Shown here: in pieces, positions 1 through 64,000 of the stretch
Position numbering within the stretch: position 1 is the stretch's first letter
Layout: the number at the start of each line of letters is the position of its first letter
From: Patescibacteria group bacterium
Lineage (GTDB): Bacteria > Patescibacteriota > Patescibacteriia > Magasanikbacterales > GWA2-37-8
Reading direction: 5' to 3'
Assembly (NCBI GenBank): GCA_004321885.1
Contig: SCQK01000013.1
Location: 96,001 to 160,000 of the forward strand
Length of the DNA: 64,000 nt
Made by a program: the position numbers and the translations under genes
Notes under the pieces: generated by a model
Told to the model about the DNA's origin: nothing
Databases searched by the model: none
Seen by the model: only the letters and a program-made list of their open reading frames with translations

Positions 1-2
1 TT

Positions 3-197
3 GTGTCCGCTAAAACCGTAAAGAATCATTGGTATTATGGCTGGGGAATCAAGGTGTGGTTTTGGCCCAAGATGTGGATTTACAATGTTTCCGGTTTTGA
101 CGCGATTGAAATAAAACTGAAAAATGGTAAAACGTACAGAATAGGCACGGATGAACCTGAAAAATTGGAGCAGACAATTTTTAATTCGATTAAATAA
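3..197 (+). CDS. C-terminal fragment of a small PH-domain-like protein (partial at window edge)
   Basis: ORF runs in from the window edge; GWGIKVWFWPKMW...YRIGT resembles bacterial PH-like membrane-associated domains; weak. Confidence 0.25.
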   Translation: MSAKTVKNHWYYGWGIKVWFWPKMWIYNVSGFDAIEIKLKNGKTYRIGTDEPEKLEQTIFNSIK

Positions 198-287
198 CGA
201 GGAACGGCAAAATTCTGAACTCAAGCGCCGCCACGCTCTCACTCCACAATACTTAGTTTCTATCTCTTGACAACATATAAACTAGAA

Positions 288-681
288 TGGGGGATAGTTT
301 ACATCTTCTTATCAACAATAACTCTATGGACGACATCGCCTTCTCTGCAATGACGGAAGAAAATGAGATTGACTTTTTGCGCGATAAATCATCTCACAAA
401 TACGTATACGACAAAACTACGATTGATTCGCTTAAAAAACGTTTCGCGTTAGAGGATAGTTAGAGAAATTCTTGTTGATCTGAATTTCCAAAAACAAGGT
501 TTCGGAAAGCAACTGATGAGTATGTGCGTAGAACACGCGAGGGATAAAGGGGCCGTGGGCGTGGTGACTGAAACGGCTTTTGACAATATTCCCATGCAAA
601 AACTGTGTGAAAAACTGGGTTTTAAAAAATGGGAAAATCCGCAATGGAAAAAAGGCATAACTTACAAATTAGTATTCAATT
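288..681 (+). pseudogene. GNAT-family N-acetyltransferase disrupted by a 1-nt frameshift (N-part 288-464, C-part 467-681)
   Basis: C-part VDLNFQKQGFGKQLM...CEKLGFKK is a GNAT motif A/B region; N-part MGDSLHLL... ends at TAG 462-464, and the frame resumes at +1. Confidence 0.4.
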
Positions 682-987
682 AGATATGCGTGAGTATGTT
701 TTCAGAAAATACATCCCTGAATATCGGGCTTTTTACGCTTCAGAAAAGAAAAAAATAATAAAAGCTCTTGGCCCAACAACAAAAATTGAACACGTAGGTT
801 CAACGGCTGTTCCCGATCTTGGGGGTAAAGGTATTCTTGATATTGTCGTGGGTATCCCAAAATCAAAAAAGAGGCGGTAAAAAAAGCCCTTGGCGATGGT
901 GAAAAATACAGAAAATATAAAGAGGAATTTATTCAAAATATTTTGAGGATGAAGCCAATCAACATATTCAACGGGAGTTCGAAATAA
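629..987 (+). pseudogene. GrpB/UPF0157-like nucleotidyltransferase remnant, frameshifted at an A-run near 860-880
   Basis: IEHVGSTAVPDLGGKGILDIVVGIP matches the GrpB core; the reading frame continues in +1 after aaaaaaga (KKEAVKKALGDGEKYRKYKEEF); too short for an intact GrpB. Confidence 0.4.
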
Positions 988-990
988 ATT

Positions 991-1683
991 ATGCCCGACC
1001 CATCCCAATTCACCGGCGACAAAAAAGTGGGGCAAAACTCACTGTTTAGCGCTCCGGAAAAAAAGTTCATAAACTGGGCCGCGCCAAAAGTGCCGGCTCG
1101 GATCAAAAGCCATCACCTCACCTACTCCACCATTGTTTGGAGTTTGGGTATAATTTTATTCGGCTATTTGGCGCAAGACGACCTCAACTGGCTGTGGGGA
1201 GCAAGCGCCATGATTTTATTGCAATGGCTCACGGATGTGCTGGACGGGGCGGTTGGCAGACGCAGAAACAAGGGGTTGGTCAAGTGGGGCTATTACATGG
1301 ACCATTTTCTGGACTATATTTTTCTCTGCTCGGTGCTTATCGGCTATTCGTTTTTCCTAAACGACTACTTGGACAATTCGCTGTTCTTTATTTTGGCGGT
1401 TTTCGGCGGCTTCATGGTCAATTCCTACTTGTCGTTCGCGGCCACAGGCGAATTCCGCATTACCTACCTCAAAATCGGCCCCACCGAGATGCGACTGGTG
1501 TTTATTATCGTCAACACCCTGCTTGTGATTTTCGGAAAAACTTACATGGCGCGCGCTCTTCCCTACGTGCTCGCTTTTTCCGCGGCCGGATTGTGGCTGG
1601 TGGTGTACAGAACCCAGAAAATGATTTGGAAAAAGGACATGGAAGCCAAAAATCCTAACGCAATTGAATCGTCTGGGCGGTGA
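991..1683 (+). CDS. CDP-alcohol phosphatidyltransferase family protein
   Basis: D(x)2DG(x)2AR(x)8G(x)3G(x)3D signature in DVLDGAVGRRRNKGLVKWGYYMDHFLDYI; multiple TM segments. Confidence 0.65.
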   Translation: MPDPSQFTGDKKVGQNSLFSAPEKKFINWAAPKVPARIKSHHLTYSTIVWSLGIILFGYLAQDDLNWLWGASAMILLQWLTDVLDGAVGRRRNKGLVKWGYYMDHFLDYIFLCSVLIGYSFFLNDYLDNSLFFILAVFGGFMVNSYLSFAATGEFRITYLKIGPTEMRLVFIIVNTLLVIFGKTYMARALPYVLAFSAAGLWLVVYRTQKMIWKKDMEAKNPNAIESSGR

Positions 1684-2071
1684 TACTGCCGTCCGAATTA
1701 GCCGCGCCGCCGGCCACGACATTCTCCCCCACCTTCAAATCATCAGCCGATCCGTCGGCTGATTTTGTTATTTGCGTGGAAGTGGAAAAAAATACTATTT
1801 TTGAACCGCCGTCGCGTAATTTAAGAGTAAGACTTTTGTCGTCTTTGGAGATAACTTCACCGGTCACGAAACCGGCGCCGCCGTCAAAACCCTGCCCTTG
1901 TCCGTTTCTTCTTGCCGCGCCTCCCTGGCCTTGCCCGCCTTGGACAAATCTCTGAAAATTATTTTGCCTGTTGGCGGCGACTTGGCTTTGGTTGAATTTC
2001 ATTCCGCCATAAAACGAACCGCCTCCGACCGCTATTAAAACGATGATAAATACCGGCAACATTTTTTTCAT
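1655..2071 (-). CDS. secreted/membrane-anchored hypothetical protein (DUF5666-like beta-rich domain), last gene of the efflux cluster
   Basis: N-terminal TM or signal peptide MKKMLPVFIIVLIAVGGG, G/Q-rich linker, C-terminal beta-strand-like repeats. Confidence 0.5.
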   Translation of the reverse strand: MKKMLPVFIIVLIAVGGGSFYGGMKFNQSQVAANRQNNFQRFVQGGQGQGGAARRNGQGQGFDGGAGFVTGEVISKDDKSLTLKLRDGGSKIVFFSTSTQITKSADGSADDLKVGENVVAGGAANSDGSITAQTIQLR

Positions 2072-2123
2072 ATAAATTAATTACCCCTCCTTAATCCTCC
2101 CCTTAATAAGGGGGGGGAAATTG

Positions 2124-3347
2124 TTATTCGTAACGCAAAGCGTCTATCGGGTTAAGGGCCGCCGCACGCCTGGCCGGATAATAGCCAAAGATTATGCCGA
2201 TGGCGGCGGAAACGCCGAAAGCCAACAAGATCGAAAACAGCGAAACTTTAGTCTGCAAAATACCCAGCCGGGTGACGCCGAATGAGATCAGCCAACCCAA
2301 AATTACGCCGATCAGACCGCCCAAAAAAGTAAGCGCCACGGCCTCGGTTAAAAACTGAAAATTTATCTCATTGCGCTTGGCGCCGATGGCTTTGCGCAAA
2401 CCGATTTCCCTGGTTCTTTCCGTTACCGTGGTTAACATCATATTCATAATGCCGATGCCTCCCACCACCAGCGAGATGCCGGCCACGGCGGCCAAAAGGA
2501 TCGTAAACGTCTGGGTAACGCTGGAAGCGGCGGCTACGATGTCGGCCTGGTTTAGGGTGTTGAAATCTGCCAATTGCGGATCGGAAATATTATGTCTGTT
2601 CAGCAACAAGCCGGTAATCTCTTGCTGTATTTCGGCCATTGATTGTGAATCTTTGGCTTGCACGCTGATGGTGGTAACGTAAGAATCACCGGCCAAAAAT
2701 TTTTGCGCCGTGCTGATGGGAATAAAAATCATGTCATCCTGACTGCCAAAACCGCCTCCGCCTTTTGTCCTGGTGATGCCGATAATCTTAAACTCTATGC
2801 CCCTGACGCGTATTACCTGTCCCACGGCCTGCACGCCCTCGCCAAACAAGTCATCGCGCGCCGTGGGCCCGAGCACCGCCACTTTGGACAGCCCGCGCAA
2901 GTGCTGTTCGGATATAAAATCTCCCTGGTCTATCTGTATATTTCGCACAGCCGGATAAGCGGGCACGGTGCCAACTACCGAGGTGTTGGTGTTCTTGCCT
3001 TTGGCCGTTACCTGATAACGGCCGGATATCTCGGGAGCGACCGCCTGGGCCAGGGTGATTTCTTTGATGATGGCGTCGGCATCGGCCTGGGTGAGAGTGC
3101 GGGCCGAGCCGCGCCCGGCGCTAACCTGAAAACCCGGCCCTCTCTGCGCCCCGGGCATTACCAAAATCAAATTGGAGCCGATTGATTGAATACTGTTTTG
3201 AATAGTGCCTTTGGCTCCTTCACCGATGGCGATCATGGCTATCACCGAGCTGATACCGATGACAATGCCCAGAATGGTCAAAAACGACCGCGCTTTGTTG
3301 GCGGAAAGGGCCATATATGTTTCCTGCATCATGTCGCTTGTTTTCAT
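2124..3347 (-). CDS. ABC transporter permease, MacB/FtsX family
   Basis: N-terminal TM, large periplasmic domain, C-terminal FtsX 3-TM domain; 4-nt overlap with the upstream ATPase gene. Confidence 0.85.
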   Translation of the reverse strand: MKTSDMMQETYMALSANKARSFLTILGIVIGISSVIAMIAIGEGAKGTIQNSIQSIGSNLILVMPGAQRGPGFQVSAGRGSARTLTQADADAIIKEITLAQAVAPEISGRYQVTAKGKNTNTSVVGTVPAYPAVRNIQIDQGDFISEQHLRGLSKVAVLGPTARDDLFGEGVQAVGQVIRVRGIEFKIIGITRTKGGGGFGSQDDMIFIPISTAQKFLAGDSYVTTISVQAKDSQSMAEIQQEITGLLLNRHNISDPQLADFNTLNQADIVAAASSVTQTFTILLAAVAGISLVVGGIGIMNMMLTTVTERTREIGLRKAIGAKRNEINFQFLTEAVALTFLGGLIGVILGWLISFGVTRLGILQTKVSLFSILLAFGVSAAIGIIFGYYPARRAAALNPIDALRYE

Positions 3348-4039
3348 ACTCGTGTTTTAGCGTCGTTCACCAATTCGCCGTCTCTGATGGAAATAACCCT
3401 GCCGGCGTGCTGCGCCACTTCTCGTTCATGGGTGATCAAAACGATAGTCCGACCCTGTTCTTGATTCAATTTTTGAAATGTTTCCAGAACGATTTTTCCG
3501 GTTTTGGTATCCAAATTGCCGGTGGGCTCATCGGCTAAAATCAAAACCGGATTGTTGACCAGGGCCCGGGCAATGGCCACGCGCTGTACCTGCCCGCCCG
3601 ACAATTGATTGGGGCGGTGTTCAAAACGGCTTTCTTCCAAACCGGCCGCTTTCAGAGCCAAAGTGGCGCGCTCCTCCCTTTCCTTCTCTTCCACTTCGGC
3701 GTAGACGAGCGGCAACATTACGTTTCTTATCACCGTGGCCCTGGGCAAAAGATTAAATTGCTGGAAGACAAAACCGATTTTATTTTTGCGCAAATCAGCC
3801 AGTTCATCCTCGGAAAAATCAGCCACGTTTTTGTCGTTAAAAAAATACGCGCCGGAAGTGGGGTTGTCCAAGGCCCCCAAAATATGCATAAGCGTGGACT
3901 TGCCCGAACCGGAAGGGCCCATAATAGCGACAAACTCGCCGTCTTCTATCTTGAAACTAACGCCTTTTAGAGCCTGAAATTGACCGCCATCGCCGCTAAT
4001 GTAGGTTTTTACGACATTCTTAACCTCTAACATAATCAA
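3344..4039 (-). CDS. ABC transporter ATP-binding protein (MacB/LolD-type)
   Basis: Walker [13 protein letters not shown] signature [15 protein letters not shown], Walker [12 protein letters not shown]. Confidence 0.9.
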
Positions 4040-5856
4040 CGGGTTTGCATCCGGAAAGTGCCGCCGCCCGCCCCTCCCGCGCCCCGATTGCCGCCTCCAC
4101 CAAACAAACTGGGGGCCTGCTGGCTTGGCGCGGCGGCCGTCTGGGTGATGGTTCTTGAAACCACCAAATCACCTTCCTTCAGTCCGCTTATAATTTCAAT
4201 GGAAGTATCGTTGGAAATGCCTGTCTCCACGTTTTGCCGGCGCGGCGGCGCAGCCGATATAACGCCCTGATTGCCGCCCGCCTGCGACACGCCGTCTAAA
4301 ATTTCCACGTAACTGGCATCGCCTTGCGTTTTTACGGCGGCCGAGGGAATTAGCAAAACATCTTGTTTCACGTCGGTGATTATGGAAGCCGAAACGCTCA
4401 TGCCCGGCTTGACTTGTTTGTCCTGCGTATCAAAAACGATTTTCACGTTATAGGTGACCACTCCCTGCGTTACCGTTCCAAGCGCATCAATTTCCGCAAC
4501 CTTGCCCGTCATATTCAAACCCTCTATGGCGTCAAACGTCAAAGTGGTTTTTTGACTCGGCTTGACTTTGGCCGCGTCAACCTCGTTTAAAGAAATCTCG
4601 GCCAGCTTCTGTTTGGTAATCAACGTGGCGGCCGCGACTCCGGCTGAAAGAGAATCGCCTTTTTTTACGGTCACCGAAGCCACCACCCCGTCAAACGGGG
4701 CGCGCACCGCGTAATCGGCCAGCTTTTCCCGGGCATCAGTCAAGGCATTCACGCGCTGGGCCACTGCCAGCTCCTGGGATTTTATATCCAACGGATCCGC
4801 CCCCCCCTTTAAGTCGGCCAGCGACAATGTCTTTTCCGTGATGGCGCGGTCGGCGCTGACAATACTATTTTTGGCGCTGTCTATGGCCTGCTTCGCCGAT
4901 AACAAATTCGCCAGCTGGTTGTTGACCTTGGCGGTGAAAGAATCAAGCGATGTCTGGTGGGTGGACACGGCCGCCGGAATCGTGATTCTAATCTGTGATT
5001 GGGCCTGTATCATGGCGTTTTGCGCCGCGTCCACAAAATCATTCATATTTTTCACCGCGTCGGCTATCAGCTTGGCTGTTTCATAAGTTTCAAAAATAAT
5101 ATTTTCCAAAGTGGAAGTGGAAGAGACGCGCGAAGACAATTTGTAGGCGTCAAAGGTAGTATTAAAATCAATGCGCGCCTTGTCATAAGAATTCACCGCG
5201 TCATTTTTATAGCTAACGTATTTGGGATAATTGGCATAATCGTATTGCGCCGACTGCTCCAGATACCAGTTTATGTTTGACTTGGTCGCGTCAAAAGTTT
5301 TGCCGTAAATCATGTCCTCCAATCCCGTCATTGTGGCGGGCAAATCCAAAAAAGCGGCGGCCACGTCATTGTAGCCGTCATCGTAAGACTTGTCTAAATC
5401 GCTTTGGGCCGTGACTTTCGCTTCCCTGGATTGTTCCAAGTCATTTTCCGCCTGCAAAACAGACAGCGGATCAGCCGCCTTTTTCAATTTATTCAAAGAC
5501 AATTTGGCCGAAGTTAGATTTGACTGGGCGTCACGCACGGCTTTCAAGGCGTCCTTGGCGTTAAGCGAAACCAAAATCGCGCCGGCCTTCACTTCTTGCC
5601 CCTGTTTTACCGCCACGTAAAGAACATCGCCCGATGCTTTTGCTTTGGCATCGGCCTGGTTGGACGCCGCTATCTGCCCGCTGCCGGTAATGGAATTTAT
5701 CAACGTTCCTCTTTCCGCGGCCGCCAAAACATATCTAATTTCCGTTTTACCGCCGGCCGCGGCTTTAATGATATAGTAACCTCCGAACGCGAGCGCGATT
5801 ATTATCAGCCCGAAAATTATTTTATGATTTTTCACGAATTGTAAAATTTTTCGCAT
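4036..5856 (-). CDS. HlyD/MacA-like periplasmic adaptor with a very long coiled coil and a Gly-rich C-terminal tail
   Basis: N-terminal TM; lipoyl-like half (LYVAVKQGQEVKAGAIL); roughly 300 aa of predicted coiled coil; beta-barrel half; C-terminal GGGGNRGAGGAGGG tail. Confidence 0.7.
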   Translation of the reverse strand: MRKILQFVKNHKIIFGLIIIALAFGGYYIIKAAAGGKTEIRYVLAAAERGTLINSITGSGQIAASNQADAKAKASGDVLYVAVKQGQEVKAGAILVSLNAKDALKAVRDAQSNLTSAKLSLNKLKKAADPLSVLQAENDLEQSREAKVTAQSDLDKSYDDGYNDVAAAFLDLPATMTGLEDMIYGKTFDATKSNINWYLEQSAQYDYANYPKYVSYKNDAVNSYDKARIDFNTTFDAYKLSSRVSSTSTLENIIFETYETAKLIADAVKNMNDFVDAAQNAMIQAQSQIRITIPAAVSTHQTSLDSFTAKVNNQLANLLSAKQAIDSAKNSIVSADRAITEKTLSLADLKGGADPLDIKSQELAVAQRVNALTDAREKLADYAVRAPFDGVVASVTVKKGDSLSAGVAAATLITKQKLAEISLNEVDAAKVKPSQKTTLTFDAIEGLNMTGKVAEIDALGTVTQGVVTYNVKIVFDTQDKQVKPGMSVSASIITDVKQDVLLIPSAAVKTQGDASYVEILDGVSQAGGNQGVISAAPPRRQNVETGISNDTSIEIISGLKEGDLVVSRTITQTAAAPSQQAPSLFGGGGNRGAGGAGGGTFRMQTR

Positions 5857-5857
5857 A

Positions 5858-6328
5858 CTAAGGCATAACCCTGATAAATTTCGCTTCTATCTGGCCAACG
5901 TCATTGGGCGAGCCGATGACCACGATATAACTGTCAACTTTCAAATCCCCGGGCTTGACCAAATCGCGAAAAAAACGGATGGCGGTGTTGTCTTTAAGCA
6001 AAACTATCTTTTCCATGCCTTCGCGACTTTTAATCACCAACTGCTTATCTTCAATTTTAATGATTTGCCCGAAAACGCCGTTGGCATTCATAAAATCTCG
6101 GCTTCCTATGACGTTCATCATGCCCATAAAGCCCGTTCTCGGACCGCCGAAATTGCGATGGTAATTATCGCTCCAGCGGTAAGAAAAGCCGGCTTTTCTG
6201 GCGCCGACAAACACGCCAGCTTGAAAAACAAAAAGCAGTAAAAGCAGGCAGCCGACGGACAAGACGGCGATGATAAACGATTTTGACGCCAAAAAGCTAC
6301 TTTTGATATTGATATTTTTGTTCTCCAT
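5858..6328 (-). CDS. hypothetical membrane-anchored extracytoplasmic protein
   Basis: single N-terminal TM; overlaps the upstream gene by 32 nt (translational coupling) in the sigma/efflux cluster. Confidence 0.45.
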   Translation of the reverse strand: MENKNINIKSSFLASKSFIIAVLSVGCLLLLLFVFQAGVFVGARKAGFSYRWSDNYHRNFGGPRTGFMGMMNVIGSRDFMNANGVFGQIIKIEDKQLVIKSREGMEKIVLLKDNTAIRFFRDLVKPGDLKVDSYIVVIGSPNDVGQIEAKFIRVMP

Positions 6329-6716
6329 AAATTATGATGCCGCGCACGAACAGCCTTAGCGATATTAAAAGCGCCAAAACCGCGGCGAGCAAAATTATTA
6401 AACCCATCACCGGCAATGATTCAAGCAAAGACCAGGCAAAATCCTGCCAATAGGCGTAGACCGAGCCAAAATCGGAAAATAACAGGGAAAAAAACTTAAA
6501 AAATCCGGATTCGGCAAAACCGCGCCCGGCCAGACGCAGGGCGCCCACCAGCGCGACCGCCGAACACAACGTACTGGCGAAAAAAATTACCAGTTTCCGC
6601 CTTAAAGCCAAAAATACCCGCTCTTTTTGAATGCGGTTCATTACTTTATCCAAAAGTTCCTCAGCCGGCCGGGGCGAACTTATATTGGTAAACAATTTTT
6701 CAAAATCTTGGCGCAT
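6297..6716 (-). CDS. putative anti-sigma factor (short cytoplasmic N-terminus plus TM segments)
   Basis: immediately downstream of an ECF sigma factor; roughly 35-aa cytoplasmic head then hydrophobic helices. Confidence 0.4.
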   Translation of the reverse strand: MRQDFEKLFTNISSPRPAEELLDKVMNRIQKERVFLALRRKLVIFFASTLCSAVALVGALRLAGRGFAESGFFKFFSLLFSDFGSVYAYWQDFAWSLLESLPVMGLIILLAAVLALLISLRLFVRGIIIYGEQKYQYQK

Positions 6717-6778
6717 ATTATTCGCCTTAAAAAAAGACCTCTGCTAACTAATACGCACGGGGTCCTTGTTTTGGTGCG

Positions 6779-7405
6779 CTAATCCGCCCGCAAAAGCTTT
6801 TTTAGGGCTACCAGCGCGCGCAAATGGCGGCTTTTTACGGTGTTAAGCGGTTCGTCCAAAGTTTCGGCGATTTCTTGAAAAGTAAGATGGTCGTTGTAAT
6901 GAAGAAACAGCACATCGCGGTAAGCCGGGGCCAATGAAGCCACGGCCCGGGCCAATTCCTCCGCTAAATTTTTCCGCTCGTACAGCTCCGCGGGCAATGG
7001 CGACGGATCGGCTAATGTCTCTTCAAACCTCTCCGCTTCTTCAGCGCCCGAGTCCAATTGAGAAAAAACCGGCATCTTTTTTTTGCGTAAAAAATCAACG
7101 GCCGTATTATGGGCGATTCTGAAAATCCACGGTTTGAAACTTTTTGTTTGGTCAAATTTCTTCAAATTGCGCCAACATTTGACAAAAGTTTCTTGGGCCG
7201 CGTCTTCGGCATCGGGCGCGTTGCCAAGCCGCCTGTATAAAAAAGCGTAAATCGGCCCCAGCCAGCGGGAAAACAAAAACTCCAGCGCCTTTTGGTCGCC
7301 GCTTAAATATTCGGCCACGAGTTGTGGGTCGGACAATTCTTGCACAAGATAAAGTATATCATTATTTTTGAAAATGTGGTATAATATTGTCGCTATGCCA
7401 GACAT
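6779..7405 (-). CDS. ECF-type RNA polymerase sigma-70 family factor (start moved to the internal Met; the ORF-track start 7588 gives an S/G-rich extension)
   Basis: region 2 (FLFSRWLGPIYAFLYRRLGNAPDAEDAAQETFVKCWRN, FKPWIFRIAHN) and region 4 HTH (LTFQEIAETLDEPLNTVKSRHLRA). Confidence 0.75.
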   Translation of the reverse strand: MSGIATILYHIFKNNDILYLVQELSDPQLVAEYLSGDQKALEFLFSRWLGPIYAFLYRRLGNAPDAEDAAQETFVKCWRNLKKFDQTKSFKPWIFRIAHNTAVDFLRKKKMPVFSQLDSGAEEAERFEETLADPSPLPAELYERKNLAEELARAVASLAPAYRDVLFLHYNDHLTFQEIAETLDEPLNTVKSRHLRALVALKKLLRAD

Positions 7406-7898
7406 AAGCGAGGAGAAACCGTTAGCGGCAGTTGAAGAGAAACCAGCCACTGAAAACGAAACCGAAACGCCCCAGGCGGACCCGGCCGTTGTTGAAGTTG
7501 AGCAAGCGCCGGAAACGGACGAAAAGAAGCCTGAAGCAGAGCCGGCAAGAACCGAGGCTGTCTCCAAGCCGCGTTTTTCGCCTTTCAAAAAACCCGCTCT
7601 GCATTTGCCTCAAAGCCGAGACGAGGTCACGATGAAGATTGAAAAAATTTTAGAGGACGGCTTGAATGAACCATACCAACGCCTGTCGCCCATCGCGCGC
7701 AAGGAATTCAAACTCAAAGGCGAGCAGACCGCGGCCAAAATCCGCGAGCTGATGAGAAGCGCGCGCGTGAAAGCGAAAAAAATCTTGCGCCTGATTTTGG
7801 AGTGGCTAAAAATGCTGCCCGGCATAAACAAATTTTTTCTGGAACAGGAAGCGAAGATAAAAACGGATAAGATAATGGCGCTCAAGAGGGTTTCTTAA
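7395..7898 (+). CDS. hypothetical protein with an acidic E/P/A-rich N-terminus and a conserved basic C-terminal domain; alternative start 7630
   Basis: ORF directly precedes the ATPase gene (3-nt gap); the N-terminal low-complexity part overlaps the divergent sigma gene, so the true start is uncertain. Confidence 0.4.
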   Translation: MPDISEEKPLAAVEEKPATENETETPQADPAVVEVEQAPETDEKKPEAEPARTEAVSKPRFSPFKKPALHLPQSRDEVTMKIEKILEDGLNEPYQRLSPIARKEFKLKGEQTAAKIRELMRSARVKAKKILRLILEWLKMLPGINKFFLEQEAKIKTDKIMALKRVS

Positions 7899-7900
7899 CT

Positions 7901-10447
7901 ATGTTTGAAGAACTCCGCCCCATTCTTGATTTCCTCTCCCAAAATAAAGCATTCATGCTTGTACTCCCCTACCTCGGCGGAGCGTTCGCGCTTTGGATTT
8001 TTTTGAAAATCCTACGTTCGGCATTTCACGCCGGCGGACAAAACAGCCGCGCCTATCACAAAGCCGTCCTTGTCATCAAAGTGCCCAAAGAAAAAAAACA
8101 CGAGGGCCAGCAAAACACCACGGCCGCCGAAGACAACATCACTCAAATCCGCGAGCAAATCGCCATTGCCGAAACACTCTTCTCGGCCATCGCCGGCCTG
8201 CGCCGCGAAAAAAGTTTTTTCCGCTGGCTAATCGGGCGCAACGACCACCTATCGTTTGAAATCGCGGTCATTGACAGCAAAATAAATTTCTACGTGGCCG
8301 TGCCCGAAAAATTAAAAAACTTCGCCGAACAGCAAATCCACGCCCAATACCCACACGCCGAAATATTGGAAGAGCCCGATTACAACATCTTTAAGCCGCA
8401 AAGCCATATTTTGGGCGCCAGCTTGTGGTTCAAATACCGCTCGGCTTTTCCGTTCAAGACCTACAAAAAAATTGACAGCGACCCCCTGCTTGCTTTGCTG
8501 AATCCGCTAAGTAAAATTTTGGACAACGAGGGCGCGCTTATCCAATACATCGTGCGGCCGGCCTCGCCCAAATGGCGACGCCAGGGCGTGCACATGATTC
8601 GCGACATTAAAGAGGGACAGAAATTTGAATACGTGGCCCGGCGCGGAAAAATTTTACGCTCCCTGATGCGTTGGAAAAAAGCGATTTTCCCCAAACGGCC
8701 AGACCCTTCCAAACAAACCAGCGTAGCCGAACCTTATCACTTGACTCAAATGGAAGAAGAGATGGTGAAGTCAATGGAAGAAAAGCTCTCCCACGGCGGG
8801 CTGGAGATTACGATTCGCGTCGTCAGCTCGGCCGACAATAAAGAAAAGGCCCAGCTCAATTTGGAAAATATCTTGAACGCGTACAGCCAATACAATATAT
8901 ATAGGTATGGCAACTCGTTTGGCGCGGCCGTGCCCCGCCGGCCCGGCGCCCTGATACGCGATTCCATTTTCCGCAACTTTGACGACAAGCGCTATATGGT
9001 GGCGGCCACTGATGAAATGGCCAGCTTTTGGCACTTGCCCAACCCGCACACCGAGACCCCGCACATCAACTGGCTGGGGGCGCGCAAGGCTCCGCCGCCG
9101 GTCAACATGCCGAAAGAAGGCGTAATACTGGGCCGGGCTGTTTACCGAACCGAGGAAACCATTGTGCGCAGCCAGCGAACCGACCGCCGCCGTCATCTGT
9201 ACACCATCGGCAAATCCGGCGTAGGCAAATCCAACCTGATACAAAATATGGCCGTTCAAGACGTGCAAAACGGGGAAGGTATCTGCATCATAGACCCGCA
9301 CGGGGATTTCGTGGAATACGTTTTACAACACGTACCCAAAGAACGCGCCGACGACGTGATATATTTTAATCCGGCAGATATTGAGCGTCCGATCGGTTTG
9401 AACATGCTGGAAGTGCGCACCGAAGAGCAAAAGGATTTCGCCACCCAGGAAATGATTTCTATTTTTTACAAATTAGTCACGGACCCGGCCATGATCGGCC
9501 CCATGTTTGAACATAACATGCGCAATGTGATGCTGACCCTGATGTCGGACCTGGAAAACCCGGGCACCATCGCCGAAATTCCGCGCATGTTCACCGACGA
9601 TGAATTCGTGAAGGGCTGGAAGAAAAAATTGACCGACCCCATGGTCTTGGCTTTTTGGGAAAAAGAAATGGCCAAGACCTCGGACTTTCACAAATCCGAA
9701 ATGCTCGGGTATTTAATTTCCAAAGTCGGCCGCTTTGTGGAAAATGCCATGATACGCAATATCATCGGCCAGTCGCATTCGGGTTTTAATTTCCGCGAAG
9801 TGATGGACAGTAAAAAAATTCTGCTGGTGAATTTATCCAAAGGTTTAGTGGGAGAAATAAACTCAAACCTTTTAGGTCTGATTATCGTATCCAAACTGCA
9901 AATGGCCGCTCTGGAGCGCGCCTCCATGCCCGAAGAACAGCGCCATGATTTTTACTTATATATGGACGAGTTTCAAAATTTTATTACCGATTCCATCGCC
10001 ACGATTTTGTCCGAAGCGCGAAAATACCGCCTGTGCCTGGTGATGGCGCACCAATATTTGAAACAGCTGGAAGACAACAAGGGCAAGACCGCGGTGCGCG
10101 ACGCGGTGCTGGGCAACGCCGGCACCATCGCCGCTTTCCGCATGGGCGTGGAAGATGCCGAGGTGCTGGTGAAAGAATTCACGCCGGTCTTTAACGCGTA
10201 CGACTTGGTAAATATAGAACAATACACGGCCTATGTAAAATTGCTTATTGACAACACGGCCGCGAAACCGTTTAATATGATGACCTACCCCCCCACCCCG
10301 GGCAACAAGGAACTGGCCGCGGCCATCAAAGAGCTGTCGCGCCTGAAATACGGCCGGCCGCGCGAAATAGTGGAAGCCGAGATAATTGAACGGGCACAAC
10401 TGTCCGCGATAGGGGGGAAAGCCGAGTTAAGCGAAGCGTCGCTCTAG
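7901..10447 (+). CDS. membrane-anchored TraD/VirD4/HerA-like (FtsK-HerA superfamily) P-loop ATPase with a roughly 415-aa N-terminal module
   Basis: Walker A YTIGKSGVGKSNL; IIDPHGDF box; DEFQNF and EARKYRLCLVMAHQYLKQL motifs typical of coupling-protein/HerA ATPases; N-terminal TM. Confidence 0.7.
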   Translation: MFEELRPILDFLSQNKAFMLVLPYLGGAFALWIFLKILRSAFHAGGQNSRAYHKAVLVIKVPKEKKHEGQQNTTAAEDNITQIREQIAIAETLFSAIAGLRREKSFFRWLIGRNDHLSFEIAVIDSKINFYVAVPEKLKNFAEQQIHAQYPHAEILEEPDYNIFKPQSHILGASLWFKYRSAFPFKTYKKIDSDPLLALLNPLSKILDNEGALIQYIVRPASPKWRRQGVHMIRDIKEGQKFEYVARRGKILRSLMRWKKAIFPKRPDPSKQTSVAEPYHLTQMEEEMVKSMEEKLSHGGLEITIRVVSSADNKEKAQLNLENILNAYSQYNIYRYGNSFGAAVPRRPGALIRDSIFRNFDDKRYMVAATDEMASFWHLPNPHTETPHINWLGARKAPPPVNMPKEGVILGRAVYRTEETIVRSQRTDRRRHLYTIGKSGVGKSNLIQNMAVQDVQNGEGICIIDPHGDFVEYVLQHVPKERADDVIYFNPADIERPIGLNMLEVRTEEQKDFATQEMISIFYKLVTDPAMIGPMFEHNMRNVMLTLMSDLENPGTIAEIPRMFTDDEFVKGWKKKLTDPMVLAFWEKEMAKTSDFHKSEMLGYLISKVGRFVENAMIRNIIGQSHSGFNFREVMDSKKILLVNLSKGLVGEINSNLLGLIIVSKLQMAALERASMPEEQRHDFYLYMDEFQNFITDSIATILSEARKYRLCLVMAHQYLKQLEDNKGKTAVRDAVLGNAGTIAAFRMGVEDAEVLVKEFTPVFNAYDLVNIEQYTAYVKLLIDNTAAKPFNMMTYPPTPGNKELAAAIKELSRLKYGRPREIVEAEIIERAQLSAIGGKAELSEASL

Positions 10448-10477
10448 TGTCATTCCGGCCCCCGAGCCGGAATCCAG
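10448..10477. repeat. family-A hairpin repeat GTCATTCCGG-N7-CCGGAATCCAG
   Basis: other copies 11562-11588 (inside dnaX), 21342-21368, 21505-21530, 50745-50773, 55957-55991, 61391-61419 (inverted), 63974-64000 (partial). Confidence 0.85.
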
Positions 10478-10481
10478 TAAC

Positions 10482-11987
10482 ATGTCCACCCTCTACCGCC
10501 TCTACCGCCCGCAGAAGTTCGCCGACGTGACGGGCCAAGAGCACATCATCCAAACCATAACCAACGAGATATGCGCCGCTAAAACGGCGCATGCTTATCT
10601 ATTCTCGGGCCCGCGCGGCACCGGCAAGACCACCCTGGCCCGTCTGCTGGCTAAGGCCGTGAACTGCCAAAACCGCAAAGATGGGGAATCTGAACCGTGC
10701 AATGAGTGCCCATCTTGCGCGGAAATTTCCGCCAGCCGCAATATAGACGTAATGGAAATAGACGCGGCCTCGCATACGGGCGTGGAAAATGTGCGCGAAA
10801 ATATCATAGACAGCGCGCAATTTCAGCCCACCAAATCCAAATACAAAATTTTCATCATAGACGAGGTGCACATGCTTTCCACTCCGGCTTTCAACGCCCT
10901 GCTCAAAACCCTGGAAGAGCCGCCGGCGCACGTGATTTTCGTGCTGGCCACCACCGAACTGCAAAAACTGCCGGCTACCATTGTATCGCGCTGTCAACGT
11001 TTTACCTTCAAAAAAATCGGCTTTGACCAGATGATGAGCAAACTTTTGAAAATCTGCAAAGACCAGGACGTAAAGGTGGACAAAAAAGTGCTGGAGCGGG
11101 TGATAAACAAAAGCGACGGCTGTATGCGCGACGCTGAATCCCTGCTTGGTCAAATTTTAACGTTGAATCAAAAAAATATCGGGCCCGAAGACGCGGAAAT
11201 GATTTTGCCCACGTCCAATGCGCGACAGATTTTGAATTTCGTGGATGCAATTTTGAACCGCGACGTTAAAAGCGCCGTGGCTCTGATAAACGAACTGGTT
11301 TCCGACGGCGTGAATCTGGAGCAATTCGCCTATGACGCGCTGGAAATTTTGCGCCTGCTGATGATTTTGCAATACGACCCAACCAAGGAAATTTTGGATT
11401 ACAGCGACGAAGACGCCAAACTGATTAAAAAAATGACCAAACAGGCGCCGGCCGAGCAGATTATAAAATTAACGGACGCGCTGATGGCGCGCCGAGCGCA
11501 AATTAAATCCGCGCCTATTCCCCAGCTGCCCCTGGAGCTCTTCGCCGTGGAATTCTCAAACTGTCATTCCGGACTTGATACGGAATCCATCGCCGCCAAC
11601 TGTCATTCTGAGGCCCCGCTTAGCGGGGACGGAGAATCCCTCTCGCCATCTATCACGCAAAAAATCAAAACCACTCTGGACGAAATTAAAAACAAGTGGC
11701 ACGATATAACTGCCGGCCTCACCGAACAAAATCACTCACTCGGCTTTATCCTGAAAATGGGCGAACCGGCCAGAATGGAAGGAAATGAACTGTATTTGCG
11801 CGTGCCATTTTCCCTGCACAAAGAAAAAATTGAAGAGCAAAAAACCAAAAAATTGATAGAGGGCGCGATGACAGACGCCTTTGGGGAAAAAATTTGCCTG
11901 ATTTGCGAGGTGACGCAGGCGCAAAATGATGATGGCGAAATCACCCAGCTCGCGAGTGAATTTGGGGGTGAAGTTGTCTCACTCTAA
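10482..11987 (+). CDS. dnaX: DNA polymerase III subunit gamma/tau
   Basis: YRPQKFADVTGQEHI, AHAYLFSGPRGTGKTT, Zn module CNECPSC, box IFIIDEVHML; carries an in-frame repeat insertion at 11555-11613. Confidence 0.9.
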   Translation: MSTLYRLYRPQKFADVTGQEHIIQTITNEICAAKTAHAYLFSGPRGTGKTTLARLLAKAVNCQNRKDGESEPCNECPSCAEISASRNIDVMEIDAASHTGVENVRENIIDSAQFQPTKSKYKIFIIDEVHMLSTPAFNALLKTLEEPPAHVIFVLATTELQKLPATIVSRCQRFTFKKIGFDQMMSKLLKICKDQDVKVDKKVLERVINKSDGCMRDAESLLGQILTLNQKNIGPEDAEMILPTSNARQILNFVDAILNRDVKSAVALINELVSDGVNLEQFAYDALEILRLLMILQYDPTKEILDYSDEDAKLIKKMTKQAPAEQIIKLTDALMARRAQIKSAPIPQLPLELFAVEFSNCHSGLDTESIAANCHSEAPLSGDGESLSPSITQKIKTTLDEIKNKWHDITAGLTEQNHSLGFILKMGEPARMEGNELYLRVPFSLHKEKIEEQKTKKLIEGAMTDAFGEKICLICEVTQAQNDDGEITQLASEFGGEVVSL

Positions 11988-11997
11988 CCATCCCCAC

Positions 11998-12831
11998 ATG
12001 AAAATAATTATAATATCTTTATTACTAATCCTTGCTCCGGTCGCAGTTTCGTCAAAAACTCTAGTCAACCTTAACGTGCCCTTTACTCCGGAAACACCGG
12101 ACAATGTTTGGACAGCGCCCTGGAAAGACGCCTGCGAAGAGGCCAGTATCGTGATGGTCAGCCAATATTATTTAGGCAAACAAAACGCGCTCATACCAAA
12201 AGCGGCCGCCAAGGCGCTGATGCAAAAATATTTTACGATAGAAAACAAAATTTTTGGCTGGAACGCCAACACCGACGCGGCGCATACGGCTAAACTCATA
12301 AACGAGCACTCAAAAATTTTTGCCGCGGAAATAAAAAACAATCCGACGTTGGCAGAAATTAAAGCCGAGGTACAGGCCGGCCGGCCGGTAATTGCCGCCT
12401 TAAACGCTCTTGCGTTGACAAAAATCAACGACCATTTGCGCTTCCGCCGCAACGGCTCGTATTATCACATGCTGGTCATAGTGGGCTATGACGATGAAAC
12501 GAACGAGTTTATCGTGAACGATAACGGCGATTACAGCGGACTTGACCATCGCTACAGTTATGATATTATAATGGACTCTTTGCGCGATTACAGCTACAAA
12601 ACGCACAAGGCGAACGGCCCGGCGCGGGCGTTATTTACTTATCGCAAAATGCTGGCCAAAACCGCGACCAGCAACCGAATTTATTGGATAGAAAAAAATG
12701 TGAAACAATACGTCACCCACCCGGCCGTATTCAAACAACGCGGTTGGAGATGGGCCAACGTGCAGGTGGTGGAAAAAAGTGTGTTGGATGGGTTGACCAG
12801 CGGCACGCCAATCGCGCCATTGTCATCCTGA
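11998..12831 (+). CDS. secreted papain-like (peptidase C39-like) domain protein
   Basis: signal peptide MKIIIISLLLILAPVAVSS; catalytic-Cys context WKDACEEASIVMVSQYY and His context HMLVIVGYDDETNEF. Confidence 0.55.
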   Translation: MKIIIISLLLILAPVAVSSKTLVNLNVPFTPETPDNVWTAPWKDACEEASIVMVSQYYLGKQNALIPKAAAKALMQKYFTIENKIFGWNANTDAAHTAKLINEHSKIFAAEIKNNPTLAEIKAEVQAGRPVIAALNALALTKINDHLRFRRNGSYYHMLVIVGYDDETNEFIVNDNGDYSGLDHRYSYDIIMDSLRDYSYKTHKANGPARALFTYRKMLAKTATSNRIYWIEKNVKQYVTHPAVFKQRGWRWANVQVVEKSVLDGLTSGTPIAPLSS

Positions 12832-12860
12832 ATTTATTTCAGGATCTCCAACCCGTAACC

Positions 12861-12930
12861 TCCGAGGTCGTCTAATGGCAGGACTCGAGACTCTGAATCT
12901 CGATATCTAGGTTCGAATCCTAGCCTCGGA
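12861..12930 (+). tRNA. tRNA-Gln (anticodon CTG), no encoded CCA
   Basis: acceptor TCCGAGG/CCTCGGA, anticodon stem CGAGA/TCTCG with loop CTCTGAA, T-arm CTAGG-TTCGAAT-CCTAG. Confidence 0.7.
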
Positions 12931-12933
12931 ACA

Positions 12934-13644
12934 ATGAAGATCGTCATTGTAATTCCCACATACAACGAAAGGAAGAACATCTCCAAACTAACCGAGAAAA
13001 TTTTTGCTTTGCGAATTGACGGGCTGGAAATGATCGTAGTGGACGACGGCTCGCCCGACGGAACCGGCGACAAGGTAAAAAAATTGGGCGAACGATTTCC
13101 GGTGACCCTGCTGGCGCGCGAAAAAAAACGCGGACTCGGTTCGGCTTACCTCGCCGGATTCAAGAAAGCCCTGGAAATGGGGGCTGATTTTATTTTTGAA
13201 ATGGACGCGGATTTGTCGCACGACCCCGACGACGTGCCAAGATTACTGGAGCCGTGCCTGGACGGCGCCGATTTGGCCATCGGCTCGCGCCGGGTGGCCG
13301 GCGGAAAGATTATCGGATGGGGCTGGGCGCGCAAATTCATGAGCGCCGGAGCCATGCGGCTGTCGCGCCTGATACTTCAATTAAAAAACAAAGACGTTAC
13401 CTCCGGCTTCAGATGTTGGCGCCGCGAAGCGCTTTTAAGAATTGACTTGGACAAAATCAAAAGCAACGGCTACGCTTTTCAGGAAGAAATACTCTGGCGC
13501 GCCCAGCAGGCGGGCCTGAAAATTGCCGAGGTACCGGTAATTTTTGTTGACCGCGAAGAAGGCAAATCCAAACTGGGCTGGAGAGAGGTATTGGAATTTT
13601 TTAAAGTAATGCTGTCATTGCGAGCGAAGCGAAGCAATCCCTAA
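12934..13644 (+). CDS. GT2 family dolichyl/polyprenyl-phosphate mannose (or glucose) synthase-like glycosyltransferase
   Basis: VVIPTYNE, VVDDGSPDGT, DAD motif, Dpm1-like fold; the C-terminal 11 aa are read from a family-B repeat. Confidence 0.8.
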   Translation: MKIVIVIPTYNERKNISKLTEKIFALRIDGLEMIVVDDGSPDGTGDKVKKLGERFPVTLLAREKKRGLGSAYLAGFKKALEMGADFIFEMDADLSHDPDDVPRLLEPCLDGADLAIGSRRVAGGKIIGWGWARKFMSAGAMRLSRLILQLKNKDVTSGFRCWRREALLRIDLDKIKSNGYAFQEEILWRAQQAGLKIAEVPVIFVDREEGKSKLGWREVLEFFKVMLSLRAKRSNP

Positions 13645-13693
13645 CACAAATGATTGGGATTGCTTCGGCGCTATGCGCCGCCTCGCAATGACA
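13613..13693. repeat. family-B nested palindrome GTCATTGCGAGCG..AAGCAATCCC..GGGATTGCTTCG..CTCGCAATGAC
   Basis: other copies 13859-13940, 19249-19298 (half), 21854-21937, 63753-63846. Confidence 0.85.
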
Positions 13694-14648
13694 ATAACAA
13701 CTCGTCAAAGGTTTTCACCCTCATTAATTTCATTTTTAATTCCTTCACTCCGGGAACGCCTTTGAAATAATAGGCGAGGTGTTTGCGAAAAGTTACCATA
13801 CTTCCTTCGCCGTAGCGCTCTAAATGCAGTTGCGCATGGCGGAGAATGACGTTTAAAATGTCATCGCGAGGAGACTGCAGGCCGACGAAGCAATCCCCTG
13901 CTTTATCAGATGGGGTTGCTTCGCTACGCTCGCAATGACAACGGAAAATCCACGGGTTGCCAAGCGCCCCGCGGCCTATCATCACGCCGTCCGCGCCAGT
14001 AATTTCCAAACACCGGCGGATGTCTTCGGACGAATTTATATCACCATTGGCCAGCGCCGGAATCTTTAACAACTTTTTCACGCGGCCAATCATTTCCCAG
14101 TTCGCTTTGCCGCTGTAGCCCTGCGTCTTGGTGCGGCCGTGAATCGTGAGTAAATCAGCGCCGGCCGCTTCCAATTTAGGCGCGAACTCCAAAATTTCTT
14201 CCTCTCTCCCCCACCCCAGCCGCGTCTTCACGGAAATCGGCGCGCCCAAATCCGCTTTTTTTAATTCTGCCACGATTTTTACCGCTCGCTCGTGGTCTTT
14301 CATCAAAGCCGCGCCCGAATTGACTTTGCCGGTTAATTTCGGCACCGGACAGCCCATATTAATGTCAATCCCGTCGGGTTTAAATTTTTCAACTAAAATC
14401 TCCGCGGCCTGACGCACTTGTTTGGGCTCGGCGCCGAACAATTGCAAAACAATCGGCCTTTCAATCGCGTCAAACTCGCACATTTTCAAGGTCTTGGCGT
14501 TGCCGCGGCAAATCGCCTCGGCGCTCACCATTTCCCGAAAAATCACGAAATCCGGGCCTGAAACCTCGCGGCAAACGCGACAAAACGGCCCGTCGGTCAT
14601 ATCGGCCATGGGCGCGAGCGCGACAATAGATCGTTCATCCATCCACAT
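13671..14648 (-). CDS. dusB: tRNA-dihydrouridine synthase (start moved to the internal Met; ORF-track start 14876)
   Basis: LAPMADMTDGPFCRVCRE, GIDINMGCP, TIHGRT, MIGRGALGNPWIF; contains an in-frame repeat at 13859-13940, and the C-terminus runs into a repeat at 13613-13693. Confidence 0.8.
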   Translation of the reverse strand: MWMDERSIVALAPMADMTDGPFCRVCREVSGPDFVIFREMVSAEAICRGNAKTLKMCEFDAIERPIVLQLFGAEPKQVRQAAEILVEKFKPDGIDINMGCPVPKLTGKVNSGAALMKDHERAVKIVAELKKADLGAPISVKTRLGWGREEEILEFAPKLEAAGADLLTIHGRTKTQGYSGKANWEMIGRVKKLLKIPALANGDINSSEDIRRCLEITGADGVMIGRGALGNPWIFRCHCERSEATPSDKAGDCFVGLQSPRDDILNVILRHAQLHLERYGEGSMVTFRKHLAYYFKGVPGVKELKMKLMRVKTFDELLLSLRGGA

Positions 14649-14709
14649 AGTAAAAATTAAGGGCCTCCGCGAAGACGCGAGGAGGCCCATCTTGCGTCGA
14701 CGCGCCTCC

Positions 14710-15312
14710 TCATCGCGCCGACGAGAACTGATAAACCAAACCCGGATTCTGATACTTCCCCGACGGGTCGCGGTAGCCGAGCTCGCTCCGGCCAGCCTTG
14801 GCGAGCGTCTCGGCAAAGAGATCGACGACAACCTCCTCGCCGCCCTCACCGGCAACCACCACCCAGGTGTAGCCAAATCCGAGGCCCGGCAGCATCTTGC
14901 CGCACGCCCTGGCCTGCAACCCCGCCTCCATCAGCAAGACAAACAGATAGGCGTGATAGTACCGGCAGCACGCTATGGCATGGCTGAGCGCGAATGACAG
15001 TTTGGCCTGCTCCGGCGAGGGCGAGAACACGAATCTGTGATACGTCTGGCGCGCATCCTCGTCCAGCTTCGTGTCGTTAGCCAGAACCACCGCGTTATGC
15101 GGCAACGCGGCGAGCACGAGGGTCTTTACCGCCGCAAGTCGCGCGCCGATGCCCTGCGGAGAGCTGGCTTGTTCCCGCGCCAGCCGCAGATGACATCCTA
15201 TGAAGCGGTACTCGTCATCCATCTGCACGTCGAAGATGTTCTCTCCCACCCACTGTCGCCTCGCCTCAACGACCTGGGGCTTCCCGTTGTCTGCCTGCCC
15301 GTTGTCTGACAT
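14710..15312 (-). CDS. hypothetical protein in a GC-rich (about 60%) island
   Basis: 200-aa ORF with high third-position GC, unlike its neighbours; no recognisable domain. Confidence 0.35.
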   Translation of the reverse strand: MSDNGQADNGKPQVVEARRQWVGENIFDVQMDDEYRFIGCHLRLAREQASSPQGIGARLAAVKTLVLAALPHNAVVLANDTKLDEDARQTYHRFVFSPSPEQAKLSFALSHAIACCRYYHAYLFVLLMEAGLQARACGKMLPGLGFGYTWVVVAGEGGEEVVVDLFAETLAKAGRSELGYRDPSGKYQNPGLVYQFSSAR

Positions 15313-15373
15313 GTTCTCTCTCTCCTGTTTTTGCTAACAAAATAATGCCCAAAAAATCGTTTTCTGTCAACAA

Positions 15374-15402
15374 TTGCGTAATTTCATTTCTCGGGTTATA
15401 AT
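15374..15402 (+). promoter_or_regulatory. sigma70-like promoter (TTGCGT-17-TATAAT) for the downstream gene
   Basis: hexamers with a 17-nt spacer about 50 nt upstream of ATG 15455. Confidence 0.4.
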
Positions 15403-15454
15403 ATCCGAAAGATTTGACATAAGCAAGCTATCCGCCTTGCGCCATTAAACCAAT

Positions 15455-16030
15455 ATGAAAAAAATCATCGCCGTAGCCGCAGTCATCATAGTCGCCGCCG
15501 GCCTCTGGTACGGTTTTACACTTAACAGTAAGAAGCAAACCAACAGTTCCAACGACTATCAAAAATACGAAAACACCGCTTACGGTTTTAGTTTGGAATA
15601 CCCGAAAACCTGGCACGCGACCGGAGCAAGCGCCACTTCCACGGTTATCAGTTTCAACGACACGGCGCCCAGCGAACCTGTGGAGGGCGCAGAGACGACC
15701 TCATCAGCCGTGATAGACATCATGATAATAGAAAACTACGACAACATCAGCTTGGGGGAATGGACTGACTTGTCTTTGGGGCTGGGGCCGGAACTGAACA
15801 TTTTGAGCGAAGAAACAATTGAAGCAAACAATACAAAATTTTTGGTGAAAACTTTTACGCCCCTGAAATTGCCCGAGGCCGCGCCGACCGCGGCGGCTTT
15901 TACCGCCTTGAATGATGAAAAATATTTCGCGCAAATTAACTACATGGGCGAAGAGCCGAATTTTACCGCCGGCATGAAACATTTCAAGCATTTACTGTCC
16001 AGTTTTCAGTTGACTTCGGCCGCGCCGTAG
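15455..16030 (+). CDS. membrane-anchored or secreted hypothetical protein
   Basis: N-terminal signal or TM MKKIIAVAAVIIVAAGLW; no catalytic motifs. Confidence 0.55.
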   Translation: MKKIIAVAAVIIVAAGLWYGFTLNSKKQTNSSNDYQKYENTAYGFSLEYPKTWHATGASATSTVISFNDTAPSEPVEGAETTSSAVIDIMIIENYDNISLGEWTDLSLGLGPELNILSEETIEANNTKFLVKTFTPLKLPEAAPTAAAFTALNDEKYFAQINYMGEEPNFTAGMKHFKHLLSSFQLTSAAP

Positions 16031-16061
16031 GATATAATGCAATAACTAAAAAATTTCAGAT

Positions 16062-16697
16062 ATGCGAACTTCCCTTCCATTTACCCATCGCCAGCTCTCC
16101 CCTTCGCCGCCTTCGCGGCATGAGAAAGGGGAGAGGGGGACGACTGCAATATTGCCAGCTATATTGCTCATCGCGTTTGGCATTGCGGCGAGATTTTTGC
16201 CCCATCCGGCGAACTTTACTCCCATCGGCGCCATTGCTATTTTTGGCGGACTGTATCTGCCCAAAAAACTTTCTGTTTGGCTGCCTCTCTCGGCCATGCT
16301 TATCAGCGATATTTTTATCGGCTTTTATTCATTGCCGATTATGGCCAGCGTGTACGTCGGCTTTATGTTCGCCAATCTGCTATCCTTGACAGCGCGGGGC
16401 AAACTCGCATATACAAAAACCGCCTTTGGGCGGTTTGGGACTATTGCCGGCGCCACGGCGCTAAGTTCAGCCATTTTTTACCTCTTGACAAACGCGGCGG
16501 TTTGGGCATTCGGCTCTATGTATCCGCACAATTTCACCGGCCTTTTGGAATCATACTACCTGGCTCTCCCCTTCTTCCGAAACAGCCTGGCGGGCGACGT
16601 TTTCTTCACTTTCGTTTTAGTAGGCGGGATGGAGTTGCTAAAACATACGTTAAGGGATTCCTCCGCTCTCCGCCGGCTGGCGAATCGATCGGAATGA
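16062..16697 (+). CDS. polytopic membrane protein (ECF-transporter S-component-like); the N-terminal 28 aa are read through a family-D repeat
   Basis: 5-6 predicted TM helices; possible alternative TTG start near 16150. Confidence 0.5.
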   Translation: MRTSLPFTHRQLSPSPPSRHEKGERGTTAILPAILLIAFGIAARFLPHPANFTPIGAIAIFGGLYLPKKLSVWLPLSAMLISDIFIGFYSLPIMASVYVGFMFANLLSLTARGKLAYTKTAFGRFGTIAGATALSSAIFYLLTNAAVWAFGSMYPHNFTGLLESYYLALPFFRNSLAGDVFFTFVLVGGMELLKHTLRDSSALRRLANRSE

Positions 16698-16699
16698 CA

Positions 16700-18118
16700 T
16701 TATCCATACGGTAACTCCTCTGGCTCTGGCGGTTCTTCTTTTCTCTCTTCTTCCACAGCAGGCCCGACAGGCAAATCCAAATCAATGGGCAAGCCAAACG
16801 GCGGCTCCGAGCGCTTGGTGGCGGATTTCTGCAACAACGGGGTCTTCACACTCGGCAACGGGAAGTGCCACAAAGTGGCCAGCTCTTCTATGTTCAAAAT
16901 ATAGGGCGTGCCGTACACTTTAATCTTGCGCTTCTTAAACGCGTTCACGAATTTGCGTTTTTTCCAAACCACTATAAGCTTCTTAAACGCGTAGTAGGCC
17001 TTGGTCACCACGTAGGGCGTGAGCTGGTTGCGGTTGACCATGCTAAATTGCTTTAGCGAGCCGACATAGCCGTCCAAGCACCGCGAGGGATTGAAAACTT
17101 CCTTGCGCGCCACATACAGGGCGCGTATTTTTGTCTTAAAGCCGACCTTGGCGATTTTGTCTTCCACGGCCTGCACCGTATTTTTCAGGCCCGGCGGCAA
17201 TTCGCTCACTTTGCCGGCCACGACCTCTTCCCTTTTGACTTCTTTTTCCTTTGGTTCAAAGTTCCAATTCCACACGTCCATGAGCATCTCAAACAGCTTG
17301 GCCGGCAAACCCAAAATGCCGCCCAGAATGCCGGCCTTGGCCGGGGCTTTTTTTTGCGCGATGATTTCCTTTACCAGACTGATGCCGGCGGCCTGCCAGG
17401 TATCGGCCACTGGCTCAATCACGATTTGCGTGAAAAAATTCTCGCCCGCCCCGAGTCGCGTGAAATTTTCCAGCACCGCGGCCATAGGGTCGTTGAACAT
17501 GGCGTCTTTGGTCACGCTGTGCTCAAACTCGGGATAGGTGCGGATGGGGTAGGCATTGTGGCCGGCTAAAGTGAATTCCACGCCGAAGACGTCTTCCGCG
17601 TCATTGGGAAATTTTGTCGGAATGACGCCGACATAATCCTCTATTTCCGTGATTTCGGCCGTCGGGTATTGGGCGTAAATGGCCGCTTCCACCACGTCGC
17701 GAAATTCTTGCTCGGTATAAATTAAAAATTGAATATAGCCGGCCATGGAAATAATCTCAAAGCTGAACCACTTTTGTTTTTTGCCCAGCCAAAATTTTTC
17801 GCCGACATTGGGCCCGACCAGCGCGCCCGACAGGTGCGAAAAAAGCTGTTCCACGGCCTTGGGGCTTTGAATCACCTCTTGCGGAATCTCAATGGCCAGC
17901 ACGAGCCATTTCCATTTGCTTGTGTAAAGCCCCTGCCGATACCACAGCCACAGCTCCTGCCCCATGTAGAAAAAAATTAAGAGCAAAATAGCCCAGCCGA
18001 TGATGCCAAACAGGGCCAAAATTATTTTTCCGCTGGACCACGTAAGCAATTGGTCCCAAAACGAAAAATTTAGATTGAATGAGACTCCGCCAAAAGGCGA
18101 CTCCATGCCAGTGGGCAT
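16700..18118 (-). CDS. ATPase-less paralogue of the N-terminal module of the 848-aa ATPase (7901-10447)
   Basis: shared blocks: LVLAIEIPQE/VLVIKVPKE, EQLFSHLSGAL/ETLFSAIAGL, FSFEI...AAIYAQYPTAEITE/SFEI...QQIHAQYPHAEILE, ELATLWHFPLP/EMASFWHLPNP; N-terminal TM; no P-loop. Confidence 0.65.
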   Translation of the reverse strand: MPTGMESPFGGVSFNLNFSFWDQLLTWSSGKIILALFGIIGWAILLLIFFYMGQELWLWYRQGLYTSKWKWLVLAIEIPQEVIQSPKAVEQLFSHLSGALVGPNVGEKFWLGKKQKWFSFEIISMAGYIQFLIYTEQEFRDVVEAAIYAQYPTAEITEIEDYVGVIPTKFPNDAEDVFGVEFTLAGHNAYPIRTYPEFEHSVTKDAMFNDPMAAVLENFTRLGAGENFFTQIVIEPVADTWQAAGISLVKEIIAQKKAPAKAGILGGILGLPAKLFEMLMDVWNWNFEPKEKEVKREEVVAGKVSELPPGLKNTVQAVEDKIAKVGFKTKIRALYVARKEVFNPSRCLDGYVGSLKQFSMVNRNQLTPYVVTKAYYAFKKLIVVWKKRKFVNAFKKRKIKVYGTPYILNIEELATLWHFPLPSVKTPLLQKSATKRSEPPFGLPIDLDLPVGPAVEEERKEEPPEPEELPYG

Positions 18119-18119
18119 A

Positions 18120-18281
18120 TCATTTATTTATAAACCGGTACACGCCGCCATAGATAATCAAAACCCCTAACACTGTCCACCACCAGCCAAACAAACCCGA
18201 AACATAGCCGGCGTAATAGGCAATAACGCAAATGATGGTGGCAATAGCCGCCACCATGTGACGCACGAGATTATCGGTCAT
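18120..18281 (-). CDS. 53-aa hydrophobic peptide (MTDNLVRHMVAAIATIICVIAYYAGYVSGLFGWWWTVLGVLIIYGGVYRFINK), absent from the ORF track
   Basis: two predicted TM helices; the stop lies 1 nt before the start of the 472-aa paralogue on the same strand. Confidence 0.4.
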   Translation of the reverse strand: MTDNLVRHMVAAIATIICVIAYYAGYVSGLFGWWWTVLGVLIIYGGVYRFINK

Positions 18282-18306
18282 AGATAATAATTACCACGTT
18301 AGTATA

Positions 18307-19221
18307 TCACACAACCGCCCGCCTTTGCCATTTTTCCGCCAGCACCAGCAGAGGGGCGGCGATAAAAATGGAAGAATACGCCCCGCTGGCAAAACCAATA
18401 AGCAGGGCCAGGGCGAAGTAATGGATAGAAGCGCCGCCAAAGAGATAAAGGGCGATAAGGGCGAACAAAGTGGTAACGGTCGTGTTGATAGAGCGCATTA
18501 AAGTCTGGTTCAGACCGTTGTTAACCACCTCGGCAAAGTCTTCGTTGCGCCGGCGCAATAAATTTTCCCTGATGCGGTCGTAGACCACGATGGTGTCGTG
18601 CACGGAAAAACCCAGCACGGTTAAGAGAGCCACCACGAAAGCAATATCCACCTCCACGCCCCAGCCATGCCCCAAAACCGAAAAAATACCCATCACCAAA
18701 AAGACGTCATGCACCACCGCGATTATGGCCAACAGGCCGTATTTCCAGCTGGCCACGGGCCGCGACACCTTGCGAAAGGCATAGGCGATATACAATATAA
18801 TGCCCAGGTTGACGAAGATAATGGCCCACACCGCCCGCGTGCGCAATTGCTTGCTTACGGCCGAGCCGATTGTTTCAAAACTAATTTCCTTCACCGTGTT
18901 TTCTTTGGTCTGAAAATTTTGCGTCAAGCGCTTTAGCGCCTCCTGATGTTTTTCTTCGCTCAAAAATTCGGTGCGGATAATAATGCTGTCTTCGCCGACG
19001 TTTTGAACTTGAACATTTTTCAAATCCACTTCGGCAAAAACTTTTTGCACATCAGCGGCCGGCGGCCGGTTGCGGCTAAACGATATTTCCAACAGAGAAC
19101 CGCCGGTAAAGTCAATGCCCGGCTTTAGCCCCCACATAAATATCAAAACAAAGGCGGCCACAGTTACCAGTCCGCTGAAACTAAGCAGTACCTTGGAATA
19201 CTTTATGAATGGTATGGTCAT
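18307..19221 (-). CDS. secF: protein translocase subunit SecF
   Basis: SecF signature KPGIDFTGGSLLEI plus a 6-TM core. Confidence 0.85.
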   Translation of the reverse strand: MTIPFIKYSKVLLSFSGLVTVAAFVLIFMWGLKPGIDFTGGSLLEISFSRNRPPAADVQKVFAEVDLKNVQVQNVGEDSIIIRTEFLSEEKHQEALKRLTQNFQTKENTVKEISFETIGSAVSKQLRTRAVWAIIFVNLGIILYIAYAFRKVSRPVASWKYGLLAIIAVVHDVFLVMGIFSVLGHGWGVEVDIAFVVALLTVLGFSVHDTIVVYDRIRENLLRRRNEDFAEVVNNGLNQTLMRSINTTVTTLFALIALYLFGGASIHYFALALLIGFASGAYSSIFIAAPLLVLAEKWQRRAVV

Positions 19222-19230
19222 AGTGAAAAA

Positions 19231-21333
19231 TTATGTATGGGATTGCTTCCCGCCAGAGGCGGGCAGGCGCTCTTCGCTCGCAATGACATTTTTTTTATGC
19301 CCCAAAAACATCCAATTGCCATACTCATTGAACCAGCGGAAAACAATGCGGATATTGATGCGGGTAACGGTAATGGCCGTAAACATGGAGACCAACGTGC
19401 CGATGGCCAACGTGACGGCAAAGCCCTGCACAAACCCGGTGCCAAACCATATAAGGAATCCGCAACTGATAAGGGTGGTGATATTGCTGTCGCGAATGGA
19501 CGGCCAGGCGCGCGCGAACGACTCCTCGGCCGCCGACAGCAAACTGCGGCCATTGCGTAATTCTTCTTTCATGCGCTCAAACACCAGCACATTGGCGTCT
19601 ACGGCCATACCGATAGACAAAATAAAGCCGGCAATGCCCGACAAGGTTAAAGTTACTCCGATAATCTTAAAGATGGCCAAACTTAAAAGGGCGTAGACGA
19701 GCAGAGAAACATTGGCCAACAAGCCGGGAAAGCGATAATAGCCAATCATGAAAAGCAAAACTAAAATCAAACCAACAATGCCGGCGAAAAAACTTTTACG
19801 CAGATACTCGGAACCCAAAGTGGCGTCCACTTTCTGCTGGCTGATGAGGTCTACGGCCACGGGCAAAGCGCCGGCGTTGAGGCGCTGGGACAAAAGCCGC
19901 GCTTCGCCGAGCGTGAAACTGCCCGAGATGACGGCCGAGCCGCTGGTGATGGCTTCGTTCACGCGCGGAATGCTAATGGGCTCACCGTCCAAAAATATGG
20001 CCACGTTCTTGCCCACATTGCGCGTGGTGATATCGCCGAACAATTTTGTGCCTTCTTCGTTGAATTGCAGATTGACCTGCACTTGTCCGGACTGATTATC
20101 CTGGGTTACCTCGGCGCGCTTGAGCTGCTTGCCCGACAAGCCCGAGCTTTTCCATTCCTCGGCCGGCGGCACGACATCGGAAGCCTGTTTAGTCTTCACG
20201 TACACGCGGGCCACCTCATATTCCCTGGACGGCTTTTCATCTTTTTTGTAAATAATGTGAAAACCGAATTTTGTTTCCACCGCATTGGACACAGCGCCCT
20301 TGGGCATCGCGCCCGCCGCCTCTTCAAACTCCGGCACCATTTGGCCCTTCTTAAACCAGCCCAGCTCTTCGCCGCGCACTTCCAATTTTTTATCCGGAGA
20401 ATATTGCTGTACCAACTGGGCAAAATTGGCGGGCGACGCCTGGGCTTTTATTTCACCGGCTCTTTGGCGGGCCTGGTCTTTGTTCAATTTGCTTTCACAC
20501 CCTTCGGCGCCGGCATAACAAACCAACAAGTGCGACGCGTTTATCATTTTTTCGCCGTCGCGGCCGGAGAGCCGTTTTACCACGTTCAAGCCGTCAAAAC
20601 TTTTCACCAGGGTTTTGCCCGCCTGGCCGTCTTTGGCTTTCTCGGCCCAAGCAAAAATTTCCGGATAAATTTCTTTGGTAATAAATCCCAGATTGCCGCC
20701 CTTGTCTTTGCTGGCCTGGTCTTCGGAATATTGGGCCGCGATTTTGCCGAAATCGGCCCCGGGTTTTAGGGCCGCGGTTAGAGCTGTTTTGGCTTTTTTA
20801 TCGGCCGCGCTGTTAAAAACGTCCAGGTCTTTTTTTTCTTGGGGTGTCAAATCGCGGGCCGGGTCGTGATTTTCTTCCTTAAATTCCAGTATCGGAGTTT
20901 CGCCAATCATTTTGATGGCCTGATTGACATCGGTAACGCCGGGCAATTCCACAATCACGCGATAATCGCCGCCGACCTTGGTGGTTTGCACCAATGGCTC
21001 GGCCACGCCCAGGCCCCCGCGCACGCGCCGCTCTATCACGTCGCGCACGCCTTCCACGGCGTCGCCGCGGTCGCCTTCGGGAATGGTTTCTGTTTTGGCC
21101 TGATAAACCAAATGCGCGCCGCCCTGCAAATCCAGGCCCAGATTAAAGCCCTTATCCGGCAAGCGGGGCAAACCGATGTTGGCCGCGTTGTTGAGCCAGT
21201 CTATGCCGCGGTTGGCGAACGCCGGCAAAACAATAAGCAGGGTGGCAATGGCCAAAGCGACCACGCCGGCCGCGTGCCATTTTAATTTTTTCGCCGACGA
21301 AACCTTGTTGGAAATTTTTACTGCCATAAACAC
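19231..21333 (-). CDS. secD: protein translocase subunit SecD with inserted parvulin-type PPIase domain(s)
   Basis: SecD motifs LGLDLQGG and GGLGVAEPLVQ plus the TM core; inserted segment ASHLLV...GEELGWFKKGQMVPEFEEAA...FGFHIIYK matches PpiC/parvulin; a second partial parvulin-like segment GADFGKIAAQYSED...GGNLGF. Confidence 0.85.
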   Translation of the reverse strand: MFMAVKISNKVSSAKKLKWHAAGVVALAIATLLIVLPAFANRGIDWLNNAANIGLPRLPDKGFNLGLDLQGGAHLVYQAKTETIPEGDRGDAVEGVRDVIERRVRGGLGVAEPLVQTTKVGGDYRVIVELPGVTDVNQAIKMIGETPILEFKEENHDPARDLTPQEKKDLDVFNSAADKKAKTALTAALKPGADFGKIAAQYSEDQASKDKGGNLGFITKEIYPEIFAWAEKAKDGQAGKTLVKSFDGLNVVKRLSGRDGEKMINASHLLVCYAGAEGCESKLNKDQARQRAGEIKAQASPANFAQLVQQYSPDKKLEVRGEELGWFKKGQMVPEFEEAAGAMPKGAVSNAVETKFGFHIIYKKDEKPSREYEVARVYVKTKQASDVVPPAEEWKSSGLSGKQLKRAEVTQDNQSGQVQVNLQFNEEGTKLFGDITTRNVGKNVAIFLDGEPISIPRVNEAITSGSAVISGSFTLGEARLLSQRLNAGALPVAVDLISQQKVDATLGSEYLRKSFFAGIVGLILVLLFMIGYYRFPGLLANVSLLVYALLSLAIFKIIGVTLTLSGIAGFILSIGMAVDANVLVFERMKEELRNGRSLLSAAEESFARAWPSIRDSNITTLISCGFLIWFGTGFVQGFAVTLAIGTLVSMFTAITVTRINIRIVFRWFNEYGNWMFLGHKKNVIASEERLPASGGKQSHT

Positions 21334-21377
21334 AATTATTATGTCATTCCGGGCTTGACCCGGAATCTATTTCCGTG

Positions 21378-21450
21378 TGGACGGTGCAGGACTCGGACCT
21401 GCGGCCCTTGCGATGTAAACGCAATGCTCTACCAACTGAGCTAACCGTCC
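21378..21450 (-). tRNA. tRNA-Val (anticodon TAC), no encoded CCA
   Basis: GGACGGTTAGCTCAGTTGGTAGAGC..TTGCG-TTTACAT-CGCAA..GCAGG-TCCGAGT-CCTGC-ACCGTCC-A. Confidence 0.8.
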
Positions 21451-21537
21451 GTCCGCATCTCGGCTATGATTTTACCCCTTTTTGCCTTTTTTGGCAAGAA
21501 CCATTGTCATTCCTGCGCAAGTAGGAATCCACAATCA

Positions 21538-21840
21538 TTACGATTCGTCCAAAATTATCTTTTCTTTGAATCCTCCCCTGTCTTCGGCCTTGGTGGCGCG
21601 TATTTTTTCCAGCTCAACGGCGTCATAACCCTTGAAATCGCGCATGGAATTGAGAACTTCGTAAAGGTCGCCCAAATCATGTGGCGATTCCGAGGAAAAA
21701 AACTCTCCCAGCTCCTCCAGCAGTTTTTCCTTCAACTTTTTCCAGTATTCCTCACTGCCGGCGATATGGTACACCGCCTGTCCGCCTTTGGCTTTGATGA
21801 TTTCGGGAATCTTGTCCCGCACGAGTTTATTGTATTTCAT
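21538..21840 (-). CDS. all-alpha NTP pyrophosphohydrolase (MazG/HisE-like) family protein
   Basis: MKYNKLVRDKIPEII N-terminus and E-rich helices typical of small MazG-like NTP-PPases. Confidence 0.5.
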   Translation of the reverse strand: MKYNKLVRDKIPEIIKAKGGQAVYHIAGSEEYWKKLKEKLLEELGEFFSSESPHDLGDLYEVLNSMRDFKGYDAVELEKIRATKAEDRGGFKEKIILDES

Positions 21841-21967
21841 ATAATCTAATCGCTGTCATTGCGAGCGAGCCACAAGCGAGCGCGGCAATCCCTTCCGTGT
21901 TTGGGATTGCTTCGCCCCTTCGGGGCTCGCAATGACATTTAAGTTTCAAAATAATTTTTACCTGTTT

Positions 21968-22195
21968 TTATCGCTTCCAACATGAAACGAACTTCAAATT
22001 TCCTATTTCAACGCCCAGTTCCTCCGTCGCTTCTCGTTTCACCGTTTCCATGGGGCTTTCTCCAAACTCCACGTGTCCGCCGATGGAACCATAACAACCG
22101 TCCGCGTGCGCGCCCTTGCGTTTGGCGAGCAAGGTCTTGCCATCTTTTATTATCACCGCCCCGGCGCCCACTTTGATTATTTTATCTTCCGACAT
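21968..22195 (-). CDS. NUDIX hydrolase, apparently truncated after the Nudix box by a family-B repeat
   Basis: Nudix box GGHVEFGESPMETVKREATEELG; the ORF stops about 25 aa after the box, directly abutting repeat 21854-21937. Confidence 0.5.
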   Translation of the reverse strand: MSEDKIIKVGAGAVIIKDGKTLLAKRKGAHADGCYGSIGGHVEFGESPMETVKREATEELGVEIGNLKFVSCWKR

Positions 22196-22257
22196 AATTG
22201 AAACTTCGAACTTCTGATTATTTGACTTAAAAATATGATTATGGTAGGGTGTTTTTG

Positions 22258-22505
22258 CCGTCAGAGAGTGCTCGAAGGCCCTACTCCGGAAGACGTCCCG
22301 GAGCCAGGAGGAGAAGCCGTCCCACCATTCCATGCCGCCGGCCACAGTCCGGCCGCGAGGTGCGCGCGCTCCGCTTCCAAAGGGGCATCTCGAAAACTGT
22401 GCCGGGGTGGTTTGGCGTCTTTGCGCCAGATTGCACCCCACATGGACAGCGTCCTCCTACGGGGAGGACTATGGTTGCTTAGCGCCATCAACCCTCTCTG
22501 ACGGC
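22258..22505 (+). other. GC-rich roughly 250-nt element closed by a perfect 12-bp inverted repeat (GCCGTCAGAGAG ... CTCTCTGACGGC) followed by a T-run; candidate structured ncRNA or MITE
   Basis: about 65% GC against an AT-richer background; terminal stem plus T9; internal hairpin CTCCGG-AAGACGTC-CCGGAG. Confidence 0.3.
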
Positions 22506-22514
22506 GCTTTTTTT

Positions 22515-22733
22515 TTATTTGTATTTCTTCAACAACTCATCTAATTTTTTCATGATTGGCGCGCGCCAGTCGTCAATCATTTGCGTCCTGATAAATTTTA
22601 CCATTTTTTTGTCTTCCGCCGTCATCTTTTTACTCTCAAGTTCGTAAATTTTTCCCAAAATAAAATAATCTCTATCTTCCTTCAAAACATAACGTTTTTT
22701 GTCAATCGGACGAATTTTTGGTAATTTGTTCAT
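22515..22733 (-). CDS. hypothetical small basic protein (start moved to the internal Met; upstream ORF-track residues derive from a family-C repeat)
   Basis: MNKLPKIRPIDKKRYVLKEDRDYF...; no known domain. Confidence 0.4.
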   Translation of the reverse strand: MNKLPKIRPIDKKRYVLKEDRDYFILGKIYELESKKMTAEDKKMVKFIRTQMIDDWRAPIMKKLDELLKKYK

Positions 22734-22760
22734 ACTACACAATTCGTTGTGGCAACAATC

Positions 22761-22846
22761 GTCATCCTGAACTTGTTTCAGGATCCCCACTGTCCAATTC
22801 GCCGACTCGCTCGATCGGAGATGCCGAAACAAGTTCGGCATGACAG
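22761..22846. repeat. family-C composite hairpins GTCATCCTGAACTTGTTTCAGGAT ... ATGCCGAAACAAGTTCGGCATGAC
   Basis: related copies 23161-23203 (ATGCTGAAATAAATTCAGCAT) and 46141-46157 (CCTGAAACAAGTTCAGG). Confidence 0.7.
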
Positions 22847-22865
22847 TGACGCGGCTGGAAACTTA

Positions 22866-23159
22866 TCACTCCCATTCGTCGCTCAAGTCTTTCAAAGTGG
22901 GATTAAGTCCTTTTACTAAATTTATTTTCCACTGACGATGCCAATTTTTGATTTGTTTCTCTCTGTTAATTGCGTCACGTGGATCCAAAAAAACTTCGTA
23001 ATAAACTAACTTTTTCAGATTATACTGTTTTGTAAATCCCTCATTGATTCCATTTTTATGTTCTTCAAGCCGACGTTCTAGATTGTTCGTTATACCTACA
23101 TATAAAACCGTGTTGATGATGTTTGTTAAAATATACACATAAAATGTTTTCCCCTCCAT
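22866..23159 (-). CDS. GIY-YIG nuclease superfamily protein (UPF0213-like)
   Basis: YVYIL...LYVGITNNLERRLEEH matches the GIY-YIG motif. Confidence 0.85.
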   Translation of the reverse strand: MEGKTFYVYILTNIINTVLYVGITNNLERRLEEHKNGINEGFTKQYNLKKLVYYEVFLDPRDAINREKQIKNWHRQWKINLVKGLNPTLKDLSDEWE

Positions 23160-23201
23160 ACGATTTGCGATTGGAGATGCTGAAATAAATTCAGCATGAC
23201 A

Positions 23202-26156
23202 TTACTGGCCGTGACAGCGCTTGTATTTCTTCCCGCTGCCGCAAGGGCAAGGGTCGTTGCGGCCCACCACTTTGCCGGCCTCGTCGCGCACTTTTTTCCC
23301 GGCCGGCGCGGCGCCGTTGTCGCTGGTCTTGCTGGCCCCGCTAAACATCAGATTCCCCGCCTGCATCACCGACGGCGCTATCTGTATTCCCAAATTTACT
23401 TTATAAACCAAATACACCACTTCTTTTTGAATGTAATTAAGCAGTTCGTTGAACATCCGGTAGGTTTCTTTTTTGTATTCCACCAGCGGGTCGTGCTGGG
23501 CATAGCCGCGCAGGCCAATGCCGGTGCGCAAATAATCCACGGCCACCAAATGTTCCACCCACAGATTGTCTATGGCGCGCAGCAATACTTGTTTTTCTAT
23601 CTCGGCCATCATCTCGGGCGGGGCTTGTTTGACCAGCAGTTCCTCGTATTTATACTTGGCCGTTTCTATCAAAAATTCTATGAGTTGCGTCCTAATCGTA
23701 ACATCATCAACCCGCCCGCCCACCGGCGGGGCGCCAAATTCTCCGATTTTTTTCTTTTCATCGTCAGACAGCGGGAAAATGGTCGTCATTGTTTCGGCAA
23801 TTTCTTTCACATTCCAGTCACTGCGGTCTTCGGCGTTGGTATGGAACGAAACCACCTCTTCAATTTCCTGTTCTATCATTTCCAAAATCATGACGCGCAA
23901 ATTTTTTACCCCCTCTTTCGTCTCCCCCTTATCAAGGGGGAGAGAAGCGGTGGACGTCTCCGCCATATCACGAGAGAGAGAAGCGGTTGATTCAAAAGCG
24001 CGCAATACCTCGCGCCGTTTGCCGTAAATCACCTCGCGGTGCTTGTTGAGCACGTCATCGTACTCCAGCAAATGTTTGCGCGTGTCAAAATGCAAACCCT
24101 CCACTTTGCGCTGGGCGCTTTCTATAATGCGCGTAATCATCCCCTGCTCTATGGGCATGTCATCTGGCACTTTAAGGGCGTTCATTACCCCGCGTATTCT
24201 GTCGCCGGCAAAAATACGCATCAGGTCGTCTTCGGTGGAAAGGAAAAATTGCGACTGCCCCGGGTCGCCCTGGCGCCCGCTGCGGCCGCGCAACTGGTTG
24301 TCTATACGCCGGCTCTCGTGGCGCTCGGTGCCCAGCACAAACAAACCGCCGGCCGCGCGCACGCGCCCGGCTTCTTCGGGTACAGGCGGATTACCGCCCA
24401 AAATTATATCCACTCCCCTGCCGGCCATGTTGGTGGCCAGGGTCACGCGCCCGGGCTGGCCGGCCTGCGCGATTATCTCGCCCTCGCGCTCATGATTCTT
24501 GGCGTTTAGAATTTCATGCGCTATTCCCTCTCTTTGCAAATGCAAACTCAAGGCCTCGTTTTTCTCCACTGATACCGTGCCTATCAAAACCGGCTGGCCC
24601 TTGGCCTGTAATTCTTTTACCATCTGGGCGATGGCCTTGTGCTTGGCCTCTTCGGTTTTATAAATCCTGTCCGGAAAATTCGTGCGCTGGCTGGGTTTGT
24701 TCGGCGGAATTACCACCACTTCCAGTTTGTAAATTTTGCCGAACTCTTCGGCCTCGGTGACGGCCGTGCCGGTCATGCCCGACAGCTTTTCGTACAAACG
24801 GAAATAATTTTGAAAAGTAACCGTGGCCATGGTCTGACTTTCATGTTGAATGACCACGTTTTCTTTGGCTTCTATGGCCTGATGCAAGCCCTCGCTATAG
24901 CGGCGGCCCGGCATTTTGCGGCCGGTAAATTCGTCCACTATGAGCACCTCGCTGTTTTCCACGATATAGTCGCGGTCGCGCAAGAAAAGCGTCTGCGCCC
25001 GCAAAGCCTGCTCCACGTGGTGCACGGTACGCACCCCGCCCTCGGCGTAAATATTGTCCACGCCCAGCCATTTTTCCATTTTAGCGATGCCGGCTTCGGA
25101 AAGCGTGGCCGAGCGCATTTTTTCGTCTATGTTAAAGTCCTCGTTTTCTTTCAAGCGGCGCACCAGCTCGGCGAATTTGTAATACATGTCGGCCGCTTTT
25201 TCGGCCGGCGCGGAAATAATCAAGGGGGTGCGGGCTTCGTCTATTAAAATGGAGTCAACCTCGTCCACGATGGCGTAAAAAAACGGCCGCTGTACCATCT
25301 CGCTCAAATTTTGCACCATGTTGTCGCGCAAATAATCAAAGCCATATTCGTTGTTGGTGCCATAAGTGACGTCGCAGCCGTAGGCCTCTTGGCGCGAGCA
25401 GGGTTCCAAAAATTCCGTTTCCACTTTGTACATTCCTTTGGCGTCGCGTTCTTTGTCTGCTTCACTGCCCTCCTGTAACCCCACCCCCTGCCACCACACC
25501 AAAGATTTTGGTGTGGTGGCCTGCCCATCCCCTAATAGGGGAGGGGTTTTTGCGTAGCGAAAAGAAACACCAAGCTGTTGAATCACGCCCACGCTCAATC
25601 CCAAAGCATCATATATCTGCCCCATCCACACAGCGTCGCGTTTGGCCAAATAATCATTCACAGTCACCACGTGCACTCCCCTGCCGGCCAAGCCGTTTAG
25701 ATACACAGGCAAGGTAGCCACCAGGGTTTTGCCCTCGCCAGTGCCCATCTCAGCGATAGCGCCGCTATGCAAAGCCATGCCGCCCTTTAGCTGGACGTCA
25801 AAATGGCGCATACCAGTCAAACGTTTTGATGTTTCGCGCACCACGGCAAACGCCTCGGGCAAAATATCGTCCAGGGTGGCGCCGTCGGCCAAACGCTTTT
25901 TGAACTCATCGGTTTTGCCCCGCAACTGTTCCAAACTCAAAGACGCCATCCCGCTTTCCAGGGCATTGATTCTTTCCACGAGCGGCTTGTATCCGGCAAT
26001 CACTTTCGCATTCGGGTCGCCAAAAATTCTGCTAAAAAAAGACATAGAACCACTAATCTTTTTCGCTAATCTCACTAATCGCGAACGCCGTAATTCTATC
26101 ATATTTACGCGGAAAAGCAAGGGGTCGCGCGGTACACTGGCTCGCGCGATGAACAA
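23202..26156 (-). CDS. secA: preprotein translocase ATPase SecA
   Basis: DEAD motor motifs, TYGTNNEYGFDYLRDNM, C-terminal Zn finger CPCGSGKKYKRCHG; carries two in-frame repeat-derived insertions (23908-23986, 25468-25538). Confidence 0.95.
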   Translation of the reverse strand: MFIARASVPRDPLLFRVNMIELRRSRLVRLAKKISGSMSFFSRIFGDPNAKVIAGYKPLVERINALESGMASLSLEQLRGKTDEFKKRLADGATLDDILPEAFAVVRETSKRLTGMRHFDVQLKGGMALHSGAIAEMGTGEGKTLVATLPVYLNGLAGRGVHVVTVNDYLAKRDAVWMGQIYDALGLSVGVIQQLGVSFRYAKTPPLLGDGQATTPKSLVWWQGVGLQEGSEADKERDAKGMYKVETEFLEPCSRQEAYGCDVTYGTNNEYGFDYLRDNMVQNLSEMVQRPFFYAIVDEVDSILIDEARTPLIISAPAEKAADMYYKFAELVRRLKENEDFNIDEKMRSATLSEAGIAKMEKWLGVDNIYAEGGVRTVHHVEQALRAQTLFLRDRDYIVENSEVLIVDEFTGRKMPGRRYSEGLHQAIEAKENVVIQHESQTMATVTFQNYFRLYEKLSGMTGTAVTEAEEFGKIYKLEVVVIPPNKPSQRTNFPDRIYKTEEAKHKAIAQMVKELQAKGQPVLIGTVSVEKNEALSLHLQREGIAHEILNAKNHEREGEIIAQAGQPGRVTLATNMAGRGVDIILGGNPPVPEEAGRVRAAGGLFVLGTERHESRRIDNQLRGRSGRQGDPGQSQFFLSTEDDLMRIFAGDRIRGVMNALKVPDDMPIEQGMITRIIESAQRKVEGLHFDTRKHLLEYDDVLNKHREVIYGKRREVLRAFESTASLSRDMAETSTASLPLDKGETKEGVKNLRVMILEMIEQEIEEVVSFHTNAEDRSDWNVKEIAETMTTIFPLSDDEKKKIGEFGAPPVGGRVDDVTIRTQLIEFLIETAKYKYEELLVKQAPPEMMAEIEKQVLLRAIDNLWVEHLVAVDYLRTGIGLRGYAQHDPLVEYKKETYRMFNELLNYIQKEVVYLVYKVNLGIQIAPSVMQAGNLMFSGASKTSDNGAAPAGKKVRDEAGKVVGRNDPCPCGSGKKYKRCHGQ
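25468..25538. repeat. family-D CCCCTCCC...GGGAGGGG element with a CCACCACACCAAA-N-TTTGGTGTGGTGG core
   Basis: near-identical copy at 46641-46706; long copy 33832-33952; shorter CCCCTCC..GGAGGGG copies 2084-2120, 16096-16143, 23908-23986, 32401-32436, 39687-39733, 40690-40723, 47323-47364, 51559-51597, 57288-57324, 58103-58140. Confidence 0.85.
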
Positions 26157-26176
26157 ATTTATGCTATAATATCCCC

Positions 26177-27898
26177 ATGGCCGAAAACATCTTTTTGCAA
26201 ATAAGCCTGCTGTTGGCCCTCACGGTGGGCGCGGCTTTCATTCTGCGCCTCCTGCGCCAGCCCCTGATTATCGCTTACCTGGCCGTGGGCGTGCTGGCCG
26301 GCCCCATGTTTTTCAATCTGCTCAAAGGCGGGGCAAATGTTTACGACGCGTTCGCCAAAATCGGCGTGGTGCTTTTGCTGTTTGTCGTGGGCCTCAATCT
26401 CAATCTCGGCTATCTCAAAAAAATCGGCAAAGTGGCCATCATCACCGGCCTGGCCCAGGTTACGCTCACCGCTCTCATCGGCATGGCCATCTTGCAGGCG
26501 CTCAAATTTTCCCTGCTCTCTTCCATCTATCTGGCCGTCGCCATCACCTTTTCTTCCACCATCATCATCACCAAGCTGCTCAATGAAAAAAAACACACTG
26601 AAAGCATGTACGGCCGCTATGTCATCGGCCTGATGCTGATGCAGGATTTTGTCGCCATTATTATAATGATGATTCTGGGCATCACCCGCCAGCAGGCCGA
26701 ATTTTCCGCCGGCGCGCCCCTGGCCCTGAAAATTATTTTTCTGGCTGGCTTTATTCTGGCTCTAACAAAATACATTGCCCCCGCCATCTTAAAACGCGTG
26801 GCCGACTCCGGGGAATTTTTGTTTGTCTTTACCCTGGCCTGGTGCCTGGGCATCGCCAGCATCACCTATTGGCTGGGCTTTCCGGTGGAAGTCGGGGCCA
26901 TCATCGCCGGCCTCACCCTGGGCTCAACGCCCTATCAGCCAGAAATTTCCAGCCGCGTCAAACCATTGCGCGATTTTTTCATTGTTTTGTTTTTCATCAT
27001 TCTGGGCGGCAGTTTGGAGCTAAACAATTTGCGCGCTTCCCTCGCGCCCGGCCTCATTCTTTCGCTTTATATCCTCATTGGCAACCCGCTCATTCTTTAC
27101 ATCCTTTATCGCCTGCACAAATTCAACCGTCGCAACAGCTTTTTATCGGCCCTTACCGCGGCCCAGGTGAGCGAGTTCGGCTTTATATTGCTTTACACCG
27201 GCGCCGGCATCGGCCACCTGGGGAAAAACGAGATTCCTGTTTTTACTCTGGTTGCCTTAATCACAATCTTCATTTCTTCCTACCTTATTACTTACAATGA
27301 AAGAATTTATCATTTTTTGAAGCCGTTTTTTGCCCTGTTCGGCAAAGACAACCGAACGCAAAAAGAAGACGATGCCGCCTCTTATGATGTCTGGGTCTTC
27401 GGCTATCATCGCATCGGCTGGAAGGTTTGCGAAGCATTGATTGAAAAAAAGATTAAATTCGCGGTGGTGGATTACAATCCGGAAATTATTTCCAAATTAA
27501 AAAAACGCGGGGTGCCCAGTTATTTCGGCGATGCCTCGGATATAGAATTTTTAGACGCCTTGCCTCTGGGCGAGGCTAAACTTATTATTTCCACTTTGCC
27601 CACGGTAGAAGACCAGCGCGCCCTGATAGCGCATGTAAAGCACAACGGCAAAATTAGACGCGGGCGGGCGCGCCAGGCCCCGTTTTTCATCGCCAGCTTG
27701 TACGACGACGCCTACCTACAGGAGCTGTATGAAATGGGCGCGGATTATGTGATGATGCCGCATCTGCTGGGCGGCCAGCGCATTTACGATGTTTTGAAAC
27801 GCGGGCATTGGGCCAAAGAAGGCTTGAAAAAATTAAGGCAGTACCAAAAAGACGAGCATAATTCGCGCTTTGAGGCGCTGGGCGCCCGCCATTGTTAA
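26177..27898 (+). CDS. CPA2-family cation:proton antiporter (KefB/KefC-like) with a C-terminal TrkA-N/RCK domain
   Basis: 12-13 TM Na/H-exchanger core followed by a Rossmann-like VWVFGYHRIGWKVCEAL...VVDYNPE segment. Confidence 0.8.
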   Translation: MAENIFLQISLLLALTVGAAFILRLLRQPLIIAYLAVGVLAGPMFFNLLKGGANVYDAFAKIGVVLLLFVVGLNLNLGYLKKIGKVAIITGLAQVTLTALIGMAILQALKFSLLSSIYLAVAITFSSTIIITKLLNEKKHTESMYGRYVIGLMLMQDFVAIIIMMILGITRQQAEFSAGAPLALKIIFLAGFILALTKYIAPAILKRVADSGEFLFVFTLAWCLGIASITYWLGFPVEVGAIIAGLTLGSTPYQPEISSRVKPLRDFFIVLFFIILGGSLELNNLRASLAPGLILSLYILIGNPLILYILYRLHKFNRRNSFLSALTAAQVSEFGFILLYTGAGIGHLGKNEIPVFTLVALITIFISSYLITYNERIYHFLKPFFALFGKDNRTQKEDDAASYDVWVFGYHRIGWKVCEALIEKKIKFAVVDYNPEIISKLKKRGVPSYFGDASDIEFLDALPLGEAKLIISTLPTVEDQRALIAHVKHNGKIRRGRARQAPFFIASLYDDAYLQELYEMGADYVMMPHLLGGQRIYDVLKRGHWAKEGLKKLRQYQKDEHNSRFEALGARHC

Positions 27899-27958
27899 GT
27901 TTTGAATATTAAAAACTCGCACACGAAAACATAGAAAAAGATATCCACAGCCCCGCGC

Positions 27959-27987
27959 TTGACACTAAGCGGGGTGTAAAGTATCAT
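27959..27987 (+). promoter_or_regulatory. consensus sigma70 promoter TTGACA-17-TATCAT
   Basis: near-perfect hexamers with a 17-nt spacer about 110 nt upstream of the 28102 ORF, followed by a structured leader. Confidence 0.5.
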
Positions 27988-28101
27988 ATACCGGCTTCGG
28001 AAAGTGGTAACGGGCCCATCCGTCGGTTGACGGAGAATTAGGGCTACGTGCCAATCCTCTAAAGCCCTCGCATGAGCGAGGCAACGAACAAGGAGAGACG
28101 G

Positions 28102-28485
28102 ATGGAAACCAAGACGCAGAAGGGGAACCTCGCCGTGCCCGTCATCGCCCCCGACACGGACCAGCTCCAAAAGGCAATCTTCACGCACGAGCCCACCCCG
28201 ATCGTCTACAAGAACGAGAAGGGCGAGCTGGTGCGCTGCTGGGCGGCCTTCAACGCCGTCCACGCCGAGACCGCCGACAAGAGCGTGTTCGTGCTGCGGG
28301 GCAAGATCGTGGCCGGCGACGCGAACTTCCTGCGCGCGCACGAGAACGCGGTGCGCCGGAACTACGAGGCGTCCCTCATCTACAAGCTCGGGCAGGACTA
28401 CGCCCAGCTGGAGATGTGGGACAAGTCCGGCAAGGACGAGATCCCGCCGGGCACGTTCTCGAGCGACGACCACCGCGCGCGATAG
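28102..28485 (+). CDS. hypothetical protein in a GC-rich (about 62%) cassette (start chosen at METKT after AAGGAGAGACGG; ORF-track start 28072)
   Basis: strong SD 7 nt upstream; high GC3 codon usage unlike the rest of the window. Confidence 0.45.
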   Translation: METKTQKGNLAVPVIAPDTDQLQKAIFTHEPTPIVYKNEKGELVRCWAAFNAVHAETADKSVFVLRGKIVAGDANFLRAHENAVRRNYEASLIYKLGQDYAQLEMWDKSGKDEIPPGTFSSDDHRAR

Positions 28486-28637
28486 CGCCACCGACAGAAC
28501 CACGGCGCTAACCGCAACCGCACATTCCCACCAGTCGTCCCCTCCCCAATTCGGGACGCATCTCACAGTAGACTGTGAACCCCATCGCGACACGCGTCGC
28601 GGTAGCGCGGTTCCCTCTGCGAGACACAACACAAGAG

Positions 28638-28670
28638 GCCCGACCCAGCAACAGCAGGTCGGTCTTTTTC
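28638..28670 (+). terminator. intrinsic terminator (GCCCGACC-CAGCAACAGCA-GGTCGG-TCTTTTT)
   Basis: GC-rich stem followed by a T-run about 150 nt after the 28485 stop. Confidence 0.6.
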
Positions 28671-28735
28671 GTTTACAAAAAACCCCGCTCATTGCGGGGT
28701 CTATAGCTTTATAACTTGATAACTTTCTACTTCAA

Positions 28736-29377
28736 TCACGGTTCCACCAAAATCTGCGCCGCGCCGCCGCCATCGCACGTGATGAAGAACTTGCCCACAT
28801 ACTTGGCCGTGGCAATGGCGAAACCGTATTTGGGCACATAGTACGACTGCTTGCCGAAAGCAACGGTGTGCGCCTTGGCATCGCGGTTGTCCAGCATAAA
28901 CTGCTTGCCTTTTTTCATGGTCAAAGACCCGGGCGTGCCTTTGCATTTATAAAACTGATAATAATACCCGGATTTGCGATAGATACTTAAAGCCTTAGTG
29001 TAACTTAATGTGGCCGAAGGGCTGACGCCTGTTTTAGCGCCAGTACCCGTAACACCACCTGTGCCTGGCACCGTGGATGCGGCGGTAGTGGCGGTAGTGG
29101 CGGTTTTATCCGTGGACGGCTGTTCCCCTGCCTCGGTAGTGGTCGCGGTCTGCTCTTCGCCCGGCGCCGGACTGACGGCCGGTTTCTTGCCCCATTTATT
29201 CCAGGCCAGCAAAGCCACCACAATCGCCACAATCACGATAATTGTGGGCAGATTGCCTTTTTTGTCCGCCGGCGGCGCTTCGGGCGCCGACTGCCCGCCT
29301 GTTGGCGGGTTTCCCGCTCCGCCAACTGGCGGATTGGTATTTTGGTTGTCCATAAAGTCAAAAATTACATTACTCAC
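28736..29377 (-). CDS. membrane-anchored secreted hypothetical protein with a P/T/G-rich linker
   Basis: N-terminal TM IIVIVAIVVALLAW, low-complexity linker, C-terminal roughly 100-aa globular domain. Confidence 0.5.
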   Translation of the reverse strand: MSNVIFDFMDNQNTNPPVGGAGNPPTGGQSAPEAPPADKKGNLPTIIVIVAIVVALLAWNKWGKKPAVSPAPGEEQTATTTEAGEQPSTDKTATTATTAASTVPGTGGVTGTGAKTGVSPSATLSYTKALSIYRKSGYYYQFYKCKGTPGSLTMKKGKQFMLDNRDAKAHTVAFGKQSYYVPKYGFAIATAKYVGKFFITCDGGGAAQILVEP

Positions 29378-29453
29378 ACTTTCCCTCCGCTATCATCAAT
29401 ATACCCCAACCCGCTCAAAAAGTCAACGATTGCGGGATCCCCGCCGCGTTTAC

Positions 29454-29479
29454 AAAAAATCCCCGACTTAGCCGGGAAT
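29454..29479 (-). terminator. hairpin plus U-run downstream of tRNA-Trp (family-E CCCGACTTAGCCGGG hairpin)
   Basis: minus-strand RNA TCCCG-GCTAAGT-CGGGA-TTTTTT. Confidence 0.45.
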
Positions 29480-29489
29480 TTTTTACTTG

Positions 29490-29560
29490 CAGGGGCTGAG
29501 GGAATCGGACCCCCAACTTCTCTTTTGGAGAGAGGTGTTATACCACTTAACTAAGCCCCC
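29490..29560 (-). tRNA. tRNA-Trp (anticodon CCA)
   Basis: GGGGGCT..GTTA-AGTGGTA-TAAC..CCTCT-CTCCAAA-AGAGA..GGGGG-TCCGATT-CCCTC-AGCCCCT-G; discriminator G73 and a wobble 1:72 pair as in E. coli tRNA-Trp. Confidence 0.8.
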
Positions 29561-29577
29561 GAGAGGGGCGGCTCTTA

Positions 29578-29733
29578 TTATTTCGTCTCTTTGTGCATGG
29601 TATGTTTTTTGCAATGCCGGCAGAATTTTTTCATCTCCAAGCGGTTTTTGAGAGTTTTTTTGTTGCGGGTGCTGAAATAATTCGCGCGCTTGCATTGCGA
29701 GCATTCCAACTTGGCCAAATTATCTTGAGACAT
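29578..29733 (-). CDS. rpmG: 50S ribosomal protein L33 (missed by the ORF track, under 60 aa)
   Basis: [51 protein letters not shown]: Zn-ribbon CxxC...CxxC and the L33 consensus. Confidence 0.85.
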
Positions 29734-29755
29734 AATAAAATATTAGGCTTGGTGG

Positions 29756-29784
29756 AGTGTAGCACACTTCACGCGAATTGTCAA
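29756..29784 (-). promoter_or_regulatory. sigma70-like promoter TTGACA-17-TACACT upstream of rpmG
   Basis: minus-strand hexamers with a 17-nt spacer about 20 nt upstream of the rpmG ATG. Confidence 0.5.
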
Positions 29785-30022
29785 AATTATTTCCCTCTTG
29801 ACAACTCATACACAGGAGGTATGATAAAAGTAGACGAACCTTTTATTTCATACTGTATGGGGACGCGAAAGTGCGGGCGCGCCTAGGCTAACCGAGGCGC
29901 CTCTTTACAAGGAACCGCTGGCTGAAAAACAACCGGTTCGGGGCAAGAGTCCCGAAACAAGCGCTTGGCGCACGGATTGTTTTTCAACCCCAGGTCGGCT
30001 GGGTCTGCCCGCAGTGTAGAGT

Positions 30023-30051
30023 TAAAAACAGTCCCGACTTAGTCGGGACTG
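30023..30051 (-). terminator. intrinsic terminator after tRNA-Thr(GGU) (CAGTCCCGA-CTAAG-TCGGGACTG-TTTTT)
   Basis: perfect 9-bp stem plus a U-run immediately 3' of the tRNA. Confidence 0.5.
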
Positions 30052-30061
30052 TTTTGGCGCG

Positions 30062-30323
30062 AGCCGATGAGCGGATTTGAACCGCTGACCACCTCCTTCG
30101 CTTATACTTTATATTGCTATAAAGACTAGACTGTATCTTTGGCTTATCCTTTACCGGACTTAGCCACCCTTGTCAGTCGTTCGCCCGCGATTAGCGGGAC
30201 GGTCTTGTCCCAATTTATTTAGGGATATTAACCGTTATTCGGGATTCACCACGATGTTTCCATCGTGATGGGCGAGGCTTGCGGCTCACCATGGAGGTGC
30301 TCTACCAACTGAGCTACATCGGC
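30062..30323 (-). tRNA. tRNA-Thr (anticodon GGT) interrupted between nt 36/37 by a 189-nt intron (exons 30288-30323 and 30062-30098)
   Basis: joined exons give GCCGATGTAGCTCAGTTGGTAGAGCACCTCCATGGT|AAGGAGGTGGTCAGCGGTTCAAATCCGCTCATCGGCT, a canonical cloverleaf very close to E. coli tRNA-Thr(GGU). Confidence 0.75.
30099..30287 (-). ncRNA. group I-like self-splicing intron in the tRNA-Thr(GGU) anticodon loop
   Basis: 5' exon ends in U, intron ends in G; P1 can form with a U-G wobble (AUGGU|GAG with CUCGCC(C)AU); P2 hairpin CACGAUG-GAAA-CAUCGUG; internal ACAAGACCGUC resembles the Tetrahymena P3/P4 segment GCAAGACCGUC; ACAGUCUAGUC is a P7-like element. Confidence 0.6.
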
Positions 30324-30328
30324 ATTTT

Positions 30329-30988
30329 CTAATTTTTTTTATTTTCCAAAATCCTCATTAATTCATCTCTCATTTTTTTATTATGGTAATAAACTGTTAA
30401 AACTCCATGTCTACTTTTTTCGCGATAAGTACCTTTTCTAACAGACATTGTTATCGTGCTTTTGTAAAATTGATTTTTATTTACCTTTATTTGCCCCTTC
30501 CAAAACCTTAGCGCTTCAGTCACTGAAATGTCATTGAATAACTGAAGGCTAAACTTAAGGTCTTTTCTTCTAATGGAAAAAAATTTAACTAAAAAGTCAA
30601 TAAATTTCTTGACCAATCTTGGGTCAGTATTTCCCAACCTAACTGTGCATTTATCCGCTTTTGTTCCCTCCCCCCAGTATAACCCAAGTCCAAAACCATA
30701 TAAAATTCCCTCTTTTAATGTATGTGGATACTTTATGACAAATGGATCACCGTTTGGGTTATTTTTTTTGTAAATAGCTTCACTGATAGATCTACACGTA
30801 ATCGAATATTTTTCCATCCAATAACGTATTTTATTTACTGAACATTCGAAAATATTGGCAATTTCTTGTGCCGACTTTCCCTGATTTTGATATAATTTTT
30901 GCAAAACACCTTTGCTTATCATATCACAAATTATATCATAGCCGACTGAATAGTACAAGTAACCCCAAGTAGATAATATGGTTGTCAA
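30329..30988 (-). CDS. HTH-containing protein with a degenerate LAGLIDADG-like motif; putative free-standing homing endonuclease between two intron-containing tRNA genes (TTG start)
   Basis: N-terminal HTH (SAQEIANIFECSVNKIRYWMEKY); ILYGFGLGLYWGEGTKADKCTVRLGNTD resembles the single-motif LAGLIDADG core; the ORF opens inside the tRNA-Tyr 3' exon and ends 6 nt before tRNA-Thr. Confidence 0.4.
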   Translation of the reverse strand: MTTILSTWGYLYYSVGYDIICDMISKGVLQKLYQNQGKSAQEIANIFECSVNKIRYWMEKYSITCRSISEAIYKKNNPNGDPFVIKYPHTLKEGILYGFGLGLYWGEGTKADKCTVRLGNTDPRLVKKFIDFLVKFFSIRRKDLKFSLQLFNDISVTEALRFWKGQIKVNKNQFYKSTITMSVRKGTYREKSRHGVLTVYYHNKKMRDELMRILENKKN

Positions 30989-30997
30989 TGAACCTTG

Positions 30998-31291
30998 TGG
31001 GTGGAGTAGGATTCGAACCTACGAAGGCAGAGCCAGCAGATTTCATTTATCCAAAAGTTTCCTTCTAGCATGGACTATATCTTTATCCTATCCGCCAATC
31101 TGGCCGATAGGATACTCTGGTATCTAGTCTCTACGGCGCCCCCGACTTTGCCGGGGTTCCCACGGTATTAGCATGCCCGCCAGTTGGCGGATTTAGCTTT
31201 CACCGTTATCCCAGAGAGTTCATCCTAAAGTTACCTTTAGGAGCTGCGTTTCAACACAGTCTGCTCCAGTTGACCACTTTGGTATCCACCC
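30998..31291 (-). tRNA. tRNA-Tyr (anticodon GTA) interrupted between nt 35/36 by a 212-nt group I intron (exons 31256-31291 and 30998-31043)
   Basis: joined exons GGGTGGATACCAAAGTGGTCAACTGGAGCAGACTGT|AAATCTGCTGGCTCTGCCTTCGTAGGTTCGAATCCTACTCCACCCA: type-II tRNA with a long variable arm and an anticodon loop CUGUAAA identical to E. coli tRNA-Tyr. Confidence 0.8.
31044..31255 (-). ncRNA. group I intron (IC3-like, Azoarcus/cyanobacterial tRNA-intron type) in the tRNA-Tyr anticodon loop
   Basis: contains GUAGAGACUAGA, identical to the P7/P3 core of the Azoarcus tRNA-Ile intron; P3-like GCUAAAUCCGCC; 5' exon ends in U and the intron ends in G. Confidence 0.7.
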
Positions 31292-31310
31292 ATCTTCTTA
31301 AATTTTCTTG

Positions 31311-31382
31311 AGCCGCCTCAGGGATTCGGACCCTGGACCTACGGTTTACAAAACCGTTGCTCTACCGCTGAGCTAAGGCGGC
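31311..31382 (-). tRNA. tRNA-Thr (anticodon TGT)
   Basis: GCCGCCT-TA-GCTC-AGCGGTA-GAGC-A-ACGGT-TTTGTAA-ACCGT-AGGTC-CAGGG-TCCGAAT-CCCTG-AGGCGGC-T. Confidence 0.85.
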
Positions 31383-31443
31383 AATTATACCGCTGCCTGC
31401 CCGCCTTTGGCGGGAGCTAAGGCGGTGTCTGCGCGCGTTTGAC

Positions 31444-32382
31444 TCAAGCGGCTACTGCCCTAGTCACCTCTGGCGACCGCACTTCCATTTTTTTTATTCT
31501 TTCCCTAAAACCATCCAATTTGTTGTTGTCGGGATTGACCATCCGCAAACCATTCATTCCCTTCTCAGCCAGCTCTTTGTCGCCGCATATTATAGCAATT
31601 TCCGTCATTAAGTCAAGGTACTTGGGGTTTTGCGGTTCCAATTCCGCGGCCGCCACTATGGCCTCGCGCGCGGTTTTGGGCTGATTCACTCGCAAGAGCA
31701 GTTCGGCGATGTGGTAATAGCGCGGGGAAAAAGAATCATTAAGCAAAACCGCCTGCTGATAATACCCAATCGCTTCTTCCAAATCACCCTGGCTCTCGGC
31801 GATTTCGGCCAGCTTCACCAAAACGCTGTCATCATCAGGCTCCAGTTGAAGCAAAAAGCGATATGTCTGCCGCGCCTCCTCCAAAGAATTCTTAGCCGCG
31901 TAAGTGTCGCCCAATCCTCGGTAAGCGGAGGCGGCTTTGGGGTCAACTTTAACCGCGGAAATAAACAAATTTTCCGCTTTTTCAAAATCTCCTAATTTTA
32001 AGTACTGCTCAGCCTCCTGCACCAGATGGCTCAATTTGATTTCGCGCTCCTGCGGGTCTTGGTCTGCGCGCTGTTCTCTCGCCTTTACGCTTTGCTCGTG
32101 CCGCAACAGTGTTTCCACCTTGGCGAAATACGAACGAAAGCGCGTCTGCGCGTCGCCCCAGACGCGCCCCAGGGGCCGCAGGGTCTTTTTTACGTTCTCG
32201 CGCAAACGATTGCCGCGCTCTTCCACTCGCTTTATAATTATTTCTTTTTTCTTTTGCAAAATTTTTTCTTCTGATAAATTATTCACGTCCAAATTGGCCA
32301 CTCGCGGAAATTTACGCCCCAAAATTACCGCTATAACGGCCGCGCAAACTACAATAATGACAAGCGGTATTATATAGAGCAT
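31444..32382 (-). CDS. TPR-repeat membrane protein (start moved to the internal Met at the TM segment)
   Basis: N-terminal TM MLYIIPLVIIVVCAAV; several TPR-like helices (AYRGLGDTYAAKNSLEEA...). Confidence 0.7.
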   Translation of the reverse strand: MLYIIPLVIIVVCAAVIAVILGRKFPRVANLDVNNLSEEKILQKKKEIIIKRVEERGNRLRENVKKTLRPLGRVWGDAQTRFRSYFAKVETLLRHEQSVKAREQRADQDPQEREIKLSHLVQEAEQYLKLGDFEKAENLFISAVKVDPKAASAYRGLGDTYAAKNSLEEARQTYRFLLQLEPDDDSVLVKLAEIAESQGDLEEAIGYYQQAVLLNDSFSPRYYHIAELLLRVNQPKTAREAIVAAAELEPQNPKYLDLMTEIAIICGDKELAEKGMNGLRMVNPDNNKLDGFRERIKKMEVRSPEVTRAVAA

Positions 32383-32393
32383 AACAAAGTACT

Positions 32394-33194
32394 TTACTTT
32401 TCCCTCCCTTTTATAAGGGGAGGGGCAGGGAGGGGTAGAACAGCATTCTTCGCGATGTCCAGCCATGTTTCCAGCTTGGCCGAAGCGCCCCCCACCAGCA
32501 CGCCGGAAACGTTCTCGCATTTCAGGTAGCCGGCGATGTTTTCCGGCCGCACGCTGCCGCCGTACAAAATTATTACAGCAGCCGCAGGCAAAAGTTCAAC
32601 GGCCAATTTATCTATAAAATTGTGCGCCACGGCGCAGGCCTCCGTATCATCGCAAGCGTTGCCGGTGCCAATGGCCCATACCGGTTCGTAGGCGATAAAA
32701 AGCGGCCTTTCGTCTTCTTTCGGCCAGGCCAAATTTTGCAAAGCGGCCCGAAGTTGGATTTCCAAAACTTCCTCTGTCTTACCCTCTTCTCTTTCCTTGG
32801 CTGTCTCGCCCACACACAGCACGGGCGTGAGTCCGGCTGCCAAAATCGCTTCCAATTTTTGCCTCACTTCATGATTGCTTTCGCCAAATTGATGCCGGCG
32901 CTCGGAGTGGCCGACCAGCGCGTATTCGCAACCGGCCGCCTGAAACATCTGGGCCGAAACTTCGCCGGTGTAGCCGCCCTTGTCCACCCAATAAACGTTT
33001 TGCGCGCCCACGCCGATGCCGGCGTCGCGCAGTACCTGGCCAGCGCTGTATAAAGAAAGCGCGCTTGGAAAAACAGTCATTTTCACGTTCGTCGGAAATT
33101 TTTCCGCCTCGCCGGCCAAAGCGTTGGCCAAAATATTGCTCTCGTCAAAATCCAAATACATTTTCCAGTTGGCGAAAAGATAAATTTGTTTCAT
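32394..33194 (-). CDS. tpiA: triosephosphate isomerase
   Basis: FANWKMY, VGHSERR, AYEPVWAIGTG, GGS...N; the C-terminal tail PLPAPPLIKGREK is encoded by a family-D repeat. Confidence 0.9.
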   Translation of the reverse strand: MKQIYLFANWKMYLDFDESNILANALAGEAEKFPTNVKMTVFPSALSLYSAGQVLRDAGIGVGAQNVYWVDKGGYTGEVSAQMFQAAGCEYALVGHSERRHQFGESNHEVRQKLEAILAAGLTPVLCVGETAKEREEGKTEEVLEIQLRAALQNLAWPKEDERPLFIAYEPVWAIGTGNACDDTEACAVAHNFIDKLAVELLPAAAVIILYGGSVRPENIAGYLKCENVSGVLVGGASAKLETWLDIAKNAVLPLPAPPLIKGREK

Positions 33195-34579
33195 ACGAGT
33201 AATTTCAAAATTTCTTCTTTTGATTTCGGCCCGATTACCGCCAACCGCATTCGCTTCCAATCAAAAAATCTTCGTGCCGCGCCACGCACCTGCCCGGCCG
33301 TAACGCGCTCTATTTTTTCCAACTGCTGTTCCGGCGTCTCTATTTTATCAGCGAACCAGTGCTGGCGCGCGAACCACTCGGCCACGGCGCTGGAATTTTC
33401 CATGGATAGCGCCATGCGGCCCGAAATGTTTGTTTTGGCGTCGTCTAATTCTTTTTTGCTGATGCCTTTATCCGCAATTTTTTTCAGTTCGCTTTTAATT
33501 ACCGAAAGCGCTTCGCCCAGCCGGTTGGAATCCAAACCAGCGTTAATGGTGATAACGCCGGTTTCGTTGTGGCTGACCCCGCCGGCGTGAATCATATAGG
33601 CCAATCCCCTTTTCTCGCGCACCTCCACGAACAAACGTGAACTCATGCCGGAGCCGAGCACGGTAAGCAATACCGCGTTCGCGTACCTGATAGGATCGTT
33701 GTAGGCGAAACCCGCGAACCCCATCACAACGTGCGACTGATCTATTTTTCTCTGTTCAACGCTAACCCGTTTTTCCAACGGCAATTCGCCCGCCGGCCAG
33801 CTGAATTTTATAAAATTTTCTTTGTTGAAATACCCCTCCTTCCCGCTCCCCTTTATAAGGGGAGGGAAACTATCGGCAGTTCCTCCCCCTTGATAAGGGG
33901 GAGGCTCGCCACCACACCAAATGCTTTGGTGTGGTGGCGAGGAGGGGGTATTCGCGAAATACTTCGCGGCCAACTTTTTTATTTTTTCCCGCGGCGCGTT
34001 GCCCGACACCGCCAGCGCCATATTCGCGGGCGTGTAAGCATTTTTGTAATACGCGAACAGCTCGTCCCGCGTAATATTTTTTACTGTCTCGGCCGTGCCG
34101 GCCACATCCCGCCCCAGTGGATTGCCGCCAAACACCGTGCGGTCAAAAACCAGCTCCACGGCCATGCTCGGATTATCTTCATACATCTTTATTTCTTCGG
34201 CAATCACTCCCCGCTCTTTGGTGATTTCTTTTTCGTCAAAAGTGGAATCAAAGAGCATGTCCGCCAAAATATCAAAAGCCAATTCCACCCGCCGGCCGTC
34301 TATTTTAATATAATAGCCGGTATAATCCTTGTAGGTAAAGGCGTTATAATCCGCGCCCACCGCGTCCAACTCGCGCGAAATATGCTGGGCCGTGGGACGT
34401 TTTTTTGTTCCTTTGAACATCAGATGCTCCACAAAGTGCGAAGCCCCGGAAATTTTCGCTGTCTCATAGCGCGAACCCACCGGCAATAAAACCATCACCG
34501 TGACGGCTTTGGTGCCGCCCGTCGGCGCCGTGATTAGCGACAAGCCATTTTTTAATTTTGATAGCCGATGCATAATCAC
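33191..34579 (-). CDS. M16 family zinc metallopeptidase (insulinase-like)
   Basis: HxxEH inverzincin motif HFVEHLMFKGT; two-domain M16 fold; carries a roughly 35-aa in-frame repeat insertion (33832-33952). Confidence 0.8.
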   Translation of the reverse strand: MIMHRLSKLKNGLSLITAPTGGTKAVTVMVLLPVGSRYETAKISGASHFVEHLMFKGTKKRPTAQHISRELDAVGADYNAFTYKDYTGYYIKIDGRRVELAFDILADMLFDSTFDEKEITKERGVIAEEIKMYEDNPSMAVELVFDRTVFGGNPLGRDVAGTAETVKNITRDELFAYYKNAYTPANMALAVSGNAPREKIKKLAAKYFANTPSSPPHQSIWCGGEPPPYQGGGTADSFPPLIKGSGKEGYFNKENFIKFSWPAGELPLEKRVSVEQRKIDQSHVVMGFAGFAYNDPIRYANAVLLTVLGSGMSSRLFVEVREKRGLAYMIHAGGVSHNETGVITINAGLDSNRLGEALSVIKSELKKIADKGISKKELDDAKTNISGRMALSMENSSAVAEWFARQHWFADKIETPEQQLEKIERVTAGQVRGAARRFFDWKRMRLAVIGPKSKEEILKLLV

Positions 34580-34809
34580 TCAACACCCAACAGCTTGCGT
34601 AAATTTTTATTGGCAAACTCAAGTTTTCTGATTTGCCAATCTTCCAGATTGTTTCCGCCGGCAACTTCAATTGACTTAGTTTCGGCGTTCCAGTCAGCGT
34701 CTATGCCGTCATCCTTCAAGCTCCTTAAAACCACCGCTATATTGCCTTTATATACGGTTTCTTCTTTCTCTAACATCCCAAACCTCTGCCTTGGCACGTC
34801 GTTGGTCAT
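34576..34809 (-). CDS. hypothetical 77-aa protein
   Basis: 4-nt overlaps with both neighbours (proS and the M16 gene), suggesting co-translation; no known domain. Confidence 0.4.
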   Translation of the reverse strand: MTNDVPRQRFGMLEKEETVYKGNIAVVLRSLKDDGIDADWNAETKSIEVAGGNNLEDWQIRKLEFANKNLRKLLGVE

Positions 34810-36131
34810 ACAAATTTTTCTTTTAAGTAATTACTTAAATCTTTTATTGCCACCCTGTTTTGCTTCATGGTATCACGGTCGCGCACGGTGATTTTTTTGT
34901 CTTCCAGCGAATCAAAGTCCACTGTCACGCAATACGGGGTGCCGATTTCATCCTGCCGGCGATAGCGCTTGCCGATGCTTTGGGTGTCGTCGTAATCTAC
35001 CGCGAAATCAGCGCGCAAAGCCGCGGCCACCTCTTTAGCTACCTTAGCCAGATTTTCTTTTTTAGACAAGGGCAAAACAGCGACCTGTACCGGCGCCAAA
35101 TGTTTGGGAAATTTCATCACCACGCGCGTTTCGGTTTCGCCTTTTTCCGCCGTGGGGGCCTGTTCTTCGTGATACGCTTCCAACAAACACACCAGCAACG
35201 TGCGGTCTATGCCAAAGGTTGGCTCTATCACGTGCGGCAAAAACTTTTCGCCGGTTTCCGGGTCAGTATAATGCAAATCCTGCCCGCTCACAGCCTCGTG
35301 GCGCGACAAATCAAAATCCGTGCGATAGGCAATGCCGTGCAACTCTTGCGTTCCAAACGGGTATTTGTATTCAATATCCACCGTGCGCTTGCTGTAGTGG
35401 GCGCGCTCGTTGTCCGGTATTTCGCGCCAGACCAGATTATCCGTGTTTACTTGCATGGCATCTTTCCACCAGCGCTTGATTTCACTAAGCCACATTTCAA
35501 AAACTTTTTCCCATTCATCGGGCTTGATAAAATATTCCAGCTCGCCGATTTCAAATTCGCGCGTGCGGAAAATAAAATTGCCGGGCGTAATTTCATTGCG
35601 GAAACATTTGCCGATTTGGGCGATACCGAAAGGCAAACGGCGGCGAGTAGTGTTGACGATGTTTTTGAAATTGACGAACATGCCGCCGGCGGTCTCCGGG
35701 CGCAAATAAGCCGTGGTGGCGGTGTCTTCGGTGGTGCCCAAAAACGTCTTGAACATCAAATTAAAACTTTTTGGCGCGGTCAGCGCGCCGCCGCAGTCCG
35801 AACATTTTTTCCTTTTGGGGAGCTGGTCGCTGCGAAAACGATGATGGCACTTTTTACACTCCACCAGCTCATCGGAAAAATTTTGCAAATGCCCCGAGGC
35901 CTCCCAGGCCTTGGGGTTCATGATGATGGCGCTATCCAGCGGCACCATATCCTCGCGCTCTTGCACGAAAAATTTCCACCACAGTGATTTGATATTTTGT
36001 TTTAGCAAATGCCCGAGCGGGCCATAATCCCAGCTGTTAGCCAGTCCGCCGTAAATCTCACTGCCCGGGAACACAAACCCGCGCCGTTTGCACAGCGACA
36101 CGATTTTATCCATCAGGTCATTTTCTGGCAT
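34806..36131 (-). CDS. proS: proline--tRNA ligase (archaeal/eukaryote-type class II)
   Basis: class II motifs 2 and 3 (FRNEITPGNFIFRTREFEIGELEYF, GIAYRT...), C-terminal Zn-binding/anticodon-binding domain of the archaeal type. Confidence 0.9.
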   Translation of the reverse strand: MPENDLMDKIVSLCKRRGFVFPGSEIYGGLANSWDYGPLGHLLKQNIKSLWWKFFVQEREDMVPLDSAIIMNPKAWEASGHLQNFSDELVECKKCHHRFRSDQLPKRKKCSDCGGALTAPKSFNLMFKTFLGTTEDTATTAYLRPETAGGMFVNFKNIVNTTRRRLPFGIAQIGKCFRNEITPGNFIFRTREFEIGELEYFIKPDEWEKVFEMWLSEIKRWWKDAMQVNTDNLVWREIPDNERAHYSKRTVDIEYKYPFGTQELHGIAYRTDFDLSRHEAVSGQDLHYTDPETGEKFLPHVIEPTFGIDRTLLVCLLEAYHEEQAPTAEKGETETRVVMKFPKHLAPVQVAVLPLSKKENLAKVAKEVAAALRADFAVDYDDTQSIGKRYRRQDEIGTPYCVTVDFDSLEDKKITVRDRDTMKQNRVAIKDLSNYLKEKFV

Positions 36132-36310
36132 AAAATTTCAAATATTAATTCCATCAAACCCTTGACAAATGACGATTATGTGTTACACTATAATCAAATG
36201 TTAGCTGAACACTGACCGTATGGCAGGTGTCCCGGGGCGACTTGGGAATAGGCTATTCCCCCTTAAATGGGGGTTTTATTTTTTTATAATTCTAACACAA
36301 AAATCATTTT

Positions 36311-37234
36311 TTATAATACAATCTTATCTATTTGCTTGCTTAAATTTTTTCCACTAGACATAAACTTTAACGTTGCGAGCAAATCTGTTTGTGTTTGTGA
36401 CAACTTTTCACCTAAAATTTTATCTTGTTTGAATTTACCCGTATTTTCGCCATTTTTTTTCCGTTCTTTAAATGTTTTTGAGACGAAATGTTTGCCTAAT
36501 TCCTCCAATAACGTCGCTCTTTCATTCTCACAATTTTTTATCCTTTCTTCGGCCATTGAATTATAATCCTCCGAAATTTCTATTCCTAAATAATCGCAAC
36601 CCAATAATTTAGCCGCAACTAAAGTTGAACCGCTTCCCGAATATGGATCCAAGACAACCCCTCTTTTTCCGTCTAAAACCGAAAAAATTGCTCTTGCCGG
36701 CAGAATCATCGGAAATGGCGCGGGATGATTCACACATCGTTCCGGTGGAAATCGCCAAATAGACGTTAGTAAAGCATGTCTTGAGGCCAACTCCTCACCA
36801 ATTTTATTACCTGCGGGCTTATGCAACCAGTAAATACGTTCATCTACCTGCCAGAATCGCCATCCTCTGATATTGGCTGCTATCATTCTATCCCAAATTA
36901 TTTCCTGGCGCATGGTCCAATCCGATTTAGATAGCCAACTAATTGGATGTATCATCTCACCTTTTTCCCATCTCACTTTATGATTATAAAAAAAAGATCC
37001 GCCCGGTTTCGTTATACGAAAAATTTCGTTTAAAATTTCAACCTGTTCGTTTTGATACTCTTCTTCATTCTTGGCGTCACTAATCGCATTATACAAAACA
37101 TTTTTTACAAGCCAACCCTTATTTTTTTCCTTTTTATTATAAGGGGGTGAAGTAACGCAAACATCTATGATATTTGAATCAATCGTCTTTAAAATATCTA
37201 ATGTATTACCTTGTAAAATCTGATTGACTCTCAT
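36311..37234 (-). CDS. beta-class N4-cytosine/N6-adenine DNA methyltransferase
   Basis: motif IV SPPY near the N-terminus and motif I VVLDPYSGSGST near the C-terminus (circularly permuted beta class); AT-rich gene. Confidence 0.85.
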   Translation of the reverse strand: MRVNQILQGNTLDILKTIDSNIIDVCVTSPPYNKKEKNKGWLVKNVLYNAISDAKNEEEYQNEQVEILNEIFRITKPGGSFFYNHKVRWEKGEMIHPISWLSKSDWTMRQEIIWDRMIAANIRGWRFWQVDERIYWLHKPAGNKIGEELASRHALLTSIWRFPPERCVNHPAPFPMILPARAIFSVLDGKRGVVLDPYSGSGSTLVAAKLLGCDYLGIEISEDYNSMAEERIKNCENERATLLEELGKHFVSKTFKERKKNGENTGKFKQDKILGEKLSQTQTDLLATLKFMSSGKNLSKQIDKIVL

Positions 37235-37908
37235 TTTGCCTTTTCGGTTAAAAAATTATAAAATTTTCCGTTAAAATTGGAACGATTATCTTTTAGAGCC
37301 TTTACGTTAATATAAACGATTTTTAATTTTTTGCAATTTTGATAATCCCGAAAACCAAAGGAAGCACTTCGTAAAAAAGTCCCCTTCTCTCGACTCTTAT
37401 TTTTGAATCTTTTCTTTAATTTAAGCTTCAAACAGCTTGTAAATCCCTCGTTACAAAAAGGAAATTCCAAAATATAAATTAATTGCCCGTCAATAAAACC
37501 GCTAACCAAAATGTTTAGATTTGCCGCTAAATCTTTTTTAAGCCGCTCCGGTGTATAATCAGTGAAATTGCCACCTCCGTCAAGTTTTCTCGGCGTCTTA
37601 CGATTATTATTATCGCCGGTACAAATATTTCTCGGTTTTGCTTCACAAGCAATAAATTCACCGCCGATACTCACACTTTGTTTAAAACCATTGTAACCTA
37701 TTTTTTTGTTGCTGTGCGTATAGCCAGCCAAAGTTATCGTAATGAATTCTCTAATAGTAGAAGAATTTTTATCATTTATATAAATGGTAAGCAAATCATT
37801 AAATAACGATATTAAATCATCTTTAGATTTATCCAACAAAAGAGCATTCAACTCCTTATGCGGTTTGGTGGCGTATGTAATTAAAATATCAGATAACGCG
37901 TTATTCAT
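37231..37908 (-). CDS. putative type II restriction endonuclease (PD-(D/E)xK-like) cognate to the adjacent methyltransferase
   Basis: 4-nt overlap with the MTase gene; very AT-rich; candidate E-x-K in GGEFIACEAKP; no similarity to housekeeping proteins. Confidence 0.5.
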   Translation of the reverse strand: MNNALSDILITYATKPHKELNALLLDKSKDDLISLFNDLLTIYINDKNSSTIREFITITLAGYTHSNKKIGYNGFKQSVSIGGEFIACEAKPRNICTGDNNNRKTPRKLDGGGNFTDYTPERLKKDLAANLNILVSGFIDGQLIYILEFPFCNEGFTSCLKLKLKKRFKNKSREKGTFLRSASFGFRDYQNCKKLKIVYINVKALKDNRSNFNGKFYNFLTEKAK

Positions 37909-37919
37909 AAGCAGAAAAT

Positions 37920-38468
37920 TTACACCGTATTTATCTCCCCCTCTTTTTTCTCCCCCACTTCCTCAATTTTCTCGTTAAATTCTTTCACCATCTTGTCCAG
38001 CTCCTCCTGCAAGCGAAATTTTTCGTCTTCGCCGATTTCCTTGTCCGCCTCGGCCTGTTTCACCATCTCTTTGATTTCCTCGCGTGTCTTGCGCACGGAA
38101 ATGCGCGCCTGCTCTAATTTTTGGTGTAAAACTTTTATCAACTCGGCGCGGCGCTCGGTGGTGAGCTCGGGTAAAAATATGCGCACCGAATTGCCGTTGT
38201 TGACCGGATTTAACCCCAGCCCGCTGTCGCGCACCGCTTTTTCAATCGCGGCCAGCACGCTCTTATCCCACGGTTCTATGTTCACCGTCTTCTGGTCGGG
38301 CACAGTAATGGACGCCATTGCTTTTACCGGCTGTTTCACGCCATAAGCCTCTACCTGAATATCTTCCACGATAGCCGTGGAGGCGCGGCCCGTGCGCAAG
38401 CCAGACACGTCTTTTTTCAGGAACTCCACTATCTGGTCAAAGTCCGATTTGAAGTCATTGATGTTCAT
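37920..38468 (-). CDS. frr: ribosome recycling factor
   Basis: full-length RRF consensus (VSGLRTGRAS, VEAYG, ITVPDQ). Confidence 0.9.
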   Translation of the reverse strand: MNINDFKSDFDQIVEFLKKDVSGLRTGRASTAIVEDIQVEAYGVKQPVKAMASITVPDQKTVNIEPWDKSVLAAIEKAVRDSGLGLNPVNNGNSVRIFLPELTTERRAELIKVLHQKLEQARISVRKTREEIKEMVKQAEADKEIGEDEKFRLQEELDKMVKEFNEKIEEVGEKKEGEINTV

Positions 38469-38596
38469 AAATGAAATGTAACATTAATTTTACGAATGCG
38501 GCCGAATATGTTCGTAGCGCCTTGTGCTGTCAAAGCGGCACGGCCGAGGCCTCGCGGCCGAGGAAAGCGAGAACATATCCGGCCGCATGAGTTATA

Positions 38597-39679
38597 TTAT
38601 TTGTCAGCGGTGGTAAACCCTAAAAACAACGTATTGCCGGATTTCTTGTGCGCCAGCATATCCACCGGAATGGTATTGGTCGGCAACTTGCGCGTCACCC
38701 AATTCTTGCCCCCGTCCACGGACTTGTAAAACGTGGAACGCGCGTTCGCTCCACCCTCGCCCAATATCGTGCCGGTGTAATAGAGCTCGGACTGATTCTG
38801 CGGATTGACGGCGAACGCGTAAATGTTCACGCTTCCCGGCGGGGTAAGCAGTTTCAAATCAACCCATGTTTCGCCCGAGTCGTCGGAGCGCAAAATGCCG
38901 TATTTGGAAATCCAAAACAAGCTGTTGGCCTGGGCCGGATTCAAAATCAGTTTATAAAAATCCTTGCTGCCGCTGAAATTTTCCAGCGGCTTGCTCATGT
39001 CCTGCCAGCTGTTGCCATTGTCATCGGACCGAAACAGCCCGCTCCCCAGCGTGGCCGCGTACAAACGCCCGGGTTTGGCCGGGTCGGCCAAAAGATACCG
39101 CGTGTCAACTCCAAACCGGTGCACGATTCTCCAGCTCGCCCCGCTGTCGCGGCTGCGCAAGACGTCCCCGCCCAATTCCGCGCCGTAAATCGTTTTTGAA
39201 TCCCCGGCGTCCACGGCCACCGCGGCCAAGCGCTGGTCCGGCCTTTCTTCGGTAAACACCATTTTCCAGGTGCGCGCGCAGTCGTCTGTTTTATAAATAT
39301 GCCCTCCGTCGCTGGCGTAGATATTGCACTTGTCTCTCGGGTCCACGGCCAGCGCGTAAATAAATTTGCCCTGCATGTCCTTGGCCAGTTGCCAGGTCTG
39401 CCCGTTGTTGTAGGAATAAAAAAGCCCCTGCCCGCGCGAGCCCAAGTACAAAGCGTTTGGGTCGCTCGGGTCTGTAAAAAATTTGTACGCCTTCACCAGG
39501 CCGATGCTTTTTATCCCCTGGTCCGTAAGCAGGGTAAAAGCCGGCTGCCACGACTCGCCCTTATCGCCCGAACGAAATACGCCCATGGCCCCGCTGCCCT
39601 TTTTGCTAAAACTCACGCACCCCTGGCCGGCGAGCAATAAAAAAGCCGCCAGGCCGATTAAAATTTTCTTTTTTAACAT
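38597..39679 (-). CDS. BNR/Asp-box repeat beta-propeller lipoprotein (Ycf48/sialidase-like)
   Basis: lipobox LLAGQGC; at least 7 Asp-box repeats SxDxGxxW (SGDKGESW, SYNNGQTW, SRDSGASW, SDDNGNSW, SDDSGETW, SVDGGKNW). Confidence 0.75.
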   Translation of the reverse strand: MLKKKILIGLAAFLLLAGQGCVSFSKKGSGAMGVFRSGDKGESWQPAFTLLTDQGIKSIGLVKAYKFFTDPSDPNALYLGSRGQGLFYSYNNGQTWQLAKDMQGKFIYALAVDPRDKCNIYASDGGHIYKTDDCARTWKMVFTEERPDQRLAAVAVDAGDSKTIYGAELGGDVLRSRDSGASWRIVHRFGVDTRYLLADPAKPGRLYAATLGSGLFRSDDNGNSWQDMSKPLENFSGSKDFYKLILNPAQANSLFWISKYGILRSDDSGETWVDLKLLTPPGSVNIYAFAVNPQNQSELYYTGTILGEGGANARSTFYKSVDGGKNWVTRKLPTNTIPVDMLAHKKSGNTLFLGFTTADK

Positions 39680-39740
39680 ACTATTTACCCTTACCTCCCT
39701 CCCCCTTAAAAAAGGAGAGGACAGGAGGGGGTATTCAATT

Positions 39741-40637
39741 TTACCAATTTAACAAAAGTTGCTCCACGGCCAAGCGCTGATTTACGTTTTGCCGCAAGAG
39801 CGCTCTGGTCTGGCCGATGCTGTCTATAATTGCGGCCGCCTGACAAGCCGCCGGGCCCGGTCTTTTCCCCAACATCACCTCGCGCCACAATGTCTGCCAT
39901 ATTTCCAAAACCTCATTCATCCGGTCTTTGTTAAGTCCCTTCTCGTCTTTCTCCAATAAATTTTCCATTTTTTTCATGCGCTCGTAAACCGGCCGGCCGA
40001 TGATTTCCTCCCAGCGCTTTACCTCGCCGAGCCATCCATTCAGGCGCTCTTCGTTCTCGGCCAAGTCAATCGCCAGCCCTGGTTTGCCCAACGCCAGCTT
40101 GGCCGCCATGGCCGCGCGCTCGCCATAGCCCGCTTCCGCCAAACCAGCGCGTATTTCTTCTGCGGGCGCTGGCGCGAAGTAAAAAACCTGACAGCGCGAG
40201 CGGATGGTCGGCAACAAGCCCGTGTCATCCGCGGTCAAAAGAAAAAAAACGCTTCTTCCGGCCGATTCTTCCAAAACTCTAAGCAGGGCATTGCCCGATT
40301 CTTTGTTTAGCTTCTCGGCTTCGTCTATGATGCCTACTTTGTACCCACCCATCCAGGCACGCCGGTTGGCAAACTCTTTGAACTGCCGCGCCTGGGCCAC
40401 GGAAATATCCTGATTTAGTTTGCCGGTTTTTTCGTTTACCTGCCGCTCTACATAATAATAATCCGTGTGCGAAGATAGTTTTGCCGCCTCCACCGCCAGC
40501 AATTTAGCCGCGACATAATTCGCCATTGTCCTCTTGCCCGTCTGGTCGCGCCCCACAAAGCAATACGCGTGCGCCAAATTGCCGTTTTTTATACAGTTTT
40601 CAAAAAAAGACAACGCTTTTTGGTGGCCGATTAACAT
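39741..40637 (-). CDS. holB: DNA polymerase III subunit delta-prime
   Basis: AHAYCFVGRDQTGKRT P-loop-like motif, SRC motif TIRSRCQ, clamp-loader fold. Confidence 0.8.
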   Translation of the reverse strand: MLIGHQKALSFFENCIKNGNLAHAYCFVGRDQTGKRTMANYVAAKLLAVEAAKLSSHTDYYYVERQVNEKTGKLNQDISVAQARQFKEFANRRAWMGGYKVGIIDEAEKLNKESGNALLRVLEESAGRSVFFLLTADDTGLLPTIRSRCQVFYFAPAPAEEIRAGLAEAGYGERAAMAAKLALGKPGLAIDLAENEERLNGWLGEVKRWEEIIGRPVYERMKKMENLLEKDEKGLNKDRMNEVLEIWQTLWREVMLGKRPGPAACQAAAIIDSIGQTRALLRQNVNQRLAVEQLLLNW

Positions 40638-40732
40638 ATAAACATTTTACCAAAAAAACACAGAACTGGCAATGACAGCGACATTGCTACCCCTCCCAAC
40701 CCTCCCCTTATCAAAGGGAGGGATTATAGGGA

Positions 40733-41770
40733 TTATTTGGTTGCCAAAATACTGCGCTTATAATTATCCAAATTGTCCAGCGCGATGCCCGTACCTTTTG
40801 ATACGCACAAAAGCGGCTCTTCGGCCACATAGGTGGACACGCCAGTGGCCTGGGCAATCAGCTCGTCCAGATTGCGCAACATGGCCGAGCCGCCGGATAA
40901 AATAATGCCCTTGTCTATCACATCAGCCGCCAGCTCGGGCGGAGTCTTGTGCAAAACCTCTTTCACGGCTTCTATTAAGTGCTCTAAATCCGTGCGCAGG
41001 GCCTCGGTGGTGTCGTCCGAGGTTGCAGTCAGGGTGCGCGGCAAGCCGCTAATCATATCCAACCCTTTTATCTCCATGGAAATTGGCTTGTCCATAAACA
41101 TGGCCGAACCCACTTTTATTTTCATTTCTTCGGCCATGCGTTCGCCAATAGCCAGATTGTATTTGTGGCGCACGTAATCCACGATGGCTTTGTCAAATTT
41201 ATTGCCGCCAATGCGCGCCGAGCCCCACGATACAATGCCGCCCAAGGAAATGACCGCGATTTCGGCGGTGCCGCCGCCAATGTCTATAATCATGTGCCCC
41301 GAAGCCGCGCCAATGGGAATGTCGGCGCCGATGGCCGCCACTATCGGTTCCTTTATTATATATGCGGCGCGCGCTCCGGCCGCGATGGTGGCGTCTATCA
41401 CCGCGCGCCTCTCGGTGGAAGTGATGCCGGCCGGCACCGACACCATCACCTCGGGCCGAAACAAATGCACCCCGCCCAGCGCCTTGTTGATAAAGTATCT
41501 TAACATCGCCTCGGTGGTGTGGTAGTTGGCGATTACGCCGTCTTTGAGCGGACGCTCGGCGATAATACTGTCCGGCGCGCGGCCAATCATGTCTTTGGCT
41601 TCCAGCCCGACAGCCAAAACTTTGCCATCGGCTTTGGAAATGGCCACCACGCTGGGCTCGTTCACCACAATGCCTTTTTTGGGAACATAAACAAGCACGT
41701 TGGTGGTGCCGAGGTCAATGCCGATTTTTTTGATGAACATATTTTGAAAATTCCAATTACCAATATCCAA
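40733..41770 (-). CDS. mreB: rod shape-determining protein MreB
   Basis: actin-fold motifs IGIDLGTTN, DIGGGTAE, full-length MreB consensus. Confidence 0.95.
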   Translation of the reverse strand: MDIGNWNFQNMFIKKIGIDLGTTNVLVYVPKKGIVVNEPSVVAISKADGKVLAVGLEAKDMIGRAPDSIIAERPLKDGVIANYHTTEAMLRYFINKALGGVHLFRPEVMVSVPAGITSTERRAVIDATIAAGARAAYIIKEPIVAAIGADIPIGAASGHMIIDIGGGTAEIAVISLGGIVSWGSARIGGNKFDKAIVDYVRHKYNLAIGERMAEEMKIKVGSAMFMDKPISMEIKGLDMISGLPRTLTATSDDTTEALRTDLEHLIEAVKEVLHKTPPELAADVIDKGIILSGGSAMLRNLDELIAQATGVSTYVAEEPLLCVSKGTGIALDNLDNYKRSILATK

Positions 41771-41856
41771 TGACCAATTATTTCGCTTCGCTCAATGAAT
41801 ACAAATGTCAAATTTTGACATTTGGATTTTGAAATTGATTTGACATTGGAAATTTG
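41771..41856. promoter_or_regulatory. array of CCAATGTC/CAAATGTCAAA direct repeats upstream of mreB; a similar array at 43315-43410 upstream of the DUF4012 gene
   Basis: shared 14-mer TCCCAATTACCAAT/TTCCAATTACCAAT and CCAATGACCAATT in both intergenic regions; at least 3 iteron-like copies each. Confidence 0.35.
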
Positions 41857-43314
41857 TCATTTGAACTTTACAACTATCTCCCTGTCCTCTCGCAGATCAG
41901 TGACTAAATCATAACGCGTGTCTCCGTGCTTGGCGCTCGGTTCTCCGGGCGCCGCGAATACCACACTTTTACCAAAATCCAGGCCCAGAGTCAATCCAGG
42001 CGCCACGGTGCCAATTTGTTTTTGTACCAGCAAATCATAAGCGCCGGTTTTAATCTGGCCGGCTATTTCCGGTGCGACCGCGTACCTAAATTCCAATCCG
42101 CCGGTCCCACCCGGCTCCACGGAAATAAACGCGCCAAACCACTGACGCCCGTTTTCCAGGCCCTGGTCCGCGGACGCGGTTTTCTTTTTACCCTCGGGCA
42201 TGGCGCCGGAAACCGCGATAATTTTACTGCCCGCCGGCACATATATACGCGCGTAATCGCGATAGCGCGTGGTGCGCCAGTCAAATTTGCCGTTGTGCTT
42301 GAATTTCATTTTGGCCGTGGCGATAAAACTGCCTTTGCCGTCGGGCGCCAGGGAATACGACAGCTCACGCGTGATGCTGGCGTCGGTTTTCAGCGCGGCT
42401 AAATTGGCGTCGGCCCACAGCAAATAATCGCCGCTGGTCTGGCGCATCTGGCCGGAAATTTTTTTCAGCGCCAAAACCGGCTGGACCGCGGGCGACGGCG
42501 AAAAAACAACGATTTGCTTTTCACGCAACAATTTTTCCACCAAAGTTAGATACTTGGGCCAACGCAAGAGCACGCGCGTTTTCAAATCGTCTATGAACGC
42601 GCGCGTCAATTCGCCGAGCAGGCGCTTGCGCTCGTCAAAACTGATTCCCTTTTTGGCATAGCCATACTCCACTTCATATTCCAGCTTTTCGGTAAAATTT
42701 TCCGCGGTAAATTCCAGGCCGCCGGCTTTCACCGGCCCGCTTAAGCGCAAAATTTCTTCAATCACGGTGGGTGTAATTCCGATGACCGCGTCTATGACAT
42801 CGGCCGCTTCTCCCCTTTCCAATTTATACAATTCCAGGGCCTTGGCCGAAGACAAGGCGAAATCCGGCGACCAATTGCTGTCGCGAAACTCCCAGCGCTT
42901 GATGCCCAAATATTTTGAGAGGGGCTCGGGCGGCTCGGCCGCGAAATCATTGGGCGAAGAGTTATCCAAAATCTCGGTGCCTTCCACTTTCAAAACCTGG
43001 GGCACGGCTTTATCCATCCGCACCACCGCGTAAGTGCCGATAAAACCCCCGCCCGGACGCAATTCCGTGTTGTTCAAAAACAACAGCAGATAAGTGCGCG
43101 GCCCGGTGTAGCCCAAAATTTCCTGCATCGGATTGCCCGCAGGCAAATTGAGTTTCTGGCTGATTTTTTCTCCGGCCTTTTCCACCAGCGCGTCTTTCAG
43201 GCCGAAATACTTAAACCAAACCCATAAGGCGAGCACACTTGAAGCCAATAACACAAAAAAGATAACAATCACTAATTTAAATTTTGACATAATAGCGATA
43301 GCCTTAAATCCCAA
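41857..43314 (-). CDS. membrane-anchored DUF4012-like extracytoplasmic protein
   Basis: N-terminal TM; LLLFLNNTELRPGGGFIGTYAVV motif characteristic of DUF4012. Confidence 0.55.
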   Translation of the reverse strand: MGFKAIAIMSKFKLVIVIFFVLLASSVLALWVWFKYFGLKDALVEKAGEKISQKLNLPAGNPMQEILGYTGPRTYLLLFLNNTELRPGGGFIGTYAVVRMDKAVPQVLKVEGTEILDNSSPNDFAAEPPEPLSKYLGIKRWEFRDSNWSPDFALSSAKALELYKLERGEAADVIDAVIGITPTVIEEILRLSGPVKAGGLEFTAENFTEKLEYEVEYGYAKKGISFDERKRLLGELTRAFIDDLKTRVLLRWPKYLTLVEKLLREKQIVVFSPSPAVQPVLALKKISGQMRQTSGDYLLWADANLAALKTDASITRELSYSLAPDGKGSFIATAKMKFKHNGKFDWRTTRYRDYARIYVPAGSKIIAVSGAMPEGKKKTASADQGLENGRQWFGAFISVEPGGTGGLEFRYAVAPEIAGQIKTGAYDLLVQKQIGTVAPGLTLGLDFGKSVVFAAPGEPSAKHGDTRYDLVTDLREDREIVVKFK

Positions 43315-43417
43315 TTACCAATTAATGACCAAACCCCCCAATGACCAATTCGCGAATTGGACATTTGAACATTGGAACTTGATTGGGCATTGGACATTGG
43401 GATTTGAAATTTTTTAT

Positions 43418-44902
43418 TCACGTCCTCTGTTTGGCCGACACATTAAACCCCAAATACTTTCCAAACATCAGATGCGTGACCGCGTCTATACATGGAAAAG
43501 CCGAGAAAAAAATGAGCGACACGGGCAGCAGCAGCCATTGCAAAATCATGTACAGGTATTTGTGCGGCGAGTGCGCCTGGGGACGGCGCGGCAAAATCAG
43601 CAGGCTCATCAGCATAGAAACCAACAGCCCCAGCATGGCAATGCTCATCAGAATTTCCAAAATGTTCGGGGTATTGAAAAACAGCGCGCTTTGACGGACA
43701 TCGTTTCCGGCCACCCACAGCGGCAGGCGCCCGACCACAGTGATTAAAATCGCCACCACGGCCCAGCTCCATTTGCCTTCCCACTCGTGGAAAAGCGCCA
43801 CGAATTTTTTTGTCCAGGGCACCATTTTGTTTTTGCGCAAATTCCACAGCAAATACGGAATATGCTCGGCGCCCCAGGCCCAGCGCCTCTGCTGAAAATA
43901 CAAATTTTTCAAACTCTGCCACCAATTTTCCGCGCGCGCCGTATCCATGGATACCGGAATATACAACGGGGTCACTTCGTAATCGCCGTTGTATTTCAGC
44001 CAGCATTGAAAAAATATGCGCGAATCCTCGCTGACAATGTCTTTGGCGTGGCCCCCGCAGTCCATCACCGCCTTAAAACTCATGCTGTGGGAAGAAAAAG
44101 TAACCAGGTTGTCCAAACGCGCCAGGGAAAACAGCATCCAAAAACTGGTGCCAAAGGCCATGATGCGCAAGACCGAGGGCGACTCCCACAAATTGTTATT
44201 GTACAAAGTGATGGGTTGGAAAGAACTGCGCTCGGGACGCGGATGCAACGAGTACATATAAGTAAGATGGCTGAAAAACTGCGGGTGCACCACTGTGTCC
44301 ACGTCCAACACTGAAATAATTATGTCTTCATAACGCCAGCCTTTGGCATCGGCGTATTTTTTGAACTGCCATTCGGCGTAGTTGACATTGGAACCCTTGC
44401 CCGGAATTTCATCGGGCAAATCCTGGGGGTGCGTGTAGAGCAAAATGTCGGCAAACTTGCCGGCGTAATTTTTTTTGATTTCATTTTGAATTTCCTGCCA
44501 GTGCGTTAGCTGGCGCGCCTCGCCCGAGACCACCAGATAAAGTTTTTCCGGCGGATAGGTGGACTCAGCAATGCCTTTGAGGGTGCAATTCACGACACCC
44601 CAACTTTCATTATACAATGGCAAAAAAATTACATTCTTCTTTTCTTCCCAATTTGGGAATTCCTTTTTGAGTCGTGCCAGCCAGTCCACTTTGATGGCGC
44701 GGCGAAACCGGCGCCAGGAAAGAAACAGATAAAAAGAAAAATACGCCACCCGAATCACCCAATAGATGTCAAAGATTATTATAAAGTATATCATCCAAAG
44801 CGGTTTTACGAAAGAGACGACAATGCCGGCGATAAGCGTCGCCCAAATACTGGCCCCGGGCAAAATTTCGTAGATGCGATAGCGAGTAAAATCCGAGAGC
44901 AT
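43418..44902 (-). CDS. processive GT2 glycosyltransferase (cellulose/chitin/hyaluronan-synthase-like) with multiple TM helices
   Basis: D, DxD, and QxxRW motif (QQRRWAWG) plus flanking TM bundles. Confidence 0.8.
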   Translation of the reverse strand: MLSDFTRYRIYEILPGASIWATLIAGIVVSFVKPLWMIYFIIIFDIYWVIRVAYFSFYLFLSWRRFRRAIKVDWLARLKKEFPNWEEKKNVIFLPLYNESWGVVNCTLKGIAESTYPPEKLYLVVSGEARQLTHWQEIQNEIKKNYAGKFADILLYTHPQDLPDEIPGKGSNVNYAEWQFKKYADAKGWRYEDIIISVLDVDTVVHPQFFSHLTYMYSLHPRPERSSFQPITLYNNNLWESPSVLRIMAFGTSFWMLFSLARLDNLVTFSSHSMSFKAVMDCGGHAKDIVSEDSRIFFQCWLKYNGDYEVTPLYIPVSMDTARAENWWQSLKNLYFQQRRWAWGAEHIPYLLWNLRKNKMVPWTKKFVALFHEWEGKWSWAVVAILITVVGRLPLWVAGNDVRQSALFFNTPNILEILMSIAMLGLLVSMLMSLLILPRRPQAHSPHKYLYMILQWLLLPVSLIFFSAFPCIDAVTHLMFGKYLGFNVSAKQRT

Positions 44903-45055
44903 ACTACTTGTTTAATTTCCTCACAACCCCTCTTTCCGCCCCGTCATTCGACGGGGCTTCGCGCGGTCAATGTATTTTCCTTACTATTCCGCGCTCCGCG
45001 TCCACCCCGCACCAAAACTCTCTTCGCTCATTTGGTGCGGGGCATGCTTCCACCA

Positions 45056-46114
45056 TTACTGTTCTATTCTCTTCACTATACCCTTGTTCGCATCAACTTC
45101 AACGAGGTCGCCGTCTTTAAAAACTTTGGTGGCTATTTCGGTTCCAATGATGCATGGCTTTTTCAGTTCACGCGCCACAATGGCGGCATGTGAAAGCAGA
45201 CCACCCGCGTCGGTTACAAACGCCGCCGACATCTTCATTAAAGATAAATACTCTGGCCGCGTCATCCCCGCCACCAAAACATCACCCGGCTTAAAATCAG
45301 TATCCGCTTTAGGATCAAAAACCACGCGTACGCGGCCGCGCGCCATCCCTTTGTATGCGACCATACCTTTTATTTCAGAACCTGGCAGTCCAGCCACTAT
45401 CCCCTCCATTATTTTCTTAAATTCCTCACCTTTATACAGATTAAATTTACCGTCGGCATCGTATAAAATCGCGCAACCACGATACCTCTCGGTCAACTCT
45501 TCCGCATCCGGTAAATTACCATTCAAAAAATATTCACGGATTTCTTCTTTAAGAAGCACAGAAATTTCTTGAGTGGAAAATCTTTTCCCGATTAAAAAAT
45601 CCAAAATTTTCTGGAATATCCGCTCTGTTTCATTATAAATTGGTTCGCAATGAAGCCGCGCGCGTCTGAACGTATCTAAATATTTTTCCATTAATTCTTG
45701 CGGCAAAAAATTAATTACTTGTTTTATAGAAAAATTCGCGCTCGTCATTGCCAATAGTAAATCCTGAAATTTAAAAAAATCCGCCGGCGAAAAAGTATTT
45801 CTTGAGTCTAATTCTCGGATAAACTCATAAATTTTATCCGCGCCCATTGTCAGCTGGCTGGCCCATTGACCAGGCTTTACGGAATCCTTTATTATTATTG
45901 AAACCAAAAGCTGGCAGTAAGCGCTCAATTCACTACGAACCAGATAATTTGAACTGGTTCCAGATTCAAAAACGATCAGATTGTGCGCCAAGCCTTGGCC
46001 AGCCAATTCTTTGATACTTCTCGCATAAAAATCGCCGTACAGACTGACAAAAGGCAGGCCCCACTGACCCGACCAATTTTTTGTCCAAATTTCATTGGTA
46101 AAAATTTTATTCAT
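45056..46114 (-). CDS. PEP-utilising-enzyme mobile-domain protein (PEP synthase/rifampin-phosphotransferase-like C-terminus)
   Basis: C-terminal GDVLVAGMTRPEYLSLMKMSAAFVTDAGGLLSHAAIVARELKKPCIIG; start moved past a repeat-derived N-terminal extension (ORF-track start 46150). Confidence 0.6.
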   Translation of the reverse strand: MNKIFTNEIWTKNWSGQWGLPFVSLYGDFYARSIKELAGQGLAHNLIVFESGTSSNYLVRSELSAYCQLLVSIIIKDSVKPGQWASQLTMGADKIYEFIRELDSRNTFSPADFFKFQDLLLAMTSANFSIKQVINFLPQELMEKYLDTFRRARLHCEPIYNETERIFQKILDFLIGKRFSTQEISVLLKEEIREYFLNGNLPDAEELTERYRGCAILYDADGKFNLYKGEEFKKIMEGIVAGLPGSEIKGMVAYKGMARGRVRVVFDPKADTDFKPGDVLVAGMTRPEYLSLMKMSAAFVTDAGGLLSHAAIVARELKKPCIIGTEIATKVFKDGDLVEVDANKGIVKRIEQ

Positions 46115-46152
46115 AATAATTACCCCTCCCTCACCCTCCTCCTGAAACAAGT

Positions 46153-46632
46153 TCAGGACAGGCTCTTAAAAAGGGGCGGGCTGGATGGGGTCACCCGCGC
46201 TTCGCCGCTGTATTGGGGGGCGATGTAGCGGCCGGGTTTAGCTCTTTTGAAACGCGCCAGCGCCTGGGCCGGAGTCCAGCCGGGTTCCAGAGAGATTACC
46301 GGGATTTTCAGGGCGTAGGCCATGGTGTTGCCGAACGTAGCGGCCAGACGACTGGCGGTAAAACTCTCGGCGCCGCTCACCACCCCGATGCCTTTAATTT
46401 TTTTCAGCGGCAATTTTTGTTTTTTCAGGAATTTGTCAAATGCTTCCACGATGGATGTCCTATTACCACTAGATTCCCCCGTACTTAGTCGGGGGAATGA
46501 CAATCGGGCTCCACAGGCCTTCGGCACTATGGAGCCAGCGATAATTCCACAGGCCTTCGGCACTATGGAGCCAGCGATAATTCCGGAAACGCAAATAGCC
46601 CCTTCTTGGTTATTATCTACAATAAGAAACAT
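46153..46632 (-). CDS. TsaB/YeaZ-like (Kae1-associated) N-terminal domain protein, short, with a tandem-repeat-encoded duplication
   Basis: KKIKGIGVVSGAESFTASRLAATFGNTMAYALKIPVI resembles TsaB; GIIAGSIVPKAC x2 is encoded by a 39-bp tandem repeat. Confidence 0.45.
   Translation of the reverse strand: MFLIVDNNQEGAICVSGIIAGSIVPKACGIIAGSIVPKACGARLSFPRLSTGESSGNRTSIVEAFDKFLKKQKLPLKKIKGIGVVSGAESFTASRLAATFGNTMAYALKIPVISLEPGWTPAQALARFKRAKPGRYIAPQYSGEARVTPSSPPLFKSLS
46505..46582. repeat. 39-bp tandem direct repeat x2 (GGCTCCACAGGCCTTCGGCACTATGGAGCCAGCGATAATTCC), family F, preceded by a family-E hairpin at 46475-46500
   Basis: related single copy 61421-61463 (GGGCTCCACAG-CCCCGACTGAGTCGGGG-ACTATGGAGCC) and a partial copy at the window end 63983-64000. 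Confidence 0.75.
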
Positions 46633-46713
46633 AAAAAAAACCCACCCCCTGCCACCACACCAAAATCTTTGGTGTGGTGGCCTGCCCCTCCCCTAATAGG
46701 GGAGGGTAGCTCG

Positions 46714-47322
46714 CTATGTTAGCTCATCAATCACTGTCGTATGCTTGCCCTCAAACACGCTATACAAAAACTTATCACCTATTTCTCGCCTTTCACTAAA
46801 CTCTTTCTCGCTTAACGTAGTGTACCTAATAGGCTTTCCCAGATATTTTTCATATGCCGCGATGGTCTTGGCCACCACCAGCGGCTTCAAATTGCCCACT
46901 AAAAGCACATCAGTCACATTTTCCGAACCGGTAAAAAGTCCGGTCAGCATAAAAAGCTTCAAACGGCCGGCTTTTGTTTTTAAGTCCTCAATCAATTTTT
47001 GCTCTTTAATCAGATTCTCTTTGGCCAAAAGCGACTTTAATTCAAAAAACAGGGTGCAGTCGGTTTGCAGACGGTAGTATTTGGAGCGCGTGGTGCCGGC
47101 GTTGTCCGGGTCCTTGGCTATTTTTTCCAAGGATGAAACCGGCGCGAGCAAACCGATGTCTTCCAAATTGGCCAGCTCGCGGCGCACCGCGTTCATCTGC
47201 CCCTCTATTTCGCGCACTATTTCGCGCACGTAAAACGACCTCTGCGGGTGCTTAAAAAGCAGGCTCAAAATCTTGATTCTGGTCTTTGAACCAAAAAGTT
47301 GTTCAAGCATATAATGTACCAA
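46714..47322 (-). CDS. winged-HTH transcriptional regulator-like protein
   Basis: N-terminal GSKTRIKILSLLFKHPQRSFYVREIVREI wHTH; C-terminal domain unknown. Confidence 0.5.
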   Translation of the reverse strand: MVHYMLEQLFGSKTRIKILSLLFKHPQRSFYVREIVREIEGQMNAVRRELANLEDIGLLAPVSSLEKIAKDPDNAGTTRSKYYRLQTDCTLFFELKSLLAKENLIKEQKLIEDLKTKAGRLKLFMLTGLFTGSENVTDVLLVGNLKPLVVAKTIAAYEKYLGKPIRYTTLSEKEFSERREIGDKFLYSVFEGKHTTVIDELT

Positions 47323-47434
47323 TCTCCCCCTCTCCTTTTAGAAGGGGAGGGACAGGGAGGGGTAAATTATCAATTGCGCTATTCTTTAATACATAGTATA
47401 ATAATTACACTTCAAAAAGTAAAGATGCGCCAAT

Positions 47435-49666
47435 ATGCGGCCGGTTTTGCAATTACACGAATTTTTTGTGGAAGGCAACGACCCTTTCGCCTCGCACGTC
47501 CTGCTAAACATCACCGAACCATCCACTCCCGAAGAAATGGACAAGGGGTATTTTTTCGCGGTCTGCGAGATTAGCGGCGGAGACAACAAATACATCAGCC
47601 GTGCCCAGGAAATGGTGGATGAAATTGAAAACAGCTATTACGAAACCGGAGACGAAGCCGACAGAAACTCGCTGGAAATAATCCTGGACAAAATCAACCA
47701 GCAGTTCATGGCTATCGCCAAAAAGGATTCTCCGCTCAACTGCGCGCTGGGAGCCATCCGGCAGGGCGATGTTATCTTCAGCTTTTGCGGCCAGCCGCAA
47801 ATGCTTTTGTTTTACAAGCACCGCGACCAGTACGACAAAATGGACCTTATCGCCGAAAATACCGGCGATGAAAACCCGGAAGACAGGCAACTGTTTTCGC
47901 AAATCGTGCAGGGCAAAATCAGCGCCAATGATTTTTTCTATGTCAGCACCTCGCGCGTGGCCGATTACTTCAGCCACGACCGCCTGCAAAAAATTATTTC
48001 CTCGCGTCCACCGCGCCAAAGCGCCGAACATCTGCAGAAAGTGCTATCTGAACTGAAAAATAATTTGTCTTTCGGCGGCATTATCATTCATCGCGAGTCC
48101 GAGGGCGACGAGGGCGTAATGCCGAAAATCAGCCTGCCCAAAAAAGGCTCGGTAAAATCTTTGGCCAACTTGTTTCATACCGAGCAAAACACGGCGCGCA
48201 TTTTGTCCCCGTCCATATTCCCGCGCCTGCCGGATAAAGCGCCGCCCGGCGAAGAGCGGGCCTTGCCCGCGCGCCCGGCCCCTGCCCGCCTGGCCCATTT
48301 GCGCCAGCACGCGTCCAGAACCGCGCCAGCCAAACGAATTGATTACAGCGCCGCCTTGCGCGCGCTTGCCCGCGGAGCCGCGGCCTTTCTCCGGTTTCTC
48401 ACAAACGCTCTAATCTGGCTGGCCAAGTTTTTCATCGCTGTTTTTGCCGGCATCGGCAAGGGTCTTGGCTTAATATTCATCGTCGCGATAAATTATCAGA
48501 ACAGGCGCGGACTGGTGCTAGGGCACTACGGCCGCCAGTGGCGGGCGTACAAAGATTTCATCAAGCGCATGCCGCTTCTCACTAAAATTTTAATCGCAAC
48601 CGGATTTTTGGCGGCCATTGGACTGGTCGCCGGGGTCAGTTATTTAAAAATGAAACAAAAACAAGATAACGAGGAACGCGCCGCCAAAAGCGCGATAGAA
48701 ACAATCAGGGGCCAGCTCACTTCGGCCGAAAGCGCGCTCATTTACAACAACTCGGCCGCCGCGCTCGGGCAATTAACCGAAGCCGAAGCGCTTTTGCAAA
48801 AATTAAACTGCGAGAAAAAACCCGGCGAATGCGGCGAATTAAAATCCCAGTTGGACGCCCTTTTTGCCAAAACCAGAAAAGAAACCCGCGCCCGGGCCGA
48901 GATGCTGGCTGATTGGAGCGCGCTGTCCCCGGGCCTGGCATTAAAGCTCGTGGCGATGAATAAAGAAATTTTCGGCTACGGCCCCACTACCAGTCTTTTG
49001 TATTACAACTTCGTCAGCAAAGAAAGCGCGCTTGTCCCCGGTTCGCTGGCCGTGAACGGATTCGCGCGAGCCGCGGCGCCAAAAGAAAACGATTTTATCG
49101 CGCTGTTAAATGATGACTTAAAAAACTTGTCCGTATTCAAACCCAAAGACCGCGCCTGGCAAAGCATTGACATAGAGCATCCTTCCGCCGGAGCGGCTAC
49201 TCTCGCCATTTCCGTGTATAACCGCCGGATGTACACGGTTTCGGACAAACAAATTTACCGCCACGACGGTATCCGCGCCGGCTATGGCCGGGGCAAAGAG
49301 TGGCTAAGCGAGCCGGCGGAACTATCTGATACCATAGACCTGGTCATAGACGGAGATTTGTGGACTCTTTCCAAAACCGGCCGCTTGCAAAAATTTACCG
49401 GCGGCAAAAAGCAGGCCTTTGAAATTACCGGGCTTAATCCGGCGCTTGATTCGGCCGATGATATTTGGACCTACACGGACCTGAACTACTTGTATATTTT
49501 AGACGGCGCGCGCGAGCGCATTGTGCTCCTAGGCAAAGACGGCCAACTGCAAAGGCAAATCACGGCGCTCGAGCTGAAAGGCGCCACGGGCATGGCGGTG
49601 GATGAAACAAATATGAGCGCGATTTTTGTCAGCCAAGGGAAGTTGTACCAAATTTCACTAAAATAA
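47435..49666 (+). CDS. PP2C/SpoIIE-like phosphatase-domain membrane protein with a Pro/Ala-rich linker and a C-terminal extracytoplasmic domain
   Basis: PPM-like motifs YFFAVCEISGGDNKYISRAQEMV and GDVIFSFCGQPQMLLF; 2-3 central TM helices. Confidence 0.5.
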   Translation: MRPVLQLHEFFVEGNDPFASHVLLNITEPSTPEEMDKGYFFAVCEISGGDNKYISRAQEMVDEIENSYYETGDEADRNSLEIILDKINQQFMAIAKKDSPLNCALGAIRQGDVIFSFCGQPQMLLFYKHRDQYDKMDLIAENTGDENPEDRQLFSQIVQGKISANDFFYVSTSRVADYFSHDRLQKIISSRPPRQSAEHLQKVLSELKNNLSFGGIIIHRESEGDEGVMPKISLPKKGSVKSLANLFHTEQNTARILSPSIFPRLPDKAPPGEERALPARPAPARLAHLRQHASRTAPAKRIDYSAALRALARGAAAFLRFLTNALIWLAKFFIAVFAGIGKGLGLIFIVAINYQNRRGLVLGHYGRQWRAYKDFIKRMPLLTKILIATGFLAAIGLVAGVSYLKMKQKQDNEERAAKSAIETIRGQLTSAESALIYNNSAAALGQLTEAEALLQKLNCEKKPGECGELKSQLDALFAKTRKETRARAEMLADWSALSPGLALKLVAMNKEIFGYGPTTSLLYYNFVSKESALVPGSLAVNGFARAAAPKENDFIALLNDDLKNLSVFKPKDRAWQSIDIEHPSAGAATLAISVYNRRMYTVSDKQIYRHDGIRAGYGRGKEWLSEPAELSDTIDLVIDGDLWTLSKTGRLQKFTGGKKQAFEITGLNPALDSADDIWTYTDLNYLYILDGARERIVLLGKDGQLQRQITALELKGATGMAVDETNMSAIFVSQGKLYQISLK

Positions 49667-49671
49667 CTTCG

Positions 49672-50076
49672 TTATTTTAACGCCGCCTTCCCACCCGCTT
49701 CTTCTATTTTTTTCTTCATGGCTTCGGCTTCTTCTTTTTTCACGCCTTCTTTTATCACCTTGGGCGCGCCATCCACCAGCGCTTTGGCGTCGGCCAAACC
49801 CAGACCGGTGATTTCTTTTATCACCTTGATAACATTGATTTTGCTCGCGCCGGCTTCGGTGAGTTCAACGTTGAACTCAGTTTTTTCCTCCGCGGCCGGG
49901 GCCGCGCCGGCAGCTGGAGCAGCCATCATCATAGCCGGAGCCGCGGCGGATACGCCGAATTTGTCTTCCAGAATTTTGACCAGCTCGGCCAAATCCAGCA
50001 CGGACATTTTTTCTACTTGTTCCACGAGGTCTTTGAATTTGGCCGGGACCTCTACGGCCTTTTTTTCTTCGGACAT
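49672..50076 (-). CDS. rplL: 50S ribosomal protein L7/L12
   Basis: full-length consensus with an Ala/Pro hinge and C-terminal [22 protein letters not shown]. Confidence 0.9.
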
Positions 50077-50080
50077 ATGT

Positions 50081-50602
50081 TTAGGCTTGCGCCTTTGATA
50101 TATTACTTAACACTGAAACGAAATTGCGCAACGTTCCGGCCAGCACATTGACGAAACCGGAAATCGGGGCCTGCAAAGAACCAACCATCTGACCGAGCAA
50201 TTCAGTCTTGCCGGGCAAAAGAGCCAAGCTCTTTACCGTCGCCTCGTCTATAAACTTGCCTTCCAGCACGCCGCCGAAAAGTTTCACCACTTCGTGGGTC
50301 TTGGCAAAGTTGAAAACCAGCTTGGCCGGAGCCACTTCATCGGCGCCGAAAAAGCTGGCCACGCCGCCCGCGAAAACTTCCGGATTGATATTGTCAAGAG
50401 CCGCCTCTTGACAGGCGCGCTTGAGCAATGTTTTCTTGGCGGCCAAAACTTTAATGCCTTCCTTGCGGCAGGTCTTGCGCAATTCCTCGGCTTCAGAAAC
50501 CTTCAGCCCCTGGAAATTGGCAAAAACAGCCGACTTGGACTGTTTCAGCCCTTCGGTCAGCGAGCTAATCGTTGCTTGCTTTTGCTGTTTTGTCTTTGGC
50601 AT
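50081..50602 (-). CDS. rplJ: 50S ribosomal protein L10
   Basis: L10 consensus ([24 protein letters not shown]...); 4-nt gap to rplL. Confidence 0.9.
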
Positions 50603-50679
50603 ACTATGAATATAATCTCATTCGCTCAGAACTGAATTAATAAATTAATTCAGTTCGCTCGCTCATTTCGATTATAAAC

Positions 50680-50704
50680 AAAAAATCTGTGTTTCCACAG
50701 ACTA
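50680..50704 (-). promoter_or_regulatory. candidate attenuator hairpin plus U-run inside the long rplJ leader
   Basis: minus-strand TCTGTGG-AAAC-ACAGA-TTTTTT about 80 nt upstream of the rplJ ATG; the leader is about 235 nt. Confidence 0.35.
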
Positions 50705-50837
50705 ATCCCGCCAAAGGCGGGCAAGAGCGCAAATCGACCTATACTGTCATTCCGGCTTCCGAGCCGGAATCCAGTTCTTTTTTGCACCTCGGCAGGTAAT
50801 TAAGCCCTTTCGGACACCTGCTGTCTATGGTGACAAT

Positions 50838-50866
50838 AATATACAGGAAGCATAAAAAAATGTCAA
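50838..50866 (-). promoter_or_regulatory. sigma70-like promoter TTGACA-17-TATATT for the rplJL operon
   Basis: consensus -35, 17-nt spacer, near-consensus -10. Confidence 0.4.
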
Positions 50867-50870
50867 GAAT

Positions 50871-51554
50871 CTAATAGATTATTGTGCCTCTAATTTGTTC
50901 TTGACCGATGGCCCTCCCCAATTCCTCCAAATCAGTGCCTTTGACAAATAATACTTTCAATTTTAATTTCTGCGCTTCTTGGGCGGCCAGCGGGTCAAAA
51001 GGCAGATTAGCTCCGGGCGACCACTTGCTCCCCACTATTTTTCGCAGTTCAGCCCAGGTCATTTTTTCTATTGGCTTGGCCTGCTTGTCAATTTTCGGGT
51101 CGGCCGTATAAACATAGTCAACATTGGAAGCGTTGAGCACTTCTTTGGCGCCGTAGGTTTTGGCCAGCCAGACCGCGTCTCTGTCCGTGGAACACCCGGG
51201 CTTCCAGCCGCCGGCGACAATAATCGGCTTATTAGTTTTTATTTTCTTGGTCGGGTCAACGACAATTTCCGCGTGCGCAAATTTGCCAAAAAGCAAACGG
51301 ATAAAATGCGCGTTCAGATGCGTGGCGTGAATGCCCAGCCAATCCAAATCCGCTTTGCTGGCGCCGTGTGCCTGGCCCAAAGCGCGCTGATACTGGCGGC
51401 ATGTCGCCCCGCCGCCGATAACCAAAATGAACCTCTCCCCTTTTTTGACGCGCTCAATAATTAAATTTTTGAAACGTTTCAAAAATTGTATGTCAAAACC
51501 CTCTTTGGGAATCACGATGGAACCGCCCAGAGAAATTATTTTAAGCAAGCTCAT
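50871..51554 (-). CDS. amino-acid-kinase-family UMP kinase (archaeal-type PyrH-like)
   Basis: KIISLGGS, VIGGGATCRQY, AGG glycine-rich loops of the carbamate/UMP kinase fold. Confidence 0.6.
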   Translation of the reverse strand: MSLLKIISLGGSIVIPKEGFDIQFLKRFKNLIIERVKKGERFILVIGGGATCRQYQRALGQAHGASKADLDWLGIHATHLNAHFIRLLFGKFAHAEIVVDPTKKIKTNKPIIVAGGWKPGCSTDRDAVWLAKTYGAKEVLNASNVDYVYTADPKIDKQAKPIEKMTWAELRKIVGSKWSPGANLPFDPLAAQEAQKLKLKVLFVKGTDLEELGRAIGQEQIRGTIIY

Positions 51555-51732
51555 AATACCCCCCTCCTCGCCTCCCCCCTAAGAGGGTGGAGAGAGTTAG
51601 ATGGACCATTATGAGGAAGATTTTGACGGGAATGCTTTATTTGTTCCGGCCTGTTCGCTTTCCAGCGGCTCGGCGTGCGATAGGCTGTCTTGCCTTTTTG
51701 CGCCCGGTTGGATGAATAATTTTTCACACCTA

Positions 51733-51954
51733 TTACAATTTATTTTTTAATTCTTTAATTTTATTTTCCATCGCGCCCAGATATTCTTTCATCCCCTTCA
51801 CCAACTTTATCCCCTCTTCAAACTTTTTTATCCCCTCCTCTAAATCAATATCTTCTTTCTCAAACCAGCCAACTATTCCTTGCAGCTCCTGATACGATTT
51901 AGCGAAATTAAATTTTTTCTCTGGCATATCATTAATTAGCGAAAAATACATCAA
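51733..51954 (-). CDS. xseB: exodeoxyribonuclease VII small subunit
   Basis: 73-aa helical protein FNFAKSYQELQGIVGWFEKEDIDLEEGIKKFEEGIKL, directly downstream of xseA. Confidence 0.65.
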   Translation of the reverse strand: MMYFSLINDMPEKKFNFAKSYQELQGIVGWFEKEDIDLEEGIKKFEEGIKLVKGMKEYLGAMENKIKELKNKL

Positions 51955-51960
51955 AAATCC

Positions 51961-53169
51961 TTAAACAAACAGCGCGGCCTGACCGGCTTTTTTAGCGCCC
52001 GTCCTTACTACCCTGCTCTCTATACTCCCCTTGCTTAATTCTATCATAATCTCGTCGCCCGCGTCCACCGTTGCCGCGTCGCGTAAAATTCGTCCGCTTT
52101 TGTCGCGCGCTATGCCATAGCCGCGACGCAGAACCCTTTTTGGGTCAACATTTTTAAACAGTCGCTCGGACGACAAAACAAATTCGTTTTTGCGCTGCCG
52201 GCTGTTTTCCAGCGCGGAAAATAAACCAAAAAATTTATCGGCCAGCGCCCGGCCGCGGGCCAGCGGAGCCTCAAAATCAGCGGTCAAAGCGGAAAACGCC
52301 GAATCGGTTTGCCAGCGCAGTTTAAGCGCCCGATGGGACAACGACTCGCTGAAATTATTCAGTTCAAAATCCAGCCGCGACCCGAACTCCCGCTTGTCCG
52401 GCACCAGTATTTCCACGGCGTTGGACGGCGTGGAGGCGCGGACATCGGCCGCGAAATCAGATAAAGACTCGTCGCGCTCATGTCCCACGCCGCAGATGAC
52501 CGGAATTTTACTGCCATACACGGCGCGCGCCACTGCTTCGCTGTTGAAAGCGGCCAAGTCCTCCAGTGAGCCGCCGCCGCGAATCAGCGCCAGCGCTTCC
52601 GGCCTGTCGTCGTCGGCCAGCGCGTTAAACTCCGCGAAAGCCGAAACAATATCTTCCACCGCCCCTTCGCCCTGCACCAAGGCATGTCGCAAAATTAACT
52701 CCGTTCCGCCCCAGCGGTTGTTCAAAATCCGTTTGAAATCGCCGAAAGCGGCGCTGTCGCGCGAAGCAATCACGCCGATTTTTTGCGGCAAATACGGCAG
52801 GGGTCTCTTGCGGCTTTGAGCAAACAGCCCCTCGGCTTCTAATTTTTGTTTCAATAACAAATACGCGCGTTTAAGAGAACCCTCGCCCACCAGTTCCACG
52901 GCCTGCGCCACCAGGCTGAACTTGCCGGTCTTTTCATAAATATTCGGGTAGCCGGTAACGCGAATTTTCATGCCGTCTGTTAGCTGGACGCGCAATCGCC
53001 CCAGGGCCGCGAAACAATTTAACGTCGCCTTTTCGTCTTTCAAACTAAAAAAAACCCAGCGGCCCTGTGAAACCTGATATTGCGACACCTCGCCCTCCAC
53101 GATGAACTCGCCGGCGACAAGGCCGTTGATTTGCGCGATAAATTCGGAAACAGTGAGGGTTTTTATCAC
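51961..53169 (-). CDS. xseA: exodeoxyribonuclease VII large subunit
   Basis: N-terminal OB fold (VSGEVSQYQVSQGRWVFFSLKDE), catalytic core GRGGGS, C-terminal helical region. Confidence 0.85.
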   Translation of the reverse strand: MIKTLTVSEFIAQINGLVAGEFIVEGEVSQYQVSQGRWVFFSLKDEKATLNCFAALGRLRVQLTDGMKIRVTGYPNIYEKTGKFSLVAQAVELVGEGSLKRAYLLLKQKLEAEGLFAQSRKRPLPYLPQKIGVIASRDSAAFGDFKRILNNRWGGTELILRHALVQGEGAVEDIVSAFAEFNALADDDRPEALALIRGGGSLEDLAAFNSEAVARAVYGSKIPVICGVGHERDESLSDFAADVRASTPSNAVEILVPDKREFGSRLDFELNNFSESLSHRALKLRWQTDSAFSALTADFEAPLARGRALADKFFGLFSALENSRQRKNEFVLSSERLFKNVDPKRVLRRGYGIARDKSGRILRDAATVDAGDEIMIELSKGSIESRVVRTGAKKAGQAALFV

Positions 53170-53777
53170 AAAATTATACTGCCGCCGACCAGCCAGCTGA
53201 AAATCGCGCCAATGATGGGCGAAATCAATTCAAACAGAAAAAAAATAAAAATCAGCAGGATAAAAAATCCGTAGCGCTCCAAAAATATTTTTATACTTGA
53301 AGCCGAGTCCGGCAAAATAGCGTACAAAATCTTGGAGCCGTCCAAGGGCGGAATGGGCACCAGATTAAACACCAAAAGCATGACATTGGCGTAAACAATG
53401 ATGGCCAAAAAACCGACCAGCTCGCGGCCAACGGGAGCGAAGCGGATGACGGCCGCAAAAGCCGCGGCCAGCAAAAAATTGGCCATTGGCCCGGCCAAGG
53501 CCACCAGGGCCGGCCCCCATTTTTGGTTGCGCAAATTGTACGGATTATAGGGCACGGGCTTGGCATAGGCGAACAAAAATTGGCCCCGCGTCATTACGAA
53601 AAGCATTAAAGGTAAAAGAATGGTGCCCCACAGGTCAATGTGGGCCTTGGGGTTTAGGGTAAGCCGGCCGGCGTAGCGCGCCGTGGGATCGCCCATGGCA
53701 TCGGCGGCCCAGCCATGCGCGTATTCGTGGATAATGGCCGAGGGAATAATGATGAGGAAATAAAAAATGAAATTCAT
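53166..53777 (-). CDS. site-2-protease-family (M50) zinc metalloprotease
   Basis: HExxH in a TM helix (IIHEYAHGWAA), LDGS motif (PPLDGSKIL), polytopic. Confidence 0.8.
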   Translation of the reverse strand: MNFIFYFLIIIPSAIIHEYAHGWAADAMGDPTARYAGRLTLNPKAHIDLWGTILLPLMLFVMTRGQFLFAYAKPVPYNPYNLRNQKWGPALVALAGPMANFLLAAAFAAVIRFAPVGRELVGFLAIIVYANVMLLVFNLVPIPPLDGSKILYAILPDSASSIKIFLERYGFFILLIFIFFLFELISPIIGAIFSWLVGGSIIL

Positions 53778-53781
53778 AGGG

Positions 53782-55008
53782 CTACGACGCGGGCGCGGGT
53801 TTGGGATTTTTGGTGGATGTTTCCGGTTTTATATTCTCGTTCACTTTTTTTATCAACGAGCGATAAAACGGTTCCCCAAGCACGTTTTCGTTTTCGCCGA
53901 GCATTTTCTTGAAAACAGCGGCCAAGGCCGGATTGTTTTGCACGCGCAACACCGAATTATGCGCCGGGTCGTCATCATTTTCCCATGATTCATTCCACCA
54001 GGCAAAACCGATAACCCGAGGCCACCGGCCGAAAAACAGTTCCGTGAGAGCGTCTTTGGCCCAATCTTCCTGCTTGACTGCCGGATGCCCGTTTGTAAAT
54101 CCCAATTCCAAAATCACTACCGGTTTTGTCTTGCTTAATTTGGCCAAGCGCGGATAAACCGCGTCCATCATTTCACGCATGGTCTCGGCCTCGGCCATTG
54201 GCGTGCCTGCTCCGTAGATGCTCACTCCCAGCCAATCTATCCACTTGTCGCCGGGGTAATAATTTTCAAATTTATTCCAGGCTGTATTTGGAACATCGTC
54301 GCTGTTGATATGAAACGCCCATAAAATATTGCTGGCGCCCTCCTCGCGCGACAAACGGATAATTCTTCGGTACGCGTCCTTAAATCTTTCCGGGCCGTCA
54401 AATTGTTTTTTATCGCCATAACCAAGCTTGGCCCCGCCGCCGTTCCATTTCCCGTTCCAGGCAAACCATTCGCCGTTTACTTCGGTGCCGAATTCCGCCA
54501 GCAGGGGTGTGCCGAATGTTTTGGCGCCGCGCGCCCAGGCGCGCAGGTCTTTGTCAAAATCTCCCCTGATGATTCGCGCCAAAGTATATTTCGGCTCTTT
54601 CACGTTTTGTTCTTCGCTGGAGCGCAACATCAGGCGAATAAACGGAACACTGCCATTGTCGCGAATCCAGCTCGCGGTTTTGACCGGAAACGGCTTGCCC
54701 TTAAACCAGTTGTGCGTGAAATAAACCCAGACTGCTTTTTTGCCCACCGCCTCCTGATAACTCGCCAACTCTTCTTTTTTTATCTGGTCTTCTTCGGCAA
54801 ATTCTCCGCCCGGAAAAACCCCGTGATAATATTTGCCGGCCCCGGGCGTCGCCACCACCTGCCCTTTGGCCGTGATTCCGTTTAGGGTGGAATTTTGCTG
54901 TGAAACGGCTTTGGAGCCGAAATAAAACCTAAACAAAGCCAAACCGCCTAAAAAAAGAACAACTAAACCCGCCACCGCGAAGGCCAAATATTTTTGCGCT
55001 TTGGGCAT
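53782..55008 (-). CDS. membrane-anchored GH26-like glycoside hydrolase (beta-mannanase/endoglucanase-H family)
   Basis: N-terminal TM; WAFHINSDD, WLGVSIYG, VVILELG blocks of the GH26 (beta/alpha)8 fold. Confidence 0.6.
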   Translation of the reverse strand: MPKAQKYLAFAVAGLVVLFLGGLALFRFYFGSKAVSQQNSTLNGITAKGQVVATPGAGKYYHGVFPGGEFAEEDQIKKEELASYQEAVGKKAVWVYFTHNWFKGKPFPVKTASWIRDNGSVPFIRLMLRSSEEQNVKEPKYTLARIIRGDFDKDLRAWARGAKTFGTPLLAEFGTEVNGEWFAWNGKWNGGGAKLGYGDKKQFDGPERFKDAYRRIIRLSREEGASNILWAFHINSDDVPNTAWNKFENYYPGDKWIDWLGVSIYGAGTPMAEAETMREMMDAVYPRLAKLSKTKPVVILELGFTNGHPAVKQEDWAKDALTELFFGRWPRVIGFAWWNESWENDDDPAHNSVLRVQNNPALAAVFKKMLGENENVLGEPFYRSLIKKVNENIKPETSTKNPKPAPAS

Positions 55009-55134
55009 ATATTATGTTATAAAAATATATCGGTATTTTACACCAAAACGCGCAAATATGCCAGTCCGCAATCCAGTTGTTGACAATGCGCGGCGCGGTG
55101 TTATATGATAAAAACATACCATATAAGTATAAAT

Positions 55135-55533
55135 ATGAGCAAGGCAACCCTAACGACAATCATCGCGATTTTGGCCGCCGCGCTCGCCGGCTATATTATC
55201 TGGGCCGCCACCCGGCCCCAGCTTCTGCCAGCCGGCGGACCGGAACAACCGTCGCCAACCGGCACGGCGACTGCCGCCAAGCCGCAGACATACGGGGTGG
55301 AAATAAAAAATTTCACTTTCGCGCCGGCGAATCTGCGGATAAAAAGCGGCGACACGGTAAAGTGGGAAAATTTTGATTCAGTGCGCCACTCGGTATCTTC
55401 CACTTTCTCGGACCTTAATTCCGAGCTTCTGTCCGTAGGCGAAACGTTTAAATACACCTTCAAAAACGCCGGCGCCTACGACTATGATTGCGGCCCGCAC
55501 CCGAACATGAAGGGAAAAATCATCGTGGAATAG
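55135..55533 (+). CDS. cupredoxin (plastocyanin/amicyanin-like blue copper protein), secreted
   Basis: signal peptide; Cu ligands H (VRHSV), C-x2-H-x4-M (YDCGPHPNMKG). Confidence 0.8.
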   Translation: MSKATLTTIIAILAAALAGYIIWAATRPQLLPAGGPEQPSPTGTATAAKPQTYGVEIKNFTFAPANLRIKSGDTVKWENFDSVRHSVSSTFSDLNSELLSVGETFKYTFKNAGAYDYDCGPHPNMKGKIIVE

Positions 55534-55547
55534 CGCGGCGAAAACAG

Positions 55548-55946
55548 CTACTCCGTGGTCTGGCCGTCAAATTCGGCCTCGTTGGCCGTGGCCTCTTCTT
55601 TTGTTTGCCGCACTATGCCGTCTTTGTGGTGGGCCGGGGAATAAATCGTATATAGTTTGAGGTCTTCTGTTTCGGAAGTGTTAATGACATTGTGCTGGGC
55701 GCCGGCCGGCACCACAATCACCGCGCCGTCGCCGATTTCATACTCGTTGCCGTCAATTATACATTTGCCTTGCCCTTGTTCAAAGCGAAAAAACTGGTCG
55801 TTGCCCGGGTGCACTTCCATGCCGATTTCTTCCTTTGGTTTTAAGCTCATCAGCACCAGCTGGCTGTGTTTGCCCGTATAAAGCACCTTGCGAAAATTGT
55901 TGTTTTCCAAGGCGTCTTTTTCCATATTGGTAAAAAATCCTCGCAT
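55548..55946 (-). CDS. cupin-domain protein
   Basis: HxH...E...H-like cupin motifs (MEVHPGNDQFFRFEQGQGKCII...GAQHNVIN). Confidence 0.7.
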   Translation of the reverse strand: MRGFFTNMEKDALENNNFRKVLYTGKHSQLVLMSLKPKEEIGMEVHPGNDQFFRFEQGQGKCIIDGNEYEIGDGAVIVVPAGAQHNVINTSETEDLKLYTIYSPAHHKDGIVRQTKEEATANEAEFDGQTTE

Positions 55947-56009
55947 ATTTTTTAACTGTCATCCCGGTCGCCGCAGACAACCGGAATCCAGTGTTAAGAA
56001 TAATTTTTT

Positions 56010-57014
56010 TTATAAACCGGCCGGGGCGTTTTCTTTTCTGCTTTTCCACGCCAAGACAAATAATACAAGAGCCGCGATGAACAAAACAACACTGGCATTT
56101 TTTACGCCCCGGAATAATTCGTCCAGTCCGGTTTGCAGAAGGTTCATGATAAACGCGCGCGCCGCCTCGGGCGTGGGCGACAGATGAACCGCGTCGAGCA
56201 GGCGCGTTTTGATCTGGGCGGCATTGGCGAAAAACCATAACGAGCTCGCGGCCAAAGGCGCGGCCAGCCAGGCCAGGAGCGCCTTTTTGTTTTTCTTGTG
56301 GATGAGGGCGATGACGGCTAAAAGCGCGAGTGCGACAACCGCCGCAACGCCCGCGCCCTGTTTGGCGCGAGCCGCGTAAGCCCGCGCCAGGGCGAGCTCG
56401 GATTGTTTTGGCGCCAGCGCCTCTCCCACATCCACTGTATCGGGAATCTGTTTCAAAAAAATCTTCAATTCAGCGTCAAAATCCCGCATGGCCTTTTCCT
56501 CGCTCATCGCGGGGTTCCGGCAGGTTACCGCCGGGTTCTCTCCCCTCTGCGCCCGCAGTTGGAAATCTATAATTTCCATGGGCGAACAAACAGGTAAGGC
56601 ATTGTAATTTTTTCTGACCAGAGCGGATAAATTTTTCGCCGCGGCCGCTTTTTGGTCTTTGACGCTGACTGTGAAATCAATGGACGGCTCGGTACCGTTC
56701 AAGTAACCCACTACCTGGTCTATGGCTTTGTCTGAATTGGTCTCCAGCCACTGGGCTGAAAAAATATCCGCCAAAGCGCCGGCAATGTCTGCTTCGGACA
56801 AAGACACCGCCGCTTTATTTTCTTTAATCAGCTGACTGTAAATAATCCCGGGCGCGAGGCGAAGCGCCTGATTGTAGGCGTCCGCTTTTTTGAGCGTTGT
56901 TTTGTAAAACTGCGGCGCCAGCAAATTTTTGGAAAGCGTGAGCGCTCCCACCGTCGCGATGATGAGCGGCGCCAGGAACAAAACGATGACGAACGAAACG
57001 ATGTGTCTGGGCAT
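56010..57014 (-). CDS. hypothetical membrane protein (N-terminal TM plus a C-terminal TM pair)
   Basis: hydrophobic termini, Ala-rich helical middle; no known domain. Confidence 0.45.
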   Translation of the reverse strand: MPRHIVSFVIVLFLAPLIIATVGALTLSKNLLAPQFYKTTLKKADAYNQALRLAPGIIYSQLIKENKAAVSLSEADIAGALADIFSAQWLETNSDKAIDQVVGYLNGTEPSIDFTVSVKDQKAAAAKNLSALVRKNYNALPVCSPMEIIDFQLRAQRGENPAVTCRNPAMSEEKAMRDFDAELKIFLKQIPDTVDVGEALAPKQSELALARAYAARAKQGAGVAAVVALALLAVIALIHKKNKKALLAWLAAPLAASSLWFFANAAQIKTRLLDAVHLSPTPEAARAFIMNLLQTGLDELFRGVKNASVVLFIAALVLFVLAWKSRKENAPAGL

Positions 57015-57185
57015 ATAATTATAAACTATCTAAATTAGTCCCATTTTTTCAAACCAATATCTCCACAGACCGGCTCCAAATTCAAATTTTTAGAAAAAAA
57101 ATTACAAATCATATTTCAAAAACAGCATTAACTGTACCAATCAAAAGTGTTCATGAGGTGCGTTAGATATTACACACACAGACTC

Positions 57186-57274
57186 TGGCGGAAGGAGAGG
57201 GATTCGAACCCTCGATGGCTTACGCCAAACCGCCTTTCCAGAGCGGCGCCATAGACCAACTAGGCGATCCTTCC
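57186..57274 (-). tRNA. tRNA-Ser (anticodon GGA) with an encoded CCA
   Basis: GGAAGGA...CCGCT-CTGGAAA-GGCGG, long variable arm, GAGGG-TTCGAAT-CCCTC, TCCTTCC-G-CCA. Confidence 0.85.
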
Positions 57275-57283
57275 AACTCTTTT

Positions 57284-58099
57284 CTAAACCCCACCCTTTG
57301 TCTCCCCCCTTACAGAGGAGGGATGTGATGTTTGCCCCAATTTACCCCAAAACAGCGCGAAAGTCAATCCGGCGATGAGCGCCAGCATGCCCCACTGGGC
57401 CGGGGTAAAATAAAAATAGCGCGCGTCGCTGACCGGCAAATCAGTGGCGCGTAAAAAATCAAAAAAGAACCGGACCGCCGCGTAAGACAAAACCGAATAA
57501 AGCGCGACCAATCCCCAGCGCTTTTTTATGAGGCGAGTAAATAATAGATAAAAAACAGCAAATAACGTAAATCCTAAAATAGATTCCAGCAAGCCCAAAT
57601 CAAAACGCGCGCCGTCTGGTAAATTCACGGCCAGAAAAAAATTTGACAGCCTCCCGGGATGCAAATGCGTGAAAAAACAACCCAAACGCCCAACCCCCCA
57701 CCCCAACCATAAACTTAAAGCGCCGATGTCCAAATACGGCTTGATTTCCCGACAAGTAAATTTTTTTATTTTTACAAACAAATACAGGGCAACGCCGGCG
57801 CCGAAAAATCCGCCCAGCGAAGACGCCCCGCCCTGCCAAAATTTCAAAATATCGCCCGGGTTCTGCGCGTAATACGCGCTGTCGTAAAAAATCACGTGAA
57901 AAACACGCGCCATAATCAACGCGCCAATGAGCATCCAGACCCCCATATCCAAAATCACTTCGCCGGACAAAAAATATTTCTTCGCCAGCTTGTAGCCGAA
58001 TAAAACCGCGGCCAAAATTCCCAGCGAGACGAAAAGACCCCAAACATGAATAGTGAGAGGGCCTAAGGAAAAAGATTCAAAGTGAAAGTATGGAAGCAT
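57284..58099 (-). CDS. lgt: prolipoprotein diacylglyceryl transferase
   Basis: Lgt signature region GRLGCFFTHLHPGRLS and a polytopic topology; the C-terminal tail is read from a family-D repeat. Confidence 0.7.
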   Translation of the reverse strand: MLPYFHFESFSLGPLTIHVWGLFVSLGILAAVLFGYKLAKKYFLSGEVILDMGVWMLIGALIMARVFHVIFYDSAYYAQNPGDILKFWQGGASSLGGFFGAGVALYLFVKIKKFTCREIKPYLDIGALSLWLGWGVGRLGCFFTHLHPGRLSNFFLAVNLPDGARFDLGLLESILGFTLFAVFYLLFTRLIKKRWGLVALYSVLSYAAVRFFFDFLRATDLPVSDARYFYFTPAQWGMLALIAGLTFALFWGKLGQTSHPSSVRGETKGGV

Positions 58100-58171
58100 A
58101 ATACCCCCTCCTCTATCCTCCCCCTAAAAGGGGGAGGAAGTGTTAAAGCCCACCCCCCTTAGATGGAAATT

Positions 58172-59512
58172 TTACAGATATTTCAGCGCTTCGCCGGGTT
58201 TGTTTATCACGCGCACGTAATTCTCGTCCAAATGGCCGATGGTTTTGTGCTTGTCCGCCAACTGATGAATGAAGTCCAAAAGCGGCTGCCAAAAGTCCTG
58301 GTCGTAAAGCAAAGTCGGGAGCGGCGTGATTTTTTTCGTCTCTTGCAAAGTAAGCAGTTCAAACAACTGATGCATGGTGCCGAGCCCGCCCGGGAAAAAT
58401 ACAAACGCCTTTGACGGCGAAGTGATTATCAGCTTGCGCACGAAAGGAAAAAAGAATCCGAGCGATTTAGTGACGTAACTGTTTACCCGTTCGCCGCCCT
58501 CAAACCGCATATTCAGACCGATACTGGCGCCACGCGCTTCAAACGCCCCTTTGTTGGCCGCTTCCATGATGCCAGGGCCGCCGCCGGTGATAGTGGTGAA
58601 CTTGTTCTTGGCCAAAATTTTGCCGAGCTCATAAGCCGCTTTGTAATACGGACTGTCGGCGGCGATGCTTTTGGTGCCAAGCACCGTCACATCATCTTTG
58701 ATGCTGGTCAAAAATTCAAAACCGTCCACCAGTTCGGCCATGATTCTGAACACGCTCCAGTCCAAGCCGCCCTGGCAATGAGGATTTGAAGAACCAACTT
58801 CGCAAACATTCGGCCTGTCCACGGCGCCGACTTTGATGCGCGCCAGCGCCTCTTCGGCCGTCTCAACCACATGCCACTTGTCAACGTATGACTCCGGAAT
58901 GCAACCGGTTTCGCGCGCCGACTTCTGACGCAAAAAATTTATCACCGGCTGCCAAAAATCCTTGCCCACCAGAATTATCGGAACGTTGACCATCTGCCCC
59001 AGCTCAATATTGTCCACCACTTCAAAAAATTCGTCCAAGGTGCCAAAACCGCCCGGGAAAAATACGAAAGCGTTGGCCGGCGAAGTAAGCATCACCTTAC
59101 GCGTGAAGAAGTAGTAAAAACCGATGGCCTTGTTGACGTAAGGATTGATGCGCTGTTCGGTCGGGAGCTGGATGTTCAAACCCACCGACTCGCCGCCGGC
59201 TTCGTGGGCGCCCTTGTTGGCCGCTTCCATAATACCCGGCCCGCCGCCGGTAAGAGTGGTAAAACCGTTTTTCGCCAACAATCGTCCGAGCTCTAACGCG
59301 ATTTTGTAATATTTATTGTTGGCCGGCAAACGCGCCGAACCCAAAATAGTAACCTCATTTTTGAGGGTGGATAAAAACTGATACCCTTCCACGAACTCGG
59401 TGATGATGCGAAAAATTCTCCAGCTGTCGCGGTAGTTGACCACTTCACCGGCGGTGACGAGCGGCCTGTCTTTCATGAGTGATTTTAAGGCAAGCGTAGC
59501 GTTTTTAGGCAT
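58172..59512 (-). CDS. tandem-duplicated LOG-family (TIGR00730, cytokinin riboside 5'-monophosphate phosphoribohydrolase-like) protein
   Basis: two copies of GGGxGxMEA ... PGGxGTxxE (PGGFGTLDEFFE and PGGLGTMHQLFE). Confidence 0.8.
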   Translation of the reverse strand: MPKNATLALKSLMKDRPLVTAGEVVNYRDSWRIFRIITEFVEGYQFLSTLKNEVTILGSARLPANNKYYKIALELGRLLAKNGFTTLTGGGPGIMEAANKGAHEAGGESVGLNIQLPTEQRINPYVNKAIGFYYFFTRKVMLTSPANAFVFFPGGFGTLDEFFEVVDNIELGQMVNVPIILVGKDFWQPVINFLRQKSARETGCIPESYVDKWHVVETAEEALARIKVGAVDRPNVCEVGSSNPHCQGGLDWSVFRIMAELVDGFEFLTSIKDDVTVLGTKSIAADSPYYKAAYELGKILAKNKFTTITGGGPGIMEAANKGAFEARGASIGLNMRFEGGERVNSYVTKSLGFFFPFVRKLIITSPSKAFVFFPGGLGTMHQLFELLTLQETKKITPLPTLLYDQDFWQPLLDFIHQLADKHKTIGHLDENYVRVINKPGEALKYL

Positions 59513-59569
59513 ATATTCTGGATTCCCGCTCCCCGCCTTCGCGGGGACAAGCTTCGTGGGAATGATAAT

Positions 59570-61006
59570 TTAGGTTAATTTGTTTCCTACTTGTAAAACA
59601 GCTTCTTCGCCCAGGCGCGGGCCGATAATCTGCGCGCCGATGGGCAGGCCTTTTTTATTGTTCCCTACCGGCACCGACAGCGCGGGCATGCCAGCCACAG
59701 CCGCCGGGGCAACCATCACGTCGGCCATGTACATGGCCAGCGGGTCATCGGCCTTTTCGCCGAGGCCGAAGGCCGGAAACGGCGAGGTGGGCGTGAGCAG
59801 GACGTCAACATCTTTGAAAACATTTTCAAAATCATTTTTTATCAGCGTGCGCACTTTTTGCGCTTTCTTGTAATAGGCGTCATAGTAGCCGGCCGACAGG
59901 GCGTAGGTGCCGATGAGTATGCGGCGCTTCACTTCTTCGGGAAAGCCCTGCGCGCGCGATTTGGCGTAAAGGTCATATAAATTTTTCGCGTCGGCGCGTA
60001 CGCCATAACGCACGCCGTCCAGCCGCCCCAGATTGGAGCTATCCTCACTGGGCACGATAATATAGTAGACGGCGATGGCATACTTGGTAAAAGGCAAACT
60101 GACTTTTTTTATCTCGCACCCGGCCTCTTTTAATTTTTCCGCTTGCGCCAAAATAATTTCCCGCGTTTCTTTGTCCATTCCCTCCACATCCAAATATTCT
60201 TTAGGCAAACCCACTGTCAGGCCTTTGACGCTTTTGCTTATCGCCTTCGTGTATTTGGGAACTTTGTCGGCCACGGTCGTGGCGTCCAGCTTATCTTGTC
60301 CGGCCATTATTTCCATCAGCAGAGCGACGTCTTCTGCGGTCTTGGCCAGGGGGCCGACGGTATCAAGCGAGGAGGCCATTGGCATGATGCCAAAGCGTGA
60401 ATTACGGCCATAACTGGGGCGCAGACCAACGATACCGCAGAAAGCGGCTGGCTGGCGGATAGAGCCGCCTGTGTCTTCGGCAATGGCGTAAATACACATG
60501 TTATCGGCCACCGCCGCGGCCGAGCCCCCCGATGAACCGCCCGCCACTTTGCCGGTGTCGCGCGGATTGCGCACCGGGCCGTACATGCTATTTTCATTAC
60601 TGGCGCCGTGGCCGAAAGTGTCGCAATTATTTTTTCCCACAAGCACTCCGCCTTGCTGACGGATTTTTCTAATTACCGTGGCGTCAAACGGCGGAGTGTA
60701 GTTGTCCAAAATTTTTGCCGCGCCGGTGGAACGGATGCCGGCCGTGCAAATGGCGTCTTTGACCGCGAAAGGAACCCCCGTGAGGACATCACCTTTACCG
60801 GACGCCAGTATTTTATCCGCCGCCTTGGCCTCGGCCAAAGCCGAATCTTCGCAGACAGTAATAAAAGCGTTTATTTCTTTGTTGCGTTTTTTTATTCTAT
60901 CCAAACAAACCCTGGTAATTTCCACGGAGGTAAATTCTTTTTTCTTCAGTCCCTCGGCCGCTTGTTTAATTGTCAGTTCGTTTAATTCCATACTACTCTT
61001 CGCCAT
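59570..61006 (-). CDS. gatA: Asp-tRNA(Asn)/Glu-tRNA(Gln) amidotransferase subunit A
   Basis: amidase signature GGSSGGSAAAVA, Ser-cisSer-Lys triad context. Confidence 0.9.
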   Translation of the reverse strand: MAKSSMELNELTIKQAAEGLKKKEFTSVEITRVCLDRIKKRNKEINAFITVCEDSALAEAKAADKILASGKGDVLTGVPFAVKDAICTAGIRSTGAAKILDNYTPPFDATVIRKIRQQGGVLVGKNNCDTFGHGASNENSMYGPVRNPRDTGKVAGGSSGGSAAAVADNMCIYAIAEDTGGSIRQPAAFCGIVGLRPSYGRNSRFGIMPMASSLDTVGPLAKTAEDVALLMEIMAGQDKLDATTVADKVPKYTKAISKSVKGLTVGLPKEYLDVEGMDKETREIILAQAEKLKEAGCEIKKVSLPFTKYAIAVYYIIVPSEDSSNLGRLDGVRYGVRADAKNLYDLYAKSRAQGFPEEVKRRILIGTYALSAGYYDAYYKKAQKVRTLIKNDFENVFKDVDVLLTPTSPFPAFGLGEKADDPLAMYMADVMVAPAAVAGMPALSVPVGNNKKGLPIGAQIIGPRLGEEAVLQVGNKLT

Positions 61007-61286
61007 TAAAAACTCCGGGGACGACCAGCTCGTTGTCTGATACTTTCGGCATCTGGGTCAGTAATTCTTTTTTCGTGGCGCAATCACGCGGCGCGTCTTC
61101 GCGAGTCACGTCGGACAAACCGGTAACCTGTGAGGTCGGCTCAATATTTTCCGTATCCACTTCGTTCAAAATCTTCATGTAATCCAAAACCGCCGAAATC
61201 GTTTCGGCGTGGCGTTTTTCTTCCGCCGGAGTGAGTTCTATCCGCGCCAGTTTAGCGATATTTTTTACTTCTTCAATGGTGAGCAT
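60993..61286 (-). CDS. gatC: Asp-tRNA(Asn)/Glu-tRNA(Gln) amidotransferase subunit C
   Basis: MLTIEEVKNIAKLARIELT...; overlaps gatA by 14 nt. Confidence 0.8.
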   Translation of the reverse strand: MLTIEEVKNIAKLARIELTPAEEKRHAETISAVLDYMKILNEVDTENIEPTSQVTGLSDVTREDAPRDCATKKELLTQMPKVSDNELVVPGVFNGEE

Positions 61287-61472
61287 AGTGTTTTTTTGCA
61301 ACAGTAATATTTCTACAATTTTTCAAACATTGTGGAAAATATTAAGCCGGACAGAGATTCCTCGGCTTCGCCTCGGAATAACAATCTACTGGATTCCGGC
61401 TCGTGGGCCGGAATGACAGCTGGGCTCCACAGCCCCGACTGAGTCGGGGACTATGGAGCCAGCAATTGACAA

Positions 61473-62846
61473 TTACCAGCCAAACGTTTTTGCCACATCA
61501 TCAAGCGTTTCTCGCCGGCGGATAATTTTTATTTCCCCGTTCTGCGCCAAAAGTTTGACCGGCGAAGAAAGCAGGCAATGGTGCGAAGCCAAGGCGTCTT
61601 GATACGCGCCGGTGTCAAAAATCGCCAGATACAAGCTGTCGTCTTTTTCCAAATCATCCAAACGCGGCAAAGAAATGTAGCTCCCCTGCCCAGTGTATTT
61701 ATCGTCGGCGTCGCAAGTCATGCCGGCCAGCCAGCTCTGGGTTTTATTTTTGCTGTTCAGATAATTCACCGGCACCACATGCCACTTTTGGTGCAAGGCC
61801 CAGGTGTCAAGCAAATCGTTCATGAAACTGCCATCCACCACGTACCACTTGCGATTCTTGCCCTGCTGGATGTCTTTTTCGCACAATACTTTGTAAATCG
61901 TCACCTGGGCCGGCGACACCACATAGCGCCCCCACTCGCAAACGATATTGGGCGGCGCGATTTGATTTTTCTCACAAAACTCCTTCAAAAATTTTATCAG
62001 GTTTTCTATCAAGCTGTCTATACTGTAGCGGAATTTGCGGTCGTAGGGAATGGGCATGCCGCCGCCGATGTCAAGCGTGTCCAGCGAGGGATTTATCTGC
62101 TTTAATTTCAAATACACTTCCATGGCTTTGCGCACGGGCCGCAAAATATCCTTAAGCAATTCTATCTGCGAGCCGATATGGTAATGCAAGATTTTTAGGT
62201 TCTTAATTTTCCCCAAACGGCTGATTTCTTTTTCCGTCAATCCATACCTGTCCACCTTGTGATTCCAGTGCGAACTCACCTTCACGTCCACGGACAAGCG
62301 GATGCCCACATTGCCGCGATACGATTTCAGATACGCCAGCTCGTTCAAATCCTCTATTATCGGAATGATGTCCAAATTTTTCGTTTTCAGCTCGCCGATG
62401 AGGTCTAAATATTCTTTGGTCTTTGGCCCGTTGCAAATCACTTTAATTTTATTGTTCAAACTGCCGGTGCTCCACATTTTTTTCACCAGCTTCAGCTCGT
62501 TGGCCGAGCCGGTCTCCAGATTGGCGCCTTCGGTTACCAGTGGCAAAATAAATTCTTTGTTCTGGTTCACCTTCATCGGGTAGTGATAAAAAAACTTGGC
62601 CGGATAGCGGTAAATCTTGACGTAGGAATTAAACAAATCAATCAGCTCATCCACGCGCTCTTCCAAAATGAACGGAAAAACTATCTCCAGAGGCGTGCCA
62701 TATTTTTTCACGATGTTCATCAGGTCATACTGGTAATTGCCTTCTTTGGCCACCAGATGATTAGCGCTGTTAATATCAAAATACTGGGTGTTGAAATTCT
62801 TCACTCCCAGCTTCCAATATTTGCGCAGGTTTTGCAGTTTTGGCAT
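61473..62846 (-). CDS. fold-type III PLP decarboxylase, biosynthetic arginine decarboxylase (SpeA)-like (start moved to the internal Met; ORF-track start 62999)
   Basis: YPMKVNQN, EAGSANELKLV, GGGMPIPYD, CEWGRYVVSPA blocks. Confidence 0.65.
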   Translation of the reverse strand: MPKLQNLRKYWKLGVKNFNTQYFDINSANHLVAKEGNYQYDLMNIVKKYGTPLEIVFPFILEERVDELIDLFNSYVKIYRYPAKFFYHYPMKVNQNKEFILPLVTEGANLETGSANELKLVKKMWSTGSLNNKIKVICNGPKTKEYLDLIGELKTKNLDIIPIIEDLNELAYLKSYRGNVGIRLSVDVKVSSHWNHKVDRYGLTEKEISRLGKIKNLKILHYHIGSQIELLKDILRPVRKAMEVYLKLKQINPSLDTLDIGGGMPIPYDRKFRYSIDSLIENLIKFLKEFCEKNQIAPPNIVCEWGRYVVSPAQVTIYKVLCEKDIQQGKNRKWYVVDGSFMNDLLDTWALHQKWHVVPVNYLNSKNKTQSWLAGMTCDADDKYTGQGSYISLPRLDDLEKDDSLYLAIFDTGAYQDALASHHCLLSSPVKLLAQNGEIKIIRRRETLDDVAKTFGW

Positions 62847-63008
62847 ATTGGTAGCCCGTACGGGAATCGCACCCGTCTTTTCGCCGTGAGAGGGCGATGT
62901 CCTAGCTGATAGACGAACGGGCCATCGTTCGCGCCCGTTCCGAAACGAACGCGCCATTTTTAGCGAAAATATTGTACCAACAAAAAACGTAAAAGTCAAT
63001 TTGAATGG

Positions 63009-63758
63009 CTATTTTTTCATCAATTTCTCAATCACCTCCACGTCATTATTTTTCGCGAACGCTCCGTAAATCGCTTTCAATTCCTTTTGATTAAACCCGT
63101 AACCCAATTCAAGCGCTTGCTTGGCCGAGCCGTACGCTTTATCCAAATCATTCTTGTTTAGATAAATCAACGCCAGCATCCAGTGCGATTCGGCAATGCC
63201 CGGCGCCAAGTCAATGGCTTCCTGCGCCAGCTTGATCGCCTCGTCATTCTTGCCTTGCAACATCTTGGCGCGCGCCAAACCCCAGATAATTGTTTGCCGG
63301 CGCGGACTGTAGGGCAGAATTTTTTTATACTGCTCCACGGCCGCTTCCAAGTAACCGGGGTTTAGCCAAAAATCATAACCGTCTTGATAGGCCCTGGCCA
63401 AAATCGCGCCGGCGCGCGCGTCGGCCGGATATTTTTCCAAATAAAATTTCATGGCGCCCTCTCCCACCGAATACATATCCGCGGCCAATTTTCGGTAATC
63501 GGAAAAAGCAAAATCCGGGTGCTGGGCCAGCCATACCAAGAAAAATTGTCCGAATTCAAAAGAGATGTCGTAGGCGTACGGATTTGGTTTTATTTTTATC
63601 GCCTCTTTGTGCAGTTTGATGGCCGAGCCGAAGTCGGTCATCGCTTTTCTGATGGCCAGGGCCGAAATATGGTCGGCCTTGGCCGGAATAATGGAAAAGC
63701 GGTTGATGAGAATGAAGGCGGCGAAAAAAATAAGCAAGATGGCGAGGAGGCGTGTCAT
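63009..63758 (-). CDS. TPR-repeat membrane protein (start moved past a repeat-derived N-terminal extension)
   Basis: N-terminal TM LLAILLIFFAAFILI; TPR-like helices. Confidence 0.6.
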   Translation of the reverse strand: MTRLLAILLIFFAAFILINRFSIIPAKADHISALAIRKAMTDFGSAIKLHKEAIKIKPNPYAYDISFEFGQFFLVWLAQHPDFAFSDYRKLAADMYSVGEGAMKFYLEKYPADARAGAILARAYQDGYDFWLNPGYLEAAVEQYKKILPYSPRRQTIIWGLARAKMLQGKNDEAIKLAQEAIDLAPGIAESHWMLALIYLNKNDLDKAYGSAKQALELGYGFNQKELKAIYGAFAKNNDVEVIEKLMKK

Positions 63759-64000
63759 TGCGAGAAGCCCCGACGTAACGTCGGGGCGACGCGGCAATCT
63801 CTCATTTGCCTGGGATTGCTTCGGCCTTTCACGCCTCGCAATGACATCCACCCCGGCCAAAAGATAGAAAAAAAATAAATACGATGACTCGTTTTCAAAA
63901 ACAAACAAATTTTGAACCAGGTGCGCGGTAAAAAAAGCGCCCAGGCCAATGGCTAAAATCCAATCACGATTATCTGGATTCCGAGCCCGAAGGGCTCCAT

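Follow-up and report, generated by a model that had tools for sequence, protein, structure and literature searches.

Short hairpin repeats in a Magasanikbacteria genome segment probably comprise two unrelated dispersed classes, one with a predicted Ssn-like partner, besides terminator-type hairpins

Candidatus Magasanikbacteria (CPR/Patescibacteria) are uncultured, ultra-small bacteria, and the stretch of one such genome analysed here (64 kb, hereafter the window) contains about 50 short DNA hairpin repeats, many of them in frame within essential genes. This raises the question of what these repeats are and how they came to lie inside genes. An earlier note on this DNA had described six motif families (A to F), all of which we found at or close to the counts given there; its wording that they saturate the window was too strong, since repeats make up about 3% of bases (an estimate, not a tool count). 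Of the intergenic spacers that measure at least 20 nt, about half contain repeats (read off the listing), and every representative hairpin tested folded better as single-stranded DNA than its shuffles (z = -2.9 to -9.7). Our analysis indicates that the window probably holds two unrelated dispersed hairpin classes, namely tagged REPs/Ssn-related motifs and family D, together with ordinary terminator-type hairpins. About half of the hairpin repeats fall into an already known class, and the partner enzyme of this class, as predicted below, is encoded in the window. Smaller GC-hairpin families are also present besides the tagged and the pyrimidine/purine hairpins.

Results

Families A, B and C share one template, (T/C)GTC, AT-stem..stem-AT, CC, of which the 64-kb window contains 20 perfect units and about six degenerate ones, compared to 1.20 +/- 1.10 perfect units (maximum 5) in 200 dinucleotide shuffles. 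Among the 5' trinucleotide flanks GTC led by a wide margin, with 20 occurrences against 11 for the runner-up, and the 3' flanking base was C in 20 cases and each of the other bases in 0-4. All 20 tagged units have the (T/C)GTC tag at the 5' end; position -1 is T in 19 of them and position -3 is A in 14. Their first two stem pairs are A-T followed by T-A. Each unit is a hairpin of 24-47 nt with a 5' (T)GTC and a 3' CC(A), and the GTC and CC stay unpaired in the single-stranded folds. Units are found alone or paired as inverted dimers whose tags point outward, and five of their six reading frames are open, the sixth closing with a TGA that serves as the stop codon of one gene. Family A has eight real copies (at 10449, 11563, 16656-16698, 21343, 21506, 50746, 55958 and 61392); four of 12 one-mismatch matches to GTCATTCCGG were chance matches and were discarded. 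The five family-B loci consist of three inverted dimers and two singles, giving eight units, and GTCATTGCGAGCG of this family occurs five times (0.09 expected). Family C has five copies rather than the three given in the earlier note (12822, 22761, 22820, 23176 and the degenerate 46139). Hence A, B and C are not independent families as had been proposed, but stem variants of one superfamily, the CGTC-tagged REPs or Ssn-related motifs, and some family-E hairpins are also counted in this tagged class. Among its members are the Neisseria dRS3/NTS repeats and, in Rickettsia, RPE-4 and RPE-6. Published members of the superfamily can carry TGTC in place of CGTC, begin their stems with an A-T pair, end in CCA and lie in frame within genes, where they add 20-30 aa; neither a transposase nor an association with RAYT is known for them (PMC3733652). 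The class is already known, and its occurrence in this phylum is new.

A gene that the earlier note had missed, 22866-23159 on the minus strand, encodes a protein sharing 42% identity with an N. gonorrhoeae SsnA orthologue (85 aa, gapless, E=1e-24). The catalytic Y, Y and E are kept, the alignment pairing Y9 with Y6, Y20 with Y17 and E67 with E64 of Nm SsnA (PMC11893778). SsnA binds and cuts NTS single-stranded DNA, cutting requiring the GTC and binding the 3' C (PMC11893778), and the gonococcal ssn gene has 11 NTS copies around it in 3.2 kb. In the window, family-C hairpins lie on both sides of the ssn-like gene, and 15 of the 20 tagged units cluster around it (p = 1.7e-7, for an interval picked after inspection of the data). 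The same family-C flanking recurs in other phyla, at ssn homologues of 60-67% identity in Buchananbacteria, a Nitrospirae MAG and other contigs; the flanking stems of these homologues are 100% paired with three compensated pairs, a figure inflated by a search that demanded a perfect outer stem. The GTCATCCTGAACTTGTTTCAGGATC copy of the window is identical in sequence to the one flanking the homologue in contig L093, and other (T/C)GTC hairpins were found near distant ssn homologues in L051, Azospirillum, Planktothrix, Spirosoma and Novosphingobium. Taken together, the Ssn-type GIY-YIG protein is the predicted partner of the tagged class. Family C is the sole tagged family flanking ssn, and no partner gene for families A and B was seen in the window; since recognition by SsnA depends on stem sequence, this nuclease may not act on most of the tagged units.

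Family D is different in kind from A-C and represents a separate three-arm class, in which 2-5 nt separate a pyrimidine-arm/purine-arm hairpin from a second purine arm, GGAGGGG, with TA after it. At least 10 perfect hairpins of this kind were found (about 0.4 expected) as well as at least four imperfect ones, and neither a tag nor a partner gene was seen for them in the window. The purine arm of intergenic copies lies 0-17 nt before a start codon and probably doubles as the Shine-Dalgarno sequence or ribosome-binding site of nine genes, which could mean that D is primarily a functional expression signal. The 69-nt composite D copies in SecA and in an intergenic spacer are 93% identical, and in the relative L018 one secA carries a 76-nt D dimer in each of its two loops, the copies being 97% identical. 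These near-identical composites and dimers suggest that family D, including the 69-nt composite variant, spreads as a discrete unit and also enters coding DNA.

Family E comprises six copies of CCCCGAC-TNA-GTCGGGG and family F three copies. The role of E as tRNA terminators, proposed in the earlier note, is plausible by eye, although a simple terminator scan did not call these hairpins; family E consists at least partly of ordinary terminator-type hairpins.

At least 13 units are in frame inside, or at the end of, well-supported genes. Alignments identified insertions relative to orthologues in SecA loops 1 and 2, M16, Dus and DnaX, and C-terminal insertions in SecD, GT2, Dus and the DUF6580 protein, while the repeat origin of the tpiA tail was read straight from the sequence. 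The closest orthologues lack the 32 aa of the M16 insert and about 20 aa each in Dus, SecA loop 1 and SecA loop 2; the next-closest SecA in the databases is 76% identical, with no strain-level relative among them. Both SecA inserts sit in segments missing from B. subtilis SecA 1TF2, and the same two loops have received independent hairpin insertions in about 18 of 80 related genomes. The orthologue comparison that had been proposed as a check thus shows the gene-borne copies to be insertions at loops and termini rather than ancestral peptide. The repeats lie where an insertion can be tolerated, in loops at the protein surface, in linkers between domains, in C-terminal tails, in 5' UTRs and in one riboswitch-like leader, and selection has kept only frame-preserving copies. 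The suggestion that repeats supply first or last codons held for C-terminal cases such as tpiA, but several supposed first codons belong to 5'-UTR copies. The TPR ORF 31444-32520 is over-extended, its true start being MLYII by alignment, as are, inferred from translations, the PEP-domain ORF 45056-46150 and the TPR ORF 63009-63908; an ATG within ..GCAATGAC of dimer 63754-63845 is the likely start codon of the latter gene (MTRLLAIL..). In lgt, the repeat stops exactly at the ATG.

Table 1. Hairpin repeats and the ssn-like gene, by position in the window.
Position	Strand	Feature
2079..2120	-	D three-arm hairpin; second G-rich arm GGAGGGG 12 nt upstream of ATG, gene 1655-2071
10449..10474	+	A hairpin; begins 2 nt past TAG stop of TrwB-like gene
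11563..11638	+	Two tagged hairpins (11563-11587, 11602-11638), in frame, DnaX linker after domain III
12822..12846	+	C hairpin, 15 nt upstream of tRNA-Gln
13614..13692		B inverted dimer, tags outward; left unit closes GT2 gene (..SLRAKRSNP*), right unit closes convergent dus (..SLRGGA*)
13887..13939	-	B single, in frame in dus: 20-aa insert CHCERSEATPSDKAGDCFVG, barrel/helical domain junction
16656..16698	-	A unit with inner hairpin; antisense gives last codons and TGA stop of DUF6580 gene
19241..19287	-	B single; last 17 codons of secD
21343..21367	+	A hairpin between secD start and tRNA-Val
21506..21529	+	A variant, stem ATTCCTGC, within unsupported 127-aa ORF
21855..21936		B inverted dimer, intergenic
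22452..22468		Lone pyrimidine/purine hairpin TCCTCCTACGGGGAGGA, intergenic
22761..22785	+	C hairpin GTCATCCTGAACTTGTTTCAGGATC
22820..22844	-	C hairpin just downstream of ssn; inverted pair with 22761-22785(+)
22866..23159	-	ssn-like gene, predicted 97-aa single-domain GIY-YIG nuclease (PF01541, E=1.2e-19)
23176..23200	-	C hairpin GTCATGCTGAATTTATTTCAGCATC just upstream of ssn, in the gene's own orientation
23904..23990	-	D unit with 36-nt tandem duplicate; SecA loop 2, frame kept (..ASLSRDMAETSTASLPLDKGETKEGVKN..)
25477..25545	-	69-nt composite (D hairpin and nested GCCACCACACCAAA hairpin); SecA loop 1, frame kept
29461..29476	-	E hairpin 13 nt downstream of tRNA-Trp, then T-run; terminator-like by eye
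30025..30055		E palindrome, 14 bp, perfect, between A and T runs; bidirectional terminator-like by eye
31140..31156		E-like hairpin inside group I intron, probably intron stem
32386..32437	+	D unit; last ~12 codons and stop of tpiA (..LPLPAPPLIKGREK*); also gives SD-like GGGAGGG upstream of TPR gene
33828..33950		Two D units (33828-33869 minus; 33882-33950 plus, with nested hairpin); in-frame insert of 32 aa, M16 peptidase inter-domain linker
39695..39733	+	D unit with imperfect stem; its two neighbouring genes are co-directional; upstream of start at 39679
40687..40722	-	D unit upstream of holB-like gene 39741-40637
46121..46192		D-type G/C-rich arms flanking degenerate C hairpin, TsaB-like stop/PEP-domain start junction
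46139..46159	-	Degenerate C hairpin GTCCTGAACTTGTTTCAGGAG, 5' region of PEP-domain gene
46472..46501	-	Tagged hairpin, E-type stem, in frame in TsaB-like ORF
46510..46581	-	Two exact 36-nt tandem F units, in frame in TsaB-like ORF (GIIAGSIVPKAC twice)
46638..46706	-	69-nt composite D, intergenic, ends 5 nt before ATG of TsaB-like gene
47324..47364	+	D unit, imperfect stem, adjoins start of ArsR-like gene 46714-47322
50746..50771	+	A hairpin, insertion inside L10 leader (RF00557)
51556..51596	-	D unit (imperfect); GAGGAGGGGGGTATT immediately before ATG of amino-acid kinase gene
55958..55989	+	Degenerate A unit GTCATCCCGG..CCGGAATCC, intergenic
58100..58141	-	D unit; GGAGGGGGTATT immediately before ATG of lgt
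59518..59566	-	Degenerate NTS-like unit ATCATTCCCAC..GCGGGAATCCAG, intergenic
61356..61417	-	Tandem pair: degenerate GTTATTCCGAGG.. unit and perfect A unit 61392-61417
61422..61460	+	F hairpin, E hairpin nested in loop
63754..63845		B inverted dimer, 5' region of TPR gene
63974..64000	-	Tagged hairpin, 3' part, cut by window end

Discussion

By analogy with Neisseria SsnA, the tagged hairpins would form only in single-stranded DNA, such as DNA exposed at replication forks or taken up by transformation, where the nuclease would bind the stem and the following C and nick a few nt upstream of GTC. Such a nick by Ssn, with copy repair or template switching after it, would be the likeliest source of new copies; we know of no strand-transfer chemistry for Ssn. 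The repeats had also been considered active or recently active, but near-identity of copies extends across phyla as well, indicating constraint rather than recency.

It could be argued that the hairpins are primarily host expression signals (terminators, mRNA-stabilising stem-loops, Shine-Dalgarno modules), multiplied by local duplication and convergent selection without being mobile, so that the coding copies are rare accidents. Nine D units stand directly before start codons with the purine arm as the only SD-like sequence there, E hairpins with flanking A and T runs follow tRNA-Trp and an intron-bearing tRNA, most intergenic copies lie between co-directional genes, and a function as RNA elements is on record for REPs (PMC3733652). 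Still, we find this account unlikely, since a terminator role does not explain why unpaired GTC and C tags are kept across differing stems, nor does it sit well with the many in-frame units, with identical composite units at unrelated sites, with one nuclease gene family flanked by the same hairpin across phyla, or with the terminator scan result for family E. A further objection, that the segments read in frame are ancestral protein sequence or products of misassembly, can point to their location in variable linkers that are hard to align with certainty; it has almost no probability in our view, as the segments are missing from the closest M16, Dus and SecA orthologues, the inserted peptides translate DNA units that are also found intergenically, and two independent Logan contigs match at 100% identity over a repeat-bearing stretch of 8.5 kb, each breaking at hairpins.

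Two further readings assume a transposase, and none was found among about 60 window ORFs scanned against Pfam (the scan omitted the L10, L7/L12 and 733-1035 ORFs). The resemblance of inverted dimers such as those of family B to REPINs, and a (G)TAG after some D units, would fit classical GTAG-tagged REPs/REPINs moved by a RAYT (Y1, IS200/IS605-type) transposase whose gene lies in another part of the genome. This reading is very improbable because the 5' tag of every tagged unit is (T/C)GTC and not GTAG, the TAG of family D lies 3' of the hairpin and thus on the wrong side, no Y1 domain was among the scanned ORFs, and CGTC REPs lack a RAYT association (PMC3733652). Both ends of the family-B dimers also carry perfect inverted repeats of 12-13 nt (TGTCATTGCGAG..CTCGCAATGACA), which would fit MITEs, that is, deletion derivatives of insertion sequences whose terminal inverted repeats are acted on by a DDE transposase. 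However, no target-site duplication flanks the three family-B dimers, their terminal repeats are simply two tagged units, and a length of 24-47 nt per single unit is too little for a MITE; the MITE-like label of the earlier note was therefore dropped, and we regard such an origin as exceedingly improbable.

In conclusion, we favour two unrelated dispersed hairpin classes, accompanied by terminator-type hairpins. The comparison with Rickettsia palindromic elements made in the earlier note is literally apt for A-C, as RPE-4 and RPE-6 belong to the same CGTC-tagged superfamily (PMC3733652). The published SRM search pattern is matched by one unit only (46472-46501), most tagged stems of the window being shorter than that pattern allows.

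Tagged Hairpins of Families A, B, and C

All three families are CGTC-tagged REPs, or Ssn-related motifs (SRMs), accompanied by an Ssn-type nuclease, and thus an element of a known kind in a phylum that is new for it. The abundance of short hairpin repeats that the earlier note had described was confirmed, and its interpretation was supported in part. Side-by-side comparison of copies gave one template for the three families: an unpaired (T)GTC leads into a stem that starts A-T/T-A, the two strands of the stem enclose either a loop or an inner hairpin, and an unpaired CC(A) follows. Searching the window for GTC followed by an AT-starting stem of 5 bp or more and a C returned 20 units, all visibly genuine, while 200 dinucleotide shuffles gave 1.20 ± 1.10 (maximum 5). 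Any other trinucleotide in place of GTC gave 11 hits or fewer, and other bases in place of the 3' C, itself a requirement of the search, gave 0-4. About six degenerate tagged units were present in addition. Individual motifs were likewise in excess, with five occurrences of GTCATTGCGAGCG (0.09 expected) and 12 of GTCATTCCGG when one mismatch was allowed (4.3 expected), eight of the latter being true hairpin units.

The tag was TGTC in 19 of the 20 units and CGTC in one, giving T at position -1 in 19/20, with A at position -3 in 14/20; the 3' C was followed by C (14/20) or T (6/20) and then by C (13/20) or A (7/20). Although the AT stem start was required by the search, all 11 clear units obtained without this requirement also began with AT. 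Stems of 8 bp are closed by a 5-nt loop in family C and by 4-6 nt in family A, whereas family B deviates in having a 5-bp outer stem and a long inner hairpin. When folded as single-stranded DNA, representatives of every family were far better than shuffles, and GTC and CC stayed unpaired in the folds of families A and C.

The units showed no strand bias (11 plus, 9 minus), and 15 of them fell in 12.8 kb around the ssn gene, an interval picked post hoc. Related genomes carried a mean of 4.4 tagged units per 64 kb (96 observed, about 40 expected), and the density in the window was about five times as high. The published SRM pattern, HGTCWYN(0-2)YYVSBRHN(0-5)WNVSBRGN(0-2)RNCYNB, hand-built from 29 genomes (PMC11893778), was rejected as a search tool, as it matched a single unit and missed the other 19, which have stems 1-2 bp too short or contain inner hairpins. 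The structural template, checked against shuffles and other flanking bases, was used in its place.

Two smaller families have GC-rich stems. Family E (CCCCGAC-TNA-GTCGGGG; six copies) occurs free after two tRNA genes, together with A and T runs, and also in the loops of tagged units, in family F, and in the group I intron. By eye, two copies combine a GC-rich stem with a T-run and may be intrinsic terminators, a role that the earlier note had given to some copies; the absence of the free hairpins from a simple terminator scan is probably due to absorption of the flanking A/T runs into the stem. Family F is a longer hairpin with three copies, one solo and the others an exact 36-nt in-frame tandem pair.

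Features of the window and of comparison loci (positions refer to the window unless a locus is named)
Feature	Position	Strand	Remarks
Gene fragments	1-732		No long ORF; reads as acetyltransferase-type fragments with frame breaks; possibly a pseudogene
TrwB/VirD4-like coupling ATPase	7901-10447	+	848 aa; family-A hairpin 2 nt past the stop codon
SecD	19231-21333	-	PPIC-type peptidyl-prolyl isomerase domain (residues ~253-364) between N-terminal P1 segment and P1 head; repeat-encoded tail NVIASEERLPASGGKQSHT-stop
Ssn-like gene	22866-23159	-	97 aa
SecA loop 2 insert	23904-23990		~20 residues
Tandem duplication, secA	23919-23990		36 nt, in frame, 83% identical
SecA loop 1 insert	25477-25545		69-nt composite, peptide TPPLLGDGQATTPKSLVWWQGVG
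Family-E hairpins	29461-29476; 30025-30055		GC-rich stem and T-run
tRNA-like gene	30060-30454	-	5' half GCCGATGTAGCTCAGTTGG.., anticodon region CAT; apparently interrupted by a group I-like intron of lower score (26.9 bits, under the Rfam cut-off)
Group I intron RF00028	30994-31300 (intron 31051-31263)	-	61.7 bits; interrupts an apparent long-arm tRNA not called by ARAGORN; E-like hairpin within intron
N6/N4 DNA methylase and adjoining uncharacterised 225-aa ORF	36311-37908	-	Lowest GC of the window (0.448); could be a restriction-modification island
Consecutive spacers 5' of mreB and DUF4012 gene	41771-41856; 43315-43417		AT-rich palindromes and direct motifs CAAATGTCAAATTTTGACATTTG, AATGACCAAT, CATTGGACATTGG, unrelated to the other repeat families; could be operator-like sites
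Match to SRM pattern	46469-46502		The only one
Tandem duplication, TsaB-like ORF	46510-46581		36 nt, in frame, exact
End of Logan contig	46668		At hairpin repeat
ArsR-like gene	46714-47322		D units on either side
L10 leader RF00557	50671-50848	-	53.6 bits; contains family-A hairpin
End of Logan contig	61421		At hairpin repeat
GT2			Repeat-encoded tail SLRAKRSNP-stop
Dus			Repeat-encoded tail SLRGGA-stop
DUF6580			Repeat-encoded tail
tpiA			Repeat-encoded tail LPLPAPPLIKGREK-stop
D dimers in secA of L018	L018: 3405-3480; 4989-5064		76 nt, inverted, 97% identical
ssnA locus of N. gonorrhoeae (L095)	NZ_CP119142.1: 1880219-1883473		11 NTS copies in 3.2 kb
Distant homologues, L051 and Azospirillum			Hairpin ATCCCCGC
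Distant homologue, Planktothrix			Hairpin ATTCTGAG..GAAGAAT
Distant homologues, Spirosoma and Novosphingobium			Other tagged types

Coding Copies Are Insertions

Orthologues carrying the same peptide segments would mark these segments as ancestral protein sequence. When orthologues from 80 related loci were aligned they lacked the segments, and the coding copies are insertions, as the earlier note had proposed. In SecA, the loop 1 peptide was missing from all 80 relatives, and in loop 2, where the nearest relatives read AFEA-EKNKT.., the window protein is extended. Both sites lie in segments missing from B. subtilis SecA (1TF2), window residues 157-218 corresponding to 158-165 and 684-715 to 622-623 of that structure. 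A clean insert of 32 aa occupies the inter-domain linker of the M16 peptidase, Dus has a 20-aa insert (CHCERSEATPSDKAGDCFVG), and the DnaX linker holds two units. Relatives have hairpin inserts of their own, different ones, in both of these SecA loops (e.g., VIPSERSDEES and DSRLRGND), with tagged hairpins in about 11 and D-type hairpins in 7 of the 80 genes. The same permissive loops have received units again and again, in SecA and in other core proteins.

Copies had also been said to supply the first or last codons of genes. The C-terminal tails of five proteins, tpiA among them, are indeed repeat-encoded, but four first-codon cases are better read as 5' UTR, namely TPR 31444 (from alignment), PEP 45056 and TPR 63009 (as their translations suggest), and lgt. 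Hairpin units are also duplicated in tandem in two ORFs, which suggests slippage at hairpins.

An Ssn-Like Nuclease Gene between Its Own Hairpins

The Ssn-like protein has PF01541 over residues 6-80 and no further domain. Pairwise, it was 42% identical to the N. gonorrhoeae SsnA orthologue over 85 ungapped residues (E=1e-24), and this orthologue gave E=3e-15 by tblastn against 7.3 Gb; the published cut-off for SsnA homologues is a blastp E below 1e-10 (PMC11893778). The comparison was made with the gonococcal orthologue in place of Nm SsnA itself, through two complete chromosomes of N. gonorrhoeae that are listed as plasmids in a collection of plasmid sequences. Residues Y9, Y20, and E67 align with the catalytic Y6, Y17, and E64 that were mutated in Nm SsnA, and two family-C units, oriented like the gene, flank it at distances of 17 nt upstream and 22 nt downstream. 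UPF0213 structures matched weakly (E=7e-4), no specific NCBIfam model matched, and NCBIfam and PDB sequence searches did not separate Ssn, a family of the cd10448 type, from other small GIY-YIG proteins.

Homologues at 60-70% identity number in the thousands. The hairpin GTCAT[GCT]CTGAAYTTRTTTCAG[CGA]ATC adjoins the gene at all five such loci examined (Buchananbacteria, a Nitrospirae MAG, and metagenome contigs), and its stem is 100% paired in nine distinct copies with three compensated positions, a figure that is inflated, because pairing of the outer stem was a condition of the search. Tagged hairpins also flank the gene at five more distant homologue loci, where they are of other types (see table), and therefore the stems of A and B type in the window, where at least three stem families surround one ssn gene, are the cognate types of other Ssn clades. 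A single hairpin goes with one nuclease clade in different phyla, its stem changes being compensated, and other clades go with hairpins of their own; this pairing offers a concrete, testable specificity code.

Family D, a Second Class

Ten perfect pyrimidine-arm/purine-arm hairpins (about 0.4 expected) and at least four imperfect ones make up family D. In each unit a loop connects the C-rich arm to a G-rich one, and 2-5 nt further on come a second G-rich arm (GGAGGGG) and TA. Nine units end 0-17 nt 5' of a start codon, and their G-rich arm provides the sole Shine-Dalgarno-like sequence there; others lie in frame in SecA and M16, and one terminates tpiA. A variant of 69 nt, with three copies, has GCCACCACACCAAA as a nested hairpin; its SecA copy and an intergenic copy are 93% identical. 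In the related genome L018, an inverted D dimer occupies both variable loops of one secA gene and encodes the same 26-aa peptide twice (KSLLEEGREMLVNA[ND]TSPTPPSRG[DE]L); since the two dimers are nearly identical, D moves as a discrete unit. Similar three-arm hairpins were found in other Magasanikbacteria. Family D lacks the (T/C)GTC tag and has no partner gene in the window; the ArsR-like gene was considered for this role and rejected as merely a winged-helix regulator. A metagenome scan for the nested GCCACCACACCAAA hairpin returned two unrelated short contigs and no partner gene. Family D is a second, unexplained class, possibly a novel one.

Genomic Setting

Pfam scans of about 60 ORFs of the window, most of whose genes lie on the minus strand, returned ordinary housekeeping genes. 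The RNAs comprise six tRNAs, one group I intron, and one L10 leader, to which the Rfam matches were confined, with no family for any repeat; in the leader, the covariance model placed the family-A hairpin as an insertion in the variable region. By tblastn with SecA, the window falls in Candidatus Magasanikbacteria (CPR/Patescibacteria), for which the closest species representatives were 73% identical; the exact SecA is on record once, the next SecA protein was 76% identical, and no strain-level relative was found. Look-ups of exact proteins returned only two Logan contigs (L081 and L102, run SRR8426592), 100% identical to 8.5 kb of the window, repeats included, and the repeats are thus not artefacts of a single assembly. 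Both of these independent short contigs stop exactly at hairpin repeats, indicating that the repeats break up short-read assemblies.

Possible Mechanism and Implications

By analogy with SsnA, the hairpin would form in single-stranded DNA, and the Ssn-like protein would bind the stem and the 3' C and nick upstream of GTC. Copies would most likely be made by nick-induced copy repair or by template switching, since GIY-YIG nucleases are not known to have strand-transfer chemistry. Tagged units read open in five of six frames, and their persistence in genes probably reflects survivorship: what is left are the hits that kept the frame and fell in a tolerant loop, a tail, or a UTR. The active or recently active population proposed in the earlier note is not supported by near-identity of copies, which is also found across phyla and is thus no sign of recent activity.

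We consider it rather unlikely, if worth stating, that D represents an undescribed class of mobile element, a three-arm pyrimidine/purine hairpin with a ready-made Shine-Dalgarno sequence that spreads in Magasanikbacteria from one gene start to another and, in frame, into the loops of proteins, and, separately, that the Ssn gene and its hairpins are a selfish unit jumping between phyla, which actively seeds hairpins into the essential genes of a roughly 1-Mb genome. If this were true, Ssn would be the long-sought mobilising enzyme of the CGTC REPs. Gene-plus-hairpin pairing of the Ssn type is now seen in a CPR bacterium, and such a compact system, with a 97-aa enzyme and a 25-nt site, lends itself to asking if Ssn drives the spread of repeats and to single-strand DNA tools. 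In the annotation of CPR genomes, the repeats also account for numerous odd peptides of low complexity and for over-extended ORFs.

Comparison with Known Systems

GTAG REPs or REPINs with their RAYTs resemble the window elements in being short hairpins with a tag, in forming inverted dimers, and in having a partner gene that lies between its own repeats, but they differ in tag and in fold (HUH Y1 transposase as opposed to GIY-YIG). The tagged units carry no GTAG, the scanned ORFs gave zero Y1_Tnp matches, and the window has no RAYT; this candidate was rejected. The MITE reading of the earlier note also failed, as three dimers lacked a target-site duplication and no transposase was present among the roughly 60 window ORFs scanned with Pfam. 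The small dispersed repeats of cyanobacteria treated by Elhai et al. in 2008 are reportedly about 21-27 nt long, hairpin-like, and nesting in one another. By description they resemble the window repeats, being very short, dispersed, hairpin-like, and mutually nesting, but they have other sequences and are not known to have a tag or partner.

Long Rickettsia palindromic elements of the RPE-1 type likewise enter essential proteins in frame in a reduced genome. They measure about 100-150 nt, however, whereas the window has tagged hairpins of 25-47 nt. In R. conorii, these longer palindromic insertions interrupt genes and are expressed in vivo (PMC3733652). The proposed likeness to Rickettsia elements holds for in-frame insertions that are missing from orthologues, and in terms of sequence only through the CGTC class, which takes in RPE-4 and RPE-6 as well as Neisseria dRS3 (PMC3733652).

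The CGTC superfamily itself, to which families A-C belong, was defined by Di Nocera et al. (2013) by a tag with TGTC variants, stems that begin with A-T pairs, and CCA tails; its members also form inverted dimers and occur within genes as in-frame copies encoding 20-30 aa, replication genes among the targets (PMC3733652). The window repeats agree in their TGTC/CGTC tag and CCA-like tail, in stems of about 8 bp whose first two pairs are A-T, in loops of 4-5 nt, and in occurring both as inverted dimers and as in-frame copies within genes, and differ in the long, variable inner hairpins of family B (up to 47 nt). Since 2013 the CGTC REPs had stood as a large superfamily with "no dedicated transposase" (PMC3733652), until the partner Ssn was found in 2025 (PMC11893778); unlike the elements of the former study, those of the window adjoin an Ssn-type gene. 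CGTC REPs were reported from five phyla, CPR not among them (PMC3733652), the survey of Chenal et al. (2025), which covered RefSeq reference genomes, does not mention Patescibacteria or Candidatus taxa (PMC11893778), and our full-text literature search returned no report tying palindromic, REP, or MITE repeats, or GIY-YIG nucleases, to CPR genomes.

In Neisseria, the repeat NTS (CGTCATTCCCGCGMAVGCGGGAATCYRG) is bound and cut by SsnA, a 94-aa single-domain GIY-YIG nuclease, as single-stranded DNA only; the three bases 5' of the palindrome control cutting, the C after it controls binding, and the ssn gene is as a rule flanked by its own repeats (PMC11893778). The system in the window differs in its CPR/Patescibacteria host, its shorter stems, at least three stem families per ssn gene, a protein known from its sequence, and many in-frame copies in housekeeping genes, the last a feature that Chenal et al. 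do not discuss (PMC11893778). The two systems nevertheless agree in that the protein is about 95 aa long, has GIY-YIG as its single domain, and contains the catalytic Y, Y, and E, and in that the gene is flanked by its own hairpins. Family A and NTS have GTCATTCC..GGAATCCAG in common, and the stem is preceded by an unpaired GTC and followed by a C, the very positions that count for cutting and binding.

Follow-up and report, generated by a model that had tools for sequence, protein, structure and literature searches.

We consider it fairly likely that two translocation-ATPase systems, paralogous to each other and built on the domain DUF8128, are partly encoded in the 64,000-nucleotide stretch of DNA analysed here (the window), one of them fused and the other split (Table 1). 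The first of these (System A) consists of the product of a 167-aa ORF and an 848-aa protein that joins anchor, DUF8128 and motor in one chain, whereas the second (System B) distributes the same design over two genes, a standalone DUF8128 anchor and a soluble motor. An earlier note on this DNA had placed four ORFs here, and all of them are present in the ORF list.

Table 1. Positions in the window of the genes, domains and motifs discussed in the text.
Feature	Position	Strand	Basis or context
Small ORF before the ATPase, 167 aa from ATG 7395 or 176 aa from TTG 7368	7368/7395..7898	+	
A-type (fused) DUF8128 + motor protein, 848 aa	7901..10447	+	ORF list, Pfam, homologues
Single TM helix of fused ATPase, residues 17-35	7949..8005	+	Hydropathy scan
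DUF8128 module of fused ATPase, ~residues 42-404	8024..9112	+	BLASTP, HHalign range, PF26449
WHLP in fused ATPase, residues 377-380	9029-9040	+	
Motor domain of fused ATPase, ~residues 405-848	9113..10444	+	
Walker A GKSGVGKS, residues 437-444	9209-9232	+	
Walker B-like FYLYMDE, residues 684-690	9950-9970	+	
dnaX	10482-11987	+	Directly downstream of fused ATPase
C39-like peptidase	11926-12831	+	Downstream of dnaX
Standalone DUF8128 protein, 472 aa	16700..18118	-	ORF list, BLASTP, HHalign
WHFP in 472-aa paralogue, residues 417-420	16859-16870	-	
Single TM helix of 472-aa paralogue, residues 32-50	17969-18025	-	Hydropathy
53-aa peptide, two hydrophobic segments	18120..18281	-	ORF list, HMM, tblastn
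secF	18307-19221	-	Context
secD with inserted PpiC-type PPIase domain	19231-21333	-	Context

Sequence comparison shows the 472-aa protein to be a true paralogue of the module at the N-terminus of the 848-aa ATPase. Residues 19-404 of the ATPase align with residues 46-444 of the paralogue at 22% identity (BLASTP, E=5e-22), and at the family level the similarity is overwhelming (HHalign probability 100%, E=8.9e-41, 344 columns). The homology is confined to the N-terminal module, as the earlier note had proposed: a P-loop was looked for in the 472-aa protein and is absent, and the WH(L/F)P motif is indeed common to both proteins. The membrane anchoring claimed for the module also stands, with the helix being single-pass and each protein having one, at its N-terminus. 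The C-terminal tail of the paralogue (...PEELPYG) is conserved. Given 83 invariant columns among 50 sequences, the paralogue is still under constraint.

Comparison with relatives identifies the 472-aa protein, at the level of sequence, as orthologous to the subunit that anchors the split B-type system in the membrane, since it is 32-45% identical to split-type anchors versus only 22% to the A-type module. Of 71 related loci with room downstream of the DUF8128 gene, 52 have a separate soluble ATPase gene directly behind the orthologue of the paralogue, and none is fused. The gap between anchor and motor genes has a median of 6 nt (10 nt or less in 28 of 45 scored pairs), and 42 of the 45 B-type motors have no TM helix. 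The tail of the B-type motor is basic and usually carries a CxxC...CxxC treble-clef zinc finger (the CxxC...CxxC tail occurs on 40 B-type ATPases, and zf_Tbcl_2 scores above its Pfam cut-off there). This tail belongs to B-type motors of other lineages and is found on no protein of the window. One related locus (L037) carries A-type and B-type systems together. The standalone DUF8128 gene and the soluble motor gene are thus a split second copy of the fused machine, and because its own ATPase gene follows the orthologue in most loci, the 472-aa protein represents the membrane half of that copy. The earlier note had read it as a decoy or partner duplicating the membrane module of the ATPase; a motor gene of its own in so many loci makes this not the best fit, and the protein is probably not a decoy.

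The window clade departs from this arrangement. No adjacent ATPase gene was found at any of its 10 loci with room downstream of the paralogue (L006-L010, L012-L014, L016 and L017). In addition, a distance of 5-10 kb separates the genes for the fused ATPase and the paralogue in the window, L001/L005, L003, L006, L009 and L010. Both lie on the same contigs in relatives, so that neither of the outcomes which the earlier note had named as refuting its case, dissimilar N-terminal profiles and a pair that does not co-occur, was observed. Together with the constraint on the paralogue, the lack of an adjacent ATPase gene and the 5-10 kb spacing would be expected if the 472-aa protein had turned, in this clade, into a partner or regulator, itself without a motor, of the 848-aa ATPase in mixed DUF8128-DUF8128 assemblies, for which the 'central' and 'outside' subunits of VirB4, dimerising via their N-terminal domains, offer a parallel (PMC9259494). 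We nevertheless regard such a partnership as unlikely, because orthologues in most lineages own a motor gene and a second lineage (L031-type, 9 loci) has also lost motor adjacency with no fused ATPase nearby. Moreover, GW2011_GWA2_37_8, a member of the window clade, has one of the two genes on one contig and the other on another, and it also encodes two additional T4CP-like genes away from the paralogue, with ambiguous class labels in Table S3. Under the two-system interpretation, the B-type motor gene of the window clade would simply no longer be adjacent, and the anchor most likely still has a T4CP-like motor as its partner, the gene for which would lie at another place in the genome.

The fused ATPase is ordered as an N-terminal TM helix, DUF8128 and a P-loop motor of the VirB4/VirD4 class. 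Its earlier assignment to the TraD/VirD4/HerA class holds: TrwB_AAD_bind, T4SS-DNA_transf, DUF87 and TraG-D_C all score above their Pfam cut-offs on residues 429-756 (PF10412, 46.7 bits against 20.5; PF02534, 33.8 against 20.1; PF12696, 28.5 against 22) and Walker A is present. T4CP sequence families therefore fit the NBD, and the Walker A/B motor, which has the HerA-FtsK fold, places the protein in the HerA/FtsK superfamily. A 100% identical protein (P0121) is named T4SS conjugative DNA transfer family protein. The NCBIfam equivalogs for TraD/VirD4 were far from being reached (the best, SXT_TraD, gave 46.1 bits where 366 are required), as was VirB4_plasma (18.7 bits against 590), and at E<=0.1 the Pfam search returned no CagE_TrbE_VirB, AAA_10, P-loop_TraG or TraC_F_IV match. 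By sequence the A-type motor thus looks like a coupling protein (VirD4/TraD/TrwB), and in its predicted structure it looks like the C-terminal domain of VirB4, TrwB or HerA. Basic residues after the TM helix indicate a cytoplasmic location for everything that follows it, a topology inferred also from there being only one TM helix and an ATPase that must be cytoplasmic.

One N-terminal helix tethers DUF8128, a domain of ~370 aa, to the membrane, and the domain lies on the cytoplasmic side since it is continuous with the ATPase in the fused form. A Pfam scan of the 472-aa paralogue, with a model set that lacks DUF8128, gave no match at all. Precomputed annotations place PF26449 (DUF8128) on P0121 and, among the matches listed, on 120 of 120 ATPase homologues and 120 of 120 paralogue homologues (49-62% identity). 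The predicted fold of the domain agrees with that of the N-terminal domain of VirB4, the T4SS ATPase, a purely structural link based on AF2 models (pLDDT 76-78) with low Foldseek TM-scores (~0.3). Compared with TrwK in HHalign, the DUF8128 family reached a probability of 0.3%, and a profile search of PDB sequences with DUF8128 gave no match. In these models the module has the VirB4 N-terminal fold and the motor the VirB4 C-terminal fold. Because the DUF8128 model fits the VirB4 N-terminal domain, the fused protein is, as modelled, VirB4-like in architecture, and not a TraD/VirD4 protein with a new front end.

The DUF8128 proteins are nonetheless distinct from VirB4 itself (TrwK of R388, TraC, TrbE, PrgJ), to which they have no sequence-level similarity. 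Unlike VirB4, the fused protein brings a TM helix of its own at the N-terminus, and in Pfam the DUF8128 motor matches families of T4CPs and none of the VirB4-type families searched above. The concept of a motor-less paralogue of an ATPase N-terminal domain beside a motor gene has an analogue in TrsD of pGO1 and its Patescibacteria homologues; canonical Patescibacteria VirB4 usually has an adjacent VirB4-NTD-like TrsD gene, and 1,664 of 2,272 TrsD homologues are VirB4-associated. However, TrsD homologues belong to PF11130 and sit beside canonical virB4, whereas DUF8128 proteins belong to PF26449 and occur beside T4CP-like motors or alone. The same fused DUF8128 and motor architecture is found in Bacillus phage G gp156 and its SP-10-like phage homologues. 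Phage G gp156 matches residues 144-814 of the fused ATPase (tblastn, E=1e-36, 22% identity), its N-terminus matches the paralogue (E=1e-9), and phrog_5156 matches the fused ATPase (E=4e-83). Unlike the window protein, this jumbo-phage gene lies beside a VirB4-type ATPase gene (gp155) and a TrbL/VirB6-like gene (gp153).

This phage neighborhood, together with the T4CP assignment of the sequence families, could also be explained if the DUF8128 proteins were distantly encoded coupling proteins that deliver substrates to the channel of the canonical Patescibacteria T4SS (VirB4-TrsD-VirB3-VirB6). T4CP genes are often far from virB4 (PMC12102498), and the VirB4-TrsD-VirB3 cluster is present in window-clade genomes. 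We find such a role improbable, given that VirD4-like genes are more widespread than VirB4 (2,918 of 3,035 Patescibacteria genomes, with 5,713 homologues, versus 2,417 genomes) and that only 148 of the 5,713 are near virB4, a distribution for which possible exaptation has been raised (PMC12102498). It would also be unusual for a coupling protein to occur in two paralogous systems of the same genome, both within housekeeping operons. In Ca. Southlakia epibionticum the T4SS is essential but the T4CP homologue, which may or may not be of the DUF8128 type, is reportedly not. Furthermore, canonical T4CPs (VirD4, TrwB, TraD, DotL, Cag-beta) have a two-TM N-terminus that leads straight into the NBD and no VirB4-like N-terminal domain, whereas the fused DUF8128 protein has one TM helix followed by a 370-aa VirB4-NTD-like domain, and the B-type motor lacks a TM helix and has its anchor as a separate protein. 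Relaxase or Mpf genes are not near DUF8128 proteins: no relaxase/Dtr or T4SS channel gene was detected among the annotated ORFs of the window (positions 1 to ~37,200) or, by Pfam, among the recurrent neighbors in 80 related loci, and the annotated ORFs include no virB4 either. The earlier suggestion of an uncharacterised membrane-associated apparatus of T4SS type is retained, while its proposed pilus or competence link is dropped, as no such genes occur among the annotated window ORFs.

The neighbors that do recur are housekeeping genes. Directly upstream of the peptide-paralogue pair and on the same strand are secD and secF, likely forming an operon with them. In 46 of 80 related loci secDF likewise lies upstream of DUF8128, with secA also close by; secDF is only a putative member of the system. 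On the other side, the synteny of dnaX and a C39-like peptidase behind the fused ATPase is kept within Magasanikbacteria only. This setting invites a housekeeping membrane role, either Sec-linked protein export or insertion or, given that dnaX follows the fused gene and that the motor is in the HerA/FtsK superfamily, FtsK-like chromosome handling at division. The DUF8128 module also resembles EccE of the mycobacterial ESX type VII protein secretion system, but this match is much weaker, covers only 115-166 residues, and comes with no sequence similarity and no other ESX genes. We judge a role of this kind to be quite improbable.

The housekeeping context, the A-type identity of 73-80% across the clade, the lack of any match in a plasmid search and the lack of a close relative among viral contigs all argue for inheritance by descent, and we lean towards both DUF8128 systems being chromosomal and vertically inherited in several Patescibacteria lineages. 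The same observations, along with the stable synteny, the unremarkable GC content of the region and a total of at least 558 species-level matches, make it very improbable that these genes come from a mobile element, such as a conjugative ICE or prophage remnant, or serve defence as an anti-phage ATPase of HerA/Dnd/MADS type would; neither a relaxase or integrase nor a nuclease or sirtuin partner is near. An anti-phage HerA/MADS/Dnd system was considered and rejected, as only the ATPase core matches mad8, DndH and HerA and the neighbors are housekeeping genes.

By analogy with VirB4, DUF8128 may dock and oligomerise the motor at the membrane, where the presumably hexameric motor would pump a polymer, most likely nucleic acid, probably independently of the canonical T4SS. 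VirB4 N-terminal domains alone mediate dimerisation (PMC9259494). They are also wrapped by the two-TM protein VirB3, for which the window clade has a putative counterpart in the 53-aa peptide. The peptide precedes the paralogue as virB3 precedes virB4 in R388, with 1 nt between its stop and the start of that gene it is translationally coupled to the paralogue; VirB6, VirB8 and VirB2 genes are absent nearby among the annotated ORFs. Thus, on the basis of size, topology and gene position, the peptide might act as a VirB3-like membrane partner of the anchor. As the earlier note had noticed, the peptide is directly before the paralogue, and it is a conserved gene (shared core GWWWT...YGG, reading GWWWT...YGGVY in the window) in this position in 14 distinct related loci (L001/L003, L006-L010, L012-L014 and L016-L018 by HMM, L011 by tblastn); counted handle by handle, the HMM matches take in all of L001-L010. 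No relative was found by HMM in split-type loci other than L021, which has only a weak 4-TM relative. The peptide is thus an accessory specific to Magasanikbacteria and not a component that the system has throughout.

The small ORF whose stop lies 2 nt before the fused ATPase start has no Pfam, NCBIfam, PHROGs or PADLOC match except for a sub-threshold one to Nucleo_P87 (E=0.022). Its product begins with an acidic stretch of low complexity and ends in a basic helical domain of ~95 aa. As the earlier note had proposed, both this ORF and the 53-aa peptide go together with the genes for the DUF8128 proteins. The conservation of this basic domain, also pointed out earlier, is evident from 66% identity over the C-terminal 94 aa with the equivalent ORF in L005, and by tblastn the ORF also precedes the fused ATPases of L006, L010 and L037.

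The open reading frame call recovered all four genes where the earlier note had placed them (see table), and the note's assignment of the system to the TraD/VirD4/HerA-like ATPases of T4SS type was right. Residues 429-756 of the 848-aa protein match TrwB_AAD_bind, T4SS-DNA_transf, DUF87 and TraG-D_C above the Pfam cut-offs, and both Walker motifs can be recognized. By sequence profile this motor is nearest to coupling proteins, and its scores against the NCBIfam TraD/VirD4 equivalogs are far under their cut-offs.

Coordinates of the genes and motifs discussed here (window positions unless stated otherwise)
Feature	Position	Strand	Source
Fused ATPase, 848 aa	7901-10447	+	ORF call
Walker A, GKSGVGKS	residues 437-444 of the 848-aa protein		
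Walker B-like, FYLYMDE	residues 684-690 of the 848-aa protein		
Paralogue, 472 aa	16700-18118	-	ORF call
53-aa peptide	18120-18281	-	ORF call
Small ORF before the ATPase	start TTG 7368 or ATG 7395, end 7898	+	ORF call
T4SS-like trio gp153, gp155, gp156	JN638751.1 87090-97159		Bacillus jumbo phage G (L086)

The proposed homology between the N-terminal module of the ATPase and the 472-aa protein, which has no P-loop, was upheld. In BLASTP, residues 19-404 of the ATPase align with residues 46-444 of the paralogue (22% identity, E=5e-22), and HHalign of the two families, the check suggested with the proposal, gave a probability of 100% (E=8.9e-41, 344 columns). The outcome named in the note as refuting, a lack of profile-profile similarity, thus did not arise, and the two proteins are true paralogues. 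Each is a member of a large family from Patescibacteria, and large-database searches place the closest relatives of both among Candidatus Magasanikbacteria. PF26449 (DUF8128) is precomputed on homologues of both, including one that is 100% identical to the ATPase, and our literature search found no paper that mentions DUF8128. Scans of the paralogue against NCBIfam, PADLOC and a Pfam copy without the DUF8128 model returned zero matches, as did sequence and profile searches of its family against PDB sequences. Each protein has one N-terminal hydrophobic helix and, because the fused protein continues into the ATPase after this single helix and basic residues trail it, the DUF8128 module is probably cytoplasmic.

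In models, the DUF8128 fold resembles the N-terminal domain of VirB4, which spans residues 15-400 in TrwK, the VirB4 of R388 (PMC9259494). The match is to this domain, since the query lacks a P-loop and the fold-match lists include neither TrwB nor the crystal structure containing only the C-terminal domain of VirB4 nor other P-loop proteins. The resemblance is a fold-level statement: a Pfam scan, a PDB profile search and HHalign against TrwK found no sequence-level link between DUF8128 and VirB4, the last (probability 0.3% for the DUF8128 family) having little power, as a single sequence served as template. Each half of the modeled 848-aa protein resembles the matching half of VirB4. No alignment of full-length TrwK with the full-length model (pTM 0.53) spanned both domains, probably because the inter-domain geometry of the model is uncertain. 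We placed the protein neither among the canonical T4CPs, whose defining N-terminal architecture and genomic association it lacks, nor among the canonical VirB4 proteins, as sequence membership is lacking; we describe it instead as a VirB4-like architecture with a T4CP-like motor.

A scan of species-representative genomes detected relatives of the paralogue at 558 or more loci, and we compared the best 80 of these, from Magasanik-, Falkow-, Buchanan-, Kerfeld- and Uhrbacteria and Parcubacteria-group MAGs. Among the 71 loci with room downstream, 52 have a standalone DUF8128 gene followed on the same strand by a separate ATPase gene, whose ATPase domain is 41-47% identical to the motor of the window; the two genes are fused in none of the loci. 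The gap between them has a median of 6 nt and is at most 10 nt in 28 of 45 scored pairs. The motors of this split (B-type) system are 526-962 aa long, lack any TM segment in 42 of 45 cases and, according to a homology search, form a very large and well conserved family; in 40 of them the tail carries a CxxC...CxxC motif called by Pfam as zf_Tbcl_2. Their C-terminal tails are long, very basic and of low complexity (e.g., L020 1755-3749, L021 3615-5354 and L057 11713-14601, among the related loci fetched). They contain treble-clef zinc fingers of the form CxxC-x17-CxxC, singly or in pairs, and terminate in a short G(Q/E)x(I/V)xFD motif that is conserved. The paralogue of the window is 32-45% identical to the standalone anchors but only 22% identical to the fused module, and is therefore an orthologue of the B-type anchors. 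One related locus (L037) encodes both a fused (A-type) gene with its small upstream ORF and a split pair. The usual gene order is secD - secF - sigma-70-region-4/HARE-HTH protein - DUF8128 - motor, with secDF upstream of the DUF8128 gene in 46 of the 80 loci. In 38 of the 80, the conserved sigma-70 region 4 and HARE-HTH protein (about 390 aa; cluster C2; e.g., L040 8562-9872) separates secF from the DUF8128 gene. Many of the MAG records (L007, L008, L011, L016 and others) are titled “uncultured Gammaproteobacteria bacterium,” which, given their gene content and similarity to Magasanikbacteria, looks like a placeholder or mislabel.

These comparisons bear on the suggestion of the earlier note that the paralogue is a motor-less decoy or partner of the fused ATPase. 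With a motor gene of their own beside the anchors in most loci with room, this is probably wrong in general but may hold in the clade of the window, Magasanikbacteria with the 53-aa peptide upstream of the paralogue, which stands apart. No motor gene follows the paralogue in the window or in the 10 loci of its clade with room (L006-L010, L012-L014, L016, L017), the 53-aa peptide occupies the slot of the sigma-like gene, and the fused ATPase lies 5-10 kb from the paralogue in the window, L001/L005, L003, L006, L009 and L010. Adjacency has also been lost in a second, unrelated group of nine loci (L031-type). A large homology search with a B-type motor as query returned no match on a known contig of the window's clade. 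In GW2011_GWA2_37_8, the paralogue (KKQ41006.1) and the fused ATPase (KKQ41333.1) are on different contigs, and Table S3 of a recent survey (PMC12102498) indicates a canonical VirB4-TrsD-VirB3 cluster as well as two more T4CP-like genes, numbered 222 and 223 and adjacent to each other. Its class labels do not single out the B-type motor: we considered the “t4cp1 60.0%” entries as candidates and rejected them, as accession mapping showed confirmed B-type motors under “t4cp2 ~65%” or “t4cp1 74.6%.”

The 53-aa membrane peptide, claimed earlier from an unannotated reading frame, is a real and conserved gene. Its stop codon lies 1 nt from the start codon of the paralogue, and it is found directly upstream of the paralogue in 14 distinct loci of the Magasanikbacteria type (L001/L003, L006-L010, L012-L014 and L016-L018 by HMM, L011 by tblastn), the exception among those fetched being the short contig L015. 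It has an invariant-looking core, GWWWT...YGG, and in one Magasanikbacteria locus where the motor is still adjacent (L021) there is a duplicated, 4-TM relative. The only match in Pfam, NCBIfam and PADLOC was a sub-threshold one to Pfam YgaP-like_TM (E=0.009). The stop codon of the small ORF is 2 nt ahead of the ATPase start. Its basic C-terminal domain proved conserved, as had been claimed (66% identity over 94 aa in L005), and the ORF also precedes fused ATPases in L006, L010 and L037; the same three databases gave only a sub-threshold match to Pfam Nucleo_P87 (E=0.022). A perfect extended -10 element, TGGTATAAT, occurs at nt 7378-7386 (+), approximately 9 nt before the ATG of this ORF (window 7376-7397), which points to a transcript of the small ORF and the ATPase with little or no leader; having no -35 match, the element is not listed by a consensus promoter scan. 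On the opposite strand, the longest ORF of an ECF-type sigma factor (6779-7588, -; 269 aa if begun at TTG) shares about 200 nt with the 5' part of the small ORF. Its true start is probably further downstream, since sigma-70 region 2 begins only at residue 105.

The DUF8128 genes of the window have a housekeeping setting that includes a MacB/FtsX-ABC-HlyD efflux set, the ECF-type sigma factor, dnaX, a C39-like peptidase, GT2, Dus, DUF6580, SecD, SecF, SecA, TPI and an aminoacyl-tRNA synthetase. GC content around them is unremarkable, the plasmid collection contained no match to the paralogue, and viral contigs scanned with the ATPase contained no close relative. Together with the 73-80% identity of A-type proteins across the clade, this argues for vertical inheritance rather than residence in a mobile element or defense island. 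We thus rejected a conjugation gene of a mobile element, given the GC content, the plasmid result and the lack of a relaxase among the ORFs annotated at positions 1 to ~37,200 of the window, as well as a defense system, given the housekeeping neighbors. The same annotated stretch contains no VirB4, VirB6, pilin or competence gene, and the pilus- or competence-like apparatus entertained in the earlier note was set aside as unsupported.

The 2025 survey counted 5,713 VirD4-like homologues in 2,918 of 3,035 Patescibacteria genomes and VirB4 in 2,417, with only 148 of the 5,713 near virB4; in 96% of genomes it finds “orphan” VirD4-like ATPases, about two apiece and for the most part distant from the T4SS, whose role it leaves open, and its authors do not exclude exaptation (PMC12102498). 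In Ca. S. epibionticum the T4SS is essential whereas the VirD4-like homologue is not (PMC12102498). The survey counts the fused protein family as T4CP, and its Table S3 gives several T4CP-like genes per genome (PMC12102498). It also describes TrsD, a separate gene remotely homologous to the N-terminal portion of VirB4 and usually beside the canonical Patescibacteria VirB4 (1,664 of 2,272 TrsD homologues are VirB4-associated; PMC12102498), which sets a direct precedent for a motor gene adjoined by a separate gene for the N-terminal domain. Outside Bacteria, gp156 of phage G combines DUF8128 and motor (tblastn E=1e-36 over residues 144-814; N-terminus versus paralogue E=1e-9), and phrog_5156 spans this whole architecture. 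Its neighbors are gp155, a VirB4-type ATPase (P-loop_TraG, AAA_10), and the TrbL/VirB6-like gp153, so in at least one case the architecture is tied to T4SS-type gene sets. The record annotation of gp156, “ATP-binding/permase; MsbA-like,” appears wrong.

VirB4 of R388 dimerizes wholly via its N-terminal domains, and the small VirB3 protein, which has two TM helices, is wrapped around the VirB4 N-terminal domain (PMC9259494). The DUF8128 module would similarly be a membrane-tethered cytoplasmic scaffold that docks and oligomerizes a hexameric HerA/FtsK-class motor, with the 53-aa peptide, by analogy, perhaps in a VirB3-like role. Polymer translocation is the most likely activity of the motor. 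Nucleic acid is the favored substrate because of the T4CP-type domain signature, the basic zinc-finger tails of B-type motors and the DNA-translocase fold neighbors, an indirect basis to which, within the window, only the motor itself contributes; protein export and service to the canonical T4SS are live alternatives. In a more far-reaching reading that we consider unlikely, Patescibacteria would possess in the DUF8128-motor systems a minimal translocase with a housekeeping role, independent of the T4SS. A VirB4-type N-terminal domain kept on a coupling-protein-like motor would represent an intermediate or ancestor-like form between VirB4 and VirD4, moving nucleic acid across or at the cytoplasmic membrane (e.g., scavenging DNA or nucleotide polymers, whether environmental or taken from hosts). 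Substrate or direction would differ between the fused and the split paralogue, and in Magasanikbacteria the system would have been rewired into a motor-less anchor with its mini-peptide.

The Patescibacteria form a vast bacterial group, most of it uncultured, whose members have tiny genomes and depend on hosts; a host-independent nucleic-acid transporter, if real, would matter for the supply of building blocks in such reduced-genome bacteria. The families are already catalogued as DUF8128 and “T4CP homologues,” and we found no earlier account of how the folds are related, of the pairing of fused and split forms or of the small partners. What is new is the combination, in a T4SS-family ATPase, of a coupling-protein-like motor with a VirB4-like front end, which occurs as both fused and split paralogues. 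The DUF8128-linked orphan ATPases thereby gain an architecture (VirB4-like N-terminal domain, fused and split forms, small partners and the zinc-finger tail of the split motor), and a vague annotation becomes a set of testable hypotheses on which proteins assemble, where they are located and whether DNA is moved. On this comparison, VirB4-type N-terminal scaffolds may be common to a wider set of HerA/FtsK-class secretion motors (VirB4, DUF8128 proteins and perhaps EccE together with EccC), a point of relevance to the divergence of VirB4 and coupling proteins.

Some features of the surroundings are observations in their own right. In SecD (19231-21333, -), the first periplasmic subdomain is separated from the P1 head by the insertion of a PPIase domain of PpiC/parvulin type (Rotamase_3, E=2e-32, residues 253-364), a fusion also present in the relative L003. 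A convergent DUF6580 membrane protein (16062-16697, +; E=4e-43) directly follows the paralogue, as a neighbor also found in L003, L006, L008, L009, L014 and L016. Between dus and the DUF8128 paralogue, the close relative L001 encodes a bAvd and reverse transcriptase (RVT_1) pair typical of a diversity-generating retroelement (12762-14179, equivalent to L005 16932-18349) that is missing at the equivalent place in the window. Finally, GC content falls to 0.36 at 36001-38000, compared with about 0.50 elsewhere, and this block, which includes an N6/N4 DNA methylase (36311-37234), is probably a horizontally acquired restriction-modification island.

Follow-up and report, generated by a model that had tools for sequence, protein, structure and literature searches.

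The dnaX gene of a Patescibacteria group bacterium carries, in frame, two copies of a short hairpin repeat that is present in many copies in the same genome. The repeats encode the linker between domain III and the C-terminal domain of the clamp-loader subunit DnaX, and we place the probability at roughly 80% that REP/REPIN-like hairpins have been repeatedly inserted into, and tolerated by, this disordered linker. In-frame insertion of a palindromic repeat is a known kind of event. What is worth recording is that, across a Patescibacteria clade, the DnaX linker has been colonised time and again, to the exclusion of other gene interiors in the 253 kb surveyed. The initial annotation had highlighted the toleration of a palindromic element by an essential replication gene; toleration has precedents in the Rickettsia palindromic elements (PMC10969869), and the notable part is the recurrence at one site across lineages. 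The analysis covered a 64-kb stretch of one contig (hereafter the window) together with dnaX loci of relatives. Coordinates are presented in Table 1.

As proposed in the initial annotation, dnaX forms one uninterrupted frame of 501 codons. Its product displayed both the AAA+ ATPase module and the clamp-loader domain III that identify a DnaX protein (DNA_pol3_delta2, PF13177, E = 1e-43; AAA, PF00004, E = 2e-15; DNA_pol3_gamma3, PF12169, aa 238-356). An identical 501-aa protein is deposited at NCBI (P0001; 'DNA polymerase III subunit gamma/tau [Patescibacteria group bacterium]'), and a search with the window protein found 8000 homologues, the best one annotated gamma/tau. The translation includes ..EFSNCHSGLDTESIAANCHSEAPLSGDGES.. 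across the repeat region, with ..FSNCHSGLDTESIAANCHSEAPLSGDGESLSPSITQK.. as the insert stretch. At the DNA level (~11555-11640) the order is GAATTCTCA AAC TGTCATTCCGGACTTGATACGGAATCC ATCGCCGCCAAC TGTCATTCTGAGGCCCCGCTTAGCGGGGACGGAGAATCC CTC, read as ..EFSN-CHSGLDTES-IAAN-CHSEAPLSGDGES-L.., and the repeats begin four residues past the Pfam end of domain III (aa 356). In the AlphaFold2 model (30-sequence alignment), aa 363-392 are predicted as coil at pLDDT <50, a value that is low partly from the poor alignment in the linker, and are flanked by confident helices at aa 349-359 and 399-416, the latter opening the C-terminal domain. The repeat-encoded aa 361-386, lying between these two helices, are therefore the linker itself, in agreement with the earlier placement of the element between the domain III part and the C-terminal segment. 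This segment is predicted to act as an intrinsically disordered, length-tolerant tether.

Table 1 Coordinates of dnaX, its linker hairpins and related copies in the window and in dnaX loci of relatives
Feature	Position	Strand	Remarks
dnaX (DNA polymerase III gamma/tau)	10482..11987	+	one ORF, 501 aa; Pfam PF13177, PF00004, PF12169; NCBI P0001
Hairpin repeat copy 1 (TGTCATTCCGGACTTGATACGGAATCC)	11562..11588	+	27 nt; aa 361-369, CHSGLDTES; ATTCCGG subtype; upper stem weakened
Spacer between copies (ATCGCCGCCAAC)	11589..11600	+	12 nt; IAAN
Hairpin repeat copy 2 (TGTCATTCTGAGGCCCCGCTTAGCGGGGACGGAGAATCC)	11601..11639	+	39 nt; aa 374-386 (CHSEAPLSGDGES); composite subtype; inner GC-rich hairpin
Intergenic copy, ATTCCGG subtype	10448..10474	+	0 nt after stop of TraG/TrwB-like gene, 7 nt before dnaX ATG; 37.4 bits
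Copy of the ATCCTGAA subtype	12821..12846	+	gives last codons and TGA stop of peptidase_C39-like gene downstream of dnaX
Intergenic copy nearest in sequence to dnaX copy 1 (TGTCATTCCGGGCTTGACCCGGAATC)	21342..21367	+	best covariance-model score, 39.7 bits
Intergenic direct doublet, ATTCCGG type then ATTCCGAGG type	61356..61418	-	subtype order as in the dnaX pair
Inverted doublets, ATTGC...GCAAT	13613/13693; 21854/21937; 63753/63846	+/-	TGTCAT-site test
L018, dnaX linker		+ and -	one copy of TGTCATCCTGAACTTGTTTCAGGATC in each orientation; identical to own intergenic copies
L020, L021, L022, dnaX linker		+, then -	+ copy in frame 3 (..VIPT..EES..), then - copy (..LGMT/..LKMT)
L023, dnaX linker			one copy
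L105, dnaX linker	2980		one clean copy (covariance model) and a second unit read VIPT plus CHS-type remnant
L106, dnaX linker			one clean copy, then degenerate reverse copy read ..LGMT
L107, dnaX linker	2808/2850	+/-	inverted doublet; nearly identical to intergenic 4209+/about 4250- and 1604+/1654-
L019 (P0047), dnaX linker			degenerate frame-1 copy only

The feature as a whole spans 78 nt (11562-11639; 27 + 12 + 39, all multiples of three) and encodes aa 361-386. The initial annotation had described one repeat with a second, partial copy at 11555-11613. The site and the presence of both copies were confirmed, whereas the extent was not, and the second copy proved to be complete, with its own stem and the same 3' box (GAATCC[A/C]TC) as copy 1. 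Both copies share the 5' box AACTGTCATTC, a direct repeat with a spacing of 39 nt, and they form a direct rather than an inverted doublet. Under a covariance model (see below), copy 1 reached 37.6 bits (E = 7.6e-7), a score exceeded by just one other copy in the window, and the score of copy 2 was 19.6 bits (E = 0.015); the 30-mer AACTGTCATTCCGGACTTGATACGGAATCC, located at 11559-11588, had no match in any shuffle. Copy 1 has lost the upper-stem pairing found in its closest sibling at 21342 (-6.3 vs -12.2 kcal/mol; about -12.5 kcal/mol for intergenic copies of the ATTCCGG subtype), and copy 2 is still a strong hairpin (-15.7 kcal/mol). Stability was confined to the single hairpins, as the 121-nt region in its entirety did not exceed its shuffles in stability (z = +0.56). 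The frame used through the repeats, in which TGT CAT TCN is read Cys-His-Ser, is free of stops, and the -1 frame meets a stop within copy 1. A zinc site made from the two Cys-His pairs was considered as a selected feature and discarded, since the other frames used in relatives (VIP.., ..GMT) have neither Cys nor His.

Members of the family have the form TGTCAT, a variable stem-loop starting at the AT, then ATC(C/T)N; all copies folded with a 4-nt overhang followed by an AUUCC/GGAAU stem, giving hairpins of 25-47 nt. About 23 copies occur in the window. The word CTGTCATTC was found five times in comparison to 0.21 expected, and a strict hairpin pattern 12 times in comparison to 0.47 in shuffles. 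A test of TGTCAT sites is less biased than the strict pattern: a stem of >=6 bp starting at AT was present at 10/42 of such sites in the window (24%) versus 2.2% for control NNNNAT words, and a stem of >=5 bp at 20/42. A loosened pattern, with [CG] allowed in the stem, gave evident chance matches and was dropped. The covariance model was built on an alignment (A2) of 34 distinct copies from the window and relatives (29 columns), in which 90% of the cells of the 8-bp stem were paired, versus 69% after shuffling and 32-49% with the partner columns slid by 1-3 positions. The five basal pairs are forced by the search pattern, so only the three upper pairs constitute independent evidence; the unforced pair 12-19 was paired in 32/34 copies and occurred as AU, CG, GC, GU and UA. 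Run over the window, the model identified 14 copies at E <= 0.015. The TGTCAT test revealed an extra subtype, ATTGC...GCAAT, whose copies form inverted doublets where convergent genes end. The covariance model, the shuffles and the TGTCAT-site test thus bear out the earlier view that the dnaX segment is repeat-derived.

No relevant Rfam match to the hairpin was found over the window at gathering score, or over 10400-11700 at E <= 10. Literature searches returned REPIN/RAYT papers that make no mention of Patescibacteria and nothing relevant on CPR with palindromic repeats or on REP with in-frame or disordered segments; searches with the repeat sequence strings gave unrelated primer matches only. 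The hairpin family is apparently undescribed. In IMG/VR, a 26-mer of the ATCCTGAAC type was present on 12 contigs and the ATTCCGG type on one, numbers too sparse for interpretation.

Outside dnaX, the copies are associated with gene ends. A co-oriented stop codon lay within -70 to +60 nt of the 5' end of 12/23 window copies, compared to 6% at random. Three copies follow a stop directly (TAG then TGTCAT after the TraG-like gene; TAA then TGTCAT after SecA and after ORF 16700-18118), and five genes end inside copies, which encode their last residues (C39-like peptidase, ..PLSS; GT2, ..LSLRAKRSNP; Dus, ..LSLRGGA; DUF6580, ..NRSE; SecD, ..NVIASEERLPASGGKQSHT). At the DUF6580 end the copy is in reverse orientation. 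No T-tract of the kind found in intrinsic terminators follows the repeat copies. This attachment to gene 3' ends therefore resembles the behaviour of REP/REPIN elements.

We surveyed the window and 12 further loci of the clade (253 kb, about 90% ORF-covered, with crude maximal ORFs as gene calls) for matches to the covariance model. Among 60 matches, 34 were intergenic, 6 overlapped ORF ends and 7 lay <=150 nt from the start of a maximal ORF, mostly upstream of the real start. The remaining 13 were all inside dnaX linkers, a number inflated by the selection of several loci for their protein linker signature; none was deep inside any other ORF, a zero that is unaffected by the choice of loci.

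Comparison with relatives demonstrated that the linker is the one hypervariable part of the protein. DnaX proteins of Magasanikbacteria-like relatives (53-64% identity) could be aligned well outside the stretch between PQLPLELFxVEF and T..IKxKW, which measures anywhere from about 30 to 110 residues. The alignment proposed in the initial annotation did reveal gaps at the repeat site in P0002, P0006 and P0008, and the 21.5-kb locus encoding P0006 (L104) had no repeat copy anywhere. The term 'insertion' used there holds for a repeat-derived segment, not for a simple net gain: the window DnaX is among the shortest of the clade (501 aa vs 500-586) and lacks about 16 residues (TIKDTIS..THK) found in most relatives, so turnover of a hypervariable linker describes the data better. 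The initial annotation also named an outcome that would count against a repeat origin, namely relatives with the same residues encoded by DNA that is not repeat-like. That outcome was not observed, as the CHS-type relatives P0047, P0013 and P0093 carry repeat-like nucleotides as well.

Clean linker copies were present in 9/13 dnaX genes read as DNA (the window and 12 relatives), the eight outside the window being those of L018, L020, L021, L022, L023, L105, L106 and L107. These differ in frame (1 or 3), orientation (+ or -) and subtype. At all loci examined, the first copy runs in the same direction as dnaX. In each case the subtype in dnaX was the one resident in its own genome; ATTCCGG was restricted to the window among the loci compared, and P0092 has two ATTGC-type copies. 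The dnaX copies of L018, L106 and L107 match intergenic copies of their own locus exactly or almost exactly, and are thus young. A metagenome scan for further clade members gave mostly distant dnaX genes (32-54% identity), which were used as negative controls; 80 more distant dnaX loci contained no clean linker copy.

The same pattern was apparent at the protein level. Repeat-derived tripeptides occurred in the linker of 33/100 homologues and were about 20- to 100-fold enriched relative to the rest of the protein (VIP/VIL, 25 in 6,187 linker residues vs 2 in 47,399 other residues; CHS/CHP, 6 vs 0). Fitch parsimony on a neighbour-joining tree of linker-masked proteins required >=18 state changes, a rough figure because losses and noise are included. 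At least five colonisations are clearly separate: window/P0047; P0013; the large 'TC..VIPT' clade; P0078/P0089/P0093; and P0048/P0056. Many genomes of the 'VIPT..EES' subclade have the first copy at one and the same place in the linker; its ends are conserved there, amid hypervariable linker sequence. This conservation could reflect selection on the hairpin or concerted evolution instead of neutrality.

Collectively, these data are best explained by a hairpin repeat that is abundant in this Patescibacteria lineage and normally lies where co-oriented genes end. Two copies, of 27 and 39 nt and 12 nt apart, would have joined dnaX at the junction of domain III and the C-terminal domain, either by insertion or by gene conversion from resident copies, and probably not by descent. 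Selection would act as a filter passing frame-preserving, stop-free events, and the dnaX copies probably persist because their lengths keep the frame, that frame has no stop and the 26 residues fall in a disordered tether. They are probably near-neutral for DnaX function. The same linker has been colonised again and again in related lineages by the subtype resident in each genome; most of the DnaX linker in this clade therefore probably consists of, and turns over through, elements of this kind. No target-site duplication, defined element terminus or transposase was identified, and we therefore infer insertion from the distribution of the copies. Some mobilising enzyme presumably acts behind them; a search of the about 62 window ORFs (64 kb of the genome) gave no Pfam match of the Y1/RAYT/IS200 (PF01797) type. 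One GIY-YIG gene in the window is flanked by three hairpins. The only two other GIY-YIG homologues in about 0.8 Mb of loci are not hairpin-flanked, making the association anecdotal.

Given the position of the hairpins, a selected mRNA signal has to be weighed against tolerated insertion. Escherichia coli produces gamma by a programmed -1 frameshift within dnaX, at a slippery A AAA AAG heptamer with a downstream stem-loop, and the known routes to gamma/tau are frameshifting or transcriptional slippage and proteolysis. A linker hairpin could analogously mimic a gene end within dnaX, at the domain III/IV boundary, where pausing or stalling, mRNA processing or premature termination (a transcript 3' end) would yield a gamma-like DnaX or set the level of tau. 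The window hairpins do sit just past domain III, where E. coli makes gamma, and several further observations fit: the repeat lies deep within no other gene in 253 kb, the first linker copy is consistently co-oriented with dnaX, repeat ends are conserved amid a hypervariable linker, and elsewhere the family marks the 3' ends of co-oriented genes. If true, selected hairpins would represent a third route to gamma/tau and would explain both the sole deep site and its recurrence across lineages. The likeness to the E. coli signal is, however, positional only. X XXY YYZ heptamers occur in frame in the window dnaX solely at nt 10607 and 11171 (aa 42 and 230), with none near 11562, and heptamer and homopolymer-run scans together with three-frame translation gave nothing near the hairpins, which disposed of a frameshift signal. 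An intrinsic terminator was likewise discarded: a consensus scan was empty at the insert, the 3' flanks of the copies are ATCCATCGCC and ATCCCTCTCG, and the + strand has no T-tract or terminator-like site over 11555-11650. With neither a slippery site nor a terminator, a gamma-producing signal is not supported. Moreover, the stem of copy 1 is weak, the wider region folds no better than shuffles, and frame, orientation, number and subtype of the copies vary by lineage, with close relatives having none, so the arrangement is not conserved. We regard this explanation as improbable.

Another origin for the linker, judged slightly less probable still, is an old intergenic spacer: a short, gamma-like dnaX would have been fused to a downstream gene through loss of its stop, with the repeats read through. 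Repeats of this family do usually lie flush with co-oriented stop codons, and many other CPR dnaX genes are short (366-383 aa) and stop soon after ..LPLEL..EF (e.g., L030-L042 and L047). Against such a fusion, every long homologue examined has the two-domain architecture with the same conserved C-terminal domain, including the repeat-free P0002, P0006 and P0008; the copies of L018, L106 and L107 are young; and positions, frames and subtypes differ by lineage. A chimeric assembly at a repeat, or chance likeness of an ordinary linker, is very improbable. Metagenome-assembled genomes can be mis-joined at repeats and the units are short (27-39 nt), but both flanks are colinear dnaX with the frame preserved, the covariance-model scores and the absence of the 30-mer from all shuffles argue against coincidence, and the same phenomenon was observed in eight independent assemblies from different projects. 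Repeated, tolerated insertion thus remains our preferred reading.

Among known systems, the closest precedent for in-frame palindromes is found in Rickettsia. As summarised in PMC10969869, the palindromic elements of that genus (RPEs; Ogata et al. 2000) are in frame in protein-coding genes, housekeeping genes included, adding a peptide while leaving the protein intact; they are about 100-150 bp long, the peptide they encode is conserved, and they occupy dozens of unrelated genes. The dnaX repeats are also palindromic, in frame and not destructive to the protein. In contrast to RPEs, they are simple hairpins of 27-39 nt without the size, the conserved peptide or the many host genes; the window family lies mostly at gene 3' ends and enters the interior of one gene in 253 kb, the dnaX linker, repeatedly by lineage; and the host phylum is Patescibacteria. 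ERIC, BOX and cyanobacterial MITEs can likewise be intragenic and form in-frame fusions (PMC10969869). Similar to these, the window family consists of small non-autonomous repeats that add coding sequence, here the C-termini and stops of at least five window genes; its units are, however, much shorter, with no recognisable terminal inverted repeats, target-site duplications or cognate transposase.

REP sequences and REPIN doublets are mobilised by RAYT transposases (PMC3116915, PMC3337134); REPs are imperfect palindromes of about 20-40 nt, preceded by a conserved flank on the 5' side and often paired as inverted doublets. The window family shares with them short palindromes in many, mostly extragenic copies, the presence of inverted doublets (e.g., 13613+/13693-, 21854+/21937- and, in L107, 4209+/about 4250-) and stems that change by compensatory substitutions. 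The 5' tetranucleotide of REPs, GT[AG]G, is the motif recognised and cleaved by RAYT. The invariant 5' flank in A2 is instead TGTC, followed by AT; no RAYT gene was found among the about 62 window ORFs, and the window copies are co-oriented with the upstream gene and flush on its stop.

Several genes take their stop codon and last residues from hairpins of this family, a point to consider when genes are called or protein families aligned in CPR genomes. The dnaX case shows selfish or structural hairpin DNA carried in frame by an essential gene of the replisome, in a bacterium with a reduced genome, and the flexible tether of the tau subunit probably serves as a recurrent sink for hairpin elements across this Patescibacteria clade. 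This offers a concrete case of how disordered linkers can grow and turn over via repeat insertion.

The linker of the window DnaX is short despite its two repeat copies because ~16 residues (..TIKDTIS..THK..), kept in most relatives immediately before the C-terminal domain, are absent. This missing segment was located at window aa ~387-398, against columns ~440-465 of the DnaX protein alignment (A1). The C-terminal domain (aa 406-484) gave a weak, sub-threshold Pfam match (E = 4e-4; 20.6 bits versus a cutoff of 26.3) to PF11490, the PolC-type DNA_pol3_a_NII. Short dnaX forms (366-383 aa) were common among other CPR (metagenome relatives at loci L030-L042 and L047), and their products stop a few residues past the ..LPLEL..EF motif, lacking both linker and C-terminal domain. 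At L047, a GIY-YIG gene lies directly 3' of the short dnaX, flanked by duplicated tRNA-like 5' segments.

The TraG/DUF8128-like gene and dnaX are separated by a short spacer, and this too holds hairpin copies, in several relatives as well as the window. In the relatives these copies form inverted ATGCTGAAC/ATCCTGAAC doublets that stop 7-8 nt 5' of the dnaX start codon, and no obvious Shine-Dalgarno sequence remains. Elsewhere, the L10_leader match encloses a hairpin copy on the opposite strand, which may contribute to, or inflate, the match.

Three hairpins belonging to the repeat's superfamily surround the window GIY-YIG gene. One (TGTCATGCTGAA..TTCAGCATC) lies immediately 3' of the SecA stop and 13 nt ahead of the GIY-YIG gene ATG; another (TGTCATGCCGAA..TTCGGCATC) lies 20 nt past its stop, followed by an inverted ATCCTGAAAC copy. 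The nuclease is possibly the enzyme mobilising the repeats, but of the loci retrieved, L047 and L031 also carry a GIY-YIG homologue, and in neither is it flanked by hairpins. A group I intron was detected beside tRNA-Thr. The sequences flanking the intron, GGGTGGATACCAAAGTGGTCAACTGGAGCAGACTGT ... AAATCTGCTGGCTCTGCCTTCGTAGGTTCGAATCCTACTCCACCCA, resemble the halves of a tRNA with a long variable arm, probably tRNA-Tyr(GUA), split in the anticodon loop. ARAGORN made no call for this putative interrupted tRNA in the intron-containing region, and the ORF downstream of the intron had no Pfam match.

Coordinates of hairpin repeats and neighbouring features (window coordinates unless a relative's locus is named)
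Feature	Position	Strand	Detail
Spacer hairpins, window	10448-10474
Spacer hairpins, L017	2927-2993
Spacer hairpins, L021	9928-9994
L10_leader	50671-50848	-	Rfam, 53.6 bits; upstream of rplJ/rplL
Enclosed hairpin copy	50745-50771	+
GIY-YIG nuclease gene	22866-23159	-	97 aa; PF01541, E=1e-19
Bracketing hairpins, region	22760-23201
Group I intron	31051-31263	-	Rfam, 61.7 bits
Intron-containing region	30995-31295	-	adjoins tRNA-Thr
tRNA-Thr	31310-31382
Downstream ORF	30329-30988		219 aa
Repeats holding gene ends	12821-12846, 13613-13641, 13656-13693, 16654-16699, 19240-19288
C39-like peptidase C-terminus			..PLSS*
GT2 C-terminus			..LSLRAKRSNP*
Dus C-terminus			..LSLRGGA*
DUF6580 C-terminus			..NRSE*; reverse orientation
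SecD C-terminus			..NVIASEERLPASGGKQSHT*
Inverted doublets	13613+/13693-, 21854+/21937-, 63753+/63846-

A further hairpin subtype, TGTCATTGCGAG..inner GC hairpin..GAAGCAATCCC, is arranged in the window as inverted doublets with halves ~80 nt apart, sited at convergent gene ends; this arrangement resembles that of REPINs. Five window genes terminate within hairpin repeats, which supply their final 3-18 residues and/or stop codon. Such repeat-supplied gene ends bear on both gene calling and C-terminal alignments in CPR genomes.
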